A stretch of 64,000 bases of DNA. Origin: an uncultured Bacteroidales bacterium. GTDB lineage: Bacteria; Bacteroidota; Bacteroidia; Bacteroidales; UBA932. The notes under the pieces are model-generated. The model saw nothing but the letters and a program-made list of their open reading frames with translations. It had not been told where the DNA came from and made no database searches. The stretch covers positions 2,115-66,114 of the forward strand of contig CAMKRY010000001.1 in assembly GCA_946415345.1 (NCBI GenBank), in the 5' to 3' direction. How positions within the stretch are numbered: the stretch's first letter is position 1; each line of letters opens with the position of its first letter. The translations under genes were made by a program, and so were the position numbers. Shown here in pieces: positions 1-64,000 of the stretch.

Positions 1-1156
1 GACCCAGCAGATCGCCGCCTATGAGAACCAGCAGCGGATGATCGAGAAGACGGAAGATTTCATCAACCGCTTCCGCTATAAACCGACCAAGAGCAACCAG
101 GTTCAGTCCCGCATCAAGGCCCTCGAGAAGCTCGAGCGCATCGAGGTCGAGGACGAGGACCGCGCCACGCTGACGGTCAAGTTCCCGCCGGCCGTCCGCT
201 GCGGCGACGTGGCCTACAGCGCGAAGGACCTGACGGCTGCCTATCCGCAGAAGGTCGTCTTCCGCCATGCCGACATAGAGATCCGCCGCGGCGAGAAGGT
301 CGCTTTCGTGGGCCGCAACGGCGAGGGCAAGACGACGCTTATGCGCATCATCACCGGCGAACTGGACCCGGCGGAAGGGGAGTCGAAGCTGGGTCACAAC
401 GTGTCCCTGGGCTATTTCGCGCAGGACCAGGAGAACGTTCTCGACAAGAACGAGACCGTCTTCGGCACGCTGGACCGCATTGCGGTGGGGGAGATCCGGA
501 CCAAGCTCCGCGATATCCTCGGCGCCTTCCTCTTCAAGGGCGAGGACATCGACAAGAAGGTGTCCGTGCTCAGCGGCGGCGAAAGGGCCCGCCTCGGCAT
601 GGCGAAGCTTATGCTCCAGCCCTACAACCTGCTGGCGCTGGATGAGCCGACGAACCACATGGACATCCGCTCCAAGGACATCCTGAAACAGGCCCTGAAG
701 GCCTTCGACGGCACGCTGGTGGTCGTTTCCCACGACCGGGACTTCCTCGACGGTCTCGTGGACAAGCTCTACGAATTCCGTGACGGCAAGGTGCGGGAGC
801 ATCTCGGCACCGTCAGCGAGTTCCTCGAAAAACGCAAGCTGGAGAATCTCCAGGAGTTGGAGCGACGCTTCGGCGCTCCGCCGCAGCTGAAGTCCGAAGA
901 GAAACGCGAGTCCCAGGCCGCCTTCGCGCAGAAGCGAACAGAAACCAAAGAGGAACGGAAATTGCGGAACAGGATCGCCCGGCTCGAAGAAGAGATTTCG
1001 GCGCTGGAGGAACAGCTCTCCGGCATCGAGACGGAGCTTTCCGGGACGACGGACCATGCCCGCGTCATGGAACTATCCGGCGACTACCTCCGTGTCAAGG
1101 ATCAGCTTGACGCCCGGACGGCGGAATGGGAACGGAAAATGGAAGAATTGGGATAA
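1..1156 (+). CDS. ABC-F family ATPase (5' end outside window)
   Basis: Open frame from window start (TQQIAAYENQQRMIEK...); inter-ABC linker, GRNGEGKTT, LSGGE, LALDEPTNH, C-terminal coiled coil; no TM segments. Confidence 0.92.
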   Translation, partial: TQQIAAYENQQRMIEKTEDFINRFRYKPTKSNQVQSRIKALEKLERIEVEDEDRATLTVKFPPAVRCGDVAYSAKDLTAAYPQKVVFRHADIEIRRGEKVAFVGRNGEGKTTLMRIITGELDPAEGESKLGHNVSLGYFAQDQENVLDKNETVFGTLDRIAVGEIRTKLRDILGAFLFKGEDIDKKVSVLSGGERARLGMAKLMLQPYNLLALDEPTNHMDIRSKDILKQALKAFDGTLVVVSHDRDFLDGLVDKLYEFRDGKVREHLGTVSEFLEKRKLENLQELERRFGAPPQLKSEEKRESQAAFAQKRTETKEERKLRNRIARLEEEISALEEQLSGIETELSGTTDHARVMELSGDYLRVKDQLDARTAEWERKMEELG

Positions 1157-1185
1157 TACATTTAATAAATAACACACGCACGATT

Positions 1186-2094
1186 ATGAAACGTTATCTG
1201 ATGACGGCTGTCGCCCTTCTCGCGGCGGGAATCCTCTCCCTGACGCAGGCCACGGCCCAGACTGCGCAGAAGCAGCAGACCTTCGAATCCTTCACGGGCA
1301 TCAACGTGTCCGGTGATTTCCAGGTGACCCTGACACCCGGTACGGAGTATGCCACGACGCTCACGGTGGACGAGGCCATCATGCCGTATGTCCAGTGCTT
1401 CGTAACGGGCGGCGTCCTGTCCGTCACTGTCGGCAAGCTCCCGAAAGAGGTCAAGAAGCTCTTCAAGGGCAAGAACAAGCCCACCTACATCCTCGTCGTA
1501 ACGGCTCCCCAGCTCGGCAACATCACGCTGAAGGACAACGCCACGCTGATGACGACGAACAGTTTCACGGCGGGCACCTTCCGGCTCGACCTCAGCGGAA
1601 AGAGCCAGGTCCGCCACCTGACCGTCGAAGACGCCGCCTCGGCCGACATTATCATGAGTAAGAACGCCATTGCCGATCTCACCATCGACGCCGACCAGGT
1701 CAATGCCGAACTCTCCGGCTCCACCCAGCTCCGCCTCAATTACAATGTCGAGACGCTGAAGGTCCAGAGCAAGAACAGCGCTCTCATCTCCGCCAACGGC
1801 GAGGCCGGCCAGACGACCATCGTCGCGGAAGGCTCTTCCAAGATTTCCCTGGACGGTCTGTCCGAGGAACTGCTGGACGTCAAGGGCGGCGGTTCCGCCA
1901 ACATCGACTGCCTCAAGCTCGAGACCAAGAAGGCCAACATCGTCCTCACCGGTGCCACCCTCGTCGAGGCCGCTTCCGAGGAGATTTCCGTCGAGCTTTC
2001 CGGTAAGAGTACCCTTATCTTCGACAACGACCCTGTCGTCAATGTCGTCTCCATCAAGACCTCCACGATGACCCGTTATTCCGCCGCGAAGTAA
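1186..2094 (+). CDS. secreted DUF2807/GIN-like beta-solenoid protein
   Basis: Signal peptide MKRYLMTAVALL...AQ; FTGINVSGDFQV start and repeated LSGxS beta-strand units; start placed at ATG 1186 after AT-rich leader. Confidence 0.8.
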   Translation: MKRYLMTAVALLAAGILSLTQATAQTAQKQQTFESFTGINVSGDFQVTLTPGTEYATTLTVDEAIMPYVQCFVTGGVLSVTVGKLPKEVKKLFKGKNKPTYILVVTAPQLGNITLKDNATLMTTNSFTAGTFRLDLSGKSQVRHLTVEDAASADIIMSKNAIADLTIDADQVNAELSGSTQLRLNYNVETLKVQSKNSALISANGEAGQTTIVAEGSSKISLDGLSEELLDVKGGGSANIDCLKLETKKANIVLTGATLVEAASEEISVELSGKSTLIFDNDPVVNVVSIKTSTMTRYSAAK

Positions 2095-2106
2095 CCTTGT
2101 TGCCCT

Positions 2107-2556
2107 ATGAAAAGAATCCTGATCCTGACCGCACTCTGCGCGTTTTTCCTGGTCCCTGCTCCTGTCGCGGAGGCCATGACCGTTCCCGCTGACGTCACTG
2201 TCAGGGGCGATGACCCCATCAACCAGATTCTGGCTGTGTTGAAAGAGGTCGTCGATATCAAGAAGGAAGCGACCGCCACAAAGGGCGAGACGAAAGGCGG
2301 CATCAACAGGAAAGCTGTCAATGACGCCGCTAAGGTCCTGGTTGTCCTCGAGAAGCTCGACGCCATCGACAAAGAATACGGAGAGCTCTCCGTCGACAAC
2401 AGCGACCGCACGGCCATCACGGACTTCATCGTCCAGAACCATGATGTCCTGTACGGCAAGCCGGCGACCAACGAGTCCGCCAAGACCATCTACAAGAAGC
2501 TCCAGGGCTACAATACCATCAGCCAGCTCCTCACCGGCCTTATCAAGGACCTATAG
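2107..2556 (+). CDS. small secreted helical protein (paralogue family, see findings)
   Basis: Signal peptide ending AEA; typical codon usage; shares DR..I and T-hydrophobic motif with 18992, 19412, 20570 proteins. Confidence 0.75.
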   Translation: MKRILILTALCAFFLVPAPVAEAMTVPADVTVRGDDPINQILAVLKEVVDIKKEATATKGETKGGINRKAVNDAAKVLVVLEKLDAIDKEYGELSVDNSDRTAITDFIVQNHDVLYGKPATNESAKTIYKKLQGYNTISQLLTGLIKDL

Positions 2557-2569
2557 TCCTCGACTGCTC

Positions 2570-2597
2570 TGTCATTCCGAGCGTAGTCGAGGAATCT
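2570..2597 (+). repeat. REP-like palindrome type A (TGTCATTCCGAGCGTAGTCGAGGAATCT)
   Basis: Related copies at 57208-57235 (24/28), 60830-60857 (reverse, 23/28) and split copy 9824-9913. Confidence 0.8.
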
Positions 2598-2602
2598 CCT
2601 AT

Positions 2603-2629
2603 CGTCATGCCCGACCTGATCGGGCATCT
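2603..2629 (+). repeat. REP-like palindrome type B (CGTCATGCCCGACCTGATCGGGCATCT)
   Basis: Exact reverse-complement copy at 14174-14200; degenerate copies at 4446, 6303, 6345, 27115. Confidence 0.85.
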
Positions 2630-2634
2630 TGAGC

Positions 2635-2723
2635 GTGGCTGCTCTCCTGAGAATAGGGGAGAGCGGCTACGAAAATGGGGGAAAAGTGATCCTCCTCTCC
2701 CTTGATTTGAGGAGAGCAGCCAC
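2635..2723. repeat. two tandem GGAGAG-type hairpins
   Basis: GTGGCTGCTCTCCT (2635-2648) is the perfect inverted repeat of 2710-2723 and also pairs with GGAGAGCGGCTAC ending 2670. Confidence 0.6.
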
Positions 2724-2796
2724 ACTTTGGTTATATGGCCAGTGTGCATCCCTCTCTATCTCTGATGATGAAAAAAACGGATTACCGCGGTCCCAA

Positions 2797-3090
2797 CTAT
2801 GCTTGATCGGAGGGAGTATCGCTATCCTCTTCTTCGTCGGGGACCAGTTTGGTTAGCTTTTCTTCGAGGACATCCAATTTGTCCATGATCTTGTCCTGGC
2901 GCCACAGAAGGGCCAGTCCGATCAGCAGGAAGAGAATCAGCATGCAGACAAGAATGCGCAGAATCTCCATATCGCCGACGGTGGCAATGAGCCCTTCATA
3001 CTCTCCAAAGAAGTCCGAGCCTAAAGCGAAAACAAGAACGACAAACAGGATGCATAGAATCGTAAGAATAACGTTGTAGACGAGTCTCAT
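2797..3090 (-). CDS. hypothetical membrane protein
   Basis: Two hydrophobic segments and acidic tail; directly downstream of the C1 peptidase. Confidence 0.65.
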   Translation of the reverse strand: MRLVYNVILTILCILFVVLVFALGSDFFGEYEGLIATVGDMEILRILVCMLILFLLIGLALLWRQDKIMDKLDVLEEKLTKLVPDEEEDSDTPSDQA

Positions 3091-3123
3091 ATATTGGACG
3101 ATTAGCGGTTTACAGACAAGTAT

Positions 3124-4251
3124 TTAGCGGAGGGCTTTGCGGAGGGTGCGGGGGAGGGCGTGACGGTTGAGGAAGATGTAGGTGGTGTTGAGGGCGATGT
3201 AGTCGCGGGACATGTACCAGATGCCCTGGTAGGGGCCGCTCTTGCCCCAGCTGTTCTTGACCATATAATAAGGTTTGCCCTGCTCGTCGACAGCCTTGCC
3301 ATAGATGAGCATGACGTGGTCGTAGGTCATGCGCCAGTCGTCCCACTGCTCCTGGCGGAGTTGCTGCGTGGGGATAACGCCGTCCGGCAAGGAGGCTATG
3401 GCGGTCCGCCGGTTGAAATCGCCGGATACATCACCGCCCCAGGCGACCGTGTAACCGGCATCGAGAGCCCGGTCGAGCACATCCATCAATTTCTCGATAG
3501 GGATGTTGTAGCTGGGCTTGAGGCGCCATTTGTATGGCGCTTCGATGACGAACCATTCGTTGAAAGGATGGTGCGTGTAGCTCGTGAGACTGACGTAGTC
3601 GTCGAGGTTGAGACCCAGGCTGGCGGCAAAGGATTGCGGCGTATAGGTCTTGCCTTCATATACGAAGGATTCCGGGCATGCTCCCACATAGCTGTCGATG
3701 AGCACTTGGACCTCGTTCTGCCAGTTCTTCTTGGGTTCTTTGTTCCGCAGCGGTGCCTGTTCTTCGGCCGTGTAGCGGTTGAGTTCCGGCTTGCCTTCGC
3801 TCCAAACGATACTGCTTACCGTGCGTTCCAACTCCGGGAAAAAGACCTTGAAATTGGCCAGCGAGTCGCCCGTCAGCGATCCCGGCGCGGGCATTGCCTC
3901 CTCCGGGCAGATGCCGTGGCGGCGGATGACTTCGATTACGTCGTCACAGGAACCGCCTTCCGAAATCTGGCTGTAGCCGTGCATGCGGACATAGTGCGTG
4001 GCGTTGTCCATGTAGTCCTTGTTGACCACGAACATCTCGCAGAGATCATAGGTCTTGCCGGTCTTGCGGAGAATCTCGCTTTCCAGATAACCCAGAGTGC
4101 CGAAATCCCAGCAGGTGCCGCTGCGATACTGGTTCTTGACGCTGGTGATGGGCAGTTCCTTGATGGTTCGGAAGGTCTTCGCTTCCTGAGCTGTGGCATT
4201 CCATGCCAACAGCAGTGCGAATGCGGACAGGGCAATGTTGAAACCTTTCAT
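3124..4251 (-). CDS. C1 family cysteine aminopeptidase (PepC/bleomycin hydrolase-like), secreted
   Basis: QYRSGTCW catalytic Cys motif, DHVM His, KNSWG Asn; signal peptide. Confidence 0.9.
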   Translation of the reverse strand: MKGFNIALSAFALLLAWNATAQEAKTFRTIKELPITSVKNQYRSGTCWDFGTLGYLESEILRKTGKTYDLCEMFVVNKDYMDNATHYVRMHGYSQISEGGSCDDVIEVIRRHGICPEEAMPAPGSLTGDSLANFKVFFPELERTVSSIVWSEGKPELNRYTAEEQAPLRNKEPKKNWQNEVQVLIDSYVGACPESFVYEGKTYTPQSFAASLGLNLDDYVSLTSYTHHPFNEWFVIEAPYKWRLKPSYNIPIEKLMDVLDRALDAGYTVAWGGDVSGDFNRRTAIASLPDGVIPTQQLRQEQWDDWRMTYDHVMLIYGKAVDEQGKPYYMVKNSWGKSGPYQGIWYMSRDYIALNTTYIFLNRHALPRTLRKALR

Positions 4252-4305
4252 GGGTGTGTCAGATGATGTTTACTGCAAACTTACAAAAAACGATTCTCGT
4301 GTGCA

Positions 4306-4441
4306 ACTCCTGACGCGGGGCTGCTCTTTTGTCGTATTACGTCTTTCCCCTCTTGATTCGGTGACAAAAACGGCCTCTTTTGTCCTCGAACTCACAAAAA
4401 ATCCAAGTTCGATTACAAATCAGGCCGATTTTGTCCTCGAG
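4306..4441. repeat. degenerate 51-bp-period array of palindromic units
   Basis: TTCGGTGACAAAA...TTTTGTCCTCGAA at 4357-4390, second unit 4408-4441, TTTTGTC at 4327/4378/4429. Confidence 0.6.
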
Positions 4442-4445
4442 TGGC

Positions 4446-4472
4446 CGTCCTGCCGGCCGGTATCGGGCATCT
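4446..4472 (+). repeat. degenerate REP type B
   Basis: 21/27 identity to 2603-2629. Confidence 0.6.
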
Positions 4473-4498
4473 GTCCTTCGGTGCTGCGGAATCCGGGT

Positions 4499-4738
4499 GT
4501 TGCTGCTGCAGTGCAGACTCGGAAGAGCGAAAACGGAGCGGCACCGGGGACTTGACGAGCAACTTCTCCTTTTAGTCCCGCTTTCGCGGGCCTAACGTCG
4601 GCGAACAGTGCTCGTCATGCCGCTACGCGTCACCGCCCCCTGCACGATGCCAACGCGCATTTCCGTTTTCGCTCACGAGCCTGCACCGCAGCAGCAACGG
4701 GCCTCCTCCGTCCCTGCGGCCACCCACTCCCACCCCGT
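4499..4738. mobile_element. nested-hairpin non-autonomous element (MITE/REPIN-like)
   Basis: About 40-bp imperfect terminal IR (4499-4537 / 4662-4698), inner AGCGGCA..TGACGAGCA / TGCTCGTCA.TGCCGCT and CCCGC-TTTC-GCGGG stems; GGCCCGTTG motif shared with the 5.8-kb element. Confidence 0.6.
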
Positions 4739-4823
4739 GTTTTTTCTTTGACAAATACTCCAATTTGCTTGATTCTGATGAAATTGCTATATTTAAACCG
4801 CAGAATAATCAATTACCGTAACC

Positions 4824-5645
4824 ATGAAACGTGTTTTTCTCTTTGTTTTTATTGCCACATTTTTTGTTCTGGCACTCTTCGGTTGTAACTCCTCAAAGAA
4901 GCGCTCTTCCATGAGAGAGTTTCTTATTGGCACTGAGTGGGTTTATCAATTGGATGCTTCCACCTCAGATCCTCTGACGATTATTCTGTCGTTTTATGAA
5001 GACACTTTTGAATGGAGGAAGGTTGGAGAGAAAGGTTATATTCAGGGAAAGTATGAGATCGACGAAGAGAATCATATTCGTTTCTCTTCGTTAAAATACG
5101 GAAAGGAGTCGCTAGACAACTATATGTCATTATCGGGTTTATTTAAGCCTGAAGATGATGTTATCATGATGAACGGGGACGAGGATGGTGAGACGTATAA
5201 TTCTATCTTTAGAAAAATCAAGTCAAGCGAAGACCTGCAATCTTATACCAAATCAGAATCGAAAAAAGAGGATATCTCTCAAGACGAAAAGGAGAAAGAG
5301 GATTTAAAGTCGATAGATGAGTATATGGAATCTCTGGGCTATTCATTGGTCGGGAAAGCACCTAGTTTGTATTCTTTCGGTTTAGGGGATGTCTATAAAG
5401 ATGAATGTTGGCAATATACGATCGGAAACGACTGGTATGTCTGGGCAAAAGCTTTGGGAGCCGGGAATGGTGCAGTATATGCTGTGACCAACGTGAAACT
5501 TGGATGGAAGATACGCAATTATCGGGAATGTATGTACGCTGTCGCTGCAGTTAATATCTTCGCCAAAGACGAGGATGGGAAGAAGCATCATTTTAATTCC
5601 AAGATTAGTATTTCTTCCAGTTTAACCTTATACTTTGAGTTTTAA
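4824..5645 (+). CDS. low-GC hypothetical lipoprotein
   Basis: Lipobox LFGC; clearly AT-rich codon usage compared with flanking genes. Confidence 0.8.
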   Translation: MKRVFLFVFIATFFVLALFGCNSSKKRSSMREFLIGTEWVYQLDASTSDPLTIILSFYEDTFEWRKVGEKGYIQGKYEIDEENHIRFSSLKYGKESLDNYMSLSGLFKPEDDVIMMNGDEDGETYNSIFRKIKSSEDLQSYTKSESKKEDISQDEKEKEDLKSIDEYMESLGYSLVGKAPSLYSFGLGDVYKDECWQYTIGNDWYVWAKALGAGNGAVYAVTNVKLGWKIRNYRECMYAVAAVNIFAKDEDGKKHHFNSKISISSSLTLYFEF

Positions 5646-5770
5646 TTATTCTCTTTTCTCCTGCCCGGCAAAAGTCTCACCAAGTGTAATGTCTAGCAGC
5701 AAGCACAGAAAGCCCAATCTTTATAAGGAGGCCAATGAGGCCTTCCTGCTGGCGAAGGCGCAGGAGGAGG

Positions 5771-5986
5771 GTGTCGCTATAGCTCGGAGCGGAGGTCGGC
5801 CGTTGCCATTGAGAGGCGTGTCCACCCCCGGACACGGGCAGGGGGAGGGGCCCGTTGGATACAAGTTATGGGTGGCGGCGGAAACGCCGCGGGCCATGAC
5901 GAAGTAGACAATGGGAGGGGCCGGAGCGGCGCGCAGCGACGCGGAGTCCTCGAAATGGCAATGGCCGACGTAGCGGAGAGCGATGC
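5771..5986. mobile_element. nested-hairpin non-autonomous element
   Basis: IR GTCGGCCGTTGCCATT (5795-5810) / AATGGCAATGGCCGAC (5954-5969); inner CGTGTCC/GGACACG and GCGGCG-GAAA-CGCCGC stems; core shared with 44694 and 60644 elements. Confidence 0.65.
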
Positions 5987-6043
5987 TATTTCTCCGACTC
6001 GCGTACCAGCCTAACTTGATATTCCATTTTGGAAGAGCAAATA

Positions 6044-6074
6044 TTTGCGGTTTCAAGAAAAAGACTTACCTTCG
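6044..6074 (+). promoter_or_regulatory. Bacteroidetes sigma-A-type promoter
   Basis: TTTG (6044)-19 nt-TACCTTCG (6067), near the TTTG-N19-21-TAnnTTTG consensus. Confidence 0.5.
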
Positions 6075-6077
6075 CAG

Positions 6078-6147
6078 TAGCTTTTAAAGTTAGAGGGCAT
6101 CACGGTGCACCTCCTTGCAGGAATCCGAAAGGGTTCCTGTATTCTTT
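6078..6147 (+). ncRNA. putative ~70-nt small RNA (two hairpins, second terminator-like)
   Basis: Follows promoter; hairpin 6093-6113; TGCAGGAATCC-GAAA-GGGTTCCTGTA followed by TTCTTT. Confidence 0.3.
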
Positions 6148-6283
6148 ATGGATAGATGTCCATGACGCTATCACCGTCGTAAACCCATACTTCGGTTATT
6201 TGAGCATTGATATTTAACCTGGCCCGGATGCTCCTGATGATCTGACGTGAGGATGCACCATCTCTGTTATCCAAGATGTAGCC
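6146..6283 (-). pseudogene. 3' remnant of a nuclease/toxin-like gene
   Basis: Protein-like tail GYILDNRDGASSRQIIRSIRARLNINAQITEVWVYDGDSVMDIYP*; upstream part is occupied by REP copies; resemblance to CdiA-CT-like Bacteroidales proteins is from memory. Confidence 0.35.
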
Positions 6284-6302
6284 GTGGCATGACGAAAACA
6301 GA

Positions 6303-6374
6303 TGCCCGGCCCGATCGGGCACCTCCCTCCGCCGTTTGCCGAAGGATCCTCCGATTAAGTCGGGGGTGGCGATG
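6303..6374. repeat. pair of degenerate REP type B in opposite orientation
   Basis: TGCCCGGCCCGATCGGGCACCT (6303-6324) and GGATCCTCCGATTAAGTCGGGGGTGGCG (from 6344). Confidence 0.5.
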
Positions 6375-6433
6375 GTCTTGGACGAAAGCAGGGGAATTCG
6401 TATCTTTGCCATGGTAAGGTAGTACAAATCAAT

Positions 6434-7210
6434 ATGGAACCGATACAGAAGATAGCCATCATTGGCGCAGGAAACATGGGCGGTGCGGTGGCGCTGGGAT
6501 TGCGCAGGTTTGCCCCGGATATAGCACTTGCGGTCACGACGGCCCATGCCTCTACGCTGGAGAAATATGCAGCGCTGGGTATGGAAACTACGCTGGACAA
6601 TGCTGTCGCGGCAGAAGGGGCCGATGTCGTTATCCTGGGTGTGAAGCCATGGCTGGTGCAGTCGGTTCTGGAGCAGATCAGGCCCTGCCTTTCCGGGAAA
6701 CTGCTGCTCTCCCTGGCAGCGGGAATTCCGGCGGCTCAGATGCAGGAGTGGCTCGCTGGGACTGGCGTCCGGGCGGCTTATACGGTGATCCCGAATCTCG
6801 CGGCTGAAATAGGGGAGAGCATGACCTTCGCATCGGCTATCCTCGGTGAGGCCGACCAGATGGTCAAGTCCCTATTTGATAAACTCGGCAAGACGCTGAT
6901 TGTGAATGAGAAACGCCTCCAGGCCGGGATGATGGTGGCATCCTGCGGGACAGCGTTCGCGCTCCGTTATGCCCGTGCGGCGATGGAGGGCGGTATCCAA
7001 CTGGGGCTATACCCCAAAGAGGCGATGGAAGCGGTGTACCAGACGATGAAGGGCGCCGTGGACCTGGCGGAGAGCCGGAGTGCCCATCCCGAGGCGGAGA
7101 TTGACCGGGTGACCACCCCCGGCGGTATCACCATCCGCGGCCTCAATGCCATGGAAGATGCCGGGTTTACCGCGGCCGTCATTGCCGGCCTGACTTCATT
7201 CCAGCAGTAG
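6434..7210 (+). CDS. proC: pyrroline-5-carboxylate reductase
   Basis: IIGAGNMG Rossmann motif, GVKP, VTTPGGITIRGL; TATCTTTG promoter at 6401. Confidence 0.93.
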   Translation: MEPIQKIAIIGAGNMGGAVALGLRRFAPDIALAVTTAHASTLEKYAALGMETTLDNAVAAEGADVVILGVKPWLVQSVLEQIRPCLSGKLLLSLAAGIPAAQMQEWLAGTGVRAAYTVIPNLAAEIGESMTFASAILGEADQMVKSLFDKLGKTLIVNEKRLQAGMMVASCGTAFALRYARAAMEGGIQLGLYPKEAMEAVYQTMKGAVDLAESRSAHPEAEIDRVTTPGGITIRGLNAMEDAGFTAAVIAGLTSFQQ

Positions 7211-7243
7211 GTGGACACCTCTATGGGCCGCTGAAAAGGATCG

Positions 7244-8350
7244 TTATTTTACAAACTGGACACAAACAGGGGCGCCGACCAGGATGGCCTTTCCGGTGGG
7301 CGTGAGCGTGCCCGCGTCTTTGTTAATACTGTAAATCTCGATCCGATTGTCGTCCCGGCAGGCGCAGAGGAGGTAGCGGCCGTCGGGAGAAATGGCAAAA
7401 TTGCGGGGATGCTGGCCCGTCTTCCGGTAGGCGGTCTTTTCGACCCTGCCGCAGGCCTTGTCAACGGAGAAAATGGCGATTCCGTCCTCCTGGAGCCGAT
7501 GGCTGGTGTAAAGGAACCGGCCATCCGGCGAGAGATGGATATCGGCACTGCCGTGGCCCTGGCCATCATAAGCCGTGAGTGTCTGGATGGGGGTCAGATC
7601 GCCGTCCTGATAGGAAAAGACCACCAGCTTGTCGCCGAGCTCGCAAATAAGGTACGCGAAGCGGCCATCTGCGCTGAAAACGAGATGCCGGGGGCCGTAC
7701 TTGACGCGGTCCTGATTCTGCCATACAATGGCGGCTTCGCCGAGGGGCTGATTCCCATCCCTCCGGGTAAAGCGGTGGATGCAGTCCATCCCCAGGTTGG
7801 TGACGAAGACATACTTTCCGTCGGGCGAAGTCACGGCGCAGTGCATGTTCGCAGGCTCCGCACCCTTTTCCGGGATATAGGCTTGTGACATCCGGCCGAT
7901 ACTGCCGTCGCCGGCAATGGGGAAGGCCGTTACAGACCCGCCTGTATAGTTGGAAGTAACGAGCGCCTTCCCTGTGAAAAGGATGTTGCAGGGGTCTTCT
8001 CCGGGGACCTGGTCCGACGGAATGGGCGCGCTGTTGAGGAGCTTAATGCTGTTTCTGCCCAGGGCAAACGAGCTTACTCCCTGCCTCCCGTCGTTGTATT
8101 CGTTAACGGCAAAGGCCCGGTCTCCGGAGGCAATGACAAAGGAAGGATTCCCCGCGGGAGCAACATCCAGAAGCTTTGCATCGGCCGTTTTAGGCTGGAA
8201 AGAGTAGAGGTAAACCCCTTCCGCCGTCGTTCCCTCCGTATAGGTCCCGACAAGAATATGCATTTGCTGCGAGCAGCCCATAACGATACAGGAAACAAGA
8301 GCAGCCGCGGACTGCTTAAGGAAGGAGATGTTCCGTGCGTGCTTACTCAT
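7244..8350 (-). CDS. lactonase family beta-propeller (6-phosphogluconolactonase-like) lipoprotein
   Basis: VGTYT, NPSF, GPRH, SADIHLSPDGRFLY, HPRNF; start uncertain (8377 or 8350). Confidence 0.85.
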   Translation of the reverse strand: MSKHARNISFLKQSAAALVSCIVMGCSQQMHILVGTYTEGTTAEGVYLYSFQPKTADAKLLDVAPAGNPSFVIASGDRAFAVNEYNDGRQGVSSFALGRNSIKLLNSAPIPSDQVPGEDPCNILFTGKALVTSNYTGGSVTAFPIAGDGSIGRMSQAYIPEKGAEPANMHCAVTSPDGKYVFVTNLGMDCIHRFTRRDGNQPLGEAAIVWQNQDRVKYGPRHLVFSADGRFAYLICELGDKLVVFSYQDGDLTPIQTLTAYDGQGHGSADIHLSPDGRFLYTSHRLQEDGIAIFSVDKACGRVEKTAYRKTGQHPRNFAISPDGRYLLCACRDDNRIEIYSINKDAGTLTPTGKAILVGAPVCVQFVK

Positions 8351-8408
8351 ATCTTGTTGTTGAAGGATTCTGGTCATGCGGGGATGCCGGCATGGCTCAG
8401 TAGAGGAC

Positions 8409-9536
8409 TTATTCTTCCCTGACCGGATTGGCGTAGATGCGGAGGAAGCGGTCGCGGAGGGCGTCAGGGTCGAGGCCCTGGCCGGCGACGGAGGCGAGCT
8501 GGTGCTCCATGTAGGCGAGGAACTGGGCCTTGGAGGCAGGGGAGTAATGCTCTGCGTGGGCCTCGTTGCCGTCGAGGATGTCGCGGGCGATGTAGTTCGT
8601 GTCCCAGAGGCGGTAGCCGGCGTCGATGCGCTCGTCGAGGAGGGCGCAGAGAGCCTTGGCGCGCTCGGGCCTCGGGAGGGCGGCGATGGTGTCGATCTCG
8701 GCGTCCGTGAGGGCCTTGCCGAACTGGAGATGGACGCGGCCCTTGGGCTGGCGGATGCCGGTCAGGATGCTGTGGAGGTCCTCGCCGGGCTGCTTGACGT
8801 ACTTGACGCCGCTTTCCTTGATGAGGGTCTCGCGGGCCTTCAGGAGGTCGCAGGGCTCGAGTTCGTAGGAAATGCTCAGCGGGACGATGCGGAGGGCCTT
8901 GTAGGTCTCGGCGAAGTCGGCGGTGCCGCTCATGCCGAGCATCTTGATGAGGGCCTCCTCGGTGCCGTCGCGGCCGTCTTTGGTGCGGCCCTGGCGCTGG
9001 GCGAGCCAGACGGAGCTGCGGCCGGTGGTGATGCTTTCGCGGATGTAGATCGACAGCGTCGCGAGGGCGTCATAGAGTTCGCGACCGGAGATGCCGCGCT
9101 TGACTTTGACCATGCGGTTGGAGCGGATCAGATCCTCGACGAGGGGATCGCTGAGAAGGTTGTCGCCGACGCAGATTTCCGTTGTCGGCAGGTTGCACTG
9201 GACGAGCACCTCCTGCGTGATGGCGGGGTCCAGGACGATGTCGCGATGGTCCGACAGGAAGAGGTGGCAGCCCTCGGGGAGATCCTCCGTGCCGGCGTAG
9301 GAGAAGGCGGTCGTCGTGGTCTCGAGGATGCGGCGGACGGCGGGATCCATGACCTTGTGCTGGAAGTCGTCCACGCCCGTAACCCCGTTCAGGATGTCGC
9401 TGAGGGCCGTTTCCGGCAGCTCGGGGAAGAGATAGCGGGAAATCTGCGCCGCTACGGGATGGGCCGCTACACGTCGGAGGGCGGCAACGGCTTCGGGGTC
9501 GTTGTAGGGGCGGATGTCGTCAAAGGCAGGGTTCAT
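8409..9536 (-). CDS. glycerol-3-phosphate/LPLAT family acyltransferase
   Basis: FDDIRPY N-terminus, HRDIVLD (HxxxxD), QRQGRTKDG, SYELEPCD. Confidence 0.85.
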   Translation of the reverse strand: MNPAFDDIRPYNDPEAVAALRRVAAHPVAAQISRYLFPELPETALSDILNGVTGVDDFQHKVMDPAVRRILETTTTAFSYAGTEDLPEGCHLFLSDHRDIVLDPAITQEVLVQCNLPTTEICVGDNLLSDPLVEDLIRSNRMVKVKRGISGRELYDALATLSIYIRESITTGRSSVWLAQRQGRTKDGRDGTEEALIKMLGMSGTADFAETYKALRIVPLSISYELEPCDLLKARETLIKESGVKYVKQPGEDLHSILTGIRQPKGRVHLQFGKALTDAEIDTIAALPRPERAKALCALLDERIDAGYRLWDTNYIARDILDGNEAHAEHYSPASKAQFLAYMEHQLASVAGQGLDPDALRDRFLRIYANPVREE

Positions 9537-9543
9537 AGGCGGA

Positions 9544-10839
9544 TTATTCAAGGCCGGCGCGCACCAGCAGGGAGCTGTCGCCGTAGCTGAGGAATCGGAA
9601 TTGGTGCGAGAGGGCGTAATCGTAGATGCGGTGCCAGTCGTCGCCGACGAAGGCAGCGATCAGCAGCAGGAGCGTGCTTTCGCTCTGGTGGAAATTGGTA
9701 ACCATATAGTCCACGAGGCGGAACCGGAAGCCCGGGACGATGATGATGCGGGTACCGATGCGGAGCTCGCTGGCGCCATGGGATTCGAGGTAGGAGATGA
9801 TGGCGTCGAGGGCCTCGTCGGTGGAGATCTCATGAGATTTTGTCACATTCGTGACATCTCTCGTGGGCTCAGTGCCTTTGCCGACTCGGGTCTCGACTTC
9901 GCTCGAAATGACAAAGGGCTCGTAGGGATCCCACTGGGCGACGTCGGAGGGCTCGCCGTCGCGGAGGATGCGGGCGCCGGCGTAGTAGAGGGACTCGAGG
10001 GTGCGGACGGAGGTCGTACCGACGGCAATCAGCCGGCCTTGACGGTGGCGGATGGCCTTCAGCAACTCCAGGCTCACGGAAAACGGCTCCCGGTGCATCG
10101 TATGGCCGGCAATCTCGGAGGATTTCACGGGCAGGAAGGTGCCGGCGCCGACATGGAGGCAGACCTTGCGAATGTCCACGTTGCGGGCCCTGATGTCCTC
10201 CAGGACGGCGTCCGTGAAATGCAGGCCGGCGGTCGGAGCCGCCACGGAGCCGCGGATGCGCGCGTAGAGCGTCTGGTAGCGCTCGCTGTCAATGGCCTCG
10301 GATTCGCGGTTGAGATAGGGCGGAATCGGGATCGTTCCACAGATTTCCAGCACCCTGGAGAAGGGGTCGGGGGAGTCCCAGGTGAAACGGACCGTGCCGG
10401 TGCGCTCATCGCGGCCGAGGAGTTCGGCGCGCAGGTTCATGGCGCTGACGACTGGGTCGTTTTCGGGGTTCAGCAAGGTCAAGATGTCGTTTTTCCATCG
10501 CTTGGCGTTGCCGATTACGCATTTCCAGGCGCAGGTGCCGACTGCGGCGAAATTGAGGTTGTAGTCCGTCGGATCGGCCGGCTCGAGGCAGAAAATCTCT
10601 ATCTGTGCACCGGTTTCCCGCTGGAAATGGAGCCTGGCCGGAACGACACGGGTCTCGTTGAAGATCATCAGCGATCCTTCCGGCAGGAAAGAGGGGAGAG
10701 AGCGGAATACGTCTTCCAGTATCTCGCCCTTATGATAATAGAGGAGTTTCGATGCATCTCTCTGCTCGAGCGGATATTTGGCAATCCGGTCGTCGGTCAG
10801 GGGATAGCGGTAATCCTCCATATGAATCTCAGGAATCAT
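9544..10839 (-). CDS. queA: S-adenosylmethionine:tRNA ribosyltransferase-isomerase
   Basis: IPPYL, YQTLYA, GSVAAPTAGLHFT, LHVGAGTF, AVGTTSVRTLES, TNFH, FLSYGD. Confidence 0.95.
   Translation of the reverse strand: MIPEIHMEDYRYPLTDDRIAKYPLEQRDASKLLYYHKGEILEDVFRSLPSFLPEGSLMIFNETRVVPARLHFQRETGAQIEIFCLEPADPTDYNLNFAAVGTCAWKCVIGNAKRWKNDILTLLNPENDPVVSAMNLRAELLGRDERTGTVRFTWDSPDPFSRVLEICGTIPIPPYLNRESEAIDSERYQTLYARIRGSVAAPTAGLHFTDAVLEDIRARNVDIRKVCLHVGAGTFLPVKSSEIAGHTMHREPFSVSLELLKAIRHRQGRLIAVGTTSVRTLESLYYAGARILRDGEPSDVAQWDPYEPFVISSEVETRVGKGTEPTRDVTNVTKSHEISTDEALDAIISYLESHGASELRIGTRIIIVPGFRFRLVDYMVTNFHQSESTLLLLIAAFVGDDWHRIYDYALSHQFRFLSYGDSSLLVRAGLE
9824..9913 (-). repeat. REP type A with nested hairpin, in frame within queA
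   Basis: Minus strand TGTCATTTCGAGCGAAGTCGAGA...GAGATCT; inner TGTCAC-ATTC-GTGACA stem. Confidence 0.7.
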
Positions 10840-11319
10840 TCTTCGCGTATTGCAAAAATTCTACTGCGAAATTACACAATCTCGCGCAATTATTCAAACA
10901 AGCACTCTCTGTTCAGTTATCTAAACAATAGTTCGTGTATTTTACTCCATTTTTGCAAACGGTTTTAGAATCTTTACTTTAGGTTCTTGATTCTTCGTAA
11001 TTGTTTTAATAAGATTTTTTTATGTTATTTTTGCATAAAATGCAACTTATGTAAAATCAGTAATTTACTAGTTATTATATATACCTTTAGTAAAATAAAT
11101 ATTTAGGAAATTAAACGCAGTTCGGCGGAAAACCTATATAAAACAATTAATTAGTCATGTTTAATTAGCCAATTATCAGTTATATATATATTTTCTTCTT
11201 TATTTCTACTTTATGTGTTAATAGGCCTTATTTGCCATTTTGGGGCTAATGGTGGTTCTTTGTTTCCCCTTGCTTTTCTCCTGCTTTCTTTTTATTTTTG
11301 TGAAAAATTGTTTTCAAAA
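10840..11319. promoter_or_regulatory. very AT-rich 480-bp divergent intergenic region
   Basis: Sharp drop in GC; TATTTTTG box before the HTH start; TGTAAAAT and AATTATCAG motifs. Confidence 0.5.
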
Positions 11320-11694
11320 ATGAACAAGCGTTTGCTGCAGTTTTTAGCGGCCGAAAACATTACACAGACCCAGTTGGCGGAAACCCTCGATGTCGCGAAG
11401 GCCTCCGTTTCCAACATTTTAGCGGGCAGGAACCGTCCAGGCTATGATTTTATCGAATCGCTGATGCTCCACTACCCCTCGCTGAACATCGAGTGGCTGA
11501 TCACGGGAAAAGGCCGTATGTATCGCTCAGAGGCCGATTCTTCCCTCCCGGAGGACGGCTCTGCGGGATTATTATCTTCTACAGCTGAAGTACCAACTAT
11601 AGATAAAGTTAAGCAAACAATTGTAAATCAGCGCAAAATTACTTCAATCTGCGTCTTTTTCGATGACGGAACCTTCCAGGAGATCCGTGTTTGA
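11320..11694 (+). CDS. XRE-family helix-turn-helix protein
   Basis: ITQTQLAETLDVAKASVSNILAGRNRPG, EWLITGKG, C-terminal ICVFFDDGTFQE. Confidence 0.88.
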   Translation: MNKRLLQFLAAENITQTQLAETLDVAKASVSNILAGRNRPGYDFIESLMLHYPSLNIEWLITGKGRMYRSEADSSLPEDGSAGLLSSTAEVPTIDKVKQTIVNQRKITSICVFFDDGTFQEIRV

Positions 11695-11752
11695 GATGTG
11701 CATTTTCCCGGGCTGGTTATGAAATCCCCGGGATTTTGTGTATTTTTGCCTT

Positions 11753-12811
11753 ATGTTATACAAACTGCTGGTCAGACCGGTCCTGTCCCTTTTCCCGCCG
11801 GAGTCTTCGACAGGCGTACTGCTGCGGATGCTGAAAGGCGCCCGTCGCCTGCCGCTGGTCGCTCCGATCATCCGGGCAGGGCACCGCGTGAAAGACAAGT
11901 CCCTTGAGAAGGAGGTTTTCGGCATCCGTTTTTCGGCACCTGTCGGCGTTGCCGCGGGGCTGGACCGTTCGGGTGAGTATGCCGATCTTTTCTCCGATTT
12001 CGGCTTTTCTTTCATTGAAATTGGCTCCCTGACACCGCTTCCGCAGGACGTTGAGCCCCGGCCCAGGGTTTTCACCCTCCCGCGCGACAAGGCGCTCCTG
12101 AGCCGGACCGGCAACCCCAACAAAGGTGTCCAGCAGGCCATATCCGTCCTTTCCCGGCGCAATCCCAACCCTCGTACGCCCATCAGGATCGGCGTCAACA
12201 TCTCTGCCAATGCCCGAAGCCTCACAGACGAGGCCATCGTTTCGGATTATCGTACCTCCTTCGCGCAAATGTACGATTTCGCGGACTTTTTTGTCGTGAA
12301 TCTGACGGATTCGAGACGCCCGGATGCGGGCCTGCAGGCCGATACGGACTTGATGTCGGAGGTGCTGGACGAACTGCTGGAAATGCGCCTGGTCTATGAC
12401 GGCTACAAGCCCATCCTTCTGAAAATCTCTTCCGACCTGATGCCGGATCTACTCGATACCATCCTCGATTACGCGCTCCTTTCCGGCATCGACGGCATCG
12501 TCGCCGGCGGTCCTGCAGGGAGGAGCGCCGAACTGAAAACATCCCCCCAGCGGCTTCAGGAGCTGGGTGAAGGCGGCATTTCCGGCCGTCCCGCTTTCCA
12601 GGGCATGCTGGAGACCGTCCGTCATATCTCCGCCCGCAGCAAGGGTCGTCTGCCCGTTGTCGCCTGTGGCGGCATCCTGAGCCCGGAAGACGCCGAGATG
12701 GCCCTGGAAGCCGGTGCTTCGCTGGTGGAAGTCTATTCCGCCATTTGGTACCAGGGGCCGAAAATCGCCAAGAAAACCCATGACCACATCCTCCATCTGC
12801 ACGATCGGTGA
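11753..12811 (+). CDS. class 2 dihydroorotate dehydrogenase homologue with degenerate active site
   Basis: PVGVAAGLDR, FIEIGSLT, IGVNI, LLKIS, GGISG, ACGGI, VYS; lacks NRMGF, NISSPNT and TNTT. Confidence 0.8.
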   Translation: MLYKLLVRPVLSLFPPESSTGVLLRMLKGARRLPLVAPIIRAGHRVKDKSLEKEVFGIRFSAPVGVAAGLDRSGEYADLFSDFGFSFIEIGSLTPLPQDVEPRPRVFTLPRDKALLSRTGNPNKGVQQAISVLSRRNPNPRTPIRIGVNISANARSLTDEAIVSDYRTSFAQMYDFADFFVVNLTDSRRPDAGLQADTDLMSEVLDELLEMRLVYDGYKPILLKISSDLMPDLLDTILDYALLSGIDGIVAGGPAGRSAELKTSPQRLQELGEGGISGRPAFQGMLETVRHISARSKGRLPVVACGGILSPEDAEMALEAGASLVEVYSAIWYQGPKIAKKTHDHILHLHDR

Positions 12812-14033
12812 TGAGATTCTCATCGGCCAGGTCGTCGACACCAATTCCTCCCGGATTTCCCGCGCCCTCGGCGAACTAGGCATCCGGACTTCGCGCATGC
12901 TTTCCATAGGAGATTGCCGTGAGGACATCATCAACAATCTCCGTAAGGAGCTGTCTCAGAGCGATATTGTTATAGTCACCGGCGGCTTGGGCCCCACGAA
13001 GGACGATATTACCAAAGACGCTCTTCGCGAGCTTTCCGGCAGCCAGGGATACTATGAACATCCCGGCCAGCTGGCGAAGGTCCATGAAATCCTCCGCAGT
13101 CGCGGCCTGGACGTCCTTGACATCAACCGTGCACAGGCGCTTGTCCCCGATCGCGCGGAAGTCATCGTCAACCGCCTGGGAACGGCTCCCATTATGGTTT
13201 TCCGCCTCGAGGGCGGCAAAACCCTCTACGCCCTTCCCGGCGTTCCTTTCGAGGCTGTCGGGGCTCTCCCGGACGTGCTGGCCGACATTCAGGCCCATTA
13301 TCCACTGGAGAAGATCCGCCACCGCAACATCATGGTCTACGGCATCGCCGAGTCCGCCCTGTCCAAGAAGATCGAGGCCTGGGAGACAGCCCTGCCGGCG
13401 GACATGCACCTGGCTTATCTGCCGGATCCGCTTACGGGCATCCGTCTGCGCCTTTCGCAGTTCGGCGGGGGAGAGGACGGAGATCAGGCCCTGGAGGCCC
13501 AAATCGGGGCTTTAAAGGCCCTTCTTGGGGCTCTGGTGTACTCGGACCAGGATGACCGCCTGGAATGCGTCGTAGGCCGTCTTCTGAAGGCTGCCGGCCA
13601 AACCCTCTCTGCCGCAGAATCCTGCACGGGAGGAGAGATTGCCCACATGCTGACCGGCGTCCCCGGCAGCTCCGCATATTTCCTCGGTTCCGTGACTTCC
13701 TATGCCATCGCTGTCAAGGAGAGCGTCCTCGGCGTCCCGGCGGAGACCATCGACCGCTTCGGCGTGGTCAGTTCCGAGGTCGCCGCCGCCATGGCCGAAG
13801 GCGTCCGACGCCTGACCGGCAGCGACTGGTCCGTCGCCACGACCGGCCTCGCCGGACCCGACGGCGACGGGGTCAATCCGGTCGGAACGGTATGGATTGC
13901 GGTCGCTTCCAAGGTCGGAACGGTCACTGCGATGCGTCAATATAAAAACGACCGTTTGCACAATATCGAGCGTTTCGCAGCCTCCGCCCTTGATTTATTA
14001 CGCCTGGAAATCCAAAAACAATTAAATCGCTGA
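12780..14033 (+). CDS. cinA: CinA (MoCF-like domain plus NMN deamidase PncC)
   Basis: IGDEILIGQVVDTN, GGLGPTKDD, LPGVP, AESCTGG, TTGLAGP. Confidence 0.92.
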   Translation: MTTSSICTIGDEILIGQVVDTNSSRISRALGELGIRTSRMLSIGDCREDIINNLRKELSQSDIVIVTGGLGPTKDDITKDALRELSGSQGYYEHPGQLAKVHEILRSRGLDVLDINRAQALVPDRAEVIVNRLGTAPIMVFRLEGGKTLYALPGVPFEAVGALPDVLADIQAHYPLEKIRHRNIMVYGIAESALSKKIEAWETALPADMHLAYLPDPLTGIRLRLSQFGGGEDGDQALEAQIGALKALLGALVYSDQDDRLECVVGRLLKAAGQTLSAAESCTGGEIAHMLTGVPGSSAYFLGSVTSYAIAVKESVLGVPAETIDRFGVVSSEVAAAMAEGVRRLTGSDWSVATTGLAGPDGDGVNPVGTVWIAVASKVGTVTAMRQYKNDRLHNIERFAASALDLLRLEIQKQLNR

Positions 14034-14115
14034 TAATTCATTAATAAAACAATATTGTTAAATGCCGTAACATATTTGTTTCAAAACGGTTAAATATTGA
14101 TTATCAACGCATTCT

Positions 14116-14162
14116 AAAAAACGATCCCGACCCTCAAATCGAGGGGCGGGATTCGTCTTTTT
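14116..14162. terminator. bidirectional intrinsic terminator
   Basis: GC stem 14121-14156 flanked by A and T runs between convergent cinA and mscS. Confidence 0.65.
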
Positions 14163-14173
14163 GACTATTTTAC

Positions 14174-14200
14174 AGATGCCCGATCAGGTCGGGCATGACG
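14174..14200 (-). repeat. REP type B
   Basis: Exact reverse complement of 2603-2629. Confidence 0.85.
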
Positions 14201-14228
14201 GTAAATATGCTGCACGTAGCAGCATAAG

Positions 14229-15158
14229 TTAGCTCTGTTTGATGTGAACGTCGAGCTGCGGGAACGGGAAGGTAACGCCCTTCTTGGGGAGCTCGGTGTA
14301 GAGCGTCTCGTTCAGGAAGAAGAAGACGTCCCAGTAGTTTTCGGCACGGGTCCACGCGCGGACTACGTAGGTGACGCTGGTCTGCTTCAGATCGAGGACG
14401 GCGACGAACGGATCGGCGGCGCCTTCGGTCTTGCCGTTCAGAATCTTCGGGTTCGATGCGATGACCTCGAGGATGGCGGCTTTGGCCTTGTCTGCGTCGA
14501 CGCCGTAGGAGATGTTGATCTCGCGGTCCACGCGACGGAGGTCCTTCGAGGAATAGTTCAGGATGTTGCCGCCGGAGAGGGCACCGTTGGGGAGAATGAC
14601 GATGCGGTTGTCGAGGGTCAGAAGCTTCGTGGAAACCATAGAAACTTCCTGGACGATACCGGCAAAACCTAAAGCTTCGATGTAATCACCGGCCTTGAAA
14701 GGCTTGAAAGCCAAAATCATAATGCCTCCGGCAAAGTTCTGCACCGTGCCGCCGAGAGCCATACCGATGGCCATGCCGCCGGCAGCCAGGAGGGCCGCCA
14801 GAGAGCTGGTGTTGACGCCGAGGGAACCGACCGTGAGGATGATGATGATCACCCAGAGACCGATGGTGACGACGCTGACCGTGAAGGTGGCGATGGTCTT
14901 GTCCGTGCCTTTGCGTTCGAAGCCTCGTTTGAGGAGCTTCTTGATGCGGCGGACAATCCAGCCGCCGATGATGTAGATCGCGAGGGCGGCCAGGACCTTG
15001 AGACCGAAATTGATAGCTTCCTGGCCCAGACTGGTCATCAGTTCCTGCGGAGTGCTGGACGTGATGGTCTCTCGAATTGTCTGGACGCCTGCCTGCAGGG
15101 AATCCTGGCTGGCGAGTTTCTCGCCGAGCGGTGTCAAATCCTGTAAGAATGGAATCAT
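14229..15158 (-). CDS. mscS: small-conductance mechanosensitive channel
   Basis: AIGMALGGTVQNFAGG, KPFKAGD, LPNG, FPFPQLDVH. Confidence 0.9.
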   Translation of the reverse strand: MIPFLQDLTPLGEKLASQDSLQAGVQTIRETITSSTPQELMTSLGQEAINFGLKVLAALAIYIIGGWIVRRIKKLLKRGFERKGTDKTIATFTVSVVTIGLWVIIIILTVGSLGVNTSSLAALLAAGGMAIGMALGGTVQNFAGGIMILAFKPFKAGDYIEALGFAGIVQEVSMVSTKLLTLDNRIVILPNGALSGGNILNYSSKDLRRVDREINISYGVDADKAKAAILEVIASNPKILNGKTEGAADPFVAVLDLKQTSVTYVVRAWTRAENYWDVFFFLNETLYTELPKKGVTFPFPQLDVHIKQS

Positions 15159-15179
15159 ATGCGTAGTGTTTTGGTGTTA

Positions 15180-16469
15180 TCAGTCAAACAGACGGCTGAC
15201 CTGATCGATGATCTGGTCCTCCGGGAGATCGGGGCTGAGGACGAGGTCCGGAACGGCCATGAAATAGCCGCCGGCCTTGGCGCTTTCCTCGCCGCCGCCG
15301 GTGCAGTTGAGCATGACGATCTCGTTTTTCTTGACGCTGCCGTCCTTGACGGCCATGGCAAGGGAGGCCACGGCGCAGGCTGCTGCGGAATAGATGTCGA
15401 TGTGCTCGAGGGCGTTGAATTTGCGCTTCCAGTAGTTGATTTCCTCGTTGGTGACCTTGTACATGTCGCCCTTGGAGTCCTCGAGGGCATCGAACAAACC
15501 GCCCGCAAGACTGTACGGAGGTTTGCGGTTGGACAGCACCTTGGCGTCAATCTCGGCGGCCTTCATGCGGCCTTCCTCGGCGGTCATGGGCACAAGGGCG
15601 CGCTGGTGGGCCTTCCAGCTGTCGTACATCAGCGAGAAGGGGGCGTTCTGGGCGGCATAGAGGCGGGTCTTCTTGCGGCCGAAGCGGCCGTCGTCAATGA
15701 GGCGGAGGTTGTTCTCCCAGACGGCGATGGTGCCGGTGCCGGAGCCGACGGCCTGGAAATAGGCGTCGGGCAGCTCGCCGATGGCCTCGACGGCGCTCAG
15801 GAGGGTCGTTCCCATGCCATCGCGGCGGGCGACATTCTTGGCACCGCCCTCGGCGAGGAAGCGTTCGCTGCGGCAGAGCTTGTCTCCGAGCTGGATGGCG
15901 TCGAAATAGTCCGATCCACGGGGGCTGGAAATGATCTTGACGCAGGGACGGAGGCGCTTGTGGAACCACAGGGCGTCGATATTGTCGCGGGGGATGCAGA
16001 TGACGATAGGGATGTTGTTGTCCGAGCAGACCTGCGCGAAGGCGCGGGCAGTGTTGCCGGCACTCTGGACGACGAGGATCTTGTCGGTCTTTTTCGGCAG
16101 GCGGGCGCAGACGGAATAGGCTTCCGTGGCCTTGAACGAGCAGGTGGCGACTTCGGCGCCGATTTCAGGGGCGTAGCCGGTGAAGGTGATGTAGAGATTC
16201 TTCAGGCCGAGTTCCCGGGCGAGTCCCTTGCTCCGGTAGGTGACGGGACCCTGGGCATTCTTCAGGATGCGGCGGATCGGCAGCCAGGAGGCGTAGCGGT
16301 AGATGCCTTCCAGGTCTTCCCTGGGGGTGAAGAGCTTTTCATTGTAGACGGCCCTGACAAGGGAAGGGGAGGCGGATTCGGGATCCACGAGGGTCCAGCC
16401 TTTGTCCTTGAAGACGCGGCCGTCGGCCACGTTCATCAGTTCGTACTGAGTGGGGGTAAATCTGGGCAT
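15180..16469 (-). CDS. cysteate synthase (threonine synthase-like PLP enzyme)
   Basis: TCSFK PLP lysine, SAGNTARAF, NVARRDGMGT, FQAVGSGTG, VLSNRKPPY, LNCTGGG. Confidence 0.8.
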   Translation of the reverse strand: MPRFTPTQYELMNVADGRVFKDKGWTLVDPESASPSLVRAVYNEKLFTPREDLEGIYRYASWLPIRRILKNAQGPVTYRSKGLARELGLKNLYITFTGYAPEIGAEVATCSFKATEAYSVCARLPKKTDKILVVQSAGNTARAFAQVCSDNNIPIVICIPRDNIDALWFHKRLRPCVKIISSPRGSDYFDAIQLGDKLCRSERFLAEGGAKNVARRDGMGTTLLSAVEAIGELPDAYFQAVGSGTGTIAVWENNLRLIDDGRFGRKKTRLYAAQNAPFSLMYDSWKAHQRALVPMTAEEGRMKAAEIDAKVLSNRKPPYSLAGGLFDALEDSKGDMYKVTNEEINYWKRKFNALEHIDIYSAAACAVASLAMAVKDGSVKKNEIVMLNCTGGGEESAKAGGYFMAVPDLVLSPDLPEDQIIDQVSRLFD

Positions 16470-16475
16470 ATTCTC

Positions 16476-17435
16476 TTATAAATTATATATCAACCAGGAC
16501 ATGTAGCCGAGCCAGGTCAGCAGGAGCAGGGCTCCGTCGAAGCGGTCCAGCTTGTTGTTGCGGCCGGTCCAGGAAGCGGTCGCCAGCAGGATGCCGGCTA
16601 CCAGCAGCACCACCGCGTCGGCCCGGTCCATGCCGTTGAAAGACAACGGGGTCAGGAGGCCGGAAATGCCGAGGATCAGCAGGAGATTGAAAATGTTCGA
16701 GCCGATGATGTTGCCAAGGGCGAGCTGCCCCTTCTTTTTCGCGGCAGCGACTATGCAGGTAGCGAGTTCGGGCAGGGACGTGCCGATGGCGAGGACCGTA
16801 ATGGCGATGAATTTGTCGGAGGCACCGAGCATCCGGGCCAGGTGCGTGGCGCTGTTGACGAAGAGACGTCCGCCGAAGATCAGCGCCAGCAGGCCGAGGA
16901 GAATCATCAGCAGGGACAGCCACAGGGGGCTGATCTTGCCGGTCTCCTCATCCTCGGACGTCTTTCCGCTGCGGAGCATCCACCAGATGTAACCGGCGAA
17001 GGCTACGAGGAGGATCCCCGCGTCCAGGCGGCTGAGCGTATTGTCGCCGAAACCCAGCAGGGCGCCGGTCATGCCGAGCCCGAAGACCAGGACCGTGACG
17101 CCAAGGTGCATCGGGATGTCGATGCGGCGGTTGCTGCGGGTGATCAGCATCGGGAAGATCAAGGCCGTGATGCCGAGCCCGAAGAGGGTGTTGATGATGT
17201 TGGAACCCACGACGTTGCCGACGGCGATGTCTGCGTTGCCTTCCACGGCGCCGACCAGGCTGACCACCAGCTCCGGCGCGGATGTGCCGATGCCGACGAT
17301 CGTCATGCCGATGACGAATTCGCTGATGCGGAAGCGTCGGGCGATGCTCGAAGCACCGTCGACAAGCTTGTCCGCGCCGATTACGATCAGCGCCAGACCC
17401 AGCAGCAGAAGCAGTATGACCTGTGCGGTTTCCAT
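16476..17435 (-). CDS. calcium/sodium antiporter (YrbG/CaCA family)
   Basis: Two alpha repeats GTSAPE..GNVVGSN and GTSLPE..GNIIGSN. Confidence 0.92.
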   Translation of the reverse strand: METAQVILLLLLGLALIVIGADKLVDGASSIARRFRISEFVIGMTIVGIGTSAPELVVSLVGAVEGNADIAVGNVVGSNIINTLFGLGITALIFPMLITRSNRRIDIPMHLGVTVLVFGLGMTGALLGFGDNTLSRLDAGILLVAFAGYIWWMLRSGKTSEDEETGKISPLWLSLLMILLGLLALIFGGRLFVNSATHLARMLGASDKFIAITVLAIGTSLPELATCIVAAAKKKGQLALGNIIGSNIFNLLLILGISGLLTPLSFNGMDRADAVVLLVAGILLATASWTGRNNKLDRFDGALLLLTWLGYMSWLIYNL

Positions 17436-17451
17436 CTTTGCTCCAATCAAA

Positions 17452-17481
17452 CAAAGATAATCATTTTTCTTTGTATCTTTG
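17452..17481. promoter_or_regulatory. back-to-back -7 promoter boxes
   Basis: CAAAGATA (17452, minus-strand TATCTTTG) and TATCTTTG (17474) in a 52-bp divergent gap. Confidence 0.5.
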
Positions 17482-17487
17482 CGCTAT

Positions 17488-18990
17488 ATGAAGCAAATTA
17501 TTTATCAGATGCTGCCGCGACTCTGGGGGAACGGAAAGTTCTCCTCGGTCGATGCGGCCTTTCTAGGCTATCTTCGCGACGACCTGCGTGTCGACACGGT
17601 CTGGTATACCGGCGTGATCCGCCATGCCACGAAAAAGGCGGACGGGGGCTGCATCCCCGCCAAAGTCGTCAAAGGCGAGGCCGGATCGCCCTATGCCATA
17701 GCGGATTACTATGACGTCAATCCCTATCTCGCCGACGATCCGTCGCGGCGCATGGCCGAGTTCGAGGCTCTCCTGGCCCGCACCCATGCCGCCGGCCTGA
17801 AGGTGATCATCGATTTCATCCCCAATCATGTTGCCCGCGAGTACGACGGGACCATGACCCCGGCAGGGGAGACCCGCCTGGGCGCCGCCGATGACCCCAA
17901 TCAGCACTGGAAGGAGGAGAATGATTTCTACTATTATCCCGGCACGCCGCTGCGCCTTCCCGTGGACTGCGACGGCTATGCGGAATACCCTGCGCGGGCT
18001 TCCGGCAACAGTTTCACGCCTTCACCGGACGTGAACGACTGGTATGAGACCGTGAAACTGAATTATGGCGACAGCCATACGCCGACCTGGGACCGGATGC
18101 GAAATATTGTCCGTTTCTGGGCCGCCAAGGGCGTGGACGGCTTCCGCTGCGACATGGTGGAGCTGGTGCCGCCGGCTTATATGCGCTGGCTGATCGCCTC
18201 CGTCAAGGCCGAATTCCCCGGCGTCCGCTTCATTGCCGAGGTCTATGAAACCGAAAAATACCGGATGTATGTCGACGAAGTGGGATTCGACCTGCTCTAC
18301 GACAAGTCCGGCCTCTACGACCGCCTGCGTGCGGTGACCTGCGACGGCGCTTCGGCCCGTTGCCTGACGCAGAACTGGCAGATTCTGGGGGACCTCCAGG
18401 GAAACATGCTGAACTTTCTGGAGAATCACGACGAGCAGCGGGTGGCCTCGGATTTCTTTGCCGGTTCGGCGCAGAAGGGCTATGCCGCCCTGGCCGTATC
18501 GCTGCTGCAGAACGATGCCTCTCATATGCTCTATTTCGGGCAGGAGATCGGCGAGCGGGGCATGGACGACGAGCCTTTCAGCGGCGTCAACGGCCGTACC
18601 TCCATCTTCGACTGGTGGACGGTCGACTCGCTGGCGCGTCTTGAAAAATGGATCGGCAACCATCGCTGCGGACTGAACAAGGAGGAACGGGCCGTGCTGA
18701 CGCATTACCGCGAGCTTCTGGCCCTCTCTCGCCGGCCCGCTTTCGCGACGGGAAAGAGCTTCGACCTCTGCTATTGCCAGGGGGACTGGTTTGATGCCGA
18801 CCGGAACTATGCCTTCCTCCGCTGCGACGGAAAGCAGTGCTGGCTGGTGGCGGCGCATTTCGGTGATGGGCCGGTGCAGATGTCACTGCGGATTCCGCCG
18901 GAGGCAGGGGATTATTTCGGTCTGGAACTGCCGCCGGGCGTGCCGGTGGAGATTCCGGCCTGGGATGCTGTAACCATTAAAATATCGTAA
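17488..18990 (+). CDS. GH13 alpha-amylase family glycosyl hydrolase
   Basis: GSPYAIADY, DFIPNH, GVDGFRCD, FIAEVY, FLENHDE. Confidence 0.9.
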   Translation: MKQIIYQMLPRLWGNGKFSSVDAAFLGYLRDDLRVDTVWYTGVIRHATKKADGGCIPAKVVKGEAGSPYAIADYYDVNPYLADDPSRRMAEFEALLARTHAAGLKVIIDFIPNHVAREYDGTMTPAGETRLGAADDPNQHWKEENDFYYYPGTPLRLPVDCDGYAEYPARASGNSFTPSPDVNDWYETVKLNYGDSHTPTWDRMRNIVRFWAAKGVDGFRCDMVELVPPAYMRWLIASVKAEFPGVRFIAEVYETEKYRMYVDEVGFDLLYDKSGLYDRLRAVTCDGASARCLTQNWQILGDLQGNMLNFLENHDEQRVASDFFAGSAQKGYAALAVSLLQNDASHMLYFGQEIGERGMDDEPFSGVNGRTSIFDWWTVDSLARLEKWIGNHRCGLNKEERAVLTHYRELLALSRRPAFATGKSFDLCYCQGDWFDADRNYAFLRCDGKQCWLVAAHFGDGPVQMSLRIPPEAGDYFGLELPPGVPVEIPAWDAVTIKIS

Positions 18991-18991
18991 T

Positions 18992-19357
18992 ATGCGCAGA
19001 TGGATTCTTTTGGCGGCCCTGTCCATAGCCGCCGTGGCCTGCACCAGCAGCGCCGGCCGTTCTTCTTCTCCCGCGGCAGAGCCGGTCAATCCGGTCAATC
19101 CGGTGGATTCCCTCCTGGCGGTCATAGCCGGGCAATACGACTTGCCGGAGCAGACAGTAATGGCGCTGGCCGGAACCTATGGTGATTATCAGCTGAGTGA
19201 GGAAGACAGAAACCGGCTCGCAGAGGGTTTTGCGGCTGTTTCTCCCGTAGACGGGAAGCTTCATGACACGCTTCTTCCGGCTCTCAAAGAGGAACTCCGG
19301 CTCTGTGAGACCTTCGCGGATGTATGCCGGCGGCTGGGCCTGACTGTGGAGGAATGA
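18992..19357 (+). CDS. small lipoprotein (paralogue family)
   Basis: Lipobox AVAC; YQLSEEDR..L and ETFADV motif. Confidence 0.7.
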   Translation: MRRWILLAALSIAAVACTSSAGRSSSPAAEPVNPVNPVDSLLAVIAGQYDLPEQTVMALAGTYGDYQLSEEDRNRLAEGFAAVSPVDGKLHDTLLPALKEELRLCETFADVCRRLGLTVEE

Positions 19358-19411
19358 TTTGGCCGTATCGCAAAGTTTTCCTACTTTTGTAAACAACACA
19401 ACCCTTTAGAT

Positions 19412-19840
19412 ATGAAAAAGATCCTTTTGACCCTTGCCGTCGCCTTTGTGGCCGCTCCCGGCCTGCTTCGCGCCGAGGCCTTGACTGCCCCCGTGACCGT
19501 TACTGCAACTGCCGTTACGCCGGTTGATGATCTCATCAAGCAGATGAACAAACTGTTCGCCCTGATGGGGAACGATATGACGACGGACGACATGACGCTG
19601 GAACAGATGAGCCAATTCCTTCAGATCGCCCAGGAAATCGAGAATCTGAAGGCCAAGTACTCGTCATACAAACTTACCGCCGCCGATCGCGAAACGCTTG
19701 TCCGCTGGGCCCGCACGACCAATGAGAAGTTAAACGGCGAGAGAATGACCGCGGACGAAATCGCCGAACTGCGGGAGGAACTGAACTCCTACAAGACCTT
19801 CGGCGACCTGACGGACGATCTCGACCTCAACGATATGTAG
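19412..19840 (+). CDS. small secreted helical protein (paralogue family)
   Basis: Signal peptide; YKLTAADRETL and KTFGDL motif; TACTTTTG promoter at 19382. Confidence 0.8.
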   Translation: MKKILLTLAVAFVAAPGLLRAEALTAPVTVTATAVTPVDDLIKQMNKLFALMGNDMTTDDMTLEQMSQFLQIAQEIENLKAKYSSYKLTAADRETLVRWARTTNEKLNGERMTADEIAELREELNSYKTFGDLTDDLDLNDM

Positions 19841-19844
19841 GAAG

Positions 19845-20573
19845 GTGCTGACCGCCGCTCAAATCAAACTGATCCGCAGCCTCGCGCAGAAAAAGGAGCG
19901 CGAGGCTTGCGGTTTATTTGTCGTGGAGGGAGAGAAGATGGTCGCCGAGGCGCAGCGTTCCGGTTGGACCGTCGAAGCCGTCTATCGCGTGGAAGAGGTG
20001 GGGGAAAAGGCGATGGAACGGATGTCCCTGCTCGCGACCCCGTCTCCGGTGCTGGCCCTGGTCCGCATCCCGGAGACCGTCCGGAATGCTCCGGATCCCG
20101 GAAAGGGCCTCTATCTGGCCCTCGACGGCATCCGCGACCCCGGCAATCTCGGAACCATTCTCCGCATCGCCGACTGGTTCGGCATTGATGCGGTTTACGC
20201 CTCGCCCGACACGGCGGATCTCTTCAATCCGAAGGTCGTGCAGGCCACCATGGGCGCCCTATTCCGCGTCCGTTTCCATTATCGGGACATTCCCGGTCTC
20301 TGTCGCAAGGCCCTGAATGCCGGCGGCCGGGTTTACGGTACCTTCCTCGACGGGGAGAATCTCTATGGTAAGGCCCTTTCCTGCGGCGAGAACGCACCGT
20401 CGGTCATCGTCATCGGCAATGAGGCCCATGGCATCTCAAAAGAGACGGCCGCTGTCGTCAGCGACCGCCTCTACATTCCGCCTTTCCCGGCGGATGATCC
20501 CGGCTCGGAATCCCTCAATGCGGCCGTTGCAACGGCTGTCACCGTGGCGGAATTCCGTCGTAGGCAGGGTTAA
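19845..20573 (+). CDS. TrmH/SpoU family RNA methyltransferase
   Basis: DPGNLGTILR, IGNEAHG, ESLNAAVA; GTG start. Confidence 0.9.
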   Translation: MLTAAQIKLIRSLAQKKEREACGLFVVEGEKMVAEAQRSGWTVEAVYRVEEVGEKAMERMSLLATPSPVLALVRIPETVRNAPDPGKGLYLALDGIRDPGNLGTILRIADWFGIDAVYASPDTADLFNPKVVQATMGALFRVRFHYRDIPGLCRKALNAGGRVYGTFLDGENLYGKALSCGENAPSVIVIGNEAHGISKETAAVVSDRLYIPPFPADDPGSESLNAAVATAVTVAEFRRRQG

Positions 20574-20974
20574 TCGAACATCCCCATTTTCAGCATATCG
20601 CCCAGGGTCTTGATGCTCTTCATCGCCTCCTTGGCGGCCTTTTCTTCCTCGGGAGTGATCTTCTCGCCTTCCGCTGCAGCCATGGCCTTGGCTTTCTCGA
20701 AGAGGTAGTCACGGTCGGCATCGGTCAGTTCATAGTCCTTGTTGGCCTCGAGGAACGCTTTGGCCTCCTCTTCGAGGGCCTCGTTCTGCTCCCGGAAAGC
20801 GGCGTAATCAAGCTTGCCTTCGCGATAGCTGTTTTCAAGGGCCTGGGCTTTTTCCGCCATATTGAACAAGGTGCCTACGGGGCCTGATTCGGCGCTTTTC
20901 TTGTCGTTGCCGCAGGAAATGGCGATAACGGTCGCGCAGAAGGCGACAGTCAGGAAAGTAAGGATACGTTTCAT
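20570..20974 (-). CDS. small lipoprotein (paralogue family)
   Basis: Lipobox AISC; YELTDADRDYL and KTLGDM motif. Confidence 0.8.
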   Translation of the reverse strand: MKRILTFLTVAFCATVIAISCGNDKKSAESGPVGTLFNMAEKAQALENSYREGKLDYAAFREQNEALEEEAKAFLEANKDYELTDADRDYLFEKAKAMAAAEGEKITPEEEKAAKEAMKSIKTLGDMLKMGMFD

Positions 20975-21088
20975 GTCGTGTGTTAGATTTGATGTGAATA
21001 AGCAAATATAGTAATCCTTTGTAAGAAAAACAAGTAGAACCATCATTTGGCTATATCCGAGAATTTGGTTACTTTTGTTAGATGAAAC

Positions 21089-23305
21089 ATGCGTAAAAAG
21101 TCCATCATACGGATCGCCCTTATCCTGGTGGCCGGCCTCCTCGCGGGGGCCTGCAGTACGACCCGCCTGTTGGAGATGGGCCAGTACCGGCTGGAACGCA
21201 ATATCATTGACGTGAAAGATGCGCCCGGCTTCCGTGATCCCGAACTGGAGAACTATATCCGCCAGCAGCCGAATTCCAGCATCATCTTCGGCTGGAGCCC
21301 GCTCGTAAACATCTACAACTGGTCCGGCCGCGATGCCGACAAATGGATCAACAAGACCATTCGCAATCTCGGCGAGGCTCCGGTGGTCTATGATCCCGAT
21401 CTCGTGCAGGTCTCGGTGGACAATCTAAGGAATCACCTGGAGTATATCGGTTATTACGGTTCCGAGGTCGACGGACATCCGGATGAGCCCAAGGGGAAGC
21501 GCGTCAGCGTCCGCTATGAAATCCGTCCCGGTCGCCGCTATCCAATCCGCGATATCCTCTATGATGTCCCGACGCGGGGCGATATCGCCGCCGATTTCTA
21601 TGCTGATACCGCCAACGTGACGATCCGCCGCGGCTCCTACCTGTCTGAAGCCGCCCTCGCAGAGGAAAGCATGCGCTCCGCCGCCTGGCTCCGTAACCGC
21701 GGCTATTTCGACCTTTCCCAGAACAATTACGTCTTCCTCGCCGATACGCTGGCCTATCCCGGCGAGGCCGTCCTGACGATGAGACTTCTCGAGCATGCCC
21801 GCAATGAAGGGGAAGAGAGCGCCCGGGAACTGGTCCGCTACCGCTTCGGCAACGTGACCATCTCTCACCCGGAAACCATGCCTTTCCGCGAGAAGTTCCT
21901 TCGCAAGGTCAACGGCATCGTTCCCGGCCGTCCCTACAGCGAGACTGTCGTCTCGAACACTTACGCGCGCCTGTCCGCCATCCGCTATTTCAGCAGCGTC
22001 AACGTCCAGCTGACGCCGGGGGATTCCGCCAAGGTCGACTGCGCCATCCGCATCCAGCCGTCGAATCCCCGCGGTCTTCGTTTCAACATCGAGGCCTCGA
22101 CCAACTCGAACGGCCTGGTGGGTCTGTCGCCGCAGATCAGCTATTACCACAAGAACATTTTCCATGGCGGAGAATGGCTCAACGTCGGTCTCATGGGCAA
22201 CTTCCAGATGAAGGTAGGCAAGAACTTCAAGGTCGACAGGTCCGTCCGTTCGACCGAATTCGGCGTATCAACGAGCATCAGCTTTCCCAAACTCCTGCTC
22301 TTCCCTGTAGCCCGTTTCCGCGGCCGTTCCGTGCCGAGGACCGATATCGCCCTGTCCTATAACTTCCAGGACCGCCCTGAATACACCCGCAACATCCTGT
22401 CGACCTCCTTCAGCTACATCGGCAATCTCCGCAATCGGATGTGGTATCAGATTTCGCCCCTGCAGCTGAGCGTCGTCCGTCTCTACGACCTCAAGGATTC
22501 CTTCCGCGAGTCCATGGCGACCAACCCGTTCCTCGCGAACGCCTATATGGACCACTTCGACGCCGGCGCCAGCATGACCTTATATAATACGACGAATGCC
22601 GACGCCAACCCGACGACCGCTTACCGCTACTGGCGCCTGCAGGTCGATGCCTCCGGCAATATCCTGGCGCTGGCCAAGGGCCTCATGAAAAAGGATGCGA
22701 ACGGGGCAGGCATGATCTGGGATACGCCTTTCGCGCAATATGTACGTCTGGAGGGGTCCGTCGGCCGGACATGGACATTCGGCGAGGAGAACAAGCGCGC
22801 CCTCGCGACGCGCTTGCTGGCCGGCGCCGGCTATGCCTATGGCAACTCCGAGACGCTGCCGTTCGAAAAGCAGCTCTATGCCGGCGGTGCTGGCAGCCTC
22901 CGTGGCTGGCAGGCCCGCAGTGTCGGCCCCGGCCGTTCCGCCCTCAACGAGACCTTCGTCATCCCGAACCAGACAGGTGATATCCGCCTGGAGGCCAATG
23001 TAGAATATCGTTTCCCGCTGTTCTGGCGCCTCAAAGGAGCCGCCTTCGTTGACGTGGGCAACGTATGGAACAACGCCAAAACGGCGACGGACGAAAGTGC
23101 CGTGCTGAAAATGAGCACCTTCGCGGAAAGTCTGGCCGCCTCCTGGGGCACCGGCATCCGCATGGACCTTTCCTACATTCTCCTCCGCATAGACCTGGGC
23201 ATCCGTCTCCACGATCCGGCCCGTACCCAACCCTGGTGTAAACCTAACCAGTGGTTCGATGCCAACGGCTACGCGGTCCATTTCGGAGTCGGATATCCGT
23301 TCTAA
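21089..23305 (+). CDS. tamL: Omp85/TamA-family lipoprotein (TamL-like)
   Basis: Lipobox LAGAC, POTRA-like region, LRGW motif, C-terminal FGVGYPF. Confidence 0.82.
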   Translation: MRKKSIIRIALILVAGLLAGACSTTRLLEMGQYRLERNIIDVKDAPGFRDPELENYIRQQPNSSIIFGWSPLVNIYNWSGRDADKWINKTIRNLGEAPVVYDPDLVQVSVDNLRNHLEYIGYYGSEVDGHPDEPKGKRVSVRYEIRPGRRYPIRDILYDVPTRGDIAADFYADTANVTIRRGSYLSEAALAEESMRSAAWLRNRGYFDLSQNNYVFLADTLAYPGEAVLTMRLLEHARNEGEESARELVRYRFGNVTISHPETMPFREKFLRKVNGIVPGRPYSETVVSNTYARLSAIRYFSSVNVQLTPGDSAKVDCAIRIQPSNPRGLRFNIEASTNSNGLVGLSPQISYYHKNIFHGGEWLNVGLMGNFQMKVGKNFKVDRSVRSTEFGVSTSISFPKLLLFPVARFRGRSVPRTDIALSYNFQDRPEYTRNILSTSFSYIGNLRNRMWYQISPLQLSVVRLYDLKDSFRESMATNPFLANAYMDHFDAGASMTLYNTTNADANPTTAYRYWRLQVDASGNILALAKGLMKKDANGAGMIWDTPFAQYVRLEGSVGRTWTFGEENKRALATRLLAGAGYAYGNSETLPFEKQLYAGGAGSLRGWQARSVGPGRSALNETFVIPNQTGDIRLEANVEYRFPLFWRLKGAAFVDVGNVWNNAKTATDESAVLKMSTFAESLAASWGTGIRMDLSYILLRIDLGIRLHDPARTQPWCKPNQWFDANGYAVHFGVGYPF

Positions 23306-23347
23306 TCATGCGTTATTTGTAAATTATTAATAGTCAATGAGATATTA

Positions 23348-23381
23348 AAAATCTCCTATGTAAAATATCATAGGAGATTTT
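23348..23381. terminator. bidirectional hairpin terminator
   Basis: AAAATCTCCTATG / CATAGGAGATTTT perfect 13-bp IR between convergent genes. Confidence 0.6.
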
Positions 23382-23424
23382 CTGTATATTTCTAATTATC
23401 AACTAGTTATAGAAAACGACCGAA

Positions 23425-24732
23425 CTACTTCTTATAATACTTTGGCCAACACCAGGCGAGGTAATCGCGAAGGGTGTTTTCGCGGGCGTTGGGCGCGGGC
23501 TCGTAGAAGACGTGGCCACGGAGGGCGTCGGGCATGAATTCGAGGTCGACGAAGTGTCCGGGGAAGTCATGGGCATACTTGTAGCCGTCGCTGTAGCCGA
23601 GCTCCTCCATGAGGGAGGTCGGGGCGTTGCGAAGGTGCAGCGGGACGCTGAGGTTACCGGACTGCCTGACTTCGGCGAGGGCGGCGTCGATCGCCAGGTA
23701 GGAGGCGTTGCTCTTGGGGGAGGAGGCCAGGTAGACCGTCGCCTCCGCGAGGGGAATGCGGCCCTCGGGCATGCCGACCTTGGCGACGATGTCGAAGCAG
23801 GCGTTGGCGAGGAAAACAGCGTTGGGATTGGCCAGGCCGATGTCCTCGGCGGCGCTGATGCAAAGCCGCCGGGCGATGAAGAGGGGATCCTCACCGCCGT
23901 CGATCATGCGGGCCAGCCAATAGATGGCGGCGTTGGGATCGGAGCCGCGGATGGACTTGATGAAGGCGGAGATGATGTCGTAGTGCATCTCTCCGTCCTT
24001 GTCATAAATGGCGATGTTTTCCTGGATGCAGGCGGCTACGGTGGCGTTGTCGATAACGATGGGGCCGCTCTTGCCGGCGAAGGAGTCCACGACGATCTCG
24101 AGGACGTTCAGGAGCTTGCGGCCGTCGCCGCCGCTGAAACGGAAGAGGGCGTCGGTTTCGCGCAGCTCAATCGGCTTTTCCTTAAGGATGACATCTTCCT
24201 TTAAAGCATTATCCAGTAATTGTTTCAAGTCGGCCACCTCAAGAGATTTGAGGACGAAGACCTGACAACGGGACAGAAGGGGGGTGATGACTTCAAAGGA
24301 GGGGTTTTCGGTGGTCGCGCCGATGAGGATGACCGTTCCGGCTTCGACGGCTCCGAGCAGGGCGTCCTGCTGGGCCTTGTTGAAACGGTGAATCTCGTCG
24401 ATAAAGAGGATGGGTGCTCCCTTGGCTGAAGCAAACACGCTGCCGCCGCGGGCCCGGTCGATGACGTCCCGCACGTCCTTGACGCCGGCGGAAACGGCTG
24501 AGAGCGTATAGAACTCGCGGTCCAGGGTCTTGGCGAGAATCTGCGCCAGCGTCGTCTTGCCGACGCCGGGAGGCCCCCAGAGGATGAAGGAGGACAGATT
24601 GCCGCTCTCGATCATGTTGCGGAGGATACAGCCTTCGCCGACCAGGTGGCGCTGGCCGACATAACCCTCCAAAGTGGAGGGACGCATCCGCTCGGGCAGC
24701 GGGGGAAGGAGCCTACTGGAGTTGCTTTCCAT
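23425..24732 (-). CDS. rarA: replication-associated recombination protein A
   Basis: [50 protein letters not shown]. Confidence 0.93.
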
Positions 24733-25855
24733 AGATTCTGCGGCGTTTGTTCTGGGTGGTCTCGAAGTTCTCCCACGGGGCCTGGACCTTGGTGTTGGTC
24801 TCGAGTTCGGCGTTGGTCTCGGCCCATTGGAAACCATATTTGAGGTAGATGGGGACGAGGTCGTCGAAGATGACGGCATTCAGGCCGCGGCCGGACCATT
24901 CCGGATCCACGGCGATGAGCAGGAGCTCCACCGACGGCTCGTGCTTCCACCAGAGGGACTTCAGGAGGTACCACCATCCGAAGGGGAGGATGTGCCCGTT
25001 TGCCTTCTGCATGGCCCGGACGATGGAGGGCATTGACACGCCGACGGCGATGAGCTTTCCGTCCATGTCCTCAATCAGCGTAACGAGCTTGAGATCCAGG
25101 AACGGGAAGTAGGATTTGACGTAGGCGTCGATCATTTCCGGGGTCAGGACCGTGAAGTCGTAGAGCTGGCAGTAGGTGCGGTTGATCAGTTCGAAGATCT
25201 TGTGGGCCAGTTTTTCTTTTTTCAACTCGCGCTTGGTAATCTTGCGGATGCGGATGTCGTAGCGTGCCCGCACGAACTTGGCGATGCGGGTGACGCGCTC
25301 CGGAATGCCCTCCGGCGGCACGGTGACGCGGTATTCGAGCCAGTCAATGTCCTTGGTGTAGCCCAGCGCCTCCATGTGTTCCATATAATAGGGGTGGTTG
25401 TAGGGGAGGGTGAAGGTGCTGATCTGGTCGAAGCCCTCGACGAGCATGCCTTCCGGGTCGAAATCGGCAAAGCCCAGCGGGCCCACCACCTTGTCTACGC
25501 CCAGTTCACGGCCATACTCCTCCACTTTCGCCATCAGGGCGGCGGAGACTTCGCGGTCGTCGATGAAGTCCAGCCAGCCGTAGCGGAGCTCATGGTGCTT
25601 CCAGTATTCGTTGGCCCGGCGGTTGTAGATGGCGGCCACGCGGCCGACTACCTGGCCGTCCTTGTCATCATAGGCGAGGAAAATGCGGCTGTCACAGAAA
25701 GCGTAGGCCGGGTTTTTGGCCTCATCGAGCGTATCGACAACGTCGGAAATCAGCTGGGGAACGAAATAGGGATTCTTATGGTAGAGCTGGTTCGGGAACT
25801 CGGCGAAGCGCTTGAGCTCCTTCCGGGACTTGATTTGGACGATCTGAACGGACAT
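24713..25855 (-). CDS. GNAT-fold N-acetyltransferase (YghO-like)
   Basis: VVGRVAAI, GPLGFADFDPEGMLVEGF, YNHPYY, ELETN. Confidence 0.75.
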   Translation of the reverse strand: MSVQIVQIKSRKELKRFAEFPNQLYHKNPYFVPQLISDVVDTLDEAKNPAYAFCDSRIFLAYDDKDGQVVGRVAAIYNRRANEYWKHHELRYGWLDFIDDREVSAALMAKVEEYGRELGVDKVVGPLGFADFDPEGMLVEGFDQISTFTLPYNHPYYMEHMEALGYTKDIDWLEYRVTVPPEGIPERVTRIAKFVRARYDIRIRKITKRELKKEKLAHKIFELINRTYCQLYDFTVLTPEMIDAYVKSYFPFLDLKLVTLIEDMDGKLIAVGVSMPSIVRAMQKANGHILPFGWWYLLKSLWWKHEPSVELLLIAVDPEWSGRGLNAVIFDDLVPIYLKYGFQWAETNAELETNTKVQAPWENFETTQNKRRRIYGKQLQ

Positions 25856-25959
25856 GGGCTTTGGTTTTCGTAACTGACAAATATACGGAAAATTGGTCGA
25901 TTTTTGCCGCGCTTTCAGGAATTATTGACTAAATTTGTGGAAACGTGTACCAAGCCGCC

Positions 25960-26502
25960 ATGACCCCTATCCCGAGAAAAGTCCTGGTTCCAGTGATCGT
26001 ATTCCTCTGCTGTGTCTTTCAAGGCGAGGCGCAGGAACGGCATCTGGGTACGGTACAGTCGCCGAAAGGCATCGGCTTTTTCTATGCCTACGGCTCCCGC
26101 ACGGAGCTGAACCATTTTTCCTTCGCCCTGGATTTCGACGGCATTTTCCGCGGGCATACCCGTCGTCCCGGCTTCCGGCTTGGCTACCAGAAACATTTCT
26201 CCCTGCCCGTTTACCGCCTGGCGGACGGAACGGACCTGGATTTCTTTTACGGGCCCGGAGTGGTTGCCGGTGCCGTACGGGATGGGGAGGACTTCCAGGG
26301 GCCCATGGTGGCGCTGCGCGGTGTCCTGGGCCTTTGTTTCATTTTCCCGGAAAGGCCCTTTACGCTGGGCTTCGCCATCAGCGGCGATCTCGGCGTCCAC
26401 ATGCAGCGCGTGGCAGGGCAGAATACCAATGTCCTCCGGCTGTACAGAGGCGGTCTTCGTCGCATCTGGATGCCGGAAATCCACTTGAGCTACCGATTCT
26501 GA
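25960..26502 (+). CDS. hypothetical outer-membrane beta-barrel protein
   Basis: Signal peptide, alternating beta strands, C-terminal LSYRF. Confidence 0.65.
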   Translation: MTPIPRKVLVPVIVFLCCVFQGEAQERHLGTVQSPKGIGFFYAYGSRTELNHFSFALDFDGIFRGHTRRPGFRLGYQKHFSLPVYRLADGTDLDFFYGPGVVAGAVRDGEDFQGPMVALRGVLGLCFIFPERPFTLGFAISGDLGVHMQRVAGQNTNVLRLYRGGLRRIWMPEIHLSYRF

Positions 26503-27110
26503 TGCGTACCGCCCGTCATATCCTGCTGGCCGTCCTGCTGGCCGTTCCGTCGCTCCTGCATGCCCAGGAACGGGCCGGAATCGGCGTGGAATGGGGCATG
26601 GGCTATCTGCCGGCGTACGATCATTCCGAGATATTCCTTTCGGATGCCCGCTATCGCATCGACCGGGAGGGCTGGAAGGGGAGTCAGCATGTCAACGGCT
26701 TTGTCACTTTCGCTTTTGAATATGACATTTCCGAGCGCCAGACGCTGTCCCTGACGCTCGGCAAGAGGGGAGTGGGGACCGGTGACCGGATCTATCCTCT
26801 CGGCCTGCGCTATGCCCGCTACCACCGGAGCCATGCCGCCGATACAGGCTGGTTCTTCGCCGAGGCCGGCGTGGGTTACAACCGTGATGCGCGGGTGCAT
26901 TCCGCCGCGCAGGGATTGGCTGGCTATGGTTGGCGGTATCGGCTGGGTGGTCATTCCTTCGTCGACGCCGGCGTTCGCCTGACGGCCGTATGGTATCGCC
27001 CGGATATCATCGATCCGGACACGGAAACGCCTGTCCCTAAGCAATTTATCTATAAGAACCAGCGGCTGGATACCTTCCTGGAGTTCTTCCTGGCGATTCG
27101 ATTAAGGTAA
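26502..27110 (+). CDS. hypothetical outer-membrane beta-barrel protein
   Basis: TGATG coupling to the previous gene; signal peptide MRTARHILLAVLL...HAQ. Confidence 0.7.
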   Translation: MRTARHILLAVLLAVPSLLHAQERAGIGVEWGMGYLPAYDHSEIFLSDARYRIDREGWKGSQHVNGFVTFAFEYDISERQTLSLTLGKRGVGTGDRIYPLGLRYARYHRSHAADTGWFFAEAGVGYNRDARVHSAAQGLAGYGWRYRLGGHSFVDAGVRLTAVWYRPDIIDPDTETPVPKQFIYKNQRLDTFLEFFLAIRLR

Positions 27111-27114
27111 AAAA

Positions 27115-27144
27115 AGATGCCCCGGACAGAGCCGGGGCATGACG
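27115..27144 (-). repeat. REP type B variant, possibly also a terminator
   Basis: AGATGCCCCGG-ACAGAG-CCGGGGCATGACG has the same ends as 14174-14200. Confidence 0.7.
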
Positions 27145-27163
27145 GATTCAAAAGGGGAGTGGA

Positions 27164-28009
27164 TTACTTGACTTCTTTGAGACGGAACTCGAGGGAAGCC
27201 TTGTATTCTTTGCTATTGCCCTTGATGGTACCGTTCAGCGTCAGGACGCAAATAGAATTGACATACTTGATGTTGCCGTCGCCCTTGGTGTTGAAGATGT
27301 TGTTGCCGCCGCCGGAGACCGTGAAGTCGTAGGTGAAGTTAAGGTTGTTGACATCACAGGAACCGACGTATGCATCGGCACCCTGGAAGTCCACGATGAA
27401 GCCGCCGCAACCGGAAATGGTGATGGTCTTGATGTTGTAACCCTTGTACTCGTCAGCGTTGAAGTTAACGCCGTTGTCCTTGAGGTACTTGGCGATTTCG
27501 TCGAGGTCGGCACCCTTGGTGGTCGTGTAGGAGACGCCGGCTTCCTTGAGGTCACCGCCGGTAACCTTGATACGAAGGTTGTCGATTTCCCAGGTGCGAT
27601 AGAGGGCCTCGTCGGATTCCGGGGTCTCGGCCTCTGCTGTAACGGTGACAGAAGCGTTGCCGTCTTCCGTGACGGTCACTTCGACGTTGGTGCCGGTGCC
27701 GGAAACCGTGACGGTACCCTTGAAGTCACCGGTGAGGGTGTAGGTCGTGCCGTTGACGGTGAAGGTACCGGTAATGAAGACGGTATCATCAGCCTTGGTG
27801 ACGGCCTTTTCCATAATGTAACGGCCGGACTCGGTGAATTCGATGGATTTGATGTCACCGCTCTTGAAAGTGAGCTTCTTGGCTTCTTTCTGGAACTTCG
27901 GGGCCTGGAATTCGACCTTGGTCTCGTCCTTGCTGTCGTCCTTGTTGCAGGAGACAAAAGCAGGGAGCATCATCGCGGAAAGCGCGAGGAGAAGAATGCT
28001 TTTTTTCAT
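27164..28009 (-). CDS. beta-rich lipoprotein
   Basis: Lipobox FVSC followed by acidic/lysine export-like signal; biased codon use. Confidence 0.8.
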   Translation of the reverse strand: MKKSILLLALSAMMLPAFVSCNKDDSKDETKVEFQAPKFQKEAKKLTFKSGDIKSIEFTESGRYIMEKAVTKADDTVFITGTFTVNGTTYTLTGDFKGTVTVSGTGTNVEVTVTEDGNASVTVTAEAETPESDEALYRTWEIDNLRIKVTGGDLKEAGVSYTTTKGADLDEIAKYLKDNGVNFNADEYKGYNIKTITISGCGGFIVDFQGADAYVGSCDVNNLNFTYDFTVSGGGNNIFNTKGDGNIKYVNSICVLTLNGTIKGNSKEYKASLEFRLKEVK

Positions 28010-28042
28010 AGTAAAATATTGATTATTAAAATATTAGCGGTT

Positions 28043-28897
28043 TTAGAACAGTCTTACGTTGATGGAAAGCTTCATGACCGGGAAGAACGGATACTTGCCG
28101 ATGATGTCGTCGATGACGCCGTCGTCCTCGTTTTCGAGCTTGGCGGAAGTAATCTGGACGTCAGCGGTCGTGTGGCCGGGGGCGTTGAAGTCGTAGGAGT
28201 AGACTTCAGCCTTGCCGAGATAGACGACGCCGAGGTCGAAGTTGACGCTCACGCGGTGGCGCATGTTCAGCGGACGGCCGAAACCTATGCCAAGGTAAGG
28301 ATGAAGCTTGTTGCTGCGCAGATCGAGGTGCAGGAAACCGTTCTGGTCGGTCGTGATATCTTCGACGTTTTTGTAGGAGATGCCGAAGGATGCGTACTCA
28401 TTCGGCAGGAGCTGCTTGCTGAGGTCGGCGGTTACGGCGAGGAAATTCTCGCTCTGGGCCATGACGGCGCCGAGGGTGAAGTGGAAGCCCGTCTTTTTGC
28501 CGGGATAGACGTCGAAGAGGAGATGAGGACCGAAGTTATTGAGATCGAAGCCGAAATCTACCTTCGAGAGATCGAATTCGCGCTCGTTGGACTGTCCTTC
28601 GTTCACCTTGAATTTGAGGTCTTCCTGATCGATTTTGCTGCCTACGAACGGGATGTCCATGATGGTCGTATTGTAGCTGGGGATGAAGGTATACCCGGCA
28701 CGAACGCCGACATACGGGGTCAAAGGAGCGGCCAGGTGGGCACCGACACCGTCCAGACCGACGGAAACGCCGGCGCTGAGGTGATTGAAGATCAGCTGGT
28801 CTTTCTTGGGCGTCTCATTCTCGTTATCCTGAGCAAAAGCGTTCAGCGTGAAAAGGGAGCACGCCAAAACAAGGAGGAAGGCTGTGAACTTTTTCAT
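28043..28897 (-). CDS. outer-membrane beta-barrel protein
   Basis: Signal peptide AFA-Q; PYLGIGFG; C-terminal SINVRLF. Confidence 0.78.
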   Translation of the reverse strand: MKKFTAFLLVLACSLFTLNAFAQDNENETPKKDQLIFNHLSAGVSVGLDGVGAHLAAPLTPYVGVRAGYTFIPSYNTTIMDIPFVGSKIDQEDLKFKVNEGQSNEREFDLSKVDFGFDLNNFGPHLLFDVYPGKKTGFHFTLGAVMAQSENFLAVTADLSKQLLPNEYASFGISYKNVEDITTDQNGFLHLDLRSNKLHPYLGIGFGRPLNMRHRVSVNFDLGVVYLGKAEVYSYDFNAPGHTTADVQITSAKLENEDDGVIDDIIGKYPFFPVMKLSINVRLF

Positions 28898-29013
28898 AAA
28901 GAATCGTTTTACATACAAGGCAAATATACCGAATATTTCTTTAAATACAATAAAAAGGTCAATCGAATCTGTCAGAAACGTGTAAAATGAGCAAAAAGTA
29001 CTAGATGTGCGTT

Positions 29014-29041
29014 ATGTTATACAATTTATATTATGTTAAGT
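29014..29041 (+). other. putative dif site (XerC/XerD)
   Basis: ATGTTATACAA-TTTATA-TTATGTTAAGT in 11-6-11 layout; XerD arm one mismatch from TTATGTTAAAT; intergenic. Confidence 0.6.
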
Positions 29042-29120
29042 AGCTGTATATAAGAACTCCCCTTGCTTGGATTCCGGCGGATTTTGCCGTACCTTTGTGC
29101 ATCTGTTTGATAAAACGAGC

Positions 29121-30533
29121 ATGAGCAAGCGCAAACCGGTAGATTTACTGCTGGAAAACATCACGATCGAGGCTGTTGCCGCTGAAGGCAAAGCCCTGAC
29201 GCATTACGAAGGCATCGTCGTTTTCGTCGATTTCGCCGTTCCCGGCGACGTCGTCGACATCCGCGTTTTCAAGAAGAAAAAGAATTACATGGAGGGCCGC
29301 ATCGAGCGCATCGTAAAGCCGTCCCCCGAGCGTCTTCCGGCGTTCTGCGAGCATTTCGGCGTCTGCGGCGGTTGCCGCTGGCAGCCGCTGCCGTATGAGC
29401 GCCAGCTCGAGGCCAAACGCCAGCAGGTCGAGGACCAGCTCGTCCGCATCGGCCATCTGACCGTCCCCGAGATCCGCCCCACTCTCCCCTCCCTCAAGAC
29501 GCAGTATTATCGCAACAAGCTGGAATTCAGCGCCTCCGACAAACGCTGGTTTCTCGAGAAAGGTGTTGATCCTGAGGCGCTTAGCCAGGCTGAACGTGTG
29601 GGTCTGGGCTTCCACGTCGGTAAGTTTTTCGACAAGGTCCTGGACATCAAAACCTGCCATCTCCAGCCTGAGCCAAGCAATGCTATCCGTCTCTTTATCA
29701 AGCAGTTCTGTGTTGAAAACGGCTACGAATTCTACGACATTCGCGAGAATCGCGGCTATTTCCGCAACATGTTCGTCCGGACGACCGAGGACGGCCAGGT
29801 GATGCTCATCGTCTGCTTCGCCTATGAGGACGAGCTTCGCCGCAAAGCCCTCCTGGACGCCGTCAGCGCCGCTTTCCCGCAGATCACCTCGCTCTGGTAC
29901 CTGATCAACGAGAAGAAGAACGATTCCATCGGCGACCAGTCCACTGTCCTCTACAAGGGCGCTGATGCCATCTACGAGACCATGGAAGGCCTCCGCTTCA
30001 AAATCGGCCCCAAGTCCTTCTATCAGACCAACTCGCTGCAGGCGGAGCGTCTGTATGGCGTGGCCCGCGAATTCGCAGCCCTGACGGGAAACGAGGTCGT
30101 CTATGACCTCTATACCGGCACAGGAACCATCGCCCAGTTCGTCGCCGGAAAGGCCCGCAAAGTCGTTGGCATCGAATATGTTCCCGAGGCCATCGCCGAC
30201 GCGAAGATCAATGCGGCGGCCAACGGCATCGACAACTGCGAATTCTTCGCCGGCGACATGAAGGATGTGCTGAACGCCGCCTTTATCGCCAAACACGGCC
30301 GCCCCGATGTCATCATCCTCGATCCCCCGCGCGCCGGTATCCATCCCGACGTCGCCAAGGTCATCCTCGACGCCGAGCCGCAGCGGATGGTCTATGTCAG
30401 CTGCAACCCGGCCTCCCAGGCCCGCGACCTGGCCATCCTCTGCGCGAAATACCGCATCACGGCCGTCCAGCCGGTCGACATGTTCCCCCATACGATGCAC
30501 GTCGAGAACGTCGTCGCCCTCGAAAAGAGATAA
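29121..30533 (+). CDS. rlmD: 23S rRNA m5U1939 methyltransferase
   Basis: TRAM domain, CEHFGVCGGC, YYRNK, FYQTN, DPPRAG, YVSCNP, DMFPHT. Confidence 0.93.
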   Translation: MSKRKPVDLLLENITIEAVAAEGKALTHYEGIVVFVDFAVPGDVVDIRVFKKKKNYMEGRIERIVKPSPERLPAFCEHFGVCGGCRWQPLPYERQLEAKRQQVEDQLVRIGHLTVPEIRPTLPSLKTQYYRNKLEFSASDKRWFLEKGVDPEALSQAERVGLGFHVGKFFDKVLDIKTCHLQPEPSNAIRLFIKQFCVENGYEFYDIRENRGYFRNMFVRTTEDGQVMLIVCFAYEDELRRKALLDAVSAAFPQITSLWYLINEKKNDSIGDQSTVLYKGADAIYETMEGLRFKIGPKSFYQTNSLQAERLYGVAREFAALTGNEVVYDLYTGTGTIAQFVAGKARKVVGIEYVPEAIADAKINAAANGIDNCEFFAGDMKDVLNAAFIAKHGRPDVIILDPPRAGIHPDVAKVILDAEPQRMVYVSCNPASQARDLAILCAKYRITAVQPVDMFPHTMHVENVVALEKR

Positions 30534-30562
30534 AAAAACCGGCAAATTTCCTGCCGGTTTTT
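30534..30562. terminator. bidirectional intrinsic terminator
   Basis: AAAAACCGGCA / TGCCGGTTTTT between convergent genes. Confidence 0.75.
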
Positions 30563-30577
30563 GTTGGGTTTTGATCG

Positions 30578-33154
30578 TTACGGGGTGACGTTAATCATCA
30601 GGTGAAGCGTCTCCTTCGTGCCGTCGGAGAGGCTGACTTTGGCTGTTATGAAATGCGGACCGACCGTCAGGGAAACCGACTTGGCTCCGGTGACCTCTTT
30701 CTGGTCATAAAGCCATGTCTCGGACGTGGCTGTCACGCCTTCGACGAGGTTCAGCTCGAGCTGGAAGGACTCATCTGCCTTGTATTCCCCGTTGCCGGGA
30801 TCGGCAATCGAGTTAAATCCCATCCGTGCGAGCGTCCAGGGATTCTCGGGATCTTCCGGTTCTTCCGGCGTCTTGCCGGCAATCGTTGCCTCAAGAACCA
30901 GATTGTATCCATCTTCCGTCTGGTCCCAATTGCTATTCTCCAGAGAGAACTGGGAATACCATGTGTGGTTGGTCGTGCCTTCGCCGATGATGAAGGTATA
31001 TCCCGTATAAGGGGCATCGGCATTCTTGACGGCGTAACCGACATAGAGATCCTTTCCGGCTGGGAACTCCGCGCCGCTCAGATTCACCGAGACCATATTG
31101 GACGATCCTCCGGCTAATTCAGGAATTTCTGCGGTTAAGATGCGCTCTTCCCCTGCATCGATAATGAGGTAATAGGCCTCGGCGGACATGTACGGCCAGA
31201 ACTTGACGGAAGTGACTTCTCCGCCGCCTGAAGGAAGATCTGCGACCGGAATCCGGATGGAAGCCATCTGGGAGTTTCCATAAGAAGACCAGCCGCCGTA
31301 GTAGAGCGATCCGTCCGGATCATAATAGCTATATACATTCTTTTCCGCTTCTCCGGTCATGAGCAGGGTCACACTCACCCTTGTGGCTCTGGAATTGAGC
31401 GAGATATCGATACCCTTTGTCTGATATCCGTCTTTGGAGAGGGTCAGATGGGCGGAATCGCCGTCATATCCTTCCAGAGAAATGGTAAAGACGCCGTCGC
31501 TGTCCGACACGGCCTCATAAGTACGGGGGCGCGGCGAACGCAGTCTGATCGGGAGCGGTGCCGAGGCGGCGGGCTCGGACAGAATGACTTGGACCCCGGA
31601 AATGGGATTTCTGTCCTGGCCGACAACCGTACCGACAATGGACCTTCCAAAGGAATAGGTGACGTTTAGGGAGACCAGGCCGGCGTTGTAGGCAATGTTG
31701 GAGATGGTGGTGCCCGTTTCGTTCCCTTCCCAGTCAATCGGGATAAACCCGGTTACTTCCTTTGTCCCGGGGAACATCCAATCGTTGGCGTACTCGCCGC
31801 TATAGTTGAGCGAGGTGGGCTCTCCGGCGGGAACGACATAGAAGCAGGGATGGTTGCCATAGGCGTTGATGGCGTTGTAACTGCCCCAGTTGGCCCAGAG
31901 CTCATAAGGCGAGACGCCGCCGACGCTCCGTTCCTTCGACTTGTCCACGTGGTAGACAAGGAGGCCTGTCGGAAGGGTGGAGTTCCAGCCGTTGCCGTCG
32001 ATGCACTCGTAGAGGAAGTACTCCCCTTCCATGTCGGTGTAGGTCCGGAAGGCGATGTCATCCTGAACGGGACCGATAGAGCTGGCTCCTTCCGGCAGCG
32101 CGGGCACGTCGTCGTCCGTCATCCAGCCGAGGTAAATCCTTTCCTCGGAATTGAAGTACGGCGGTGTACGTCCGTCATTGTTGTAGCTGCCGGAGCACAT
32201 GGTCGAGAACCAGTACAGGGCGCCATTGTAGCCGTTTTCGTCATAGTCGGTGTCATAGAAGTCCGGGAGACCCAGCGAGTGGCCGAATTCGTGGCAGGTC
32301 GTGCCGATGCCGCACATGTTGGTGCCGGAGATTCCCTTGAGCTCGGAAGTGCAGAAATAGGCGCCCAGCGTCTTCCCGTCCACCTGGGCGTTGATGCCCA
32401 TCTGCGTGAGGTCCCACTGATGGGGCCAGATGGTGCTGGAGCTGGCGCCTTCCGCCTCGTTGTAGCCGGCATAGTACATGAGGACCATGTCGATGTAGCC
32501 GTCGTTGTTGGCATCATACTGGGAGAAGTCGACGTCCGGATCGAGGATCTGGGCGGCGTCCCGGACGGCATAGGCTGCGTAACCGGCATCCTGACCGCCC
32601 TGGTTCTTGCCATAGTAGGACATCTTCTGGGGAAGCGTCACCGGACCGTACACGTCGAAGATGGGCTCGAAGGCGCCGTGGGAATTGTCCATGTAGAAAT
32701 CCCGGACGGAACCGGTACCGCCGTTCTCGGAATAGCCTGTCTGGTTGAGCAGGTTGTTAAAGGCAGTAGCCGGGTCAAAGATGGAGAAGGATATGTCGGA
32801 GAAATTGACCAGGAACACCGGGATGTGGCGCGCGCCATGGGTCATCGGATCGTCGTTGTGGGTCCGGGGTCGGGCGCGAAGGCGGTTGGCCTCTTGACGG
32901 CTCTTCTTGGCGGCTTTGCGGGCAAGCGGGTCGATGGAACCCTTGCGCCAGAAGCCGTCCTCGCCGAGGACGACGATCTGGGAGGTGCCGGCGAGCGTGG
33001 TCCAGCTGAAGAATTCATCGCCGTGGCGCTCGAGCATGATCACCGAGCCGTCGGGCTGGGTGTACTTGAAGGCGCCGGGTTTCGCGGGAACAGCGAAGGA
33101 GACGGTGCAGACGAGGGCGGCTGCTGCCGCGAGAAGAATGTGTCTCAGTTTCAT
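30578..33154 (-). CDS. M6 family metalloprotease, secreted
   Basis: AVPA..QPDG..HGDE propeptide, GSVRDFY, IWPH, HEFGHSLGLPDFYD. Confidence 0.9.
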   Translation of the reverse strand: MKLRHILLAAAAALVCTVSFAVPAKPGAFKYTQPDGSVIMLERHGDEFFSWTTLAGTSQIVVLGEDGFWRKGSIDPLARKAAKKSRQEANRLRARPRTHNDDPMTHGARHIPVFLVNFSDISFSIFDPATAFNNLLNQTGYSENGGTGSVRDFYMDNSHGAFEPIFDVYGPVTLPQKMSYYGKNQGGQDAGYAAYAVRDAAQILDPDVDFSQYDANNDGYIDMVLMYYAGYNEAEGASSSTIWPHQWDLTQMGINAQVDGKTLGAYFCTSELKGISGTNMCGIGTTCHEFGHSLGLPDFYDTDYDENGYNGALYWFSTMCSGSYNNDGRTPPYFNSEERIYLGWMTDDDVPALPEGASSIGPVQDDIAFRTYTDMEGEYFLYECIDGNGWNSTLPTGLLVYHVDKSKERSVGGVSPYELWANWGSYNAINAYGNHPCFYVVPAGEPTSLNYSGEYANDWMFPGTKEVTGFIPIDWEGNETGTTISNIAYNAGLVSLNVTYSFGRSIVGTVVGQDRNPISGVQVILSEPAASAPLPIRLRSPRPRTYEAVSDSDGVFTISLEGYDGDSAHLTLSKDGYQTKGIDISLNSRATRVSVTLLMTGEAEKNVYSYYDPDGSLYYGGWSSYGNSQMASIRIPVADLPSGGGEVTSVKFWPYMSAEAYYLIIDAGEERILTAEIPELAGGSSNMVSVNLSGAEFPAGKDLYVGYAVKNADAPYTGYTFIIGEGTTNHTWYSQFSLENSNWDQTEDGYNLVLEATIAGKTPEEPEDPENPWTLARMGFNSIADPGNGEYKADESFQLELNLVEGVTATSETWLYDQKEVTGAKSVSLTVGPHFITAKVSLSDGTKETLHLMINVTP

Positions 33155-33166
33155 ATGCGTGCCTCC

Positions 33167-34405
33167 TTATTTTTGAATGACAAAGCCTGTTCCGTCGGCC
33201 GTCCTGTACCACATCAGTTCCTCATTGGAATCTATGAGGGTGGCGTTGAATTCCTTCGAAAGGAACGTCTCGGCTCTATGCAAGCCGACGACGGAAAGAT
33301 GAGCTACACTGCCCTCTTCGCCGGCCGGATCGTAACCCGTGATGATGATGGCGGATACTTTGCTCCGGTTCAGCATACGGAATTCCGGACTGCCGTCAGC
33401 ATGCAGGACCGTGCTGCTGAGGTTCCAGCCATCCACTCCATAGGGGTAAGACGTGTCGCCCATGTAAAAGATGCCGGGCATGCGGACATTGAACACGAAC
33501 TCATCCACGCCGGCCTGGCGGACGCGGAGGTCCACACGGACCTTCTCGGAGCCTTCTGTCGGGATGAAGCTGATGATGGCTTCGCGCGAATTGCTGGTGT
33601 GGCTGTTCGCTTCCACCGTGAACGACTCCTGAGCGACGTTCAAGGCCTTGGTCTCGGCATGCTGGATCCATTCGGCCTCACATTCGATCTTATAGGTGAC
33701 GTTCGACTGGGTGATGACGGTGAAATTGCCGCCCCGGTAGCCCATGGATACAGATGCGTTGTCCGTTAGGATGATGTCCGTCTGGGACTGGACGACCGGG
33801 ATGGAGAAATCCTCCCCGGCTACGGAGACGGTCAGGCTGCCGCTGCGGTCGCCGATGTTCTCATTCGGATCCTTGGCGACGACGGGAATGCGGGCATAGC
33901 CGGCATCACCCTCCGTGGCCTTCAGGTCGATCCAATCGGCTCCTTCCGCGATGGAGGCCTTCCAGGCGTAGGGAGAGTCGAAGATCAGATAGCTCTCCTG
34001 TGTGCCGGCGAGATGGAGTTCGTGCGGCATGAAGAATTCGTCCAGACCGCCCTGGGTGAAGGTCTTGCGGAAGGTTTTCGTGCCGGAGGTGATGACCAGG
34101 GTCCCGGTGCGTTCCCCTGCTTCACGGTTGACATCGAAGCGGACCACGACGGAACCGCCGTTGGGCGTGGGAGCCGTCGATTCGACCTTGGCCCATTCGG
34201 CGTTCTCCAGCTCTGCCGTCCACTTGAGGTCGCAGACCACGCTGAATTCAAGGGTCTTGATGACAGCGCTGCAGCTGTTGGGGCCGCTGACGTTCAGGAC
34301 AGTCGGCTCCTTCTGCTCCTCTTCCTTCTTGTCGCAGGCCGCGAGTACGGGGAGCAGCAGTAAAGGTAAAAGGAGGCGTGCGCCTCCTCTAAAAGTAGCT
34401 AACAT
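33167..34405 (-). CDS. BACON-domain lipoprotein
   Basis: Lipobox LAAC; repeated W...W...N...R...Q BACON signatures. Confidence 0.8.
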   Translation of the reverse strand: MLATFRGGARLLLPLLLLPVLAACDKKEEEQKEPTVLNVSGPNSCSAVIKTLEFSVVCDLKWTAELENAEWAKVESTAPTPNGGSVVVRFDVNREAGERTGTLVITSGTKTFRKTFTQGGLDEFFMPHELHLAGTQESYLIFDSPYAWKASIAEGADWIDLKATEGDAGYARIPVVAKDPNENIGDRSGSLTVSVAGEDFSIPVVQSQTDIILTDNASVSMGYRGGNFTVITQSNVTYKIECEAEWIQHAETKALNVAQESFTVEANSHTSNSREAIISFIPTEGSEKVRVDLRVRQAGVDEFVFNVRMPGIFYMGDTSYPYGVDGWNLSSTVLHADGSPEFRMLNRSKVSAIIITGYDPAGEEGSVAHLSVVGLHRAETFLSKEFNATLIDSNEELMWYRTADGTGFVIQK

Positions 34406-34418
34406 AAGCAGTTATGTA

Positions 34419-35648
34419 TTACCAGTTAAGGATTTTCTTGAAGTCGTAGGCCTCCGGATTCGGAACATACTTCTTCGCGGCTTCGTAATCGGCCGGCGTA
34501 ATGAAGTGGCAGATGTGGTTGAAGTAGTTCTGGGCGATGCCACCTTCAATCGCGACACGGCGCGGCGGAATCTTGCCGTCGGCACCCTGCAGATCTTTCA
34601 GGTAGAGGGGCTTGGCCTCGCCGAAGGCGTCGACATAGACCATGCAGCCGGTCTCGCCTTTACGGAAGAGCTCGTAGGCGCCCATGGCCAGCTCGGTGCA
34701 GTAGGTCAGGTCATAGGCGATCGGGTCCTGGCAGCGGACATCGTAGCCGATCTCGACCGGACGGGTCTTGACCTTGAGGCCGATGGCCTTGAACTTCTTC
34801 TCGAGGATGTCGTTGAAGAGGACGGCCTTGCTGATCTTGCCAAGTTCGGGATGTCCGTGCTCGTCATAGGTCATGGAGACGCCGGCGTTCTTGATTTCTT
34901 CGGGATCGAGATCATGGAAGACGCCTTCCGCGACGACGACGGTGCCGTAAGGGATGCCGAGGATGTTGCGCTTGAGGATGCAGGAAAGGGCCAGGTTCAC
35001 GATCTTGTCGAGGGTGATGGCGGTCTTATTGAACATCTCGGGGATGATGGTCATCGGGCAGTGCGTCGCTTCGCCGATACCGAGGGCAAGGTGACCGGCG
35101 CTGCGTCCCATAGCGCTGATGATGAGCCAGTTACCGGAGGTGCGGGCATCTTCGTATACAGTGCGGGCGAGGTGGGCGCCTTCGTCCTTGGCGGAGTTGA
35201 AACCGAAGGTCGGGGTGTTGTTCGGCAGCGGAAGATCGTTGTCGATGGTCTTCGGTATGTGGATGTTGTGGATCGGGTACTTCTTGTCCTCGAGGAATTT
35301 GGCGATGCGGTTGGCCGTGGAGGCGGTATCGTCGCCGCCGACGGTTACGAGGAGCTTGATGTTGTTGTCCTGGAAAAGGGAAAGGTTGAAATTCTTGTCG
35401 AAATCTTCCTGGGTCGGTTTGAAACGGCTCATCTGGAGGTAGGAACCGCCGCGGTTGAAGTAGGCGTCCGCCTTGAAAAAATCGATATCCTCGGTGCGGG
35501 GGTTCTTGCTGAACAGACCGCTGTAGCCGCCATGGAGACCGATGACACGGTAACCGTTGGAGAGGAAGGTTTTGGCGACAGACATCACGACGGTGTTCAT
35601 GCCCGGAGCCGGGCCGCCGCCACAGAGGATGATAATGGAATCTTTCAT
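34419..35648 (-). CDS. phosphofructokinase, probably PPi-dependent
   Basis: GGGPAPGMN, GGDD and PKTIDND (PPi-type signatures), MGR. Confidence 0.88.
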   Translation of the reverse strand: MKDSIIILCGGGPAPGMNTVVMSVAKTFLSNGYRVIGLHGGYSGLFSKNPRTEDIDFFKADAYFNRGGSYLQMSRFKPTQEDFDKNFNLSLFQDNNIKLLVTVGGDDTASTANRIAKFLEDKKYPIHNIHIPKTIDNDLPLPNNTPTFGFNSAKDEGAHLARTVYEDARTSGNWLIISAMGRSAGHLALGIGEATHCPMTIIPEMFNKTAITLDKIVNLALSCILKRNILGIPYGTVVVAEGVFHDLDPEEIKNAGVSMTYDEHGHPELGKISKAVLFNDILEKKFKAIGLKVKTRPVEIGYDVRCQDPIAYDLTYCTELAMGAYELFRKGETGCMVYVDAFGEAKPLYLKDLQGADGKIPPRRVAIEGGIAQNYFNHICHFITPADYEAAKKYVPNPEAYDFKKILNW

Positions 35649-35763
35649 GGTGCGAATATGTTTACGTTACTGATTTGCGATGTAAATTCTTACAAATTTA
35701 CCAATAAAATCCGGTTCGGCAATAAAAAATTGTATTGTGAATTAGATTTGCTGATTTGGGTAA

Positions 35764-37862
<2,099 letters not shown>

Positions 37863-37863
<1 letters not shown>

Positions 37864-38936
37864 TGCCGATGAAAAAGTTTTTCAAGGATATTTTCTGGTG
37901 GATTCGCAAACAGATGAGGCGGGCGAAAGTTCTCGTCGGCTATGTCGTCCGTTTCTTGACGCATGACCTCTGGAATATCGATGAGAACCTGCTCAACATC
38001 TCCAAGTGGAAGACCCGCCTGATCACGGACCTCAAGGTCATCATGGTCCTCGTCCTGTCCTTCTCGAAGCGGCGGATTGCTTTTCAGGCGACGGCCCTGG
38101 CGTTCCGGACCATCCTTGCGATGGTGCCGCTGATTGCCGTCCTGCTCTTCGGCCTGTCACAGATGGGGTTTGAAGGCTATCTGGAGAATTTTATCCTGTC
38201 GCATGTGAAGGAGCAGGGCATCATTGAGATGGTCCTGTCCGCTGCGCGCAATCTCGTTGCGACGTCCACGACCGGCCTCTTCGGCTTCGTTTCCTGCTTC
38301 TCCTTCTTCTGGATTCTGATCTGGATGATGCTCCGCACGGTCGTGGTGTTCGACAACGTCTGGGGCAATATCCGCAAGCGTTCCTTCGGCCGGAACTTCA
38401 TCGCCGTCATCATCCTGCTGGTCCTGATGCCCCTGATGCTGCTGATCTTTGTCGGCGGCTTCCTGATGATGAACCGGGTGGCCGATTTCGTATTCCCGGG
38501 CGATCCCGCCGTCAAATCCTTCCTGAACTGGTTCACGCTCGGTCTCGTCACCGTTCTGGTCCTGTCGCTGATGTATACTTATATTCCTTCCGTCAAGGTC
38601 CGCTACCGCTATGCTCTCCGCTCGGCGGTTTTCGCGGGTACTGCTTTCACGGTGCTGGAATATGTCTACTTCGGTTCCCAGGCCTTCCTGACGGGACAGA
38701 GCGTCGTCTACGGCTATTTTGCCGCCCTGCCTCTCTTCATGATCTGGCTCAACATGGGCTGGACCATTATCCTCTTCGGCGCCGAGCTGACCTACGCCAT
38801 CCAGGCGGTCCGCCGTCGCGACATCACCGTCCGCGAACTGGACGAATTCCAGGCCCGCAGCCGCCGTGCGGGTCAGGAAGATTCCTACGATCATGTTTCC
38901 GACATCATGCGCGATGTCAAGTCGAACCGCAAATGA
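37863..38936 (+). CDS. YihY/BrkB family membrane protein
   Basis: ATALAF..LAMVP, VYGYFAALPLFMIWL..ILFGAE; multiple TM helices. Confidence 0.85.
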
Positions 38937-38948
38937 CAATCCTCCCCC

Positions 38949-41171
38949 ATGGCTTATTCCGAGTTTACTGAAAAAGATTATGAGCTGATTGCCGCCGAGT
39001 ATGCGATCCTCAAGGAGGAAGCCCGGGGGCGCTGCGCCGACGAGGAGGAACTCGCTATCGTCCAGCGAGCCTTCGATTTCGCCAACGACGCCCACAAGAA
39101 TATCCGCCGCCGCAGCGGGGAGCCTTACATGCTGCACCCGATCGCCGTCGCCCGCATCGTCGTCGAGGACATAGGCCTGGGTTGCAAGTCCATTACAGCC
39201 GCCTTGCTCCACGATGTCGTCGAGGACACGGACTACACGGTGGACGACATCCGGAACCTCTTCGGGGACAAAGTCGCGACCCTCGTCGACGGTCTGACCA
39301 AGATCAAAAACGTTCTCGACACCGGTGACAAGACCATTTCCGACCCCCTCGCCCAGCAGAGCCTTCAGGCCGAGAACTTCAAGCGTATCCTCCTGACCCT
39401 GAACGATGACGTGCGCGTCGTGCTCATCAAACTGGCGGACCGCCTCCACAACTGCCGGACGATCCAGCACATGCCTGAGCACAAGCGGGACAAGATCCTG
39501 AGCGAGACCATGTTCGTCTTTATCCCCCTGGCGCACCAGCTGGGTCTCTACTCCATCAAATCCGAGCTGGAGAACATCTGGCTGCAGTATAAGGAACCGG
39601 CCGCTTACAAGGAAATCAGCGCCAAGATCGGCGCCTTCGTCCGGGAGCGCGGCAAGGACATGGAGGCTTTCCTCGCACCGGTGGACGCCGCGTTGCAGAA
39701 GGCGGGATTCCATTATGAGATCAAACGGCGCGTCAAGACCCCTTACTCGGTCTGGCGCAAGATGCGGGACAAGCAGATCTCTTTTGACCAGGTCTATGAC
39801 CTCTACGCCATCCGCATCATCTTTGACGCGGACCAGAAGTTCGGCAACACGGAGCGCGACCAGTGCTGGCGCGTTTTTTCCATCATTACCGACATCTACC
39901 GCTACAATCCCGAGCGTCTGCGCGACTGGGTCAGCAATACCAAGGCCAACGGCTACGAGGCCCTGCACTGCACGCTCATCGGCCCCGGCGGCGTCTGGTT
40001 CGAGGTCCAGATCCGCACCCGCCGCATGGACGACATTGCCGAGAAAGGCATTGCCGCCCACTGGGCCTACAAGAAGGACGGCTACATCGGCGAGGAGAAC
40101 AGCGAGATCGAGTCCTGGCTTTCCCGGGTCAAGGATATCCTCCAGAATCCCGACGTCAGCTCGCTGGAACTGCTGGACATCATTCACAACGACCTCACCA
40201 GTTCCGATATCTTTGTCTTCACCCCCAAAGGCGAGCAGCGGACCATCCCCAAAGGTTCTACGGTTCTCGACTTCGCCTATATGATCCATACCGAGATCGG
40301 CAACCGGGCCATCGCCGCCAAGGTCAACATGCGTCTCGTACCGCTGAGCCGGGTGCTCCGCAGCGGCGACCAGATCGAGATCATTACGGCCGAAGAAGGC
40401 ACTCCGAAGAAAGAATGGCTCCAGTTCCTCCAGACGCGCCGCGCCCGCAATGTCGTCATGGACTATTTCCGCGACGAGCGCAAACAGAGCATCGAACAGG
40501 GGCGCAAAATGCTGACCGAGCAGCTCCAGGCCCTCGGCTATGACGAGCTGGACGACGAGACCAAGCGCCGCCTTCTCTTCCACTACCAGCTGGGATCGAT
40601 GGACGATCTGTATCTCCGCGTCGGACTCGGTATCGTCAAGATCGGTGATCTGCATGAGTATTTCGCCAAAAAGACGGGTCGCGCCGGTTCCCGCTTCTGG
40701 ATGCTCCCTTGGTGGCGCCAGAAAAAGAACGATGGCCCGGTACCCGTTCAGGGCGGCTATGCCATCGCCACCTGTTGCAACCCCGTCCCCGGTGACTCCG
40801 TCATCGGCATCAAATCCCCCGACGGGACCATCACCGTCCACAAGAAATCCTGTCCTGTCGCGGACAGCGTCGGTACGAAGCATGGCGACTGGATTGTGGT
40901 CCCGAAATGGGGTATGGACCCGTCCGCCGAGCAGTTCGCCGTCCAGATCCAACTCAAGGGCATCGACCGCATCGGCCTCGTCAACGACCTGACCAAGACG
41001 GTTTCCCTCCTGCTGAATGCCAATATGCGCAAGATATACCTCGCTTCCGAAGAGGGCCTCTTCGAGGGTTACATCGAGGTGTTCGTCAGCAGCCGAAAGG
41101 ATCTGGACACCATCGTGTCCAAGCTCCAGAAAATTGACGGCATCGAGTCCGTCGTACGTAAAGAATTATAA
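38949..41171 (+). CDS. relA: RelA/SpoT (p)ppGpp synthetase/hydrolase
   Basis: RRSGEPY, LHDVVED, IKLADRLHN, EVQIRT, AAHWAYK, TGS, CC and ACT domains. Confidence 0.93.
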   Translation: MAYSEFTEKDYELIAAEYAILKEEARGRCADEEELAIVQRAFDFANDAHKNIRRRSGEPYMLHPIAVARIVVEDIGLGCKSITAALLHDVVEDTDYTVDDIRNLFGDKVATLVDGLTKIKNVLDTGDKTISDPLAQQSLQAENFKRILLTLNDDVRVVLIKLADRLHNCRTIQHMPEHKRDKILSETMFVFIPLAHQLGLYSIKSELENIWLQYKEPAAYKEISAKIGAFVRERGKDMEAFLAPVDAALQKAGFHYEIKRRVKTPYSVWRKMRDKQISFDQVYDLYAIRIIFDADQKFGNTERDQCWRVFSIITDIYRYNPERLRDWVSNTKANGYEALHCTLIGPGGVWFEVQIRTRRMDDIAEKGIAAHWAYKKDGYIGEENSEIESWLSRVKDILQNPDVSSLELLDIIHNDLTSSDIFVFTPKGEQRTIPKGSTVLDFAYMIHTEIGNRAIAAKVNMRLVPLSRVLRSGDQIEIITAEEGTPKKEWLQFLQTRRARNVVMDYFRDERKQSIEQGRKMLTEQLQALGYDELDDETKRRLLFHYQLGSMDDLYLRVGLGIVKIGDLHEYFAKKTGRAGSRFWMLPWWRQKKNDGPVPVQGGYAIATCCNPVPGDSVIGIKSPDGTITVHKKSCPVADSVGTKHGDWIVVPKWGMDPSAEQFAVQIQLKGIDRIGLVNDLTKTVSLLLNANMRKIYLASEEGLFEGYIEVFVSSRKDLDTIVSKLQKIDGIESVVRKEL

Positions 41172-41177
41172 TACAGC

Positions 41178-42989
41178 ATGTTCCGTCATACCAAGTTCCA
41201 TCTCCCCTTCTGGTCCCCGCTCATTCCGGTCGCGGCGGTCCTGGGTTACGCGATGCTGGCCCATGGCTGCGCCAACACGACGACCCCGCCGACGGGCGGC
41301 CCGAAGGATACGATTCCCCCGGTTCTCCGCAAGGTGGCTCCCCTTCCCGGTACGGTCGGCGTTCCGACCCATAAACCCCGGCTGGAATTCACCTTCGACG
41401 AGTATGTCAAGATCAAGGATCCCAAGGCCATTTTCCTGTCTCCGCCGCTGGAGAAGTCCCCGCGCTTCAAGATGCGCGGCAAGACGCTCGTCATCTATTT
41501 CGAAAGCGACCTTGACAGCCTGACGACCTATTCGCTGGACCTTACCGGTGCCGTTACGGACAACAATGAAGGCAACCCCTTCCCCGGTTACACGCTCGTA
41601 TTCTCCACAGGCGACCAGATCGATTCCATGATGGTGACGGGCATCATCCAGGATTGCCAGACGCTGAAACCGGTCAAGGGCGCTACGGTCATGTTCTACA
41701 AGGACCAGGCGGACTCCGCCCTTTTCCTCCACCGGCCGAATGCCGCCGCCAAGACGGACGACTGGGGCTTCTTCAGCGTCCGAAACATCCAGGACACCGT
41801 TTATCGTGTGTACGCCATTCTGGACGCCAACTCCAACAATCTCTACGAGATGGACAGCGAACGTATCGCCTTCCTCGATACGCTCTTCCGGCCGACCTCT
41901 GTCGTCCGTGACAGTCTGCCGGAGCTGATGAAATACGACATGAAGGACACGGCCGCCTGTCTGGCCCGCCGGACCGAACTGGAAATGAACATGTTCCGCG
42001 AAAAGCCCTCCAAGCAGCTGATCGTCAAGAAGGAACGAGTCGGCTGGCGCACGGCCTATATCACGTTCATGGCTCCGAACGCGGAGGTGGATTCCATCTG
42101 GATCCGCGGCATCAAGCCCGACCGCCTCATCACCCAGTTCAACCCCCAGCGCGACTCCCTCGAGATCTGGGTCAACGACCCGCGCCGCATGCCGGATACG
42201 CTCAAGATGTTCGTCAAGTACAAGAAGACGGACACGCTCGGTGTCCTCCAGCCGACGGTCGAGGAGGTCAAACTCGTCATCGACAAAAAGCTGAAGGCAG
42301 AGGCGAAGACCCCGCGCCGCAATCTCAAGCATGAGGATACGCTCTGCGTACTCAAGCCCGAGGTCTCCCCCGAAACGGTCGAGCAGTACGGTTTTACGGT
42401 CGAATTCCAGTATCCGCTGGTGGCTGACGGATTCGACTCGCTCATTTTCCGCAGCGTCAACCCGCGCCAGAAGGAAAGCATCGGCCGTTACCGGGTAACG
42501 CGCGATTCGTTGAACCTCCGACGTTATACCATCATGCCGGAGGAGAAACTCCAGGAAGGCTATGAGTATTTCCTTAAGTTCCCGCATCGTAAGTTCCAGG
42601 ATATCAACGGCTTCTGGAATGACAGCACGGAAGTCAAGGTCTCTCTCCCCAAGGATGAGACGCTCAGCACCCTGATTCTCAAGGTCAGCGGCGCGAACGG
42701 CCATCGCTACATCGTGGACCTGCTGAATGAAAAGCGCGACAAGGTCCTCCGCTCCTTCCAGGTCCGCAGCGACCAGACCCTCACCTTCCCCTATGTCAAG
42801 GCCGGAAAGTACTCCATCCGCGTAACGGAGGACCTCAACGGCAACGGACTCGTGGATACCGGCAACCTGCTGGAGCGCAGGCAGCCCGAGAAGGTGCGCT
42901 TCTTCAAGATTGACGATGCGTCCGTCATTGACATTCCGCAGCGGACCGAGTGGGAGCAGGATCTGGATCTCGTGGAACTCTTTAAATAG
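41178..42989 (+). CDS. Ig-like (Big_5) domain lipoprotein
   Basis: GCAN..PPTGGPKDTIPP, FDEYV, C-terminal DLNGNGLVDTG..RQPE. Confidence 0.8.
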   Translation: MFRHTKFHLPFWSPLIPVAAVLGYAMLAHGCANTTTPPTGGPKDTIPPVLRKVAPLPGTVGVPTHKPRLEFTFDEYVKIKDPKAIFLSPPLEKSPRFKMRGKTLVIYFESDLDSLTTYSLDLTGAVTDNNEGNPFPGYTLVFSTGDQIDSMMVTGIIQDCQTLKPVKGATVMFYKDQADSALFLHRPNAAAKTDDWGFFSVRNIQDTVYRVYAILDANSNNLYEMDSERIAFLDTLFRPTSVVRDSLPELMKYDMKDTAACLARRTELEMNMFREKPSKQLIVKKERVGWRTAYITFMAPNAEVDSIWIRGIKPDRLITQFNPQRDSLEIWVNDPRRMPDTLKMFVKYKKTDTLGVLQPTVEEVKLVIDKKLKAEAKTPRRNLKHEDTLCVLKPEVSPETVEQYGFTVEFQYPLVADGFDSLIFRSVNPRQKESIGRYRVTRDSLNLRRYTIMPEEKLQEGYEYFLKFPHRKFQDINGFWNDSTEVKVSLPKDETLSTLILKVSGANGHRYIVDLLNEKRDKVLRSFQVRSDQTLTFPYVKAGKYSIRVTEDLNGNGLVDTGNLLERRQPEKVRFFKIDDASVIDIPQRTEWEQDLDLVELFK

Positions 42990-42998
42990 GAGGATGCC

Positions 42999-43910
42999 AT
43001 GAAACGATACTTTCTTCTTCCCCTCCTCTTCTGTCTGGCTCTTCCGGCCCGTGCCCAGTCTGACAGTCCGGCTCTTCCGGCCCGTGCCCAGTCTGACAGT
43101 CCGGCTCTTCCGGCAGGCCTGCAGATCGATACGGTCCAGGTCGTCAAGCGCGACTTTGTCGTCAACGACTATTCCACCATCGGCGCCGAGGGCGGTCTCG
43201 TGCTCAGCAACATCCTTTTCAATCCGCCGAAGGATACGAAGTTCTTCCTGAACGGTCCTGCGTTCAACCTCCTGTTCACGCACTACTCCAAGCTCTTCGG
43301 ATATATGCCGTATTTCGGTTTCCAGATCGGGTTTGCGTATACCAACGGCGGCTACTGGTTCAAGACCGACAAGGAAACGAAGGTCACGCCTTCCCTGGAC
43401 GGATACCGCGGAGCGACCTGGAAAGTGGCCGAAATGCCCTTCCTGATGATGTTCCGCGTGGATGCACCGCATTTCCGCGTGATGGCCAAAGCCGGTATCT
43501 ACGCCGGCTATCGCTGGGATATTCACCGGACCGTTCATGAGAACTATGCCGATTACGAGGGGGTGGTCATCACCGGCTTCAATGTCCATGACTATACGGA
43601 CAAGTGGCGCGACATCGACAACCGCTACGACTATGGTCTCGAGGGCGGCCTCGGCGTCGCCTTCGTCTTTGATCCCTTCGAGTTCCACGTCAACGCCCTG
43701 CTCAAATACGGCTGGTCTTCGCTCTATCAGCCGGATTACGCGAGTCCATATTATTACCGTTTCGCCTATCCGTTCGACGTGATGATTACGGCCGGCATCC
43801 ACTTCCAACTGAGCCGCCGCACCGGCAAGAGCAAGGCCCAGCTGCGCCGCGAGGCCTATGACGCCGTGTATAACCCTTCCGTGAATGAGGAAATAGTACC
43901 CGTCCAGTAA
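42999..43910 (+). CDS. outer-membrane beta-barrel protein
   Basis: Signal peptide, amphipathic strands, DYGLEGGLG. Confidence 0.75.
   Translation: MKRYFLLPLLFCLALPARAQSDSPALPARAQSDSPALPAGLQIDTVQVVKRDFVVNDYSTIGAEGGLVLSNILFNPPKDTKFFLNGPAFNLLFTHYSKLFGYMPYFGFQIGFAYTNGGYWFKTDKETKVTPSLDGYRGATWKVAEMPFLMMFRVDAPHFRVMAKAGIYAGYRWDIHRTVHENYADYEGVVITGFNVHDYTDKWRDIDNRYDYGLEGGLGVAFVFDPFEFHVNALLKYGWSSLYQPDYASPYYYRFAYPFDVMITAGIHFQLSRRTGKSKAQLRREAYDAVYNPSVNEEIVPVQ
43037..43114 (+). repeat. perfect 33-bp tandem duplication (about 2.4 copies)
   Basis: GGCTCTTCCGGCCCGTGCCCAGTCTGACAGTCC x2 plus GGCTCTTCCGGC. Confidence 0.95.
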
Positions 43911-43911
43911 G

Positions 43912-45272
<1,361 letters not shown>

Positions 45273-45276
<4 letters not shown>

Positions 45277-46049
45277 CGGAGCAAATCTTCCAGGGTAATG
45301 GATCCGGCTGTCTTGTCGTCGCGATATTTCACGATGACCGGGCAGTAGAGGTGAACGCCCGAAGGGACGGGCTTGCCGTCCTTGAGGATGGGCTTGGAAC
45401 CGGAGACGACGACGGCGTTTCTTGGCACGACGATGCGTCCTTCCGCATTCCGTTTGATGAATTCTCCTTTCGTGGCATCGAAGATGGCCGTCGAGGAGGT
45501 GATGATGACCCCGGAGGCTATCACGGCTCCTTCTTCCACGATGGTGCCCTCATAGATGCCGCAGTTGCCGCCGACGAAGGCTCCGTCCTCGATGATGGTC
45601 GGGACGGCACCGGCGGGCTCGAGGACGCCGCCGATCTGGGTGGATGCGGAGATATGGATATGCTCCCCTACCTGCGCGCAGGATCCGATGGTGACGTGGG
45701 AGTCGACCATGGTTCCCGTGCCGACATAGGCGCCGACATTGACATAGGCTGGAGGCATGACGATGCTGCCGGGAGCAAGGTAGGCGCCGCGACGGATGCT
45801 GGAACCGCCCGGAACGATGCGGACGCCGTCTTCAGCGGTAAAATGCCGCACCGGGAAGGTTTCCTTGTCATAGAAGGAGAACTGGCCCTGGGACATGTCC
45901 CGGACCGCGCCGAGCTTGAAGCCGGCGAGGATGACTTCCTTGATGTGGCGGTTGACCGTCCAGACGCCGTCCTTCTTTTCGGCGACGCGGATCTGGCCTT
46001 TTTCGAGAGCCTCGAGGGTTTCGTTGAATTCCTGGAGCGTTATTTCCAT
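45273..46049 (-). CDS. dapD: tetrahydrodipicolinate N-succinyltransferase
   Basis: RVAEK, RIVPGG, YVNVGAYV, GSCAQVG, IGGVLEP hexapeptide repeats. Confidence 0.9.
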
Positions 46050-46927
46050 AAGGCGGTGAGGGTTTCTTTCATGAGGGTTTCGGTCTTCTCCGTTGCGGGG
46101 ACGAGCGGCAGGCGGAGCACATTCTCCATCAGGCCGAGCTGGGCCATGGCGGCTTTGGCGGGAATCGGGTTCGACTCCACGAAGCAGTGCTTGAACAGCG
46201 GCATGAGCCGGTAGTGGAACTCGCGGGCCGTCGCCATGTCGTCTTTCATGAGGGCATGGGTCAGGGCGACCATCTCGGACGGGGCGATGTTGGAGGCGAC
46301 GGAGATGACGCCTTCCGCGCCGGTGGCCATCAGCGAGAGGGTCTCGTCATCGTTGCCACTGAGGACGGTGAATCCGGCGGGGCGGTTGCGGATGACGGTG
46401 CTGATTTGGGCGTAGTTGCCGGAGGCTTCCTTGACGGCGATGATGTGCGGGTGACTGGCCAGGCGGAGGGTCGTCTCGGCGGCGAGGTTGGCACCGGTGC
46501 GGCCGGGGACGTTGTAGAGGATAATGGGCTTATTGGCCGCATTCGCTACGGCTGTGAAATACTGGTACAAGCCTTCCTGCGTGGGTTTATTATAATAAGG
46601 TACCACGACGAGATAGGCGTCGGGATCCACGCCTTCCAGGCTCTTGATGTTCTCCAGCGTACCGGTCAGGGAGTTCGTACCGACACCGGCGATGATGGGA
46701 AGGCCAGGAGCATGCTCCCGCGTCAGGCGGAGGATTTCGCGCCGTTCCTCCACGCTCAGGCACGGCGTCTCCCCCGTTGTTCCCAGCGGAACGAGAAAAT
46801 CGATGCCGGCGGCAACCTGCCGCTCTACGCATTGTATATAGGCGTCGTAATCGACGCTGCCGTCTTTTTTGAAAGGGGTTAGGAGCGCAGTGCCGCAGCC
46901 GCTCAGGAGAGGATAAGGTGCCTTCAT
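46040..46927 (-). CDS. dapA: 4-hydroxy-tetrahydrodipicolinate synthase
   Basis: GTTGE, PYYNKP, LYNVPGRT, AVKEASG, ESNPIPAK. Confidence 0.95.
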   Translation of the reverse strand: MKAPYPLLSGCGTALLTPFKKDGSVDYDAYIQCVERQVAAGIDFLVPLGTTGETPCLSVEERREILRLTREHAPGLPIIAGVGTNSLTGTLENIKSLEGVDPDAYLVVVPYYNKPTQEGLYQYFTAVANAANKPIILYNVPGRTGANLAAETTLRLASHPHIIAVKEASGNYAQISTVIRNRPAGFTVLSGNDDETLSLMATGAEGVISVASNIAPSEMVALTHALMKDDMATAREFHYRLMPLFKHCFVESNPIPAKAAMAQLGLMENVLRLPLVPATEKTETLMKETLTALWK

Positions 46928-47025
46928 AGCGTAATCATTTCCTCAAAGATAGTGCTTTTTTGCGGATTATCTTCTATCTTTGTGAAATCGGAAGAAACCT
47001 TATTATTAATTATCATACAAAAACT

Positions 47026-47595
47026 ATGAAAAAATTCTTTATGATGCTCGCCGTTGCGGCGATGATGGTATTTGCCGTTTCCTGCGGCAATGACAAGAAA
47101 AAAGATGCCAAGGGTGAGGCTGCGACTGAGACGGTTGATTACGCCAAGATGGCTCCCGCCGATCTCGCCCAGGCCCTCCTCAAAGCTGCCAAGAGCGACG
47201 ATCTTGCTGCCTTTAAGGCTATTTTCGAGGTGATGGATACTCTCGATGATGAGGATGCCGAAGCGGCTATGGCCGCCCTCTCCGAGTCCGACCAGATGAC
47301 CATTGCTTTCTATGCCATGGCCCACATGGAGGAAATCACCGGTGAGAAGCTCGACTTTGACGATGAGGACTATGCCTTGGAAGAAGGCGATGACTACGAT
47401 CTCGACTATGATGATTCCGACATCCGCGCTCTTTACGATGATGCCAATAATCAGGTCGAGGATGCCTACAAGGACGCCTACAAGCAGGTCGAGGATTCCT
47501 ACGGCGATGCCATGAATGAGATTAAGGACGCCTATGACGATGCACTGAAAGATCTTCAGGATTCTTATGAGGATGCCCTGAACGATCTGTTCTAG
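47026..47595 (+). CDS. acidic lipoprotein with 11-residue repeats
   Basis: Lipobox AVSC; C-terminal DA..Q/E-hydrophobic-.D.Y. repeats. Confidence 0.8.
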   Translation: MKKFFMMLAVAAMMVFAVSCGNDKKKDAKGEAATETVDYAKMAPADLAQALLKAAKSDDLAAFKAIFEVMDTLDDEDAEAAMAALSESDQMTIAFYAMAHMEEITGEKLDFDDEDYALEEGDDYDLDYDDSDIRALYDDANNQVEDAYKDAYKQVEDSYGDAMNEIKDAYDDALKDLQDSYEDALNDLF

Positions 47596-47613
47596 AATCC
47601 CCCGTCATCATGA

Positions 47614-47647
47614 AAAAAGACTCCGCAGCGAACTGCGGAGTCTTTTT
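47614..47647. terminator. bidirectional intrinsic terminator
   Basis: AAAAAGACTCCGCAG-CGAA-CTGCGGAGTCTTTTT. Confidence 0.85.
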
Positions 47648-47650
47648 GTG

Positions 47651-47723
47651 TCTGGATGACTGGACTTGAACCAGCGACCTCCTGGTCCCTAACCAGGTGC
47701 GCTACCAACTGCGCTACATCCAG
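47651..47723 (-). tRNA. tRNA-Pro, anticodon AGG
   Basis: CTGGATG/CATCCAG acceptor (C1:G72, A73), GCGC D-stem, CCTGG-TTAGGGA-CCAGG anticodon arm, GCTGG-TTCAAGT-CCAGT T-arm; CCA not encoded. Confidence 0.93.
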
Positions 47724-47745
47724 AGGTGCTTTTCAAAGCGGATTG

Positions 47746-47776
47746 CAAAGGTAGCAATATTTCTCGAATTGACAAA
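47746..47776 (-). promoter_or_regulatory. promoter of the tRNA gene
   Basis: Minus strand TTTG-19 nt-TACCTTTG, matching the Bacteroidetes consensus. Confidence 0.75.
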
Positions 47777-47782
47777 CAAAAT

Positions 47783-48769
47783 TTACTTAATACAACTGGT
47801 AAGCACCTTCATCCTCCCGTCCGGCGCGAAACGGACGCCTTTGGATGTCGCCGGAATGAGGACGGTTTCGCCCTGGCGAAGAGTGACGGAGACGGGGCCT
47901 TCGGGTTCCTGATCGACAAGGGTACCGTTGCCGGAAACGCACATCACGACGAGGAAGGAATCCAACTTGGAGAGCGGCTTTTCATGCGGCTTGTCAAGAT
48001 CCAGTACGCTGGTCGTAAAGAATTCGCAGCCAACAACTTCGATTTCTTTATTTAAAGAATGTCTATAATGAGTCCTGTAGTCCTCTTCGACGTGGTAGTC
48101 GATGGCTTCCCGGGCCAGTTCGGTATGGAGTTCACGGGGCTTTCCATCCAAACCCTTACGGCCATAATCGAAGATGCGATAGGTCAGATCGGAGGTCTGC
48201 TGGATCTCGGCGACGAAGCAACCGCGGCAGATGGCATGTATCCGACCGGCAGGCAGGAAGAAGACGTCGCCGGGATGGACCTCGTAGCGGGACAGGACCT
48301 TGGTAATGGTACCGTCCTCGACGCGGGCCGAATAGGCCTCCGGCGTGATGGGCCTATTCAAACCGCAATAGAGGGCGCCGCCGGGATCTGCGCCGATGAC
48401 GTACCACATTTCCGTTTTCCCGCGGAAACCCTTGCCGTGGTTCTTTTCGGCGATAGCGTCGTTGGGGTGCACCTGGATGGAGAGGTCGTTGCCTGCGTCG
48501 ATGAATTTCACCAGAAGCGGGAATTCGTCACCGTTTTCGGCGTAGACCTTCTTTCCGACGAGTTTCTCCTTGTATATGCTGACGAGCTCATTGATGGTCC
48601 GCCCGGCGTCAGGTCCCTCTGAAACGACGGTCGGGTGCGCGGCATAGCCGGAGATTTCCCAGCTTTCGCCAATTTTCGGAATGTCGGTCTCAATGCCTTT
48701 GTAGGCGGCGATCTTTTCGCCGCCCCAGACCATGGTTCGCAGGAAGGGTTCGAATTTGAGCGGATACAT
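47783..48769 (-). CDS. manA: type I mannose-6-phosphate isomerase
   Basis: IGESWEIS, FPLLVKFIDA, LSIQVHP, GKTEMWY, EIQQTSD.TYR. Confidence 0.9.
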   Translation of the reverse strand: MYPLKFEPFLRTMVWGGEKIAAYKGIETDIPKIGESWEISGYAAHPTVVSEGPDAGRTINELVSIYKEKLVGKKVYAENGDEFPLLVKFIDAGNDLSIQVHPNDAIAEKNHGKGFRGKTEMWYVIGADPGGALYCGLNRPITPEAYSARVEDGTITKVLSRYEVHPGDVFFLPAGRIHAICRGCFVAEIQQTSDLTYRIFDYGRKGLDGKPRELHTELAREAIDYHVEEDYRTHYRHSLNKEIEVVGCEFFTTSVLDLDKPHEKPLSKLDSFLVVMCVSGNGTLVDQEPEGPVSVTLRQGETVLIPATSKGVRFAPDGRMKVLTSCIK

Positions 48770-48846
48770 ACATTTGCCTTTTTGCGAAGCAAAGGTACGA
48801 AATATTCGCCGATAATACTTATATTTGTATAATTATATCAAGACCT

Positions 48847-49869
48847 ATGGCAGACATTATTCTCGGCATAGAATCCTCCTGCGACGACACTTCAGCGGCC
48901 GTTCTTCGCGACGGATACCTTCTCTCGAATGTCATCGCCTCGCAGGATGTCCACAAGGCCTACGGCGGCGTCGTTCCTGAGCTAGCCTCGCGGGCGCACC
49001 AGCAGAACATCGTTCCGGTGGTTTCGGAGGCGCTTTCCCGCGCCGGCGTGAAGCCTTCGGAGCTCTCGGCCATCGCCTTTACGCGGGGCCCGGGCCTGCT
49101 GGGATCGCTCCTGGTAGGAACCTCTTTCGCCAAGGCCCTTTCGCTGTCCCTCAATGTGCCGATGGTGATGGTCAACCACCTTCAGGGCCATATCCTCGCC
49201 AATTTCATCCGCGAGGAAGGTGTCGAGCCCGACGAGCCGGAGTTCCCGTATCTCTGCCTGCTGGTCTCGGGCGGCAACAGCCAGATCGTCCGGGTCGATT
49301 CCCCGTTGGAGTATACGATTCTCGGGCAGACGATCGACGACGCCGTCGGCGAGGCTTTCGACAAATGCTCCAAGATGATGGGCCTGGGGTATCCCGGCGG
49401 CCCCATCATCGACGCCCTCGCCAAGCAGGGCGATCCCGAGCGATTCACCTTCGCCAAGCCCCAGATTCCGGGGCTGGATTACAGTTTCAGCGGCGTCAAG
49501 ACCTCTCTTCTCTATTTCGTACGCGACGAGATGGCCAAAGATCCCGATTTCATGGAAAAGAACAAGGCCGACATCTGCGCAAGCTTCCAGAAGACCCTCA
49601 TCGACATCCTCCTGTCGAAGCTCATCAAGGCCGCCAAGCAGACCGGCATCCGCCAGGTCACCATGGGCGGCGGCGTATCGGCCAACAGCGGCCTGCGTGA
49701 GCGCCTCGTCGCCGAGGGCCAGAAACGGCACTGGAAGACCTTCCTGCCGCCCCGCAAGTTCACCACCGACAATGCCGCGATGATTGCCGTCGCGGGCTGG
49801 TTCCATTATAAGGCCGGCGAGCGCGCCCCGCTCGATATCGCGCCCGTTTCACGCTTATCCGAATTCTAG
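48847..49869 (+). CDS. tsaD: tRNA N6-adenosine threonylcarbamoyltransferase
   Basis: ILGIESSCDDT, GGVVPELASRAH, NHLQGH, DDAVGEAFDK, TDNAAMI. Confidence 0.96.
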   Translation: MADIILGIESSCDDTSAAVLRDGYLLSNVIASQDVHKAYGGVVPELASRAHQQNIVPVVSEALSRAGVKPSELSAIAFTRGPGLLGSLLVGTSFAKALSLSLNVPMVMVNHLQGHILANFIREEGVEPDEPEFPYLCLLVSGGNSQIVRVDSPLEYTILGQTIDDAVGEAFDKCSKMMGLGYPGGPIIDALAKQGDPERFTFAKPQIPGLDYSFSGVKTSLLYFVRDEMAKDPDFMEKNKADICASFQKTLIDILLSKLIKAAKQTGIRQVTMGGGVSANSGLRERLVAEGQKRHWKTFLPPRKFTTDNAAMIAVAGWFHYKAGERAPLDIAPVSRLSEF

Positions 49870-49871
49870 CT

Positions 49872-51548
49872 ATGGCAGACGAAAAGATCATCTTCTCGAT
49901 GAACGGGGTATGCAAAATCTTGCCCCACAACAACAAAGTCATCCTCAAGGACATCTACCTCGGCTTCTTCTACGGCGCCAAGATCGGCATCATCGGTCTG
50001 AACGGCGCGGGTAAGTCCACTGTCCTCAAGATCATCGCCGGCGTCGAAAAACCGACCCGCGGCGAGGTCGTATGGGCCCCCGGCTACAGCGTCGGCTACC
50101 TTGAGCAGGAGCCGCAGATGGACCCGGACAAGACGGTCCTCGAGGTGGTCCAGGAAGGCGTCCAGGAAGTGATGGACGTGCTCGCGGAGTACAACGAGAT
50201 CTCCATGAAGTTCATGGAACCGATGGACGACGACGCCATGAACGCCCTCATCGAGCGCCAGGGCGAGCTAACCGAGAAGATCGAGCACCTGGGCGGTTGG
50301 GAGATCGATTCCAAACTGGAAAGGGCCATGGACGCCCTCCAGTGCCCGCCGTCGGAGGCACTTATCAAGAATCTCTCCGGCGGTGAACGCCGCCGCGTCG
50401 CCCTTTGCCGCCTGCTCCTCCAGCAGCCCGACGTGCTGCTTCTCGACGAGCCCACGAACCACCTTGACACCGAGTCGATCCAGTGGCTGGAAGCCCATCT
50501 GCAGCAGTACAAGGGCACGGTCATCGCCGTCACCCACGACCGCTACTTCCTCGACAACGTTGCCGGCTGGATCCTCGAACTGGACCGCGGCGAGGGCATC
50601 CCGTGGAAGGGCAACTACTCCTCCTGGCTCGACCAGAAGACCAAGCGCCTCGCCGTCGAGGAGAAGCAGGAAAGCAAGCGCCGCAAGACCCTCGAGCGCG
50701 AACTCGAATGGGTCCGCATGGCCCCGAAGGCGCGCCAGGCCAAACAGAAAGCCCGTCTCGGCGCCTACGAAAAGCTTGCATCCGCCGACCAGAAGCAGAA
50801 GGAGCAGAACCTCGAAATCTATATCCCGAACGGTCCGCACCTCGGCAACAAGGTCATCCAGTTCAAGGACGTATCCAAAGCCTACGGCGACAAGCTTCTC
50901 TTCGAGCACCTGAGCTTCGAGCTGCCGCCGGCCGGCATCGTCGGTGTCATCGGCCCGAACGGCGCGGGAAAGACGACCCTCTTCCGCCTGATTATGGGCA
51001 TCGAGAAGCCCGACACCGGCTCCATCGAAATCGGCGACACCGTCAAGATTTCCTACGTCGACCAGCAGCACCGCAGCATCGACCCCGACAAGACCGTCTA
51101 TGAGACCATCGCCGGCAACAGCGAATGGGTCCGCCTCGGCGGCCGCGACATCAACGCCCGCAGCTGGGTCTCCCGCTTCAACTTCAGTGGCGCGGACCAG
51201 GAAAAGCTCTGCGGCGTCCTCTCCGGCGGCGAGCGCAACCGCCTCCATCTTGCGCTGACGCTGAAGGATGAAGGCAACGTGCTCCTTCTCGACGAACCGA
51301 CCAACGACGTGGACGTCAACACGATCCGCGCCCTGGAGGAAGGCCTCGACGGCTTTGCCGGCTGCGCCGTCGTCGTCTCCCACGACCGCTGGTTCCTCGA
51401 CCGTATCGCCACGCACATCCTCGCCTTCGAGGGCGACTCCCAGGTCGTCTTCTTCGACGGCAACTACTCCGAATACGAGGAGAACAAGAAAATGCGCCTC
51501 GGCAACGTCGAGCCCAAGCGCTTCAAGTACAAAAAGCTGATGGAATAG
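49872..51548 (+). CDS. ettA: energy-dependent translational throttle protein
   Basis: GAKIGIIGLNGAGKST, two ABC domains, PWKGNYSSWL, ELEWVR linker. Confidence 0.93.
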   Translation: MADEKIIFSMNGVCKILPHNNKVILKDIYLGFFYGAKIGIIGLNGAGKSTVLKIIAGVEKPTRGEVVWAPGYSVGYLEQEPQMDPDKTVLEVVQEGVQEVMDVLAEYNEISMKFMEPMDDDAMNALIERQGELTEKIEHLGGWEIDSKLERAMDALQCPPSEALIKNLSGGERRRVALCRLLLQQPDVLLLDEPTNHLDTESIQWLEAHLQQYKGTVIAVTHDRYFLDNVAGWILELDRGEGIPWKGNYSSWLDQKTKRLAVEEKQESKRRKTLERELEWVRMAPKARQAKQKARLGAYEKLASADQKQKEQNLEIYIPNGPHLGNKVIQFKDVSKAYGDKLLFEHLSFELPPAGIVGVIGPNGAGKTTLFRLIMGIEKPDTGSIEIGDTVKISYVDQQHRSIDPDKTVYETIAGNSEWVRLGGRDINARSWVSRFNFSGADQEKLCGVLSGGERNRLHLALTLKDEGNVLLLDEPTNDVDVNTIRALEEGLDGFAGCAVVVSHDRWFLDRIATHILAFEGDSQVVFFDGNYSEYEENKKMRLGNVEPKRFKYKKLME

Positions 51549-51560
51549 CCGCAGACTGCA

Positions 51561-54500
51561 ATGGCCAGGGAAAAGAAGGCAAATGGCGGAGAGAAAAGGC
51601 GCACGGGACGGAAAATCGTCTCGCGCGTGTTCGGCGTGCTGCTGATCCTGGTGATCGGCGGCGTGCTGGCGCTGCAGCTGCCTGCCGTGCAGTCCTATCT
51701 TGCCCGAAAAGCTCTGGAACGCTTTACGGCCGGCATTGATGGCGAAATCCAGTTCGAGTCGATCCAACTGCGTCCTTTCCATGGCTTTACTGCCCGCGGC
51801 GTTGTCGTGCTTGACCGCCATCCTTATGAGAGCGGTGCCCTGGGGAAAGCCCCCGACACGCTTCTGCAGATCGGCTCCGCGAGCGCCACTTTCAATCTTC
51901 TCAATCTATTCTCCGGCGGCGTTTTACCCGTGCGTAATGCCGAGCTCAACGACGTTACAATGAACCTCGTTCTCGCCCCGCAGCGGGACAGCAGCGAGGC
52001 CAGGCTCAATCTGGTCCGCATGTTCGGTTTGGACCGGGAAAGCGAGGACAAGGCCAGGATCCGGCTCAACTGCCGGAATCTCCATGTCCGGAATGCCCGT
52101 CTGCTGTTCAAGGATTATGAGGCCCTGGAGGCGCGAGATTCTCTCGACTCCCCTGCCGGCACCGATCTGGCCGATCTGGATCTGCATCTCGATCTATCTG
52201 CGGCGGACATTTCCGTCAATGAAGATGTATATGCAGCGAAGATCCGCAGTTTGACATTCCGGGAGAAAGGTGGCCTGGCGGTGACAGATGGCAGCGGTCG
52301 CTTCAACATGGGACCGACCGGCGCGGAACTGACGCGATTCCTCCTGGATAATGGAGCGGGAACGAGGCTGGATGTCCCGCGCTTTGCTCTGGCGTATGAA
52401 AACGGACTCGATGATGCCTTGGCAAACGTGGCGGACAATCTCGGCATTGAGCTCGAACTGAACGAATCCTCCTTTGATATTCAGAGCCTGGCCCCTGTCC
52501 TGCCTGCGCTTGCCGACCGCCGTTTCCAGGCTCGCTTTAAGGGGAAGGCGGAAGGAACGCTCAATAACCTCCGGATCCCGATGTTCCGTCTTCTCGGCAC
52601 AGACAGCGGTATTTCCGGCCTGTTGACCGGCAAGGCCCGCAACCTGACGGATATCGACCGTCTGCGCTTCGACCTGTCCCTGGATAATCTGCGCGCCAGT
52701 GCCTCCGGTATCGACAAACTCGTCAGCGGCCTCGTTCCCGGCAAAGATCTCAAGCTGCGTCAGCATTATGGCAGCGGCATGGTGACGGCATCGGCCTTCG
52801 CCTCCGGCTCGCTGGAAGATATGACGCTCAAGGCGCAGGCGCGCGACGCCTCCGGCGGCAGAATCCATTTCGACGGCAAGCTCGCGCATCTCCTTTCCGA
52901 CTCCCCTGTCGCTCTCGATGGTACGGCCGGCTCCTCTCGCTTGAACCTGGGCCGGATTCTCGGCGTCGAAGATCTCGGTGAAGTGACTGTGGAGTCCCGC
53001 CTTACAGCCGAACTCAAGCCGACCGGTCCCGAGGCCAAGATCTTCTCGCTGAGCCTCAGCCAACTCGAATTCGCCGGCTATAGCTATGGTCAGATCTACG
53101 CTACGGGCATCCTCGGGCGCAATTCCTACAAAGGCAGCATCGTCTCGCGCGACCCGAATCTCGACTTCCTCTTCGGCGGCCAGATTACCCTCCCGACCGA
53201 TTCGCAGGACGGCAAATATGCCTTCACGGCCGATGTCGGCTATGTCGACCTGTCCGCCCTCCATCTAGACAGCCGGGAGGTGGCCCAGCTCGACTTCCGC
53301 CTCGTCGCGGACTATCGCCAGACCCCGGACGGGGACTTCCATGGGGATGTCCATGTTCGCAACCTTAATCTCAAGGACGACGCCGGCATGCACCATGTCG
53401 GCAATATCAGCATTCATTCCTCCTCGGCGGAGGGCGACCACCGCATGGATCTGACCTCCCGCTTTGCAACCGGCACTTTCCGGGGAACGGAAAGCGTGGG
53501 CCGCTTTGTCACCGACTTGCTGGATGCGACCGTCCGCAAGGATCTTCCGACCCTGGCGGGAGAACCGGCCGGCGACCCGGAAGGGCGCGGCAGCTATCGT
53601 GTCGACTTCCTCCTCGGAAATACCCGTGAAATCATCCCGTTCTTCCTCCCGGACATGTATGTGGCGGAGAATTCCCGTTTCGGTCTGGATCTTTCCCGCG
53701 ACGGTCTCCTGGATGCCCAACTGACCTCCGACGGCCTGGTTTATGGCAACATCTTCGCCAAGAACCTCGACATCAGCCTTGACAATGCGCAAGGCTGGCT
53801 GACCGCGGGCGGCTATGCAGATGAAGTGGGCCTCGGTGACATGAGTCTTGGGGATAACCAACTGGCCGCCTATGCGGCAGAGAATGCTGTTGATATCCGC
53901 TACAGCTTCGACATCGAAGGGGCGCAACCGGGCGACAACGGCGACCTCCACCTTCGCGGTTTCCTCAGCAGGGATGTCTCGGATGATGGCGACGAGGTGG
54001 TTCTGACTGCCGATGTCCCCTCCTCCCGTATCGTTTTCTACGGGACGCCCTGGGACCTCGTGGCGAGCCGCATCCGCTATCGCGACGCCGATCTAGAACT
54101 CGACGGCATGCAACTGTCCTCCGGCACCCAGTCCCTCCGTGCCGACGGACGGATCTGCCAGATCGATGATGCCGTCCTGAACTTGCAACTGAGCGATTTC
54201 GACATGGCGATGGTGAACCGCCTCCTTGACGAATACAACCTCGGTCTCGACCTCCAGGGCCGTCTCTCGGGCCGTGCCCAGCTGGTCTCTCCTTTTGAGG
54301 ATATCCCCAATCTCGTGGCGCGGCTGAGCTGCGAGAATACCCATGTCGGCGGCTATGCCCTCGGTAAGCTCGATTTCGACAGCGAATACCAGGATGACGA
54401 GGAACGGTTTGTCGTTCGCCTTCGGGACGATGCCCAGCACCTGCGCGCCAACGGTTACCTCTACCCCTCCAGCGGATCCCTCAATGTCGGCCTGAATCTC

Positions 54501-56165
54501 GCGGACTTCCCTCTGGGCTGCATTGCCCCGATGATTACAGGCGTCTTCAGCGACTTTGAGGCCAATCTTACCGGACGTATCAATGTTTACGGAACGCTGG
54601 ACCAGCCCCGTTTCTACAGTTCAGACCTGATGGTCAGCGACGGCCTTATGCAGCTGGCCTTCTCCGAAGTTCCCTATTTCATGGACGGCGAACTGCTCCT
54701 GCAGGGCGACCGCATGCTCTTCGATTCGCTGAAGGTCCGCGACCGTTATGACGGTACGGCTCGGGTGCTGGGCGGTCTCCATTATCCGGAACTCACCCGC
54801 GCTGCTTTCCGTTGCAAGATGGACATCGAGGCAGACCGGCTCGAATGCCTGGATCTCGGCCGCCAGCAGGGCGAACTCTACTACGGTAACCTGTTCGGGA
54901 CTGGCAAGGTCCGCATCGACGGCGACCTGGAGCGCCTCGGTATCAAGGTGGATGCCCGCACATCCCGTAACGGCACCCTCCATATCCCGTTCGACTATTC
55001 CACCGACGCACGGGCCGGCGATCTGCTGCGTTTCGTCGAGCCGCCGAAGGAAGTGAAGGTCAATCCGCTCGATTCCATCATCATCCGCAAGCGCAGTGTT
55101 GAAGGAAAGCATACCGCCGTCGACCTCGACCTCCACATCAATGCGACGCCAGACGCCCAGGTTCTCCTGGAACTCGACCCCTCTACGGGCAATGTCCTGA
55201 GCGCCCGGGGCGAAGGCCGTCTCGACATCGGCTACCACAACGACGACTTCACGATGAACGGCGACTATACGGTCAGCACCGGCAACTACCACTTCTCCGC
55301 CATCGTCGCCACGCGCGATTTCAACATCGAAAGCGGCAGTTCTGTCCATTTCAACGGCGATATCTACGATTCCGACCTCGATATCAAGGCCACCTATTCG
55401 ACCCGCGCATCGCTGGCGCCGCTGCTGGCCGACTCGACGACAACGCGCGTACCGGTCGAATGCAAGATTGCCGTCACGGAGAAGCTCCGCAATCCGGCCG
55501 TCGAACTCAACATTGAAGTGCCGCAGCTTGACCCGACAAGCCAGGGCATGGTTTCCGCCGCTCTTAACAACCAGGACAACATCCAGCGACAGTTCCTGGC
55601 CCTGCTTCTCAGCGGCACCTTCCTGCCCTCCGAAGAAAGCGGCGTGACCGGCAACAATTCCAACCTCCTCTTCTCGAACGTTTCCGGCATCATGTCCGAC
55701 CAGCTCAACACCATTCTCCAGAGCCTCGGCATCCCGCTGGACCTCGGTCTCAATTATGAGCCCACGCAGGCCGGCAACGACCTCTTTGACGTGGCGATCT
55801 CCACGCAGCTCTTCAACGACCGCGTCATCGTCAACGGAAGCGTCGGCAACCGTCGCTATACCGGCGCGGGCCAGGGAGACGTCGCCGGCGACCTCGACAT
55901 AGCCGTCAAACTGAACAAAAGCGGTTCGGTCCGGGCGACCTTCTTCTCGCACTCTACTGACCAGTATACCAATTACCTCGACACCTCCCAGCGAAACGGC
56001 GCCGGTTTCTCCTTCCAGAGAGAGTTCTCCTCCTTCGGCAGCTTCTTCCGCAGCCTCTTCCTCGGCCAAGGCTGGAACGCCAGCCAGGAGTCCGTGGTGA
56101 ACGGGAACGATGTCACCATTACCATAAACCCTCCTGACTATGATCCTCCGCGAAGAGAAAGGTAA
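51561..56165 (+). CDS. tamB: translocation/assembly module TamB-like protein
   Basis: N-terminal signal anchor LQLPAVQ, 1534-aa beta-taco-like body, C-terminal DUF490-like region (LFNDRVIVNG). Confidence 0.82.
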   Translation: MAREKKANGGEKRRTGRKIVSRVFGVLLILVIGGVLALQLPAVQSYLARKALERFTAGIDGEIQFESIQLRPFHGFTARGVVVLDRHPYESGALGKAPDTLLQIGSASATFNLLNLFSGGVLPVRNAELNDVTMNLVLAPQRDSSEARLNLVRMFGLDRESEDKARIRLNCRNLHVRNARLLFKDYEALEARDSLDSPAGTDLADLDLHLDLSAADISVNEDVYAAKIRSLTFREKGGLAVTDGSGRFNMGPTGAELTRFLLDNGAGTRLDVPRFALAYENGLDDALANVADNLGIELELNESSFDIQSLAPVLPALADRRFQARFKGKAEGTLNNLRIPMFRLLGTDSGISGLLTGKARNLTDIDRLRFDLSLDNLRASASGIDKLVSGLVPGKDLKLRQHYGSGMVTASAFASGSLEDMTLKAQARDASGGRIHFDGKLAHLLSDSPVALDGTAGSSRLNLGRILGVEDLGEVTVESRLTAELKPTGPEAKIFSLSLSQLEFAGYSYGQIYATGILGRNSYKGSIVSRDPNLDFLFGGQITLPTDSQDGKYAFTADVGYVDLSALHLDSREVAQLDFRLVADYRQTPDGDFHGDVHVRNLNLKDDAGMHHVGNISIHSSSAEGDHRMDLTSRFATGTFRGTESVGRFVTDLLDATVRKDLPTLAGEPAGDPEGRGSYRVDFLLGNTREIIPFFLPDMYVAENSRFGLDLSRDGLLDAQLTSDGLVYGNIFAKNLDISLDNAQGWLTAGGYADEVGLGDMSLGDNQLAAYAAENAVDIRYSFDIEGAQPGDNGDLHLRGFLSRDVSDDGDEVVLTADVPSSRIVFYGTPWDLVASRIRYRDADLELDGMQLSSGTQSLRADGRICQIDDAVLNLQLSDFDMAMVNRLLDEYNLGLDLQGRLSGRAQLVSPFEDIPNLVARLSCENTHVGGYALGKLDFDSEYQDDEERFVVRLRDDAQHLRANGYLYPSSGSLNVGLNLADFPLGCIAPMITGVFSDFEANLTGRINVYGTLDQPRFYSSDLMVSDGLMQLAFSEVPYFMDGELLLQGDRMLFDSLKVRDRYDGTARVLGGLHYPELTRAAFRCKMDIEADRLECLDLGRQQGELYYGNLFGTGKVRIDGDLERLGIKVDARTSRNGTLHIPFDYSTDARAGDLLRFVEPPKEVKVNPLDSIIIRKRSVEGKHTAVDLDLHINATPDAQVLLELDPSTGNVLSARGEGRLDIGYHNDDFTMNGDYTVSTGNYHFSAIVATRDFNIESGSSVHFNGDIYDSDLDIKATYSTRASLAPLLADSTTTRVPVECKIAVTEKLRNPAVELNIEVPQLDPTSQGMVSAALNNQDNIQRQFLALLLSGTFLPSEESGVTGNNSNLLFSNVSGIMSDQLNTILQSLGIPLDLGLNYEPTQAGNDLFDVAISTQLFNDRVIVNGSVGNRRYTGAGQGDVAGDLDIAVKLNKSGSVRATFFSHSTDQYTNYLDTSQRNGAGFSFQREFSSFGSFFRSLFLGQGWNASQESVVNGNDVTITINPPDYDPPRRER

Positions 56166-56859
56166 ACTCTATCTCATCCCCTCGCCCCTCGGCGAGAATG
56201 ATCCGGCGGAAGTGATTCCCGCGCCGGTGTTGTCCCGTCTGCAGCAGATCAAGGTCTATGTCGCCGAAGAGGTTCGGACCGTGCGCCGCTATCTCTCCCG
56301 TGCCGGTCTCAAGGGCCATATCGAGGAGCTGCAGTTCCATACCCTCAACGAGCACACGACGCAGCAGGAGGTCGAAAGCTACCTTCATCTCTTTGATGGC
56401 GGGCAGGATGTCGGTCTCATCTCCGAGGCGGGACTCCCGGCCGTCGCTGACCCCGGAGCCGCCCTGGTGGCGCTCTGCCAGCGCCATGGCATTGAAGTGG
56501 TTCCCTTTGTGGGCCCCTCCTCCCTGATGCTGGCCCTGATGGCCTCCGGCCTGAACGGTCAGTGCTTCTCCTTCCGGGGCTATCTTCCCGCCAAGACGGA
56601 AGAACGCCGCAGTGCCCTCCGCGGCCTCGAAAAACGCTCCGCCGCCGAACGGGAGACCGAAATCTTCATCGAAACGCCCTATCGCAACGACGCCATGCTG
56701 GCAGACCTGCTTTCCACCCTTCGCGATTCGACCCGCCTCACCCTGGCCGCCGACATCACCCTGCCGACGGAGTGGATCCGAACCCATACCGTCCGGGAAT
56801 GGAAAGCCTTGAAACCGGCTGTCGGCAAGCGTCCCTGCGTATTTCTGATCCTTGCCTGA
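56140..56859 (+). CDS. RsmI-like SAM-dependent (tetrapyrrole methylase fold) methyltransferase
   Basis: LYLIPSPLG, SEAGLPAVADPG, GPSS, FIETPYRN. Confidence 0.85.
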   Translation: MILREEKGKLYLIPSPLGENDPAEVIPAPVLSRLQQIKVYVAEEVRTVRRYLSRAGLKGHIEELQFHTLNEHTTQQEVESYLHLFDGGQDVGLISEAGLPAVADPGAALVALCQRHGIEVVPFVGPSSLMLALMASGLNGQCFSFRGYLPAKTEERRSALRGLEKRSAAERETEIFIETPYRNDAMLADLLSTLRDSTRLTLAADITLPTEWIRTHTVREWKALKPAVGKRPCVFLILA

Positions 56860-56860
56860 C

Positions 56861-58114
56861 ATGCCGCGCATTGCCTATCATACCCTGGGCTGCAAGCTCA
56901 ATTTCGCCGAGACGTCGACCTACCGCCGCGGTCTGGAAGCCGTCGGCTGCACGACCGTCCCCTGGAGCGCCGAAGCGGACGTCTATGTCCTGAACAGCTG
57001 CGCCGTCACGACCGTCGCCGAGAAGAAATCCCGCGGCCTGGTCCGTAACGTCCATCGCCGCTGCCCCGCAGCCAAGATCGTCGTCACCGGTTGCTACGCC
57101 GCTCTCCGCCCCGACGAAATCCGCGCCATCGACGGGGTCGCCCTGGTCCTCACCGACAAGGAAAAGACGGAGCTGGTGCCGCGTACATTGGCTTTGTTCG
57201 CAGACCCTGTCATTCCGAGCGGCAGCGAGGAATCTGTATCGCAGCTGCCCATGTTACCCGCCTATTCCGCTGGTGACAGGACGCGGTCGTTCCTGAAGGT
57301 ACAGGACGGGTGCGACAATTTCTGCGCGTACTGCACGGTGCCGTATGCCCGGGGTCGGAGCCGCAATCTGCCGCTTTGCGAGATTGTCCGGCAAGCGAAG
57401 GATATTGCGGCGCAGGGTGTGAAGGAAATCGTTCTGACGGGCGTGAACACGGGCGATTTCGGGCGGAGTACGGGCGAGTCCTTCCTGGACCTGCTGAAGG
57501 CGCTGAACGAGGTCGACGGCATTGCCCGCTACCGGATTTCTTCCATCGAACCCAACCTCCTGACCGAGGAGATCATCGACTGGATTGCCTCCGGGACCAA
57601 GTTCCTCCCCCATTTCCATATCCCGCTGCAGAGCGGCAGCGACTGGGTGCTCAAAAACGTCGGCCGGCGCTATGATACGGCGCTTTTTGCCTCGCGCATC
57701 GACCGCATCCGTGAGAAGATGGGCGACAGGGTCTTTTTCGGCATCGACATTATCGCCGGCCTGCCCGGCGAGACAGAGGAACGCTTTGAGGAGGGCTACC
57801 GCTTCCTGGCGGAACGGATCCGTCCTGCGTATCTGCATATCTTCCCCTATTCGCCTCGTCCTGGGACCCGCGCGGCCAAGATGCCGGACCAGGTGCGCGA
57901 CGGCATCAAAACGGAGCGGGTGGCCCGTCTGGAGGCCCTTTGCGAGGATCTTCATGCCGAATTCGTCGCTTCCTGCAAGGGAATGCACGAAACCGTTCTT
58001 TGGGAGGCGGCGGAGAAGGACGGAAAGATGGAAGGATATACCGGCAACTATATCCGGCTGGAGCGGCCCTATGACCCCGCCCTGGCCGGTCAATTGGAGG
58101 AGATTGTACTATGA
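56861..58114 (+). CDS. mtaB: tRNA methylthiotransferase
   Basis: TLGCKLNFAE, LNSCAVT, VTGCYA, LKVQDGCDNFCAYC, YSPRPGT. Confidence 0.88.
   Translation: MPRIAYHTLGCKLNFAETSTYRRGLEAVGCTTVPWSAEADVYVLNSCAVTTVAEKKSRGLVRNVHRRCPAAKIVVTGCYAALRPDEIRAIDGVALVLTDKEKTELVPRTLALFADPVIPSGSEESVSQLPMLPAYSAGDRTRSFLKVQDGCDNFCAYCTVPYARGRSRNLPLCEIVRQAKDIAAQGVKEIVLTGVNTGDFGRSTGESFLDLLKALNEVDGIARYRISSIEPNLLTEEIIDWIASGTKFLPHFHIPLQSGSDWVLKNVGRRYDTALFASRIDRIREKMGDRVFFGIDIIAGLPGETEERFEEGYRFLAERIRPAYLHIFPYSPRPGTRAAKMPDQVRDGIKTERVARLEALCEDLHAEFVASCKGMHETVLWEAAEKDGKMEGYTGNYIRLERPYDPALAGQLEEIVL
57208..57235 (+). repeat. REP type A in frame within mtaB
   Basis: TGTCATTCCGAGCGGCAGCGAGGAATCT, 24/28 identical to intergenic 2570-2597; encodes VIPSGSEES. 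Confidence 0.8.
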
Positions 58115-58977
58115 ACGGACCCAAACTGACCTTTTTCGGCACCGGGACCTCGCTGGGCGTCCCGATCAACGGCTGTCACTGCGAAGTCTGCACCAGCCCC
58201 GATCCGCGCGACAAGCGCTTCCGCTCCGCCGCTTTTGTGCAGTGGAACGGCCTGCAGATCCTCGTGGACGCCGGTCCTGATTTCCGCATGCAGATGCTGG
58301 CGCACGACGTCTGCCATCTCGACGCCATTCTTCTGACCCACAACCACAAGGACCATACGGGCGGCCTGGATGATGTCCGCGCGCTCAATTATGTCGACCG
58401 TCGGGCCATGGAGATTTACTGTGAGCAGCGCGTCCTGGATTACCTCAAGATCGACTACGGCTACGCTTTCGCCGAAAAGAAATATCCGGGCGCCCCGGAA
58501 TGGCATGTCCATCTGATTGACGAGCGGTCCTTCCGCGTCTTCGATACGCGGCAGGCTCCCGTCCTCGAGTGGGTCCACGATGTCGGCTATCGCTATGTCC
58601 CCGTGGAAGGCGTCCAGGAAGAACCGGAATCCGTCGAGGTCATCCCGATCCGCGGCTACCATGACCAACTGCCGGTGCTCGGTTTCCGTTTCGGCGACAT
58701 CGCCTACATTACCGACATGTCCCGCCTCCCCGATGAGGAACTCTCTAAACTGCAGGGCCTTCGGCATCTGACCCTCAATACCGTCAGCTATAAGCCCCAC
58801 CACAGCCATTTCTCGCTGGATGAGGCCATCGCCCTTTCAGAACGTATCGGTGCGGAACATACCTGGCTGACACATCTCAGCCACACCTTTCCCCGGCACG
58901 AGCTATTTGCAAAAAACCTTGCCGCCCGGACAGGAGGCAAGGTTCTTCCGGCCTTTGACGGCCTTACGATTGAATAA
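58111..58977 (+). CDS. MBL-fold metallo-hydrolase (PhnP-like)
   Basis: GTGTSLGVP, CxCxxC, THNHKDHTGGLDD, YITD, THLSH. Confidence 0.88.
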   Translation: MNGPKLTFFGTGTSLGVPINGCHCEVCTSPDPRDKRFRSAAFVQWNGLQILVDAGPDFRMQMLAHDVCHLDAILLTHNHKDHTGGLDDVRALNYVDRRAMEIYCEQRVLDYLKIDYGYAFAEKKYPGAPEWHVHLIDERSFRVFDTRQAPVLEWVHDVGYRYVPVEGVQEEPESVEVIPIRGYHDQLPVLGFRFGDIAYITDMSRLPDEELSKLQGLRHLTLNTVSYKPHHSHFSLDEAIALSERIGAEHTWLTHLSHTFPRHELFAKNLAARTGGKVLPAFDGLTIE

Positions 58978-58979
58978 GA

Positions 58980-59663
58980 TTATTCGAGCGTGCCGTTGTT
59001 GGCAGCCTCGATCATGTCCTCGTTGGCGGTGATGTAGATCTCGACGCGGCGGTTCTGGGCGCGGCCTTCGGCGGTCTCGTTGTCAGCGACCGGGAAGTCG
59101 TAGGCAAGACCCTGGGCGGTCATACGGCTGGTGGCGATACCGCATTTCTTGAGATACTTCTCGACAGCGTCAGCGCGGTTGTTGGAAACCTTCTGGTTCA
59201 CCTCATAGGTACCGGTGTTGTCCGTGTGACCGTAGATGGTGATGTTGGTCTCCTCCATGTCGGCCATCTTGTTGGCGAATTCCTGAAGCTCGGCCTTGGC
59301 GGAAGCGGAAAGCTCAGCCTTGTTGGTGTCGAAGAGGATACCGCCGTTGAAGGTCACCTTGATGCCCTTGAAACCGTTGACGTCCTCGACGGTCTCAATC
59401 TCGGCGTTCTGGAGAGCGGCGAGTTCTTCGGCCTTCTTGTCCATCTTCTTGCCGATGAGAGCACCTGTGCCGGCGCCAGCGGCCGTACCGATGGCAGCAC
59501 CGATGGCAGCGCTCTTGCCGTCCTTACCGATCAGGTAGCCGATACCGGCACCGAGAGCGGCACCTGCGCCGGAGCCGATCAGGGCACCGTTGGTGAGGTT
59601 GGACCATGCGCCGCAACCGACGATGAGCGGAGCGCAGACGAGGAAAAGGATGATTTTCTTCAT
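58980..59663 (-). CDS. OmpA-family lipoprotein with glycine zipper
   Basis: GAGAALGAGIG zipper, GHTDNTG, QNRRVEI. Confidence 0.9.
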   Translation of the reverse strand: MKKIILFLVCAPLIVGCGAWSNLTNGALIGSGAGAALGAGIGYLIGKDGKSAAIGAAIGTAAGAGTGALIGKKMDKKAEELAALQNAEIETVEDVNGFKGIKVTFNGGILFDTNKAELSASAKAELQEFANKMADMEETNITIYGHTDNTGTYEVNQKVSNNRADAVEKYLKKCGIATSRMTAQGLAYDFPVADNETAEGRAQNRRVEIYITANEDMIEAANNGTLE

Positions 59664-59755
59664 AGTTGTAAGGTATTAAGTGTTTGTGTTAAATGTCATG
59701 TTCGACCGATAAAGATAGCAATTTTATCAAACTAACACAAACTTTTCACCCCTTT

Positions 59756-61066
59756 TTAGTTAAACGTGAAGCGCACGCCGAAGAAGAACTCCGGCGCAAA
59801 CGGATGCTCGGAATACGCGTTTTCCAGTTCACTGCCGTTCGGAATATGCCAGCTGAAAGCCGGCTGGAGGAAGAAACTGAATCCCGGCAGCAGGTCCAGC
59901 TGCGCACCGGCACCGGCCTGCAGCGACCAGCGGTTGTCCTTGATGCGGGTCCGGTCGGTCTGATAGTCCCGGTTGTCACCGAGCGTCTGAAGCGTTGTCG
60001 TCCGTGTCCGGTAGGCGGTCTCGAACATGGGACCGGCCAATCCGTACAGGCTGAATCCCTTATGCCACCAGATCTTGTACTGTGCGTGCAGCGGGAAGCC
60101 GATATAATGCATGTCCCTTTCCGTCGTCGACTTCGCCAGGCCGCTTTCGCTGGCATAACTGGACTTCAGCTTTGTGAAGTAAAGACCACTCTCCATGCTC
60201 CAGCGACGGCCGATCGAAGCGCCGAAGGTAATGCCGAATCGCGAGGATCTTTGATGGACCGCATCGGTTACGCTCGGTTTGTTCCGGCTCAGCATCATCG
60301 GGTTGAGTCCCGCCGTCGTCCCAGCCGCCCGCATCATCGGCATGCCCGGATACGTCACCGGCAGGCCATATCCCGTCATCGTCCGCGACACATCCTGCGC
60401 CAGATACTGGCCCGTCGCCACCCCCGCCTTCAACTTCACCTCCGTCGGCTTCCGTACCTTATTATTCTTATTGCCTGTCACGGTCTCCTCCTTCCAGAAA
60501 TCGCTCTCATCTACCTTCTGCTCTTCTTTCTGTTCATTTCTCTCCTCCTCTTCCTTTTTTCCTTCTTCTGCTACGGTATTTTTATCAATAATAATATCAT
60601 TGTTGTCAATCTCACTACCGGTGAGCGATGAATCGGGAGTTGGCGATGAACCATCAGCAGGCGTGTCCACCCCCGGAGAAACACCCCAAGAATCGGAGAT
60701 TCTCGGGGGCCCCGTTATGCCAACCCTTCGGTCGTCGGGTTGAGTGAGCGAAGCGAGCGAATCCTGCTGATGGTTTATCGGCAGTTCCTCTTCGCTCTCC
60801 GGATTGTCGTGGACGTCGACAACTGCCAGAGATTTCTCAACTTCACTCGAAATGACAGTGTGGTCCTTGCGGAAAAGGAACACGCCGACGGCGACGCAGG
60901 CCGCGGCGGCAAGGGCGGCTGCCCCGTACCACCACCACGCTGCGGCGGCTTTCCTGCGTTTGGGTACCATGGCCCCCTGGACTGCGTCCCACAGTCCTTC
61001 GGGTTCCGCTTCGGTGTAGCCCTCGAAGAGCTCCGGAAGCTGGTCTGTCCAATTGTTTTTACTCAT
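59756..61066 (-). CDS. putative dual-membrane-spanning anti-sigma factor
   Basis: Short N-terminal domain (EPEGLWDAV), TM helix, long low-complexity linker, C-terminal beta-barrel ending GVRFTFN; overlaps the ECF sigma stop. Confidence 0.72.
   Translation of the reverse strand: MSKNNWTDQLPELFEGYTEAEPEGLWDAVQGAMVPKRRKAAAAWWWYGAAALAAAACVAVGVFLFRKDHTVISSEVEKSLAVVDVHDNPESEEELPINHQQDSLASLTQPDDRRVGITGPPRISDSWGVSPGVDTPADGSSPTPDSSLTGSEIDNNDIIIDKNTVAEEGKKEEEERNEQKEEQKVDESDFWKEETVTGNKNNKVRKPTEVKLKAGVATGQYLAQDVSRTMTGYGLPVTYPGMPMMRAAGTTAGLNPMMLSRNKPSVTDAVHQRSSRFGITFGASIGRRWSMESGLYFTKLKSSYASESGLAKSTTERDMHYIGFPLHAQYKIWWHKGFSLYGLAGPMFETAYRTRTTTLQTLGDNRDYQTDRTRIKDNRWSLQAGAGAQLDLLPGFSFFLQPAFSWHIPNGSELENAYSEHPFAPEFFFGVRFTFN
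60644..60780. mobile_element. ~137-bp nested hairpin element in frame in the anti-sigma linker
   Basis: IR CGATGAACCATCAGCAGG / CCTGCTGATGGTTTATCG; AGGCGTGTCCACCCCCGGA identical to 5814-5832. Confidence 0.75.
60830..60857 (-). repeat. REP type A in frame in the anti-sigma gene
   Basis: Minus strand TGTCATTTCGAGTGAAGTTGAGAAATCT, 23/28 to 2570-2597; encodes VISSEVEKS. Confidence 0.72.
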
Positions 61067-61655
61067 AGTCGTGTTCCTTTATATAGGCTTTGATCTTTTT
61101 GGCAAGCGTATTGCGTGCGCGGAAAAACTGCGATGCGGAGGAATCCTCCTTGATGCCGAGCAGCGCGGCTATCTCCTTGTGTGACTTCTTCTCGAAGACG
61201 AAGAGGTTGAAGACCGCCCGGTAGCCGTCCGGCAGCTCCCGGATCATTTCCTGCAGCACGGCCGGGGGTATTTTCGGCAGGCTGGAAATCTCCTCCTCAT
61301 CCTCCCTGTCGTCGGGCAGGTCGTCGACGTATTTCATCTTCCCTGCTCCCCGGAGCGCCTTGAGGCTGTCGTTGACGACAATCCGCGTCACCCAGGCGCG
61401 GACGCTCCCCTCTCCCCGGTACTCGAACTCCCCTATCTTTCCGAAAATGCGGACGAAACTCTCCTGCAGGACATCCTTGACGGCGTCCCGGTCGACGATG
61501 TACCGGCTGCATACAGCGGTCAAATACCCCACGTACCGCTCATAGAAGAGACGTGTACCTGAGGCATCCCCGCTGCGGACCTGTTCCAACAGCTGCTTCT
61601 CGTCAATACCTCCCTGCGTAGGGGAAGCGGCGGGATTGAATCTGACCTGCGTCAT
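61059..61655 (-). CDS. ECF RNA polymerase sigma factor
   Basis: DVLQESF, W..RIVVN region 2; LPDGYRAVFNL..SHKEIA region 4; start uncertain. Confidence 0.92.
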   Translation of the reverse strand: MTQVRFNPAASPTQGGIDEKQLLEQVRSGDASGTRLFYERYVGYLTAVCSRYIVDRDAVKDVLQESFVRIFGKIGEFEYRGEGSVRAWVTRIVVNDSLKALRGAGKMKYVDDLPDDREDEEEISSLPKIPPAVLQEMIRELPDGYRAVFNLFVFEKKSHKEIAALLGIKEDSSASQFFRARNTLAKKIKAYIKEHDYE

Positions 61656-62361
61656 TCGTCCATTTGAGGGTCACAGTCGTATTCTCCGGGTCATTCGGTC
61701 GGGGCAAAACGTCCTGCAGGTCGTAGCAGACCAGGGCGTCGGCCTGGAAGGATTTCGGGTCTCGGTTAGCGTTATGCACCAGCAGCAGTTCGTAGGGATC
61801 CTCCGGATTCGTGCCGGTTACGAGGCGAAGCTCGTGCCGCCGGGGTTCGTATCCCCACCAGGTCTGGAAATGAAGCGTCAGGAAGCCGTCTTCCAGACTC
61901 GTCATCCAGTCGGCGAGCACATCCACGCCGTCTTTCCCCTCACCGCATTCACTCAAGACCGGCCCCTTCTCGATAAAGTCGAACCAATCCAGCAGGCCAT
62001 AATACCCGAGGTCATTGACCTGACGGTCCATGATGACGGCCTCGCCGACGATGCGGCAGGGGCAGTCGGGCTCGATATGGCAGAGGTCCTTGAAATTGGC
62101 GGGATAGACCCGCGTCTTGTCATCAACCTGGAGATAATACTCCCCTGCTTCGGTCTGGTGGAGCGTCGCAATGATGAGGATGCTCTGACCCGCCTCATCC
62201 AGGGGGGTCTGGGGCTCGTAGTCAGTCTTCTGATTATCTTCGGATTTGGGGCCTGGATCGTAGAAGGCGTCTTCGCCCTTGGAGCAGGCGGAGACGGCCA
62301 GAATGGCGGCTGCGAGTAGAAGATAGAATGCTTTTTTCACGTTGTTGCTGCTTGATACCAT
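61603..62361 (-). CDS. NigD-like lipoprotein
   Basis: Lipobox VSAC; DGVDV..DWMT..EDGFLTLHF..WG, L.HNA..D. Confidence 0.75.
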   Translation of the reverse strand: MVSSSNNVKKAFYLLLAAAILAVSACSKGEDAFYDPGPKSEDNQKTDYEPQTPLDEAGQSILIIATLHQTEAGEYYLQVDDKTRVYPANFKDLCHIEPDCPCRIVGEAVIMDRQVNDLGYYGLLDWFDFIEKGPVLSECGEGKDGVDVLADWMTSLEDGFLTLHFQTWWGYEPRRHELRLVTGTNPEDPYELLLVHNANRDPKSFQADALVCYDLQDVLPRPNDPENTTVTLKWTNDAGQIQSRRFPYAGRY

Positions 62362-62427
62362 TGGCTAAATCCACGAATCTCGCGAATCTTGCATAGCCTG
62401 GGCCAAAAACAATGCAGGGATAATAAG

Positions 62428-62461
62428 AAAAAAGGCCTCCACCGAAGGAGGTGAAGGCCCT
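62428..62461 (-). terminator. intrinsic terminator
   Basis: GGCCTCCACC/GGTGAAGGCC stem with T-run on the minus strand after the 62481 gene. Confidence 0.6.
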
Positions 62462-62480
62462 TTAAGAGAAATCGCTTGGA

Positions 62481-63113
62481 TTAGAGAACGTAAGCGACAC
62501 CGAATTTGAACTGGCCAGGGTTCGTGTATTTGGCATCATTGATATCGCCCTTGTAGAGATTCAACAGACCAAAGTCGTAGCCGACGCGGATCTGGAATTT
62601 GCCGCCGAATTCGATACCGGCACCGATGCCGACCAGCACGTTGAAACGACCGAGCTGACCATCATAATCGGAATCATACAGATTCGCGGTATGGGTAACA
62701 CCGCCGGCTTCGGTTTTGACCTTGTTGCTGAGACCGAACTGGAAGGCAGGGCCCAGGAGGCCAAAGATGTTCAGGTCGCCGTCGAGCTCATAAGTATACT
62801 TGAAGTTGACCGGAACCTGGAGGGCAATCATTGTCTGCTTGGCGTCGTTGTCATCTTTGCCGAAACCGAACTGGGCAAAAACACCCGGCTCGAGGCCGAG
62901 CCCGTCCGTGATGGAACTGAGATCAAGGCCATACGTCGCACCGGCATAGAATCCGTCGAGGTTGTCGGTGCCAGTAGCCGTAACACCCATAACGGTTGCT
63001 TCGCCTTTGAACGTGCTGCTGAGATAACCCGCACCGACGGCGAGCTGGGCGAAAGCCTCGCTGCCAATGAGCATCAGGGCTGCGCCGAGAACGATAGAAT
63101 AAATCTTTTTCAT
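62481..63113 (-). CDS. outer-membrane beta-barrel (PorT/porin-like) protein
   Basis: Signal peptide AFA-Q, LQVPV, GYDFGL, C-terminal GVAYVL. Confidence 0.8.
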   Translation of the reverse strand: MKKIYSIVLGAALMLIGSEAFAQLAVGAGYLSSTFKGEATVMGVTATGTDNLDGFYAGATYGLDLSSITDGLGLEPGVFAQFGFGKDDNDAKQTMIALQVPVNFKYTYELDGDLNIFGLLGPAFQFGLSNKVKTEAGGVTHTANLYDSDYDGQLGRFNVLVGIGAGIEFGGKFQIRVGYDFGLLNLYKGDINDAKYTNPGQFKFGVAYVL

Positions 63114-63194
63114 AATAAAATATTGAATAAAAAAACTTTGTCCTTGCGTTTATCAAAGACAAAGTTATAAATAAATGACAAAAAAGCAAAATGC

Positions 63195-63743
63195 TTATTG
63201 CTCTTTGATGATATCCATGCCGAGGCGGATGGCCTCTTCATTCATCGGGATGAGGTGGTGGTGCCGCTCCGGAAGGGTCTTGCGGAGGGCCTTCAGGACG
63301 CTTTCGATGGAAACGATCGGGTGGACCTTCAGCAGGCCGCCGAGGACGACCATGTTGAAGACCTTGATCATGTTCATCTCCGCGGCCTTGTCCATGGCGT
63401 CGATGCGGTAGACATGGATGTCCTTTCTGGTCGGCGGGACATTGATGCCGTAGCCGTCATAGATGAGCGTGCCGCCGGGCTTGACCTTGGACTCGAACTT
63501 CTCCAGCGAGGGCTGGTTCAGGACGATGGCGGTATCGTAAGAGGAGAGGATCGGCGAGGAGACGGGCTCGTCGCTGACGATGACGGTCACGTTGGCCGTA
63601 CCGCCGCGCTGCTCGGGGCCGTACGCCGGCATCCAGGTCACTTCCTTATCTTCCATCAGGCCGCTGTAGGCCAGGATCTTTCCCATCGAGAGGACACCCT
63701 GTCCTCCGAAGCCGGATATGATGATTTCGTGTGTCATAGCCAT
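63195..63743 (-). CDS. 2-oxoacid:ferredoxin oxidoreductase gamma subunit
   Basis: SGFGGQGV, YGPEQRGG, NMVVLG, MNEEAI. Confidence 0.9.
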   Translation of the reverse strand: MAMTHEIIISGFGGQGVLSMGKILAYSGLMEDKEVTWMPAYGPEQRGGTANVTVIVSDEPVSSPILSSYDTAIVLNQPSLEKFESKVKPGGTLIYDGYGINVPPTRKDIHVYRIDAMDKAAEMNMIKVFNMVVLGGLLKVHPIVSIESVLKALRKTLPERHHHLIPMNEEAIRLGMDIIKEQ

Positions 63744-63745
63744 TC

Positions 63746-64000
63746 TTATTTACCGTTGTCCTTGAGGTCGCCGAGCGGGTAGAACGGGACCATGTTCTCT
63801 TTCATCCACTGGTTGGCCTTGTCCGGGGACATGCGCCAGTTGGTGTTGCAGGTGGAGACGATTTCCACGAGGTTCGAGCCCTTGCCCTGCATCGAATACT
63901 CGAAGGCTTTGCGGAGGGCTTTCTTCGCCTTGAGGATGGAGGCGACGGATTCGACGCTCTGGCGCGTGACATAGCACGTTCCCTCGAGCTGTGCGGCGAT
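63746..64000 (-). CDS. 2-oxoacid:ferredoxin oxidoreductase beta subunit, 3' part
   Basis: Frame ...KKALRKAFEYSMQGKGSNLVEIVSTCNTNWRMSPDKANQWMKENMVPFYPLGDLKDNGK*. Confidence 0.85.
   Translation of the reverse strand: MAAQLEGTCYVTRQSVESVASILKAKKALRKAFEYSMQGKGSNLVEIVSTCNTNWRMSPDKANQWMKENMVPFYPLGDLKDNGK

Follow-up and report, generated by a model that had tools for sequence, protein, structure and literature searches.

Candidate mobile hairpin elements with a conserved folded core and variable paired arms in one family of Bacteroidales

The 64,000-nt stretch of DNA analysed here (the window), from an uncultured Bacteroidales bacterium, contains three members of a repeat family that we interpret, with a probability of roughly 0.6, as lineage-restricted, non-autonomous mobile hairpin elements of ~150 to 215 bp, in which arms of 16 to 49 bp directly close a folded core of 105 to 135 nt and fixed polarity. 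The elements insert without target duplication, both between genes and in frame within genes. They are best described as REP/REPIN-like hairpins with an inverted logic, the structured centre being conserved and the ends being free but paired. The window corresponds to positions 2115 to 66114 of contig C1 in a 1.34-Mb genome bin (56% complete, 58.7% G+C), denoted G000; C-numbers alone refer to contigs of this bin, other G-numbers to relatives, and P-numbers to protein alleles.

Copy 1 (5795-5969, + strand) is a full-length type I element located between ORF 4824-5645 and the proC-like ORF 6434-7210, and it scores 126.5 bits with covariance model R1. Its left arm GTCGGCCGTTGCCATT (5795-5810, + strand) and right arm AATGGCAATGGCCGAC (5954-5969, + strand) match at 15 of 16 positions, the remaining one being a G.T mismatch, and the DNA has a predicted folding energy of -52.8 kcal/mol (z = -5.7). 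Between the arms lie the motifs AGGCGTGTCCACCCCCGGA at 5814, GGGGCCCGTT at 5847, ATGGGAGGGGCCG at 5911, and GCGCAGCGACGCGGAGTCCT ending at 5950. The 3' module (5911-5950, + strand) is composed, in alignments A1 and A4, of ATGGGAGGGGCCGGAG, a variable hairpin with a GNA or GNRA cap, and CGGAGTCCT. Copy 2 (60636-60788, + strand; arms 60636-60661 and 60763-60788; R1 score 40.8 bits) has a type II core, which shares its first 19 nt with copy 1 (AGGCGTGTCCACCCCCGGA at 60659) and contains GCGAAGCG with an AATCCT end. Its arms match at 17 of 18 positions (60645-60662 and 60763-60780), again with a G.T mismatch, and at 85% when extended to 26 nt. This copy is read in frame, in reverse orientation, within an anti-sigma-like/outer-membrane beta-barrel gene (59756-61066, - strand; precomputed Pfam matches PF13505 and PF13568). 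Copy 3 (44691-44789, - strand) is an inverted, internally deleted type I element that retains the 3' module and the inner arm and occupies, in frame, the interdomain linker of ispG (43912-45276, + strand). It carries ATGGGAGGGGCCG reverse-complemented at ~44752, lacks the 5' motif, and has arms (44691-44712 and 44768-44789) matched at 21 of 22 positions.

A preliminary description of this DNA had reported shared core motifs in these three stretches, a long inverted repeat closing each of them, and mini-hairpin loops of the GCGAAGC type. The motifs were located as claimed, with GCG(N)AGCG...GA(G/A)TCCT in all three copies, the inverted repeats are far above chance, and the loops are present; copy 3, a deleted derivative, is without the 5' motif. 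Two other long inverted repeats in the window, at 4499-4698 (23 nt at 91%, 154-nt centre) and 2632-2726 (32 nt at 81%), gave no covariance-model match. The window also contains 33-bp tandem repeats at 43033-43114 and 47434-47532, of which the former is situated at the 5' end of ORF 42999-43910 and encodes repeats of the peptide ALPARAQSDSP after a signal-like start.

Covariation supports a conserved predicted fold of the core, which consists of a hairpin-pseudoknot, a wobble helix, and a REP-like GACG hairpin. In copy 1, the P1 hairpin pairs CGTGTCC with GGACACG over 7 bp, and its loop CCCCC (5825-5829) pairs with GGGGG (5841-5845) to form the pseudoknot, the whole spanning 5817-5845 on the + strand; the GGGGG lies 4 to 5 bases downstream. 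The variable pair of the pseudoknot is CG in 24, GC in 8, UA in 5, and AU in 2 copies of alignment A4 and is unpaired in none, a covariation that argues for Watson-Crick pairing of the GGGGG and against a G-quadruplex. Helix P3 (5851-5915, + strand), formed by CCCGTTG (5851-5857) and CAATGGG (5909-5915), encloses a REP-like module (5868-5901) in which a variable-stem hairpin is followed by the nearly invariant GACG tag. P3 holds a conserved G.T/U wobble (38/45 copies in A1 and 35/40 in A4) and shows compensatory changes in 3 to 5 pairs. The second variable hairpin of the core is often capped by GCGAAGC or GNRA, and G.A mismatches or tandem G.A pairs occur as well. Across A1 (45 copies) and A4 (an alignment of 40 copies of other genera to a model without the pseudoknot), 95 to 96% of the cells in the predicted structure are paired, a value equalled by none of 500 shuffles and falling sharply when the partners are slid, although the copies are kin rather than independent, so that the covariation and all statistics given here overstate the support.

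Selection appears to act on a single strand of fixed polarity, as suggested by the conserved wobble in P3, by the excess of G.T over A.C among arm mismatches on the forward strand (71 versus 25, p = 3e-6), and by a predicted fold of the forward strand that is ~10 kcal/mol more stable than that of the reverse strand. Since copies occur in both orientations, within genes (10 forward and 11 reverse) as well as between them, we lean towards ssDNA rather than RNA as the selected form, two possibilities that the data do not separate. The ssDNA intermediate proposed in the preliminary description thus finds backing for its single-stranded nature, with the preference for DNA being a leaning. In G000, all seven matches to the 5' motif, spread over six different contigs, lie on the + strand, and in 11 of 15 copies the forward strand is the G-rich strand of the contig, a difference that is not significant; a replication-strand bias, if real, would fit an ssDNA mechanism.

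Among the genomes sampled, the element family is limited to one family of Bacteroidales. The core occurs eight times in the G000 bin (the three window copies and one copy each on C36, C75, C4, C40, and C19). Of 81 sampled genomes of the same genus, 43 contained it by BLAST. Within the same family, a covariance model built from 45 copies detected the core in 37 of 151 genomes, distributed over 10 of 37 genera, with single genomes reaching 20 or more copies; under strict filters, the model detected it in none of 148 other families of the order, each represented by one genome. At the Rfam gathering threshold, the window yielded a tRNA as its only match, and a literature search, which was not exhaustive, retrieved no published description of the element.

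About a third of the copies (21/65), and 9 of 16 in G000, are contained in long open frames. The host genes in G000 are ispG, mnmA (two copies), dnaX, two anti-sigma-like genes, and rsmA-like, folC-like, and Fe-S-like genes; the C4 copy lies in the dnaX linker, the C40 copy in the second anti-sigma-like gene, and the C19 copy in mnmA. The MnmA protein of G000 (C19:11590-13413) has 608 residues, versus open frames of ~430 to 540 residues in relatives, and the insert is absent from all 37 relatives with a match. Two large elements together with small REP copies are read through in this one gene. Stop codons are slightly depleted in the elements, with 2.8 versus 2.1 of six frames open, and strong stop-codon depletion was accordingly dropped as a feature of the family. 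Intergenic copies are found in either orientation and are enriched in gaps between convergent genes (17/37), and no clear strand rule links element orientation to the flanking genes across these 37 gaps. Many intergenic copies (L014, L022, L024, L026 to L028, and L030 to L032) have beside them a conserved hairpin that resembles a terminator, AAAAAGAGGNTGACT...AGTCANCCTCTTTTT, and whose GACT/AGTC core is conserved.

A related, shorter family, type III, contributes eight further copies in G000, whose first hairpin and pseudoknot are the same (CGTGGCC A CCCTC GGCCACG TAA GAGGG). In its arms, the outer (GCGGAGGAAG) and inner (CAAAACC) parts are conserved and the middle is variable. The copies are situated at C2:45438-45568, C9:~16015-16135, C21:15992-16102, C27:~16545-16665, C27:~1780-1905, C30:1729-1839, C33:9616-9724, and C19:11827-11937, and four of them are in frame, namely in the folC-like, rsmA-like, and Fe-S-like genes and, as the second insert there, in mnmA.

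The arms were compared among ~65 copies from the genus and 33 to 40 from other genera, each with its flanks. An inverted repeat of 16 to 49 nt, starting ~1 base from the core, is present in every collected copy. As the preliminary description had supposed, conservation is higher in the core than in the arms: identity between copies is 0.73 to 0.77 for the core ends versus 0.56 for the arms. The two arms within one copy are nevertheless 92% complementary. Its further claim, that each locus has arms of its own, did not survive the wider comparison. The arms of copy 1 recur unchanged at C36:487-596 and C75:2506-2681 (three loci in all; the C75 copy is 95% identical to copy 1), identical arms are found at 10 or more loci in G042, arms are common to several copies in G076, and the arm type GG(A/G)TAGTGATTGCGGAGG occurs at no fewer than five loci in several genera. 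The arms are therefore grouped in subfamilies that are independent of locus, an outcome that the preliminary description had itself named as refuting its view; they travel with the element and are not copies of flanking DNA made at each insertion. The subfamilies diverge fast, both arms changing together, and this paired divergence gives the look of locus-specific arms when three copies only are compared. At the DNA level, the variants TATGG, TAGTG, and TAGGG of related copies are each present in both arms. Because the two arms of a copy evolve together, their complementarity remains at ~92% despite the strong difference in arms between subfamilies.

Arms and cores are combined in more than one way. 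The arm type of copy 1 encloses a type I core on C1 and C75 and a type II core on C36, and the arms of the mnmA copy on C19, outer part included, recur on C21 around a different core. The C4 and C40 copies share the inner arm, and their outer ~20 nt are unique yet still form inverted repeats. Exact flanking direct repeats of k = 2, 3, 4, 5, and 6 were found for 7, 1, 0, 1, and 0 of 96 copies, respectively, which is the chance level; for k of 4 or more this amounts to the single match at k = 5 (0 of 96 in our summary count). The lack of target duplications, by which the preliminary description had set the element apart from ordinary MITEs, is thus upheld.

Orthologous, 84 to 94% identical alleles of ispG are polymorphic for the presence of the element, which occupies one site in G000, P0001, and P0002; P0004, P0006, P0009, P0010, P0012, and P0013 are empty (example CDRYSGASLPGLSGQYVYAAKSRE). 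IspG of the sampled species genomes is at most 77% identical. P0001 carries a full type I element in forward orientation, and in P0002 the same arms surround a type II core; the G000 form, with the 3' module and inner arm in opposite orientation, corresponds to an inversion combined with a deletion. The R-Y-S codons, which are native to ispG (E/D-R-Y-S, in every empty allele), fall within the left arm, and the right arm holds their inverted copy. Between P0002 and G000, the left-arm changes E->D and K->Q are matched by the right-arm changes A->G and C->G, arm changes that were deduced, here and in the anti-sigma-like alleles, from the protein sequences. These alleles leave room for occasional outward fold-back copying into host DNA. 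Homology-guided insertion is an alternative for the ispG overlap, and an origin from a GGTACC palindrome with a 4-bp palindromic duplication was also considered. If the empty alleles read GCGGTACAGC at R-Y-S, without a sequence like GCTGTACCGC downstream, the right outer arm would have been copied from the host; otherwise, the overlap would reflect homology-guided insertion. In P0003, P0005, and P0008, the same linker holds a different insert of ~40 residues, NLRSEGFDETNLV...ARGPVRTARSSHPSDTPV (alignment A2, columns 296-345), suggesting that the linker is a recurrent landing site.

In the anti-sigma-like gene, the core between the same arms is of type II in G000 and of type I in P0125 to P0128 and P0130, and P0129 shows two paired arm changes. 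Homologues at 58 to 60% identity lack both the element and the arms, and the 18-nt arms have no counterpart in them. The expectation that one arm represents the empty-site sequence thus fits the native R-Y-S codons in the left arm at ispG and finds no match in the anti-sigma-like gene. Alleles of the C40 family with identical flanks (94/94 and 230/230 residues) contain the element in forward orientation in P0216 and in reverse orientation in P0201 and P0207; both forms are open, and they also differ by small arm indels. P0216 corresponds to G165 at the DNA level, and the opposite orientations of G165 and G000 are seen in DNA, the orientation differences being between assemblies of different samples. 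At a fixed site, comparison of the alleles indicates that the core can invert, be partly deleted, or exchange its type, and the exchange is compatible both with gene conversion among copies and with cores that use hairpin loops as targets.

Several other readings have to be weighed against that of mobile hairpin elements. The core might be a dispersed functional structured RNA (a cis-regulatory element, small RNA, or ribozyme) with arms serving stability or processing, in line with the covarying helices and pseudoknot, the G.U wobble, the GNRA loops and tandem G.A pairs, an RNA fold at z = -8.5, and the frequency of intergenic copies between convergent genes. We regard this as quite unlikely, given that four element loci had no relevant match in Rfam at E<=1, that the orientation flips at a fixed site, that loops of the GCGAAGC type favour DNA, and that the occurrence of both orientations, in open frames and between genes, implies that many copies lack sense transcription unless they have a promoter of their own. 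A self-cleaving ribozyme was also judged unlikely, forward copies not being avoided within genes. In another reading, each insertion, or fold-back copying immediately after it, builds the arms de novo from flanking host DNA. The native E/D-R-Y-S codons with their inverted copy in ispG, the D in P0002 with its matching change in the other arm, and the unique but still paired outer arms of the C4 and C40 copies speak for such a process. As a general rule it is already refuted by the same arms at many unrelated loci (at least 10 in G042, several in G076, and three in G000) and across genera, and we give it very little weight: the mnmA arms recur on C21 including their outer part, the anti-sigma arms are missing from element-free homologues, and the dnaX outer arms lie in Ala-rich low-complexity sequence, in which chance inverted repeats are likely. 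The mechanism put forward in the preliminary description, that insertion itself creates an inverted copy of the flanking DNA, falls with this rule, whereas later fold-back copying, its second suggestion, is retained in part, being compatible with the ispG overlap and with arms that covary at orthologous sites, though not as a general rule.

The swaps between arms and cores would also be explained if the cores were the mobile unit and inserted into the loops of pre-existing palindromes, the arms being the target. The same arms with different cores (C1/C75 versus C36, and C19 versus C21), the corresponding pairs of alleles (P0001 versus P0002 for ispG, and G000 versus P0127 for the anti-sigma-like gene), the occurrence of one core with many arms, and the precedent of REPs within long palindromes (PMC3733652) are what one would expect of loop targeting, which we still consider unlikely. 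For none of the G000 arm types was a hairpin consisting of arms alone found, the empty ispG alleles are without any arms, the junction of arm and core is constant in position, with a gap of 1 nt, the inner arm bases extend the closing helix of the core, and gene conversion via the shared 5' and 3' modules accounts for the core swaps equally well. It is similarly conceivable that flipping is programmed and the element acts as an invertible cassette, or portable intragenic inverton, that switches linker peptides of envelope and other proteins. Opposite orientations that are both open between perfectly identical flanks (94/94 and 230/230 residues), the reversal of G165 relative to G000 at the DNA level and of ispG in G000 relative to P0001, and the occurrence of intragenic invertons in Bacteroides, as outlined in PMC10028968, agree with this idea. 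It is nonetheless highly doubtful: the arms do not form a conserved recombinase site, alleles of opposite orientation differ also by arm indels and are compatible with replacement by another copy, open frames are barely enriched (2.8 versus 2.1 of 6), and most copies are intergenic.

The autonomous partner gene anticipated in the preliminary description was not found, and no intermediate of excision or of transposition was observed. Y1_Tnp (Pfam) genes were rejected as candidates, as they show no linkage to the copies, occur also in element-free genomes, and offer no contrast between presence and absence. In G000, the three Y1_Tnp-like genes (~300 aa; C9:7278, C4:17523, and C8:33189) are 9 to 17 kb from the nearest copies on their contigs; among 12 Y1_Tnp-like loci, one (G571:C23) has an adjacent full copy and one a partial match ~570 bp away, and G032 and G041, with 6 to 9 copies, have no Y1-like gene at E<=0.001. 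The G571 locus (C23:1687-2938; L199/L205) encodes the sole Y1_Tnp-like match of a genome with at least 20 copies, a 318-aa ORF with a weak score of 22 bits, and the full element lies 148 bp past its 3' end, a proximity that may be due to chance in this copy-dense region. The ~4.2-kb spacing of copies on G571:C23 resembled a cassette array, an interpretation that was rejected, the copies there being ordinary intergenic inserts. A small CGTC-tagged REP, AGATGCCCGATCAGGTCGGGCATGACG, is widespread in the G000 genome (e.g., at window positions 14175-14200, C1:16289) and has the same design as the variable hairpin and GACG of the core. The genome contains 37 perfect 7-bp-stem hairpins followed by GACG, versus 4 to 11 for control tags. 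Small REPs are often directly beside large elements (C19, C21, C36, and C75).

The closest known relatives of the element are REP/REPIN sequences and the Rickettsia palindromic elements (RPEs). Like REPs and REPINs, which are associated with RAYTs (Y1 HUH proteins) and tagged by CGTC/GTAG, the element is a non-autonomous, GC-rich hairpin repeat without target duplication, implies a single-stranded form, keeps its hairpin by compensatory changes, as REPIN hairpins do (Bertels and Rainey 2011, PMC3116915), and has intragenic, in-frame copies; it also clusters with small REPs and contains in its core a tagged hairpin with a variable stem (GACG = CGTC). The tag next to a palindrome, which is conserved in REPs, is found for the internal module only. 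REPINs have conserved, recognised inverted REP ends and a variable spacer, whereas the element has variable ends, which are its least conserved part (0.56), around a conserved pseudoknotted centre of 105 to 135 nt. A RAYT is a cognate gene flanked by its repeat, but only 1 of the 12 Y1-like loci has a full copy alongside. Some REP dimers are enclosed in long palindromes whose empty form was not found (Di Nocera et al. 2013, PMC3733652). RPEs resemble the element as palindromes of ~100 to 150 bp that are read through as loops or linkers of housekeeping genes, in agreement with the 21 of 65 copies in long open frames; the likeness is one of description, and the host lineage differs. A covarying pseudoknot core and reversals of orientation at a single site are, to our knowledge, not reported for RPEs. 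The modular repeats of enterobacteria (ERIC) and streptococci (BOX) and classical MITEs of the Correia type share with the element their size, terminal inverted repeats, mosaic or modular interior, and subfamilies. Classical MITEs have IS-derived conserved terminal repeats and target duplications, neither of which the element has, its arms being conserved within subfamilies only; no autonomous element with matching ends was seen in the loci examined. The intragenic invertons of Bacteroides (Chanin et al., PMC10028968), as outlined there, are likewise coding segments flanked by inverted repeats that keep the frame in both orientations. For the element, both orientations were observed between alleles or strains (P0216/G165 versus P0201/P0207, and G000 versus P0001 for ispG), and the invertible segment is itself a dispersed repeat.

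We propose that the mobile hairpin element would move as a folded single strand, like REP/REPIN and IS200/IS605-type HUH systems, and that the machinery may recognise the conserved core rather than the arm sequence, with the arms probably needing pairing only. Their matching could be maintained by selection for the hairpin, by hairpin-templated correction of the quasipalindrome type, or by both. In quasipalindrome template switching, as outlined in PMC7202029, one arm is copied from the other and imperfect inverted repeats are perfected, which would explain both the concerted change of the arms and their outward spread; it is a mutational process, not an element family, and its action here is conjectural. 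At times, such correction may extend beyond the element into host DNA, as in ispG. A speculative and rather unlikely extension of this scheme is that the pseudoknotted single-strand module serves as the handle by which a novel type of hairpin transposon is recognised, that the drifting arms are kept matched by hairpin-templated copying able to overwrite neighbouring host codons, as in ispG, and that flips and swaps in place turn the element into a mobile, self-maintaining intragenic inverton. If true, one insertion would give essential and envelope proteins a choice of in-frame linker peptides.

REPs, REPINs, and RPEs are usually defined by conserved ends. In the present family, an internal covarying pseudoknot fold and a strand-specific wobble appear to be conserved instead, and the ends would need pairing only. 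We know of no enzyme that moves such elements in Bacteroidales, and the core offers a concrete, testable substrate for one. The alleles suggest that palindrome arms evolve in concert at fixed loci and that essential genes such as ispG, mnmA, and dnaX tolerate inserts whose orientation, length, and core type differ between near-identical strains. For annotators, this means that linker regions of the ispG, mnmA, and dnaX products are repeat-derived.

Follow-up and report, generated by a model that had tools for sequence, protein, structure and literature searches.

CGTC-tagged REP-type hairpin repeats lying in frame within genes of a Cryptobacteroides-like Bacteroidales lineage

Hairpin repeats in a 64-kb window

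The window analyzed here is a 64,000-nt stretch of a Cryptobacteroides-like Bacteroidales MAG (G000, the source genome; 56% complete) from a gut/rumen lineage. It contains short hairpin repeats between genes and, as claimed in an earlier note on this DNA, within four genes, queA, ispG, mtaB and an anti-sigma/OMP beta-barrel gene, where all four coding sites are present and in frame (Table 1). Among the intergenic sites listed in that note, those at 2570, 2603, 14174 and 27115 are clear members of the family, those at 4446 and around 6300 are degenerate, and the one at 5771 is part of another, larger family of elements (5761-5995). The 60-nt head-to-tail pair recurs as a unit at no fewer than four places, that is at least four, in G085, the closest relative of the source genome, which is ~85% identical in DNA and was assembled independently. 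Scanning the window for GTCAT-N17-20-ATCT gave 10 matches compared with 1.6 expected; four of the 10, at 20409, 24847, 39775 and 45482, are chance matches.

Table 1. Repeats and their host genes in the window
Feature	Position	Strand	Remarks
Intergenic head-to-tail pair	2570-2629	+	A (2570-2597), then B (2603-2629)
Degenerate subfamily-B copy	4446-4472	+	78% identity to the 2603 copy; at the edge of a ~260-nt multi-stem element
queA (S-adenosylmethionine:tRNA ribosyltransferase-isomerase, long form)	9544-10839	-	PF02547, E 5e-94, match split around the insert
queA insert, 78-nt long form of subfamily A	9835-9912	-	GTCAT start, AAATCT end
Intergenic subfamily-B copy	14174-14200	-	Orthologous site of G085 lacks the copy
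Intergenic subfamily-C-like copy	27115-27144	-	10-bp stem
ispG	43912-45276	+	
ispG palindrome, 93 nt	44694-44786	+	In frame; perfect 19-bp arms
mtaB	56852-58114	+	
mtaB copy, 28-nt subfamily-A variant	57208-57235	+	In frame, PVIPSGSEES; ATTCC/GGAAT stem
Anti-sigma/OMP beta-barrel gene	59756-61066	-	
Anti-sigma gene palindrome, 137 nt	60644-60780	-	In frame; 46 residues
Anti-sigma gene copy, 28-nt subfamily A	60830-60857	-	In frame, VISSEVEKS

Anatomy and abundance of the repeat family

The repeat unit is a hairpin of 25-34 nt, mostly 27-29 nt, with about 100 copies in the source genome; a long form of 78-90 nt is also present. Alignment of all copies with their flanks shows constant ends, GTCAT...ATCT, preceded by C in subfamilies B, C and E and by T in A. 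The GTC tag is unpaired, the stem starts at AT, all subfamilies open AT...AT (A-T and T-A pairs), and the tail consists of CT plus a variable base (CT-N). The five subfamilies have stems that covary, differing from one another by paired changes. B and C, the two largest, have stems of 8 bp and 9 bp, respectively, and 5-nt loops, some variants having 6 nt; in A, A2 and E, no more than 5-6 pairs are contiguous, the stems are bulged and the central parts are longer. Past the constant ends, the flanks show no conservation, and no target duplication was seen at clean empty sites.

Matches at the subfamily level number 102 in the source genome, compared with 0 in the reversed genome, and 216 in G085, with 0-1 in reversed controls across both genomes; exact 14-mers of the repeats occur 20-25 times genome-wide. 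There are 18 identical copies of B in the source genome and 40 of C in G085, and the dominant subfamily differs between the two. Of 36 congeners, 16 contain subfamily B (REP-B), each with 1-45 copies, and it was absent from 24 of 24 other families of the order. The family, its anatomy and the lineage-specific expansion of its subfamilies are directly established: the repeats are real, recently active, and multiplied recently in the Cryptobacteroides-like lineage. They are non-autonomous in appearance, as the earlier note had proposed.

Copies are about tenfold denser between genes than within them (~34-47 per 100 kb of non-coding sequence vs 3.5-4.6 of coding sequence across the two genomes). 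In the source genome, intergenic copies lie in convergent (21), unidirectional (31) and divergent (3) spacers, against a background of 81 convergent and 117 divergent spacers, at a median distance of 12 nt from the end of the upstream gene. This crowding of convergent and unidirectional spacers near 3' gene ends would suit repeats that serve the host as transcript-stabilizing or transcript-terminating RNA hairpins or as protein-binding DNA sites, with genic copies kept for that role; the paired changes that maintain stems between subfamilies and the many identical copies point the same way. Such a role is nevertheless quite unlikely, given that congeners have anywhere from 0 to 45 copies, that the dominant subfamily changes between two close genomes, that genic sites are polymorphic and in unrelated proteins, and that a genic density tenfold below the intergenic one is expected of tolerated insertions.

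Copies within genes

For the repeat census, genes were called with a purpose-made codon-bias caller, and a genic copy in the strict sense was one lying at least 45 nt within an ORF of high coding score. The reversed genome and five codon-order shuffles of the genes served as controls. The loose pattern (GTCAT-N-ATC with at least five stem pairs) occurs 73 times within genes compared with 40-54 times in the shuffles, a large chance background that arises because GTC and ATC are favored codons; the loose pattern is therefore insufficient, and only subfamily-level matches were treated as diagnostic. At that level, genes of the source genome contain 42 copies and the shuffled genes 0-1, so that the codon-shuffle control envisaged in the earlier note was passed. 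Copies that lie deep within genes, in frame and free of stops, account for about a third of the total (33/102 in the source genome, 65/216 in G085). Hosts with Pfam support include PolA (three copies), UvrA, Mfd, HolB, MnmA, the CCA-adding enzyme, GH92, GH88 and UxaA.

A skeptic might put the matches in coding sequence down to chance, to convergence of codon patterns, or to errors in MAG assembly or ORF calling. The background of the loose pattern is consistent with this, as are some miscalled ORF edges; a number of “inside” calls near gene ends are wrong start or overlap calls, e.g., C7:9357 and C43:3570. However, the host ORFs encode full-length conserved proteins, and G085, an independent assembly, shows these elements and their occurrence in genes as well. 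Together with these observations, the shuffle counts, the discrete in-frame indels in orthologue alignments and the comparison of sites between the two genomes refute the chance or artefact explanation, which has next to no probability.

That comparison resolved 22 genic sites of the source genome, of which 10 are empty in G085, four are shared and eight carry another subfamily; the reciprocal comparison gave a similar picture. Altogether, the comparison gave 19 empty genic sites, and 16 sites in genes carry different subfamilies in the two genomes, which could reflect targeting or templated conversion instead of insertion at random with selection afterwards. The net difference in length is divisible by 3 at 17 of 19 genic sites but at only 9 of 24 intergenic sites. 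In-frame genic copies, empty orthologous sites and frame-preserving length differences are thus matters of direct observation. Frame conservation, in turn, suggests that the peptides are translated, and they are probably neutral or nearly so. The earlier note had remarked that the coding copies of subfamily A share strand and frame. This is true of 17 of the 23 genic A copies in the two genomes, which are in the VISSEVEKS frame, but it is not a rule for other subfamilies; half of the genic C copies (21/42) are in the SFHGLSVES frame, and five open frames are possible for C and likewise for A.

The four coding sites in the window

The clearest case is queA, where the repeat-derived stretch is in frame and spans residues 309-339, the 78-nt element itself encoding ~26 extra residues (VISSEVE...NVTK). 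The insert has an inner, unique-looking hairpin, and a short palindrome follows its ATCT end. It is missing from the orthologues compared in 16 congeners, two other families, 49 further genomes and G085, and hence represents a clean 78-nt insertion that no orthologue examined carries. A 95%-identical copy of this composite lies in frame in rho of G085, whereas the genes flanking the two copies are ~85% identical, which establishes directly the presence of a near-identical composite in two genes of two genomes. A third copy, 84% identical, is intergenic in the source genome (C9:19216-19305). In an AlphaFold model of QueA, residues 313-335 have pLDDT <50 and no secondary structure, and the insert is predicted to form a loop in a permissive position.

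An empty site of this kind, which the earlier note had proposed looking for in all four genes, was also found in many other genes that are empty in G085, but not in mtaB or ispG. The mtaB copy lies within the interdomain linker that joins UPF0004 to radical-SAM. There is no clean empty site because this linker is hypervariable among 29 congeners, some of which have other repeat-like peptides there; G085 has a possible decayed remnant at the same place. In ispG, the palindrome is not a simple insertion but replaces a native segment of ~21 residues that is kept in most congeners. Its left arm starts in conserved native R-Y codons, its core matches A2 on the minus strand, and the same loop in G085 holds a different, longer repeat-derived insert.

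In the anti-sigma gene, the VISSEVEKS copy lies directly past the membrane helix, and the G085 orthologue has other repeat-derived peptides (SVIPSASEES, DARSESGMT) in the same disordered linker. The 137-nt palindrome in this linker has locus-specific arms of ~17 bp, a 19-36-nt block in common with the larger family at 5761-5995, and a GAGCGAAGCGAG core in common with subfamily A2. Assignment of the large ispG and anti-sigma palindromes to the repeat family, as the earlier note had it, holds for the core motif, a stretch of only 12-16 nt in common with A2; both lack the GTCAT/ATCT ends, and their arms are unique to their loci.

Relationship to known repeats

In their anatomy, the repeats match the CGTC-tagged REPs, a superfamily of four families (CGTC-1 to -4) described by Di Nocera, De Gregorio and Rocco (2013, BMC Genomics 14:522; PMC3733652). 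As set out there, the class has an unpaired CGTC tag (variants TGTC, CCTC), an 8-9-bp stem whose first two positions are complementary A-T residues, a 4-5-nt loop and a short unpaired 3' tail, mostly CCA, the tail being typical rather than absolute. The account includes Bacteroidetes members and intragenic copies in several phyla (PMC3733652), whereas the earlier note knew of no Bacteroidales equivalent; the novelty is smaller than that note assumed because an equivalent class had already been described. Like the published families, the repeats have an unpaired CGTC or TGTC tag, an A-T-opening stem, a short tail, several subfamilies per genome, a preference for positions downstream of genes in convergent or unidirectional spacers, in-frame intragenic copies, notably in replication/repair genes such as uvrA and polA, and no repeat-flanked transposase gene. 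The 8-9-bp stem and a 5-nt loop within the 4-5-nt rule are found in B and C only; the stems of A, A2 and E are shorter and bulged and their loops longer, and the 78-90-nt form is a further difference.

Two other features depart from the published families. The CT-N tail is off the CCA consensus, and head-to-tail pairs, mostly with a fixed 6-7-nt spacer, outnumber head-to-head dimers (7 vs 5 in the source genome, 28 vs 15 in G085), while the published families are given as mainly head-to-head with negligible head-to-tail arrangement, a typical but not defining trait (PMC3733652). An intragenic share of ~30% seems large given that most REPs are stated to lie between genes, and recent turnover is directly evidenced here, in contrast to the published speculation that CGTC families are perhaps heading for extinction (PMC3733652).

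The analogy to Rickettsia palindromic elements (RPEs) drawn in the earlier note is borne out by the placement of RPE-4 and RPE-6 in the same CGTC-tagged superfamily (PMC3733652); the link rests on this common tag as reported there. In both systems, palindromic inserts are in frame in functional proteins, at permissive surface positions, and insert-free orthologues exist. The host here is a free-living gut/rumen bacterium rather than an obligate intracellular alphaproteobacterium, and the units are mostly 27-29 nt, whereas RPE-1 is given as “longer palindromic insertions” (PMC3733652). The same source equates Neisseria dRS3 with CGTC-1 and places most Neisseria elements in large clusters (PMC3733652). 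The tag class and the clustered arrangement are alike in dRS3 and the present repeats. We know of no in-frame genic role for dRS3.

REPINs are said, after Bertels and Rainey 2011, to be GTAG-tagged REPs mobilized by REP-associated tyrosine transposases (RAYTs). The present repeats resemble them in being short hairpins with an unpaired tag at the foot, in probably moving through single-strand intermediates and in the presence of Y1/HUH-like genes in the genome. Membership was rejected: the tag is C/T-GTC rather than GTAG, the Y1-like genes have no flanking repeats, and inverted doublets are a minority arrangement. A MITE identity was likewise rejected, as the units are single hairpins, clean empty sites show no target-site duplication, and the arms of the large palindromes are locus-unique.

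Mode of spread

The best explanation is very probably that non-autonomous CGTC-tagged REP-type hairpins have multiplied in this lineage and been sorted by selection, with genic copies read through in frame. New copies would land, or be templated, at many places. Intergenic copies would persist freely, mostly directly downstream of genes, and genic survivors would be those that keep the frame, are stop-free, code for a peptide that is tolerable and mostly rich in Ser/Glu/Asp, and lie in a loop or linker, where the ribosome would read them as 9-46 extra residues. Permissive positions are also evident in PolA and UxaA, in each of which one loop, short in other congeners, carries different elements in the two genomes. 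Movement may occur as single-stranded hairpins via a trans-acting enzyme, with six Y1/HUH-like genes in the genome as possible candidates. The earlier note had looked to a RAYT/TnpA-Y1 or GIY-YIG gene flanked by repeats, and no such gene was found: no repeats lie within 1.5 kb of the Y1/HUH-like genes, bar one chance neighbor in an adjacent gene, and there is no GIY-YIG candidate in the genome other than UvrC. The absence of an enzyme tied to the repeats, and the departures in tail and pair orientation noted above, fit this explanation less well.

Native codons are replaced with little net length change in UvrA, UxaA and ispG, an outcome not expected of simple cut-and-paste insertion. Empty sites often hold a few bases of the element end, such as CCTGTCA in the CCA-adding enzyme gene and GGGCAATCT in a THUMP-like gene. 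These observations would suit spread of the repeats by templated patch repair or template switching rather than transposition: a hairpin-prone ectopic copy would act as template in replication or break repair, and the patch would overwrite a short stretch at microhomology, sometimes yielding local inverted duplications. Patching could also account for the perfect locus-specific arms in ispG, where the left arm begins in native R-Y codons, and in the anti-sigma gene, for the short palindrome beside the queA insert, and for the lack of target duplication and of an evident dedicated transposase. Against this, part of the microhomology seen in gapped alignments is an artefact of the aligner, whole units of 34 nt (C43:10147) and 39 nt (C13:8162) are cleanly inserted between non-homologous flanks, selection on loop length after insertion could mimic replacement, and the same sites would be hit repeatedly if permissive loops are few in each protein. 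Templated repair is, on balance, unlikely. It is similarly doubtful that CGTC-type REPs are now active here and spreading by hairpin-templated patching rather than classical transposition, and improbable that patching underlies the re-use of sites by different subfamilies, the fixed-spacer head-to-tail arrays and the locus-specific inverted duplications. If it did, this would be the first tractable system for the movement of the “orphan” CGTC class, and the repeats would be a steady supply of new protein linkers.

Turning back to REP-type hairpins sorted by selection, the principle is not new, because the Rickettsia RPEs already made in-frame palindromes known, and a generalization followed in 2013. 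The present case adds an abundant, free-living lineage of the gut/rumen that has roughly 100-200 copies, about a third of them in genes, including those for core replication, repair and tRNA-modification enzymes, and that shows clear recent gain, loss and replacement between genomes 85% identical. The 2013 survey left open by what means CGTC-tagged repeats move and whether movement continues (PMC3733652); the many congeneric MAGs, whose copy numbers run from 0 to >45, form a natural panel in which to look by comparison for the gene responsible. For annotation, the peptides VISSEVEKS, SFHGLSVES, MPDQVGHD and DSTDKPWND mark repeat-derived segments rather than functional motifs.

Hairpin repeats and their subfamilies

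The window is part of contig C1 in a 56%-complete metagenome-assembled genome (MAG) of 1.34 Mb, 75 contigs, and 58.7% G+C, in which the top-frequency 14-mers all derive from a few hairpin repeats, each found 20–25 times. All units share one layout: C/T-GTC, an AT-opening stem, a loop, a second stem half ending in AT, and then CT. When copies are aligned with their flanks, sequence similarity ends at the unit boundaries, and no target duplication was seen at repeat sites. The subfamilies differ from one another by paired stem changes, while their ends are constant.

The loose pattern of the earlier note, scanned as GTCAT-N17-20-ATCT, matches 10 places in the window, where 1.6 are expected, and four of the 10 are chance matches. 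Inside genes it matches 73 times in the MAG, as compared with 40–54 times in codon-order shuffles, a high background that arises because GTC and ATC are preferred codons. The reversed genome, with seven matches, was rejected as too lenient a baseline for this pattern. Given the genic background, only matches at the level of a subfamily were counted. A more complete scan on this basis found 102 copies in the MAG and none in the reversed genome. The earlier note had proposed codon-shuffled controls as the comparison that could overturn the family; there were 42 subfamily-level matches within genes, as opposed to 0–1 in codon-order shuffles, and the family is therefore real.

Locations of the repeat subfamilies, host genes, and other elements (window coordinates unless a contig of the MAG is named)
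Feature	Location	Strand	Description
Subfamily A	2570–2597		Example
Subfamily A	60830–60857	minus	Example
Subfamily A2			34-nt form
Subfamily B	2603–2629		8-bp stem, 5-nt loop
Subfamily C	27115–27144	minus	Variant copy; subfamily has 9-bp stem, 5-nt loop
Subfamily E			Fifth of five subfamilies
queA	9544–10839	minus	PF02547; repeat-derived stretch at residues 309–339
ispG	43912–45276		PF04551; 93-nt palindrome with perfect 19-bp arms at 44694–44786
mtaB	56852–58114		UPF0004 and radical SAM; 28-nt copy at 57208–57235
Anti-sigma gene	59756–61066	minus	Downstream of ECF sigma factor; 28-nt copy at 60830–60857, 137-nt palindrome at 60644–60780
Y1/HUH-like gene	C9:7194–8063		One of six
Y1/HUH-like gene	C4:16905–17798	minus	One of six
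Y1/HUH-like gene	C8:33087–34034		One of six
Y1/HUH-like genes			Three more
Multi-stem element	4466–4722		~260 nt
Large palindromic element	5761–5995		Strong folding, −129 kcal/mol
Large palindromic element	C19:12809–12945		Diverged copy inside the MnmA gene

Copies inside genes

Genes were called with our own self-trained codon-bias caller, which assigned 90% of the MAG to coding sequence. Of the 102 copies, 46 are intergenic and 33 are buried by 45 nt or more in high-scoring open reading frames (ORFs); another 14 straddle gene ends, and 9 occur near ORF edges or within weak ORFs. Copy density is ~3.5 per 100 kb in coding and ~34 in non-coding sequence. Hosts confirmed with Pfam are DNA polymerase I (PolA, three elements), UvrA, Mfd, the delta-prime subunit of DNA polymerase III, MnmA (a 605-residue protein with two copies), a CCA-adding/poly(A) polymerase family enzyme, GH92 and GH88 glycosidases, altronate dehydratase, a UDP-glucose dehydrogenase family enzyme, an M24 aminopeptidase, MsrA, Lnt, a GT4 glycosyltransferase, and an OstA-like protein (three copies).

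The four coding sites reported earlier in the window, in queA, ispG, mtaB, and the anti-sigma gene, are all present and in frame. The accompanying observation that coding copies of REP-A share one strand and frame does not extend to a general rule, since both orientations and several frames occur, but there is a strong bias. With the MAG and its closest relative pooled, 17/23 genic copies of subfamily A are read in the VISSEVEKS frame and 21/42 genic copies of subfamily C in the SFHGLSVES frame, where each subfamily has five stop-free frames available. The favored frames are rich in Ser, Glu, and Asp, which fits selection on the encoded peptide.

A long-form insert in queA

The clearest single insertion is in queA. 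Its 26 insert residues are exactly missing in all 16 congeners (other genomes of the same Cryptobacteroides-like genus) and in two genomes of other families. They are likewise missing in 49 further genomes from a species-level collection, which place the lineage among uncultured rumen and gut Bacteroidales, including “Candidatus Cryptobacteroides” and “Alistipes sp. CAG:435/514”. The search for empty sites suggested in the earlier note thus found the site empty in all orthologues examined. Compared with queA of the closest relative, the insert is one 78-nt block running from GTCAT to AAATCT. It is accordingly classed as a long form of subfamily A rather than as two unrelated elements, one nested in the other.

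In the closest relative, a 95%-identical copy of the 78-nt block lies in frame within the disordered N-terminal region of Rho, where it reads ...SSEAETRDGKGTEPARDVTNVTKSP... A third, 84%-identical copy lies between genes on contig C9 of the MAG, in which a search for the innermost 50 nt of the insert found only one diverged copy. A protein-database search with the 40-residue insert region matched only QueA itself and one Rho, so the long form is rare. In the AlphaFold model of QueA (mean pLDDT 81), the insert is unstructured, with residues 313–335 at pLDDT <50 between two confident helices. QueA of the window is a long form of the enzyme (~405 residues); a second, shorter QueA-like gene (~355 residues, ~32% identity) is also present in most genomes of the genus and order.

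Gain and loss between close genomes

The closest relative is a syntenic rumen MAG of 2.02 Mb in 22 contigs with ~85% nucleotide identity, which was compared locally and is the sole reference for most site comparisons. The repeats have multiplied within each lineage: the relative has 216 family copies, of which 65 lie deep within genes, and its dominant subfamily is C (40 identical copies), as opposed to B in the present MAG. Copies have also been gained or lost between the two genomes. Among 22 genic sites of the MAG resolved by flanking alignments, the relative is empty at 10, has the same subfamily at 4, and has a different subfamily at 8; the reciprocal comparison gave 9, 2, and 8, respectively.

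Copies surviving in genes preserve the frame. Net length differences are multiples of three at 17/19 genic empty sites, as compared with 9/24 intergenic ones, which matches the prediction of translation through the inserts, and we infer that genic inserts are translated. Examples of clean inserts from alignment of the two genomes are those of the OstA-like gene (39 nt), a THUMP-like gene (30 nt), the glycosyltransferase gene (27 nt), and the CCA-adding enzyme (33 nt, at the C-terminus). One loop each of PolA and altronate dehydratase carries different elements in the two genomes; three to five other congeners have a short loop there.

REP-B, the B subfamily, was found in 16/36 congeners at 1–45 copies, and a reversed-pattern control gave zero everywhere. 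With one genome sampled from each of 24 other families of the order, no match was found to the exact REP-B pattern, which diverged relatives would escape. Intergenic copies prefer convergent and unidirectional spacers near the 3′ ends of genes; within clusters, most copies follow one another head-to-tail, separated by a fixed 6–7-nt spacer.

Re-use of loops and linkers

The insertions lie in loops and linkers, and some of these places have been occupied more than once. The ispG palindrome had been described as an in-frame insertion; it is in frame, but it replaces a native segment. This segment (IVSSMTS...GRKATA) is conserved, with synonymous variation, in most congeners; a few others have a short loop instead. 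The 19-bp arms have no second occurrence in the MAG, and only a 12–16-nt core matches A2. At the equivalent place, ispG of the closest relative (contig C18, locus L177, about 17320–17500) carries another, longer repeat-derived sequence, a 61-residue insert containing a perfect 18-nt palindrome and a threefold AASSLR/SNAD tandem. The ispG loop is thus a recurrent landing site.

For mtaB, the same search produced no clean empty site. The copy lies within an interdomain linker that is hypervariable among congeners, which have other repeat-like peptides there, and the linker of the closest relative may contain a decayed repeat remnant. Several congeners (L057, L073–L077) have long linker inserts with recurring peptides such as SALRQAQGPK, which suggest another repeat family read in frame. 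In the product of the anti-sigma gene, a long low-complexity linker joins an N-terminal membrane helix to a C-terminal OMP beta-barrel. The proteins of the MAG and its closest relative are identical up to the membrane helix and divergent after it, with each linker having its own repeat-derived peptides.

Spread by templated repair or template switching would fit the replacement of native codons, the locus-specific inverted arms, the element-end bases already present at empty sites, and the re-use of sites by different subfamilies. Such re-use is expected in any case because permissive loops are few, and we consider this route improbable.

Relation to CGTC-tagged REPs

Di Nocera, De Gregorio and Rocco (BMC Genomics 2013; PMC3733652) divided REPs into GTAG- and CGTC-tagged superfamilies. 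In their description, the CGTC tag is unpaired and often reads TGTC or CCTC, stems measure 8–9 bp and almost always open with A-T, loops are 4–5 nt long, and the tail is short. They found CGTC repeats in five phyla including Bacteroidetes, with intragenic in-frame copies in several species; replication and repair genes such as uvrA host many of these copies, and no transposase gene was found associated with the class (PMC3733652). The present repeats are filed as a new member of this superfamily because they agree with that description in tag, stem, and location, in having intragenic copies, and in lacking a linked transposase, as does the loop for subfamilies B and C. Unlike the CGTC repeats so described, they have a CT-N tail rather than CCA, are dominated by head-to-tail arrays, and have looser stems in subfamilies A, A2, and E.

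The analogy with Rickettsia palindromic elements (RPEs) drawn in the earlier note was well founded, since RPE-6 and RPE-4 of R. conorii are listed as CGTC-1 and CGTC-4 (PMC3733652). Its remark that a described Bacteroidales equivalent was not known needs correction in light of the Bacteroidetes record in the same source. Literature searches by exact repeat sequence gave no match, general searches yielded nothing specific to Bacteroidales, and no paper dealing with the genus or the repeat sequences was found.

Candidate mobilizers

A GIY-YIG or RAYT/TnpA-Y1 gene flanked by repeats had been proposed as a mobilizer, and none was found in the MAG. PF01541 matches only UvrC, which removes a GIY-YIG mobilizer from consideration. 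Six ORFs of about 290–330 residues are Y1/HUH-like, with weak PF01797 matches, NHVH (HUH) and Y-x-x-N-P/S motifs, and low codon-bias scores. A RAYT-type arrangement was rejected, with 0/6 of these genes flanked by repeats. Their motifs are like those of the class 2 Y1 proteins, which lack cognate REPs (PMC6006769).

The Y1-like family is multi-copy in the genus: congeners have as many as 13 copies, and about 10/60 genomes sampled have none. It is present in 16/16 REP-B-positive congeners, and 6/6 genomes without it also lack REP-B; 14 genomes have the family without REP-B, and the sampled genomes are mutually related. We regard this co-occurrence as no more than suggestive and draw no evidence for a link from it.

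Other repeat elements nearby

The ~260-nt multi-stem element of the window occurs in at least 12 places in the closest relative at 81–89% identity, with several copies ~100 nt from a REP-A/REP-B pair, and probably represents a separate MITE-like family. The large palindromic element has copies on contigs C75 (96%), C4, C40, and C36 and in the closest relative, and shares a block with the 137-nt palindrome of the anti-sigma gene. Its diverged copy in the MnmA gene places this larger family within coding sequence as well.

Follow-up and report, generated by a model that had tools for sequence, protein, structure and literature searches.

Reviews describe bacterial tRNAs with ANN anticodons beyond tRNA-Arg(ACG) as almost absent, the listed exceptions being tRNA-Leu(AAG) in some Firmicutes and tRNA-Thr(AGU) in Leuconostocaceae and Mycoplasma (PMC8007984, PMC6103715, PMC11066159). 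Outside the arginine box, only the tRNA-Leu(AAG) of Lactobacillales and the unmodified tRNA-Thr(AGU) of Mycoplasma have been worked out experimentally. In the former, A34 becomes inosine through a TadA of widened specificity, accompanied by leucine codon reprogramming (PMC11472039, PMC13249217); the streptococcal enzyme, studied in S. pyogenes, was extended to a Leu(AAG) loop that differs at positions 35 and 37 (PMC11472039). The proline anticodon AGG is familiar from eukaryotes, where ADAT2/ADAT3 yields IGG and one tRNA serves both CCU and CCC without a GGG isoacceptor (PMC8007984). It has also been built in bacteria. The Salmonella enterica proL mutant of Chen, Qian, Zhang, Isaksson, and Bjork (2002), a G34A change producing tRNA-Pro(AGG), was not deaminated and read CCC almost like the wild-type GGG tRNA, according to the passages on it in PMC3711424 and PMC6103715; an orthogonal tRNA(AGG) in E. 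coli, likewise lacking inosine, read CCU and CCC about equally (12.9% and 10.3%; PMC11066159).

Here we describe a natural tRNA-Pro(AGG) gene in an uncultured Bacteroidales bacterium, located in a 64-kb stretch of DNA that was analyzed whole (the window). The gene is of a known kind, a bacterial A34 tRNA outside the arginine box that replaces a G34 isoacceptor. New are a proline example from Bacteroidota, polymorphic inside a single genus and of two origins; the near-complete avoidance of CCC in species without the tRNA; and a covarying TadA residue. Our literature search, which did not extend to the Rafels-Ybern surveys of bacterial A34 tRNAs, returned no paper on Pro(AGG) in Bacteroidales.

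The closest parallel is the tRNA-Leu(AAG) of Lactobacillales (Streptococcus pyogenes, S. mutans, oral streptococci, and Oenococcus oeni). In both systems a second A34 tRNA stands in for a G34 isoacceptor, synonymous codon use shifts (genome-wide in Lactobacillales), and a single TadA faces a loop that differs from its usual substrate at position 35. The present case differs in its amino acid and anticodon (proline AGG, with G35 in place of A35), in its phylum, in being polymorphic within one genus after arising at least twice, and in that inosine is proposed here and proven there. The candidate TadA adaptation also differs: a point change in the loop of residues 26–28 here, as against the C-terminal extension suggested for Streptococcus. 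The Salmonella and E. coli constructs share the anticodon, the codon box, and the replacement of G34 by an A34 that reads CCC; unlike those constructs, which TadA ignores, the Bacteroidales tRNA is a natural gene under selection in many species, with matching codon and TadA changes. Eukaryotic tRNA-Pro(AGG)/IGG likewise shares the anticodon, the missing GGG tRNA, and the single reader for CCU and CCC, whereas ADAT2/ADAT3 is a heterodimer of lenient loop specificity acting on seven or eight tRNAs and the Bacteroidales have one homodimer-type TadA. The Mycoplasma capricolum tRNA-Thr(AGU) is another natural bacterial A34 tRNA outside the arginine box that reads C-ending codons, but it is unmodified and belongs to the minimal tRNA set of a reduced genome. 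In the free-living gut anaerobes considered here, AGG is added to UGG and CGG proline tRNAs, so a one-tRNA-per-box arrangement of the Mycoplasma type was not found.

The tRNA-Pro(AGG) gene and its transcription signals

The only tRNA that ARAGORN identified in the window is tRNA-Pro(agg), located at 47650–47723 on the minus strand, and Rfam RF00005 matched positions 47651–47723 of the same strand at full length with a clean cloverleaf (68.8 bits against a gathering score of 29, E = 6e-15; Table 1). The acceptor stem reads CUGGAUG/CAUCCAG, with a C1:G72 pair and discriminator A73; CCA is not encoded. The anticodon loop is UUAGGGA (U32, U33, A34, G35, G36, G37, A38), A34 corresponding to T47690 of the plus strand. 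An NGG anticodon (G35, G36) followed by G37 is expected of bacterial tRNA-Pro and is present. By the rules established in E. coli, A73 and C1:G72 are acceptor identity elements for prolyl-tRNA synthetase (ProRS); the full set of G35, G36, A73, and C1:G72, together with G37, is intact, and charging with proline is predicted. The acceptor stem carries U2:A71 where the clade usually has G2:C71. The cloverleaf, the AGG anticodon, and the proline identity elements described in the initial annotation are thus all borne out. The minimum-free-energy fold of the tRNA alone differs from the cloverleaf, because the anticodon and T stems resemble each other in sequence.

Table 1. Features of the tRNA-Pro(AGG) locus, in window coordinates
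Feature	Position	Strand	Evidence
tRNA-Pro(AGG) gene, 73 nt	47651..47723	-	ARAGORN and Rfam RF00005; compensatory changes in orthologues
Anticodon A34 (47690), G35 (47689), G36 (47688); plus-strand CCT	47688..47690	-	Sequence; ARAGORN
Bacteroidetes-type -7 element TAccTTTG (consensus TAnnTTTG)	47746..47753	-	Sequence; ~23 nt upstream of the mature 5' end
Candidate -33 element TTTG, 19 nt upstream of the -7 element	47773..47776	-	Sequence only
Intrinsic terminator hairpin: 15-bp stem including A-tract/T-tract, loop UUCG, T-run	47613..47647	-	Folding

The cloverleaf is backed by both the covariance-model alignment and compensatory changes among orthologues. The acceptor pair A5:U68 is replaced by G5:C68, and the T stem occurs in four paired forms (GCUGG/CCAGU, GAAGG/CCUUU, GCUCG/CGAGU, and GCUUG/CAAGU). 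Comparison of the orthologous sequences shows the gene to be conserved under structural constraint.

The gene has its own transcription signals. The TAnnTTTG consensus is the established −7 element of Bacteroides promoters, and 8 of 9 relatives carry it upstream of their orthologue, in flanks that are otherwise unrelated. A sigma-70 promoter scan found no site at the gene. Downstream, the terminator hairpin has a folding energy of −23.7 kcal/mol (z-score −6.56; none of 200 shuffled sequences folded as well). It escaped a simple terminator scan, probably owing to pairing of the T-run within the stem; since a convergent plus-strand ORF ends at 47595, the hairpin could be used by both strands. 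A separate promoter and terminator had been proposed at the outset and stand, with the correction that the promoter is of the Bacteroidetes type and not a sigma-70 consensus. Judged by these sequence features, the tRNA is predicted to be separately transcribed and functional.

The neighboring genes are housekeeping in character: a mannose-6-phosphate isomerase-like gene (manA-like), tsaD, an ABC-F ATPase gene, tamB, and dapA. No mobile-element genes were found among these neighbors, and a mobile-element origin of the window copy is unsupported in this housekeeping context.

The host assembly is a fragmentary metagenome-assembled genome (MAG) of 1.34 Mb in 75 contigs, with 58.7% G+C, 56% completeness, and only 22 tRNA genes. 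At this completeness, tRNA-Pro(AGG) is its only proline tRNA and tRNA-Arg(ACG) its only other A34 tRNA, and searches for tadA and rpoB returned no match. The absence of GGG and the state of tadA were therefore judged in relatives.

Distribution and origins of tRNA-Pro(AGG)

All genomes compared are MAGs. Proline tRNA sets were determined across 201 genomes of the genus with a sequence pattern that covers the D and anticodon arms, which also defined the AGG, GGG, and AGG-less groups; this grouping is consistent with the codon data and with one full tRNA set. At least one proline tRNA was recovered in 200 of the 201 genomes, the usual set being UGG plus CGG. Pro(AGG) occurs in 87 of the 201 (~43%) and in 44 of 105 high-quality genomes. 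Pro(GGG) was limited to 4 of the 201, none of them among the 105 of high quality, and never accompanied AGG. In a 99%-complete AGG genome (G136), the Rfam model and ARAGORN recovered 37 tRNAs; the proline set comprises AGG, CGG, and UGG without GGG, and Arg(ACG) and Pro(AGG) are the only A34 tRNAs. These data favor the idea, raised in the initial annotation, that AGG takes the place of GGG: the relatives commonly carry AGG and nearly all lack GGG, the reverse of the uniformly GGG-bearing relatives that would have spoken against it, and Arg(ACG) is the only other ANN tRNA in the genome with a full set.

At least 119 species-level public genomes, almost all of them Bacteroidales MAGs, contain an identical 27-nt anticodon arm, and a near-identical Pro(AGG) appeared in 8 of the first 24 same-genus species searched. 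Among the anticodon-arm matches listed, about three-quarters have record titles that point to ruminants or the rumen, and three are labeled Candidatus Cryptobacteroides. A sequencing error or private variant was considered and is excluded by the identical arm in at least 119 species-level assemblies and by the presence of AGG in 87 of 201 genus genomes.

Two forms of the tRNA occur within the genus. Type 1, the form found in the window, accounts for 72 of the 87 AGG genomes and is marked by an anticodon stem CCUGG/CCAGG, the U2:A71 pair, and a T-loop UUCAAGU; its body is 78–85% identical to local CGG, UGG, and GGG tRNAs alike, with no clear parent among them. Type 2, present in the remaining 15 genomes, has a tRNA-Pro(CGG) body identical at 69 of 74 positions to the CGG tRNA of the same genome. 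By this sequence match, type 2 is a duplicated tRNA-Pro(CGG) with a C34-to-A change and represents a separate, second origin. On a 56-species rpoB tree, AGG presence requires at least 13 changes, at least 8 of them forced by well-supported branches, which shows that Pro(AGG) was gained or lost many times within the genus.

Outside the genus, a sample of 301 genomes from ~140 families of the order yielded two more confirmed Pro(AGG) genes, one with yet another body; a third pattern match proved not to be a tRNA. A Pro(AGG) pattern with a canonical T-loop was found in at least 120 further species-level genomes, and ARAGORN confirmed 112 of the 119 such loci that were fetched. The carriers are mainly Lachnospiraceae and other Bacillota, with Succinivibrionaceae, Flavobacteriales, Cytophagales, Verrucomicrobiota, and candidate phyla also represented; three cultured strains are included, of Succinatimonas hippei (YIT 12066), Diplocloster agilis, and Lientehia hominis. 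The tRNAs of these carriers share the anticodon and a proline body with the Bacteroidales gene, but their bodies differ in having canonical CGGGG-type acceptor stems and GGUUCRAAUCC T-loops, which indicates separate origins of Pro(AGG). The view that AGG is rare in bacteria thus needs qualifying: it is uncommon, yet it recurs in well over a hundred species across several phyla.

Proline codon use with and without the tRNA

Codon use was measured in rpoB and the start of rpoC in 28 relatives and then in a separate second set of 28; counts on unfiltered ORFs were noisy from shadow ORFs, and rpoB/rpoC were used instead. In AGG-less species, which carry UGG and CGG only, CCC made up 2.0% of proline codons in the first set and 2.8% in the second. 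The corresponding values were 26% and 31% in type 1 species and 40% and 43% in type 2 species; GGG species in the first set stood at 37%. The window's own genome fits this picture, with CCC at 28.7% and CCU at 11.7% of proline codons, in keeping with the initial remark that CCC is abundant; its CCC/(CCC+CCU) ratio of 0.71 is similar to C/(C+U) in G34-read boxes.

The ratio CCC/(CCC+CCU) separated the groups almost completely. It was at most 0.09 in all 10 AGG-less species of the first set; in the second it was at most 0.16 in 14/14 AGG-less species and at least 0.19 in 14/14 AGG species. Across both sets, 24/24 AGG-less species had ratios of 0.16 or less and 28/29 AGG species ratios of 0.19 or more. 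Seven other four-codon boxes showed much the same C/(C+U) in every group, and CCG did not rise alongside CCC in AGG species. In sister contrasts on the 56-species rpoB tree, CCC rose with the tRNA in 7 of 8, fell in none, and was tied in 1 (P = 0.016). The tie involves a species (G151) that has the AGG tRNA at a CCC ratio of 0.05; because a very close sister (G199) is without the tRNA, its copy looks like a recent gain.

The identity of the decoded amino acid is constrained by protein conservation. Of 471 CCC codons counted in the rpoB genes of AGG species, 380 fall in columns occupied by proline in 90% or more of AGG-less species, which encode it there by CCU (47%) or CCG (34%); CCC therefore means proline, without recoding. 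CCC use of 2–3% without AGG against 26–43% with AGG, approximately the GGG level, indicates that the tRNA reads CCC. On this comparative genomic evidence, tRNA-Pro(AGG) is a working CCC reader that replaces the lost G34 tRNA.

Close relatives with and without the tRNA thus differ more than 10-fold in core-gene CCC, a clean natural contrast that adds a proline case from another phylum to the leucine and threonine cases worked out experimentally. The contrast bears on whether a new tRNA drives or follows synonymous codon change. It also matters for annotating and expressing genes of rumen Bacteroidales, in which CCC is near-forbidden in about half of the species and common in the rest.

TadA covariation and the state of A34

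The initial annotation held that an AGG tRNA replacing GGG would need either a TadA of widened specificity or wobble by unmodified A34. The same two mechanisms remain, and TadA covariation tips the balance toward the first but is no proof of it. A search of 60 relatives recovered one tadA in each of 59. A paralogue specific to AGG species, which had been put forward as something to look for, did not appear among them; second matches were other deaminases and occurred in both groups. In the first 29 TadA sequences, no residue cleanly separated AGG from AGG-less species. The standout column immediately precedes the conserved E-[VI]-P-[VI]-G-A motif, with Gly in 11/16 AGG species and Asp in 10/10 AGG-less species. 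Tested as a hypothesis in 30 new genomes, Gly at this column occurred in 14/16 AGG and 0/14 AGG-less species. Overall, the 32 AGG species comprise 25 with Gly, 3 with Asp, 3 with Glu, and 1 with Asn, and the 24 AGG-less species comprise none with Gly, 22 with Asp, 1 with Glu, and 1 with Asn (Fisher P ~1e-9, uncorrected). In independent contrasts on the rpoB tree, ~5 went the same way, none the opposite way, and 3 were ties, a borderline result (P ~0.06). All four Gly codons are used at the position, which argues for maintenance of Gly by selection and against a single recent allele. The TadAs of the sister species G151 and G199 match almost throughout, yet have Gly in G151 and Asp in G199.

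In alignments, the counterparts of this position are R26 in E. coli TadA, Gly25 in the S. aureus enzyme, and an Ala in S. pyogenes. Residues 26–28 form a loop beside the active site that contacts the substrate backbone, and they are the main hot spot, R26G included, in laboratory evolution of TadA selectivity (PMC10188366). The same close relatives that differ in CCC use therefore differ at one residue of a loop that protein engineers mutate for selectivity, a contrast that bears on how the substrate range of a strict TadA can broaden. The two loops that TadA would encounter are similar: CUACGGA in the genome's own tRNA-Arg(ACG) and UUAGGGA in tRNA-Pro(AGG) differ at positions 32 and 35 only. 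In the S. aureus TadA–RNA structure (PDB 2B3J), C35 is reportedly exposed to solvent and engaged in just one hydrogen bond, and the authors of the S. pyogenes study single out position 35 as open to TadA–tRNA co-evolution (PMC11472039). Gly or Ala is also common at this TadA position among bacteria that lack Pro(AGG), S. aureus being one, and Gly occupies it in one GGG species.

These observations suggest a mechanism in which a genus of rumen Bacteroidales lost tRNA-Pro(GGG) and came to rely on the AGG tRNA for pyrimidine-ending proline codons, above all CCC. The single housekeeping TadA would deaminate A34 to give IGG, its substrate loop having been retuned by an Asp-to-Gly change at the R26-equivalent position, so that the Gly-type enzyme may accept UUAGGGA, a loop close to that of its normal substrate CUACGGA. 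I34 would pair with C and U, and weakly with A, while the UGG and CGG tRNAs would cover CCA and CCG. One order that would fit both the rule and its exceptions is gain of a tRNA that works unmodified at once, then the TadA change, and codon drift last. We give deamination of A34 to inosine through a retuned TadA a probability of roughly 55%. The more specific proposition that TadA was repeatedly retuned from Asp to Gly within the one genus, giving a natural bacterial tRNA-Pro(IGG), seems to us evenly balanced on the comparative data.

The strongest competing explanation assigns the tRNA the same role as CCU/CCC reader with A34 left unmodified, decoding CCC through a protonated A+:C wobble aided by the two strong G:C pairs that a proline codon forms; the TadA Asp/Gly difference would then be unrelated, or would keep TadA off a look-alike loop. 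We regard it as a serious but somewhat less probable alternative. The unmodified tRNA-Pro(AGG) of Salmonella and E. coli reads CCC, so inosine is not needed for the codon shift, and the Mycoplasma tRNA-Thr(AGU) supplies a natural precedent. Two AGG species (G146 and G094) keep an Asp-type TadA and nevertheless have CCC ratios of 0.48 and 0.58. In four rumen metatranscriptomes, three assembled RNA-library contigs span the whole tRNA with A at position 34 and no differences, at most a weak indication of an unmodified base given that the contigs run into the flanks and may represent precursor RNA or DNA. What an unmodified A34 leaves unexplained is the repeated Asp-to-Gly switch, seen in 25/32 against 0/24 species over two sets and with four Gly codons. 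The other extra bacterial A34 tRNAs that have been tested (Leu(AAG) of Oenococcus and Streptococcus), Mycoplasma Thr(AGU) aside, moreover carry I34.

Two further readings question the role of the tRNA itself. It might be a surplus copy, newly acquired by transfer or in decay, that contributes little to translation, its patchiness reflecting horizontal spread or binning contamination and codon use simply following GC content. Type 1 indeed has a dispersed distribution that takes at least 11 changes on the rpoB tree (at least 7 forced by supported branches), flanks differ between species, every genome is a MAG, a rough count puts the G+C content of AGG loci slightly higher, and the tRNA-bearing species G151 uses almost no CCC. 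We nonetheless consider this very improbable: compensatory changes maintain the cloverleaf, copies have their own promoter motif and terminator, and the window copy sits among housekeeping genes without mobile elements. The codon effect, moreover, is specific to the proline box and holds in sister contrasts, with the seven other boxes similar and CCG flat. Charging with an amino acid other than proline, or recoding of CCU/CCC, would be hinted at by the U2:A71 pair, unusual in the clade, but is scarcely credible with the ProRS identity set intact and CCC concentrated at conserved proline columns of rpoB.

If the retuned-TadA reading is correct, the genus would preserve, as a series of living species, the opening step of the path along which eukaryotes widened inosine decoding, because tRNA, TadA allele, and CCC use switch together between sisters and AGG arose at least twice. 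The order of events (tRNA gain, TadA change, and codon drift) could then be read from the genus itself. Two further TadA columns, aligning to V30 and K110 of E. coli, lean in the same direction as the R26-equivalent position.

A second tRNA-Pro(AGG) and CCC usage in the genus

A second kind of tRNA-Pro(AGG), type 2, matches its own genome's tRNA-Pro(CGG) at 69 of 74 positions and is an independent C34-to-A origin within the same genus. It occurs in 12 genomes beyond the three tabulated relatives (G094, G127, and G092). A GGG copy of similarly recent origin did not turn up.

Coordinates of tRNA genes, the tadA region, and long ORFs
Feature	Location	Strand	Remark
Type 2 tRNA-Pro(AGG)	G094:C6:24435-24474		among loci L200-L202
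Type 2 tRNA-Pro(AGG)	G127:C14:32850-32889		among loci L200-L202
Type 2 tRNA-Pro(AGG)	G092:C8:104227-104266		among loci L200-L202
Window tRNA-Pro(AGG)	window 47651-47723	-	
tadA region of G136	G136:C1:81308-81837		locus L439
Long ORF, 931 aa	window 38157-40952	-	no Pfam match
Long ORF, 880 aa	window 41166-43808	-	no Pfam match
Long ORF	window 38949-41171	+	
Long ORF	window 41178-42989	+	

Members of the genus whose proline tRNAs are limited to UGG and CGG (G011, G042, G046, G104, G170, G181, G184, G185, G199, G210, and 14 more) use CCC for 2-3% of proline codons in rpoB/rpoC (rpoB loci among L214-L300), while their other four-codon boxes favor C-ending codons in these genes. This near-absence of CCC amid a preference for C-ending codons elsewhere implies that their U34 proline tRNA reads CCC poorly.

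Carriers in other lineages

Bona fide tRNA-Pro(AGG) genes occur in many further lineages (loci L301-L419, with L345, L369, and L380 singled out). Lachnospiraceae predominate; other carriers belong to Succinivibrionaceae, Flavobacteriales, Cytophagales, Verrucomicrobiota, and candidate phyla. Cultured carriers include Succinatimonas hippei YIT 12066, Diplocloster agilis ASD5720, and Lientehia hominis NSJ-141.

tadA in two relatives

G154 (loci L184 and L240), one of four GGG-carrying species, has a Gly-type TadA, with Gly at the position aligned to E. coli R26, and its branch in the rpoB tree is long (0.26-0.30). This species could be a former AGG carrier, or it could be a mixed bin (4% contamination). 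In the relative G136, tRNA-Gln(UUG) lies within ~20 nt after tadA; Pro(AGG) adjoins tRNA-Glu(CUC) ~50 kb from tadA, so tadA and Pro(AGG) are unlinked there.

tRNA fold and overlapping ORFs in the window

Folded alone, the window tRNA has no cloverleaf at minimum free energy, and its T arm pairs with the 3' anticodon-stem strand, owing to the near-identity of two stems, CCUGG/CCAGG and GCUGG/CCAGU, which nearly repeat each other. At ~38-44 kb, the two long minus-strand ORFs are overlapped by the two long plus-strand ORFs; those of one strand, either plus or minus, are probably shadows in GC-rich DNA.
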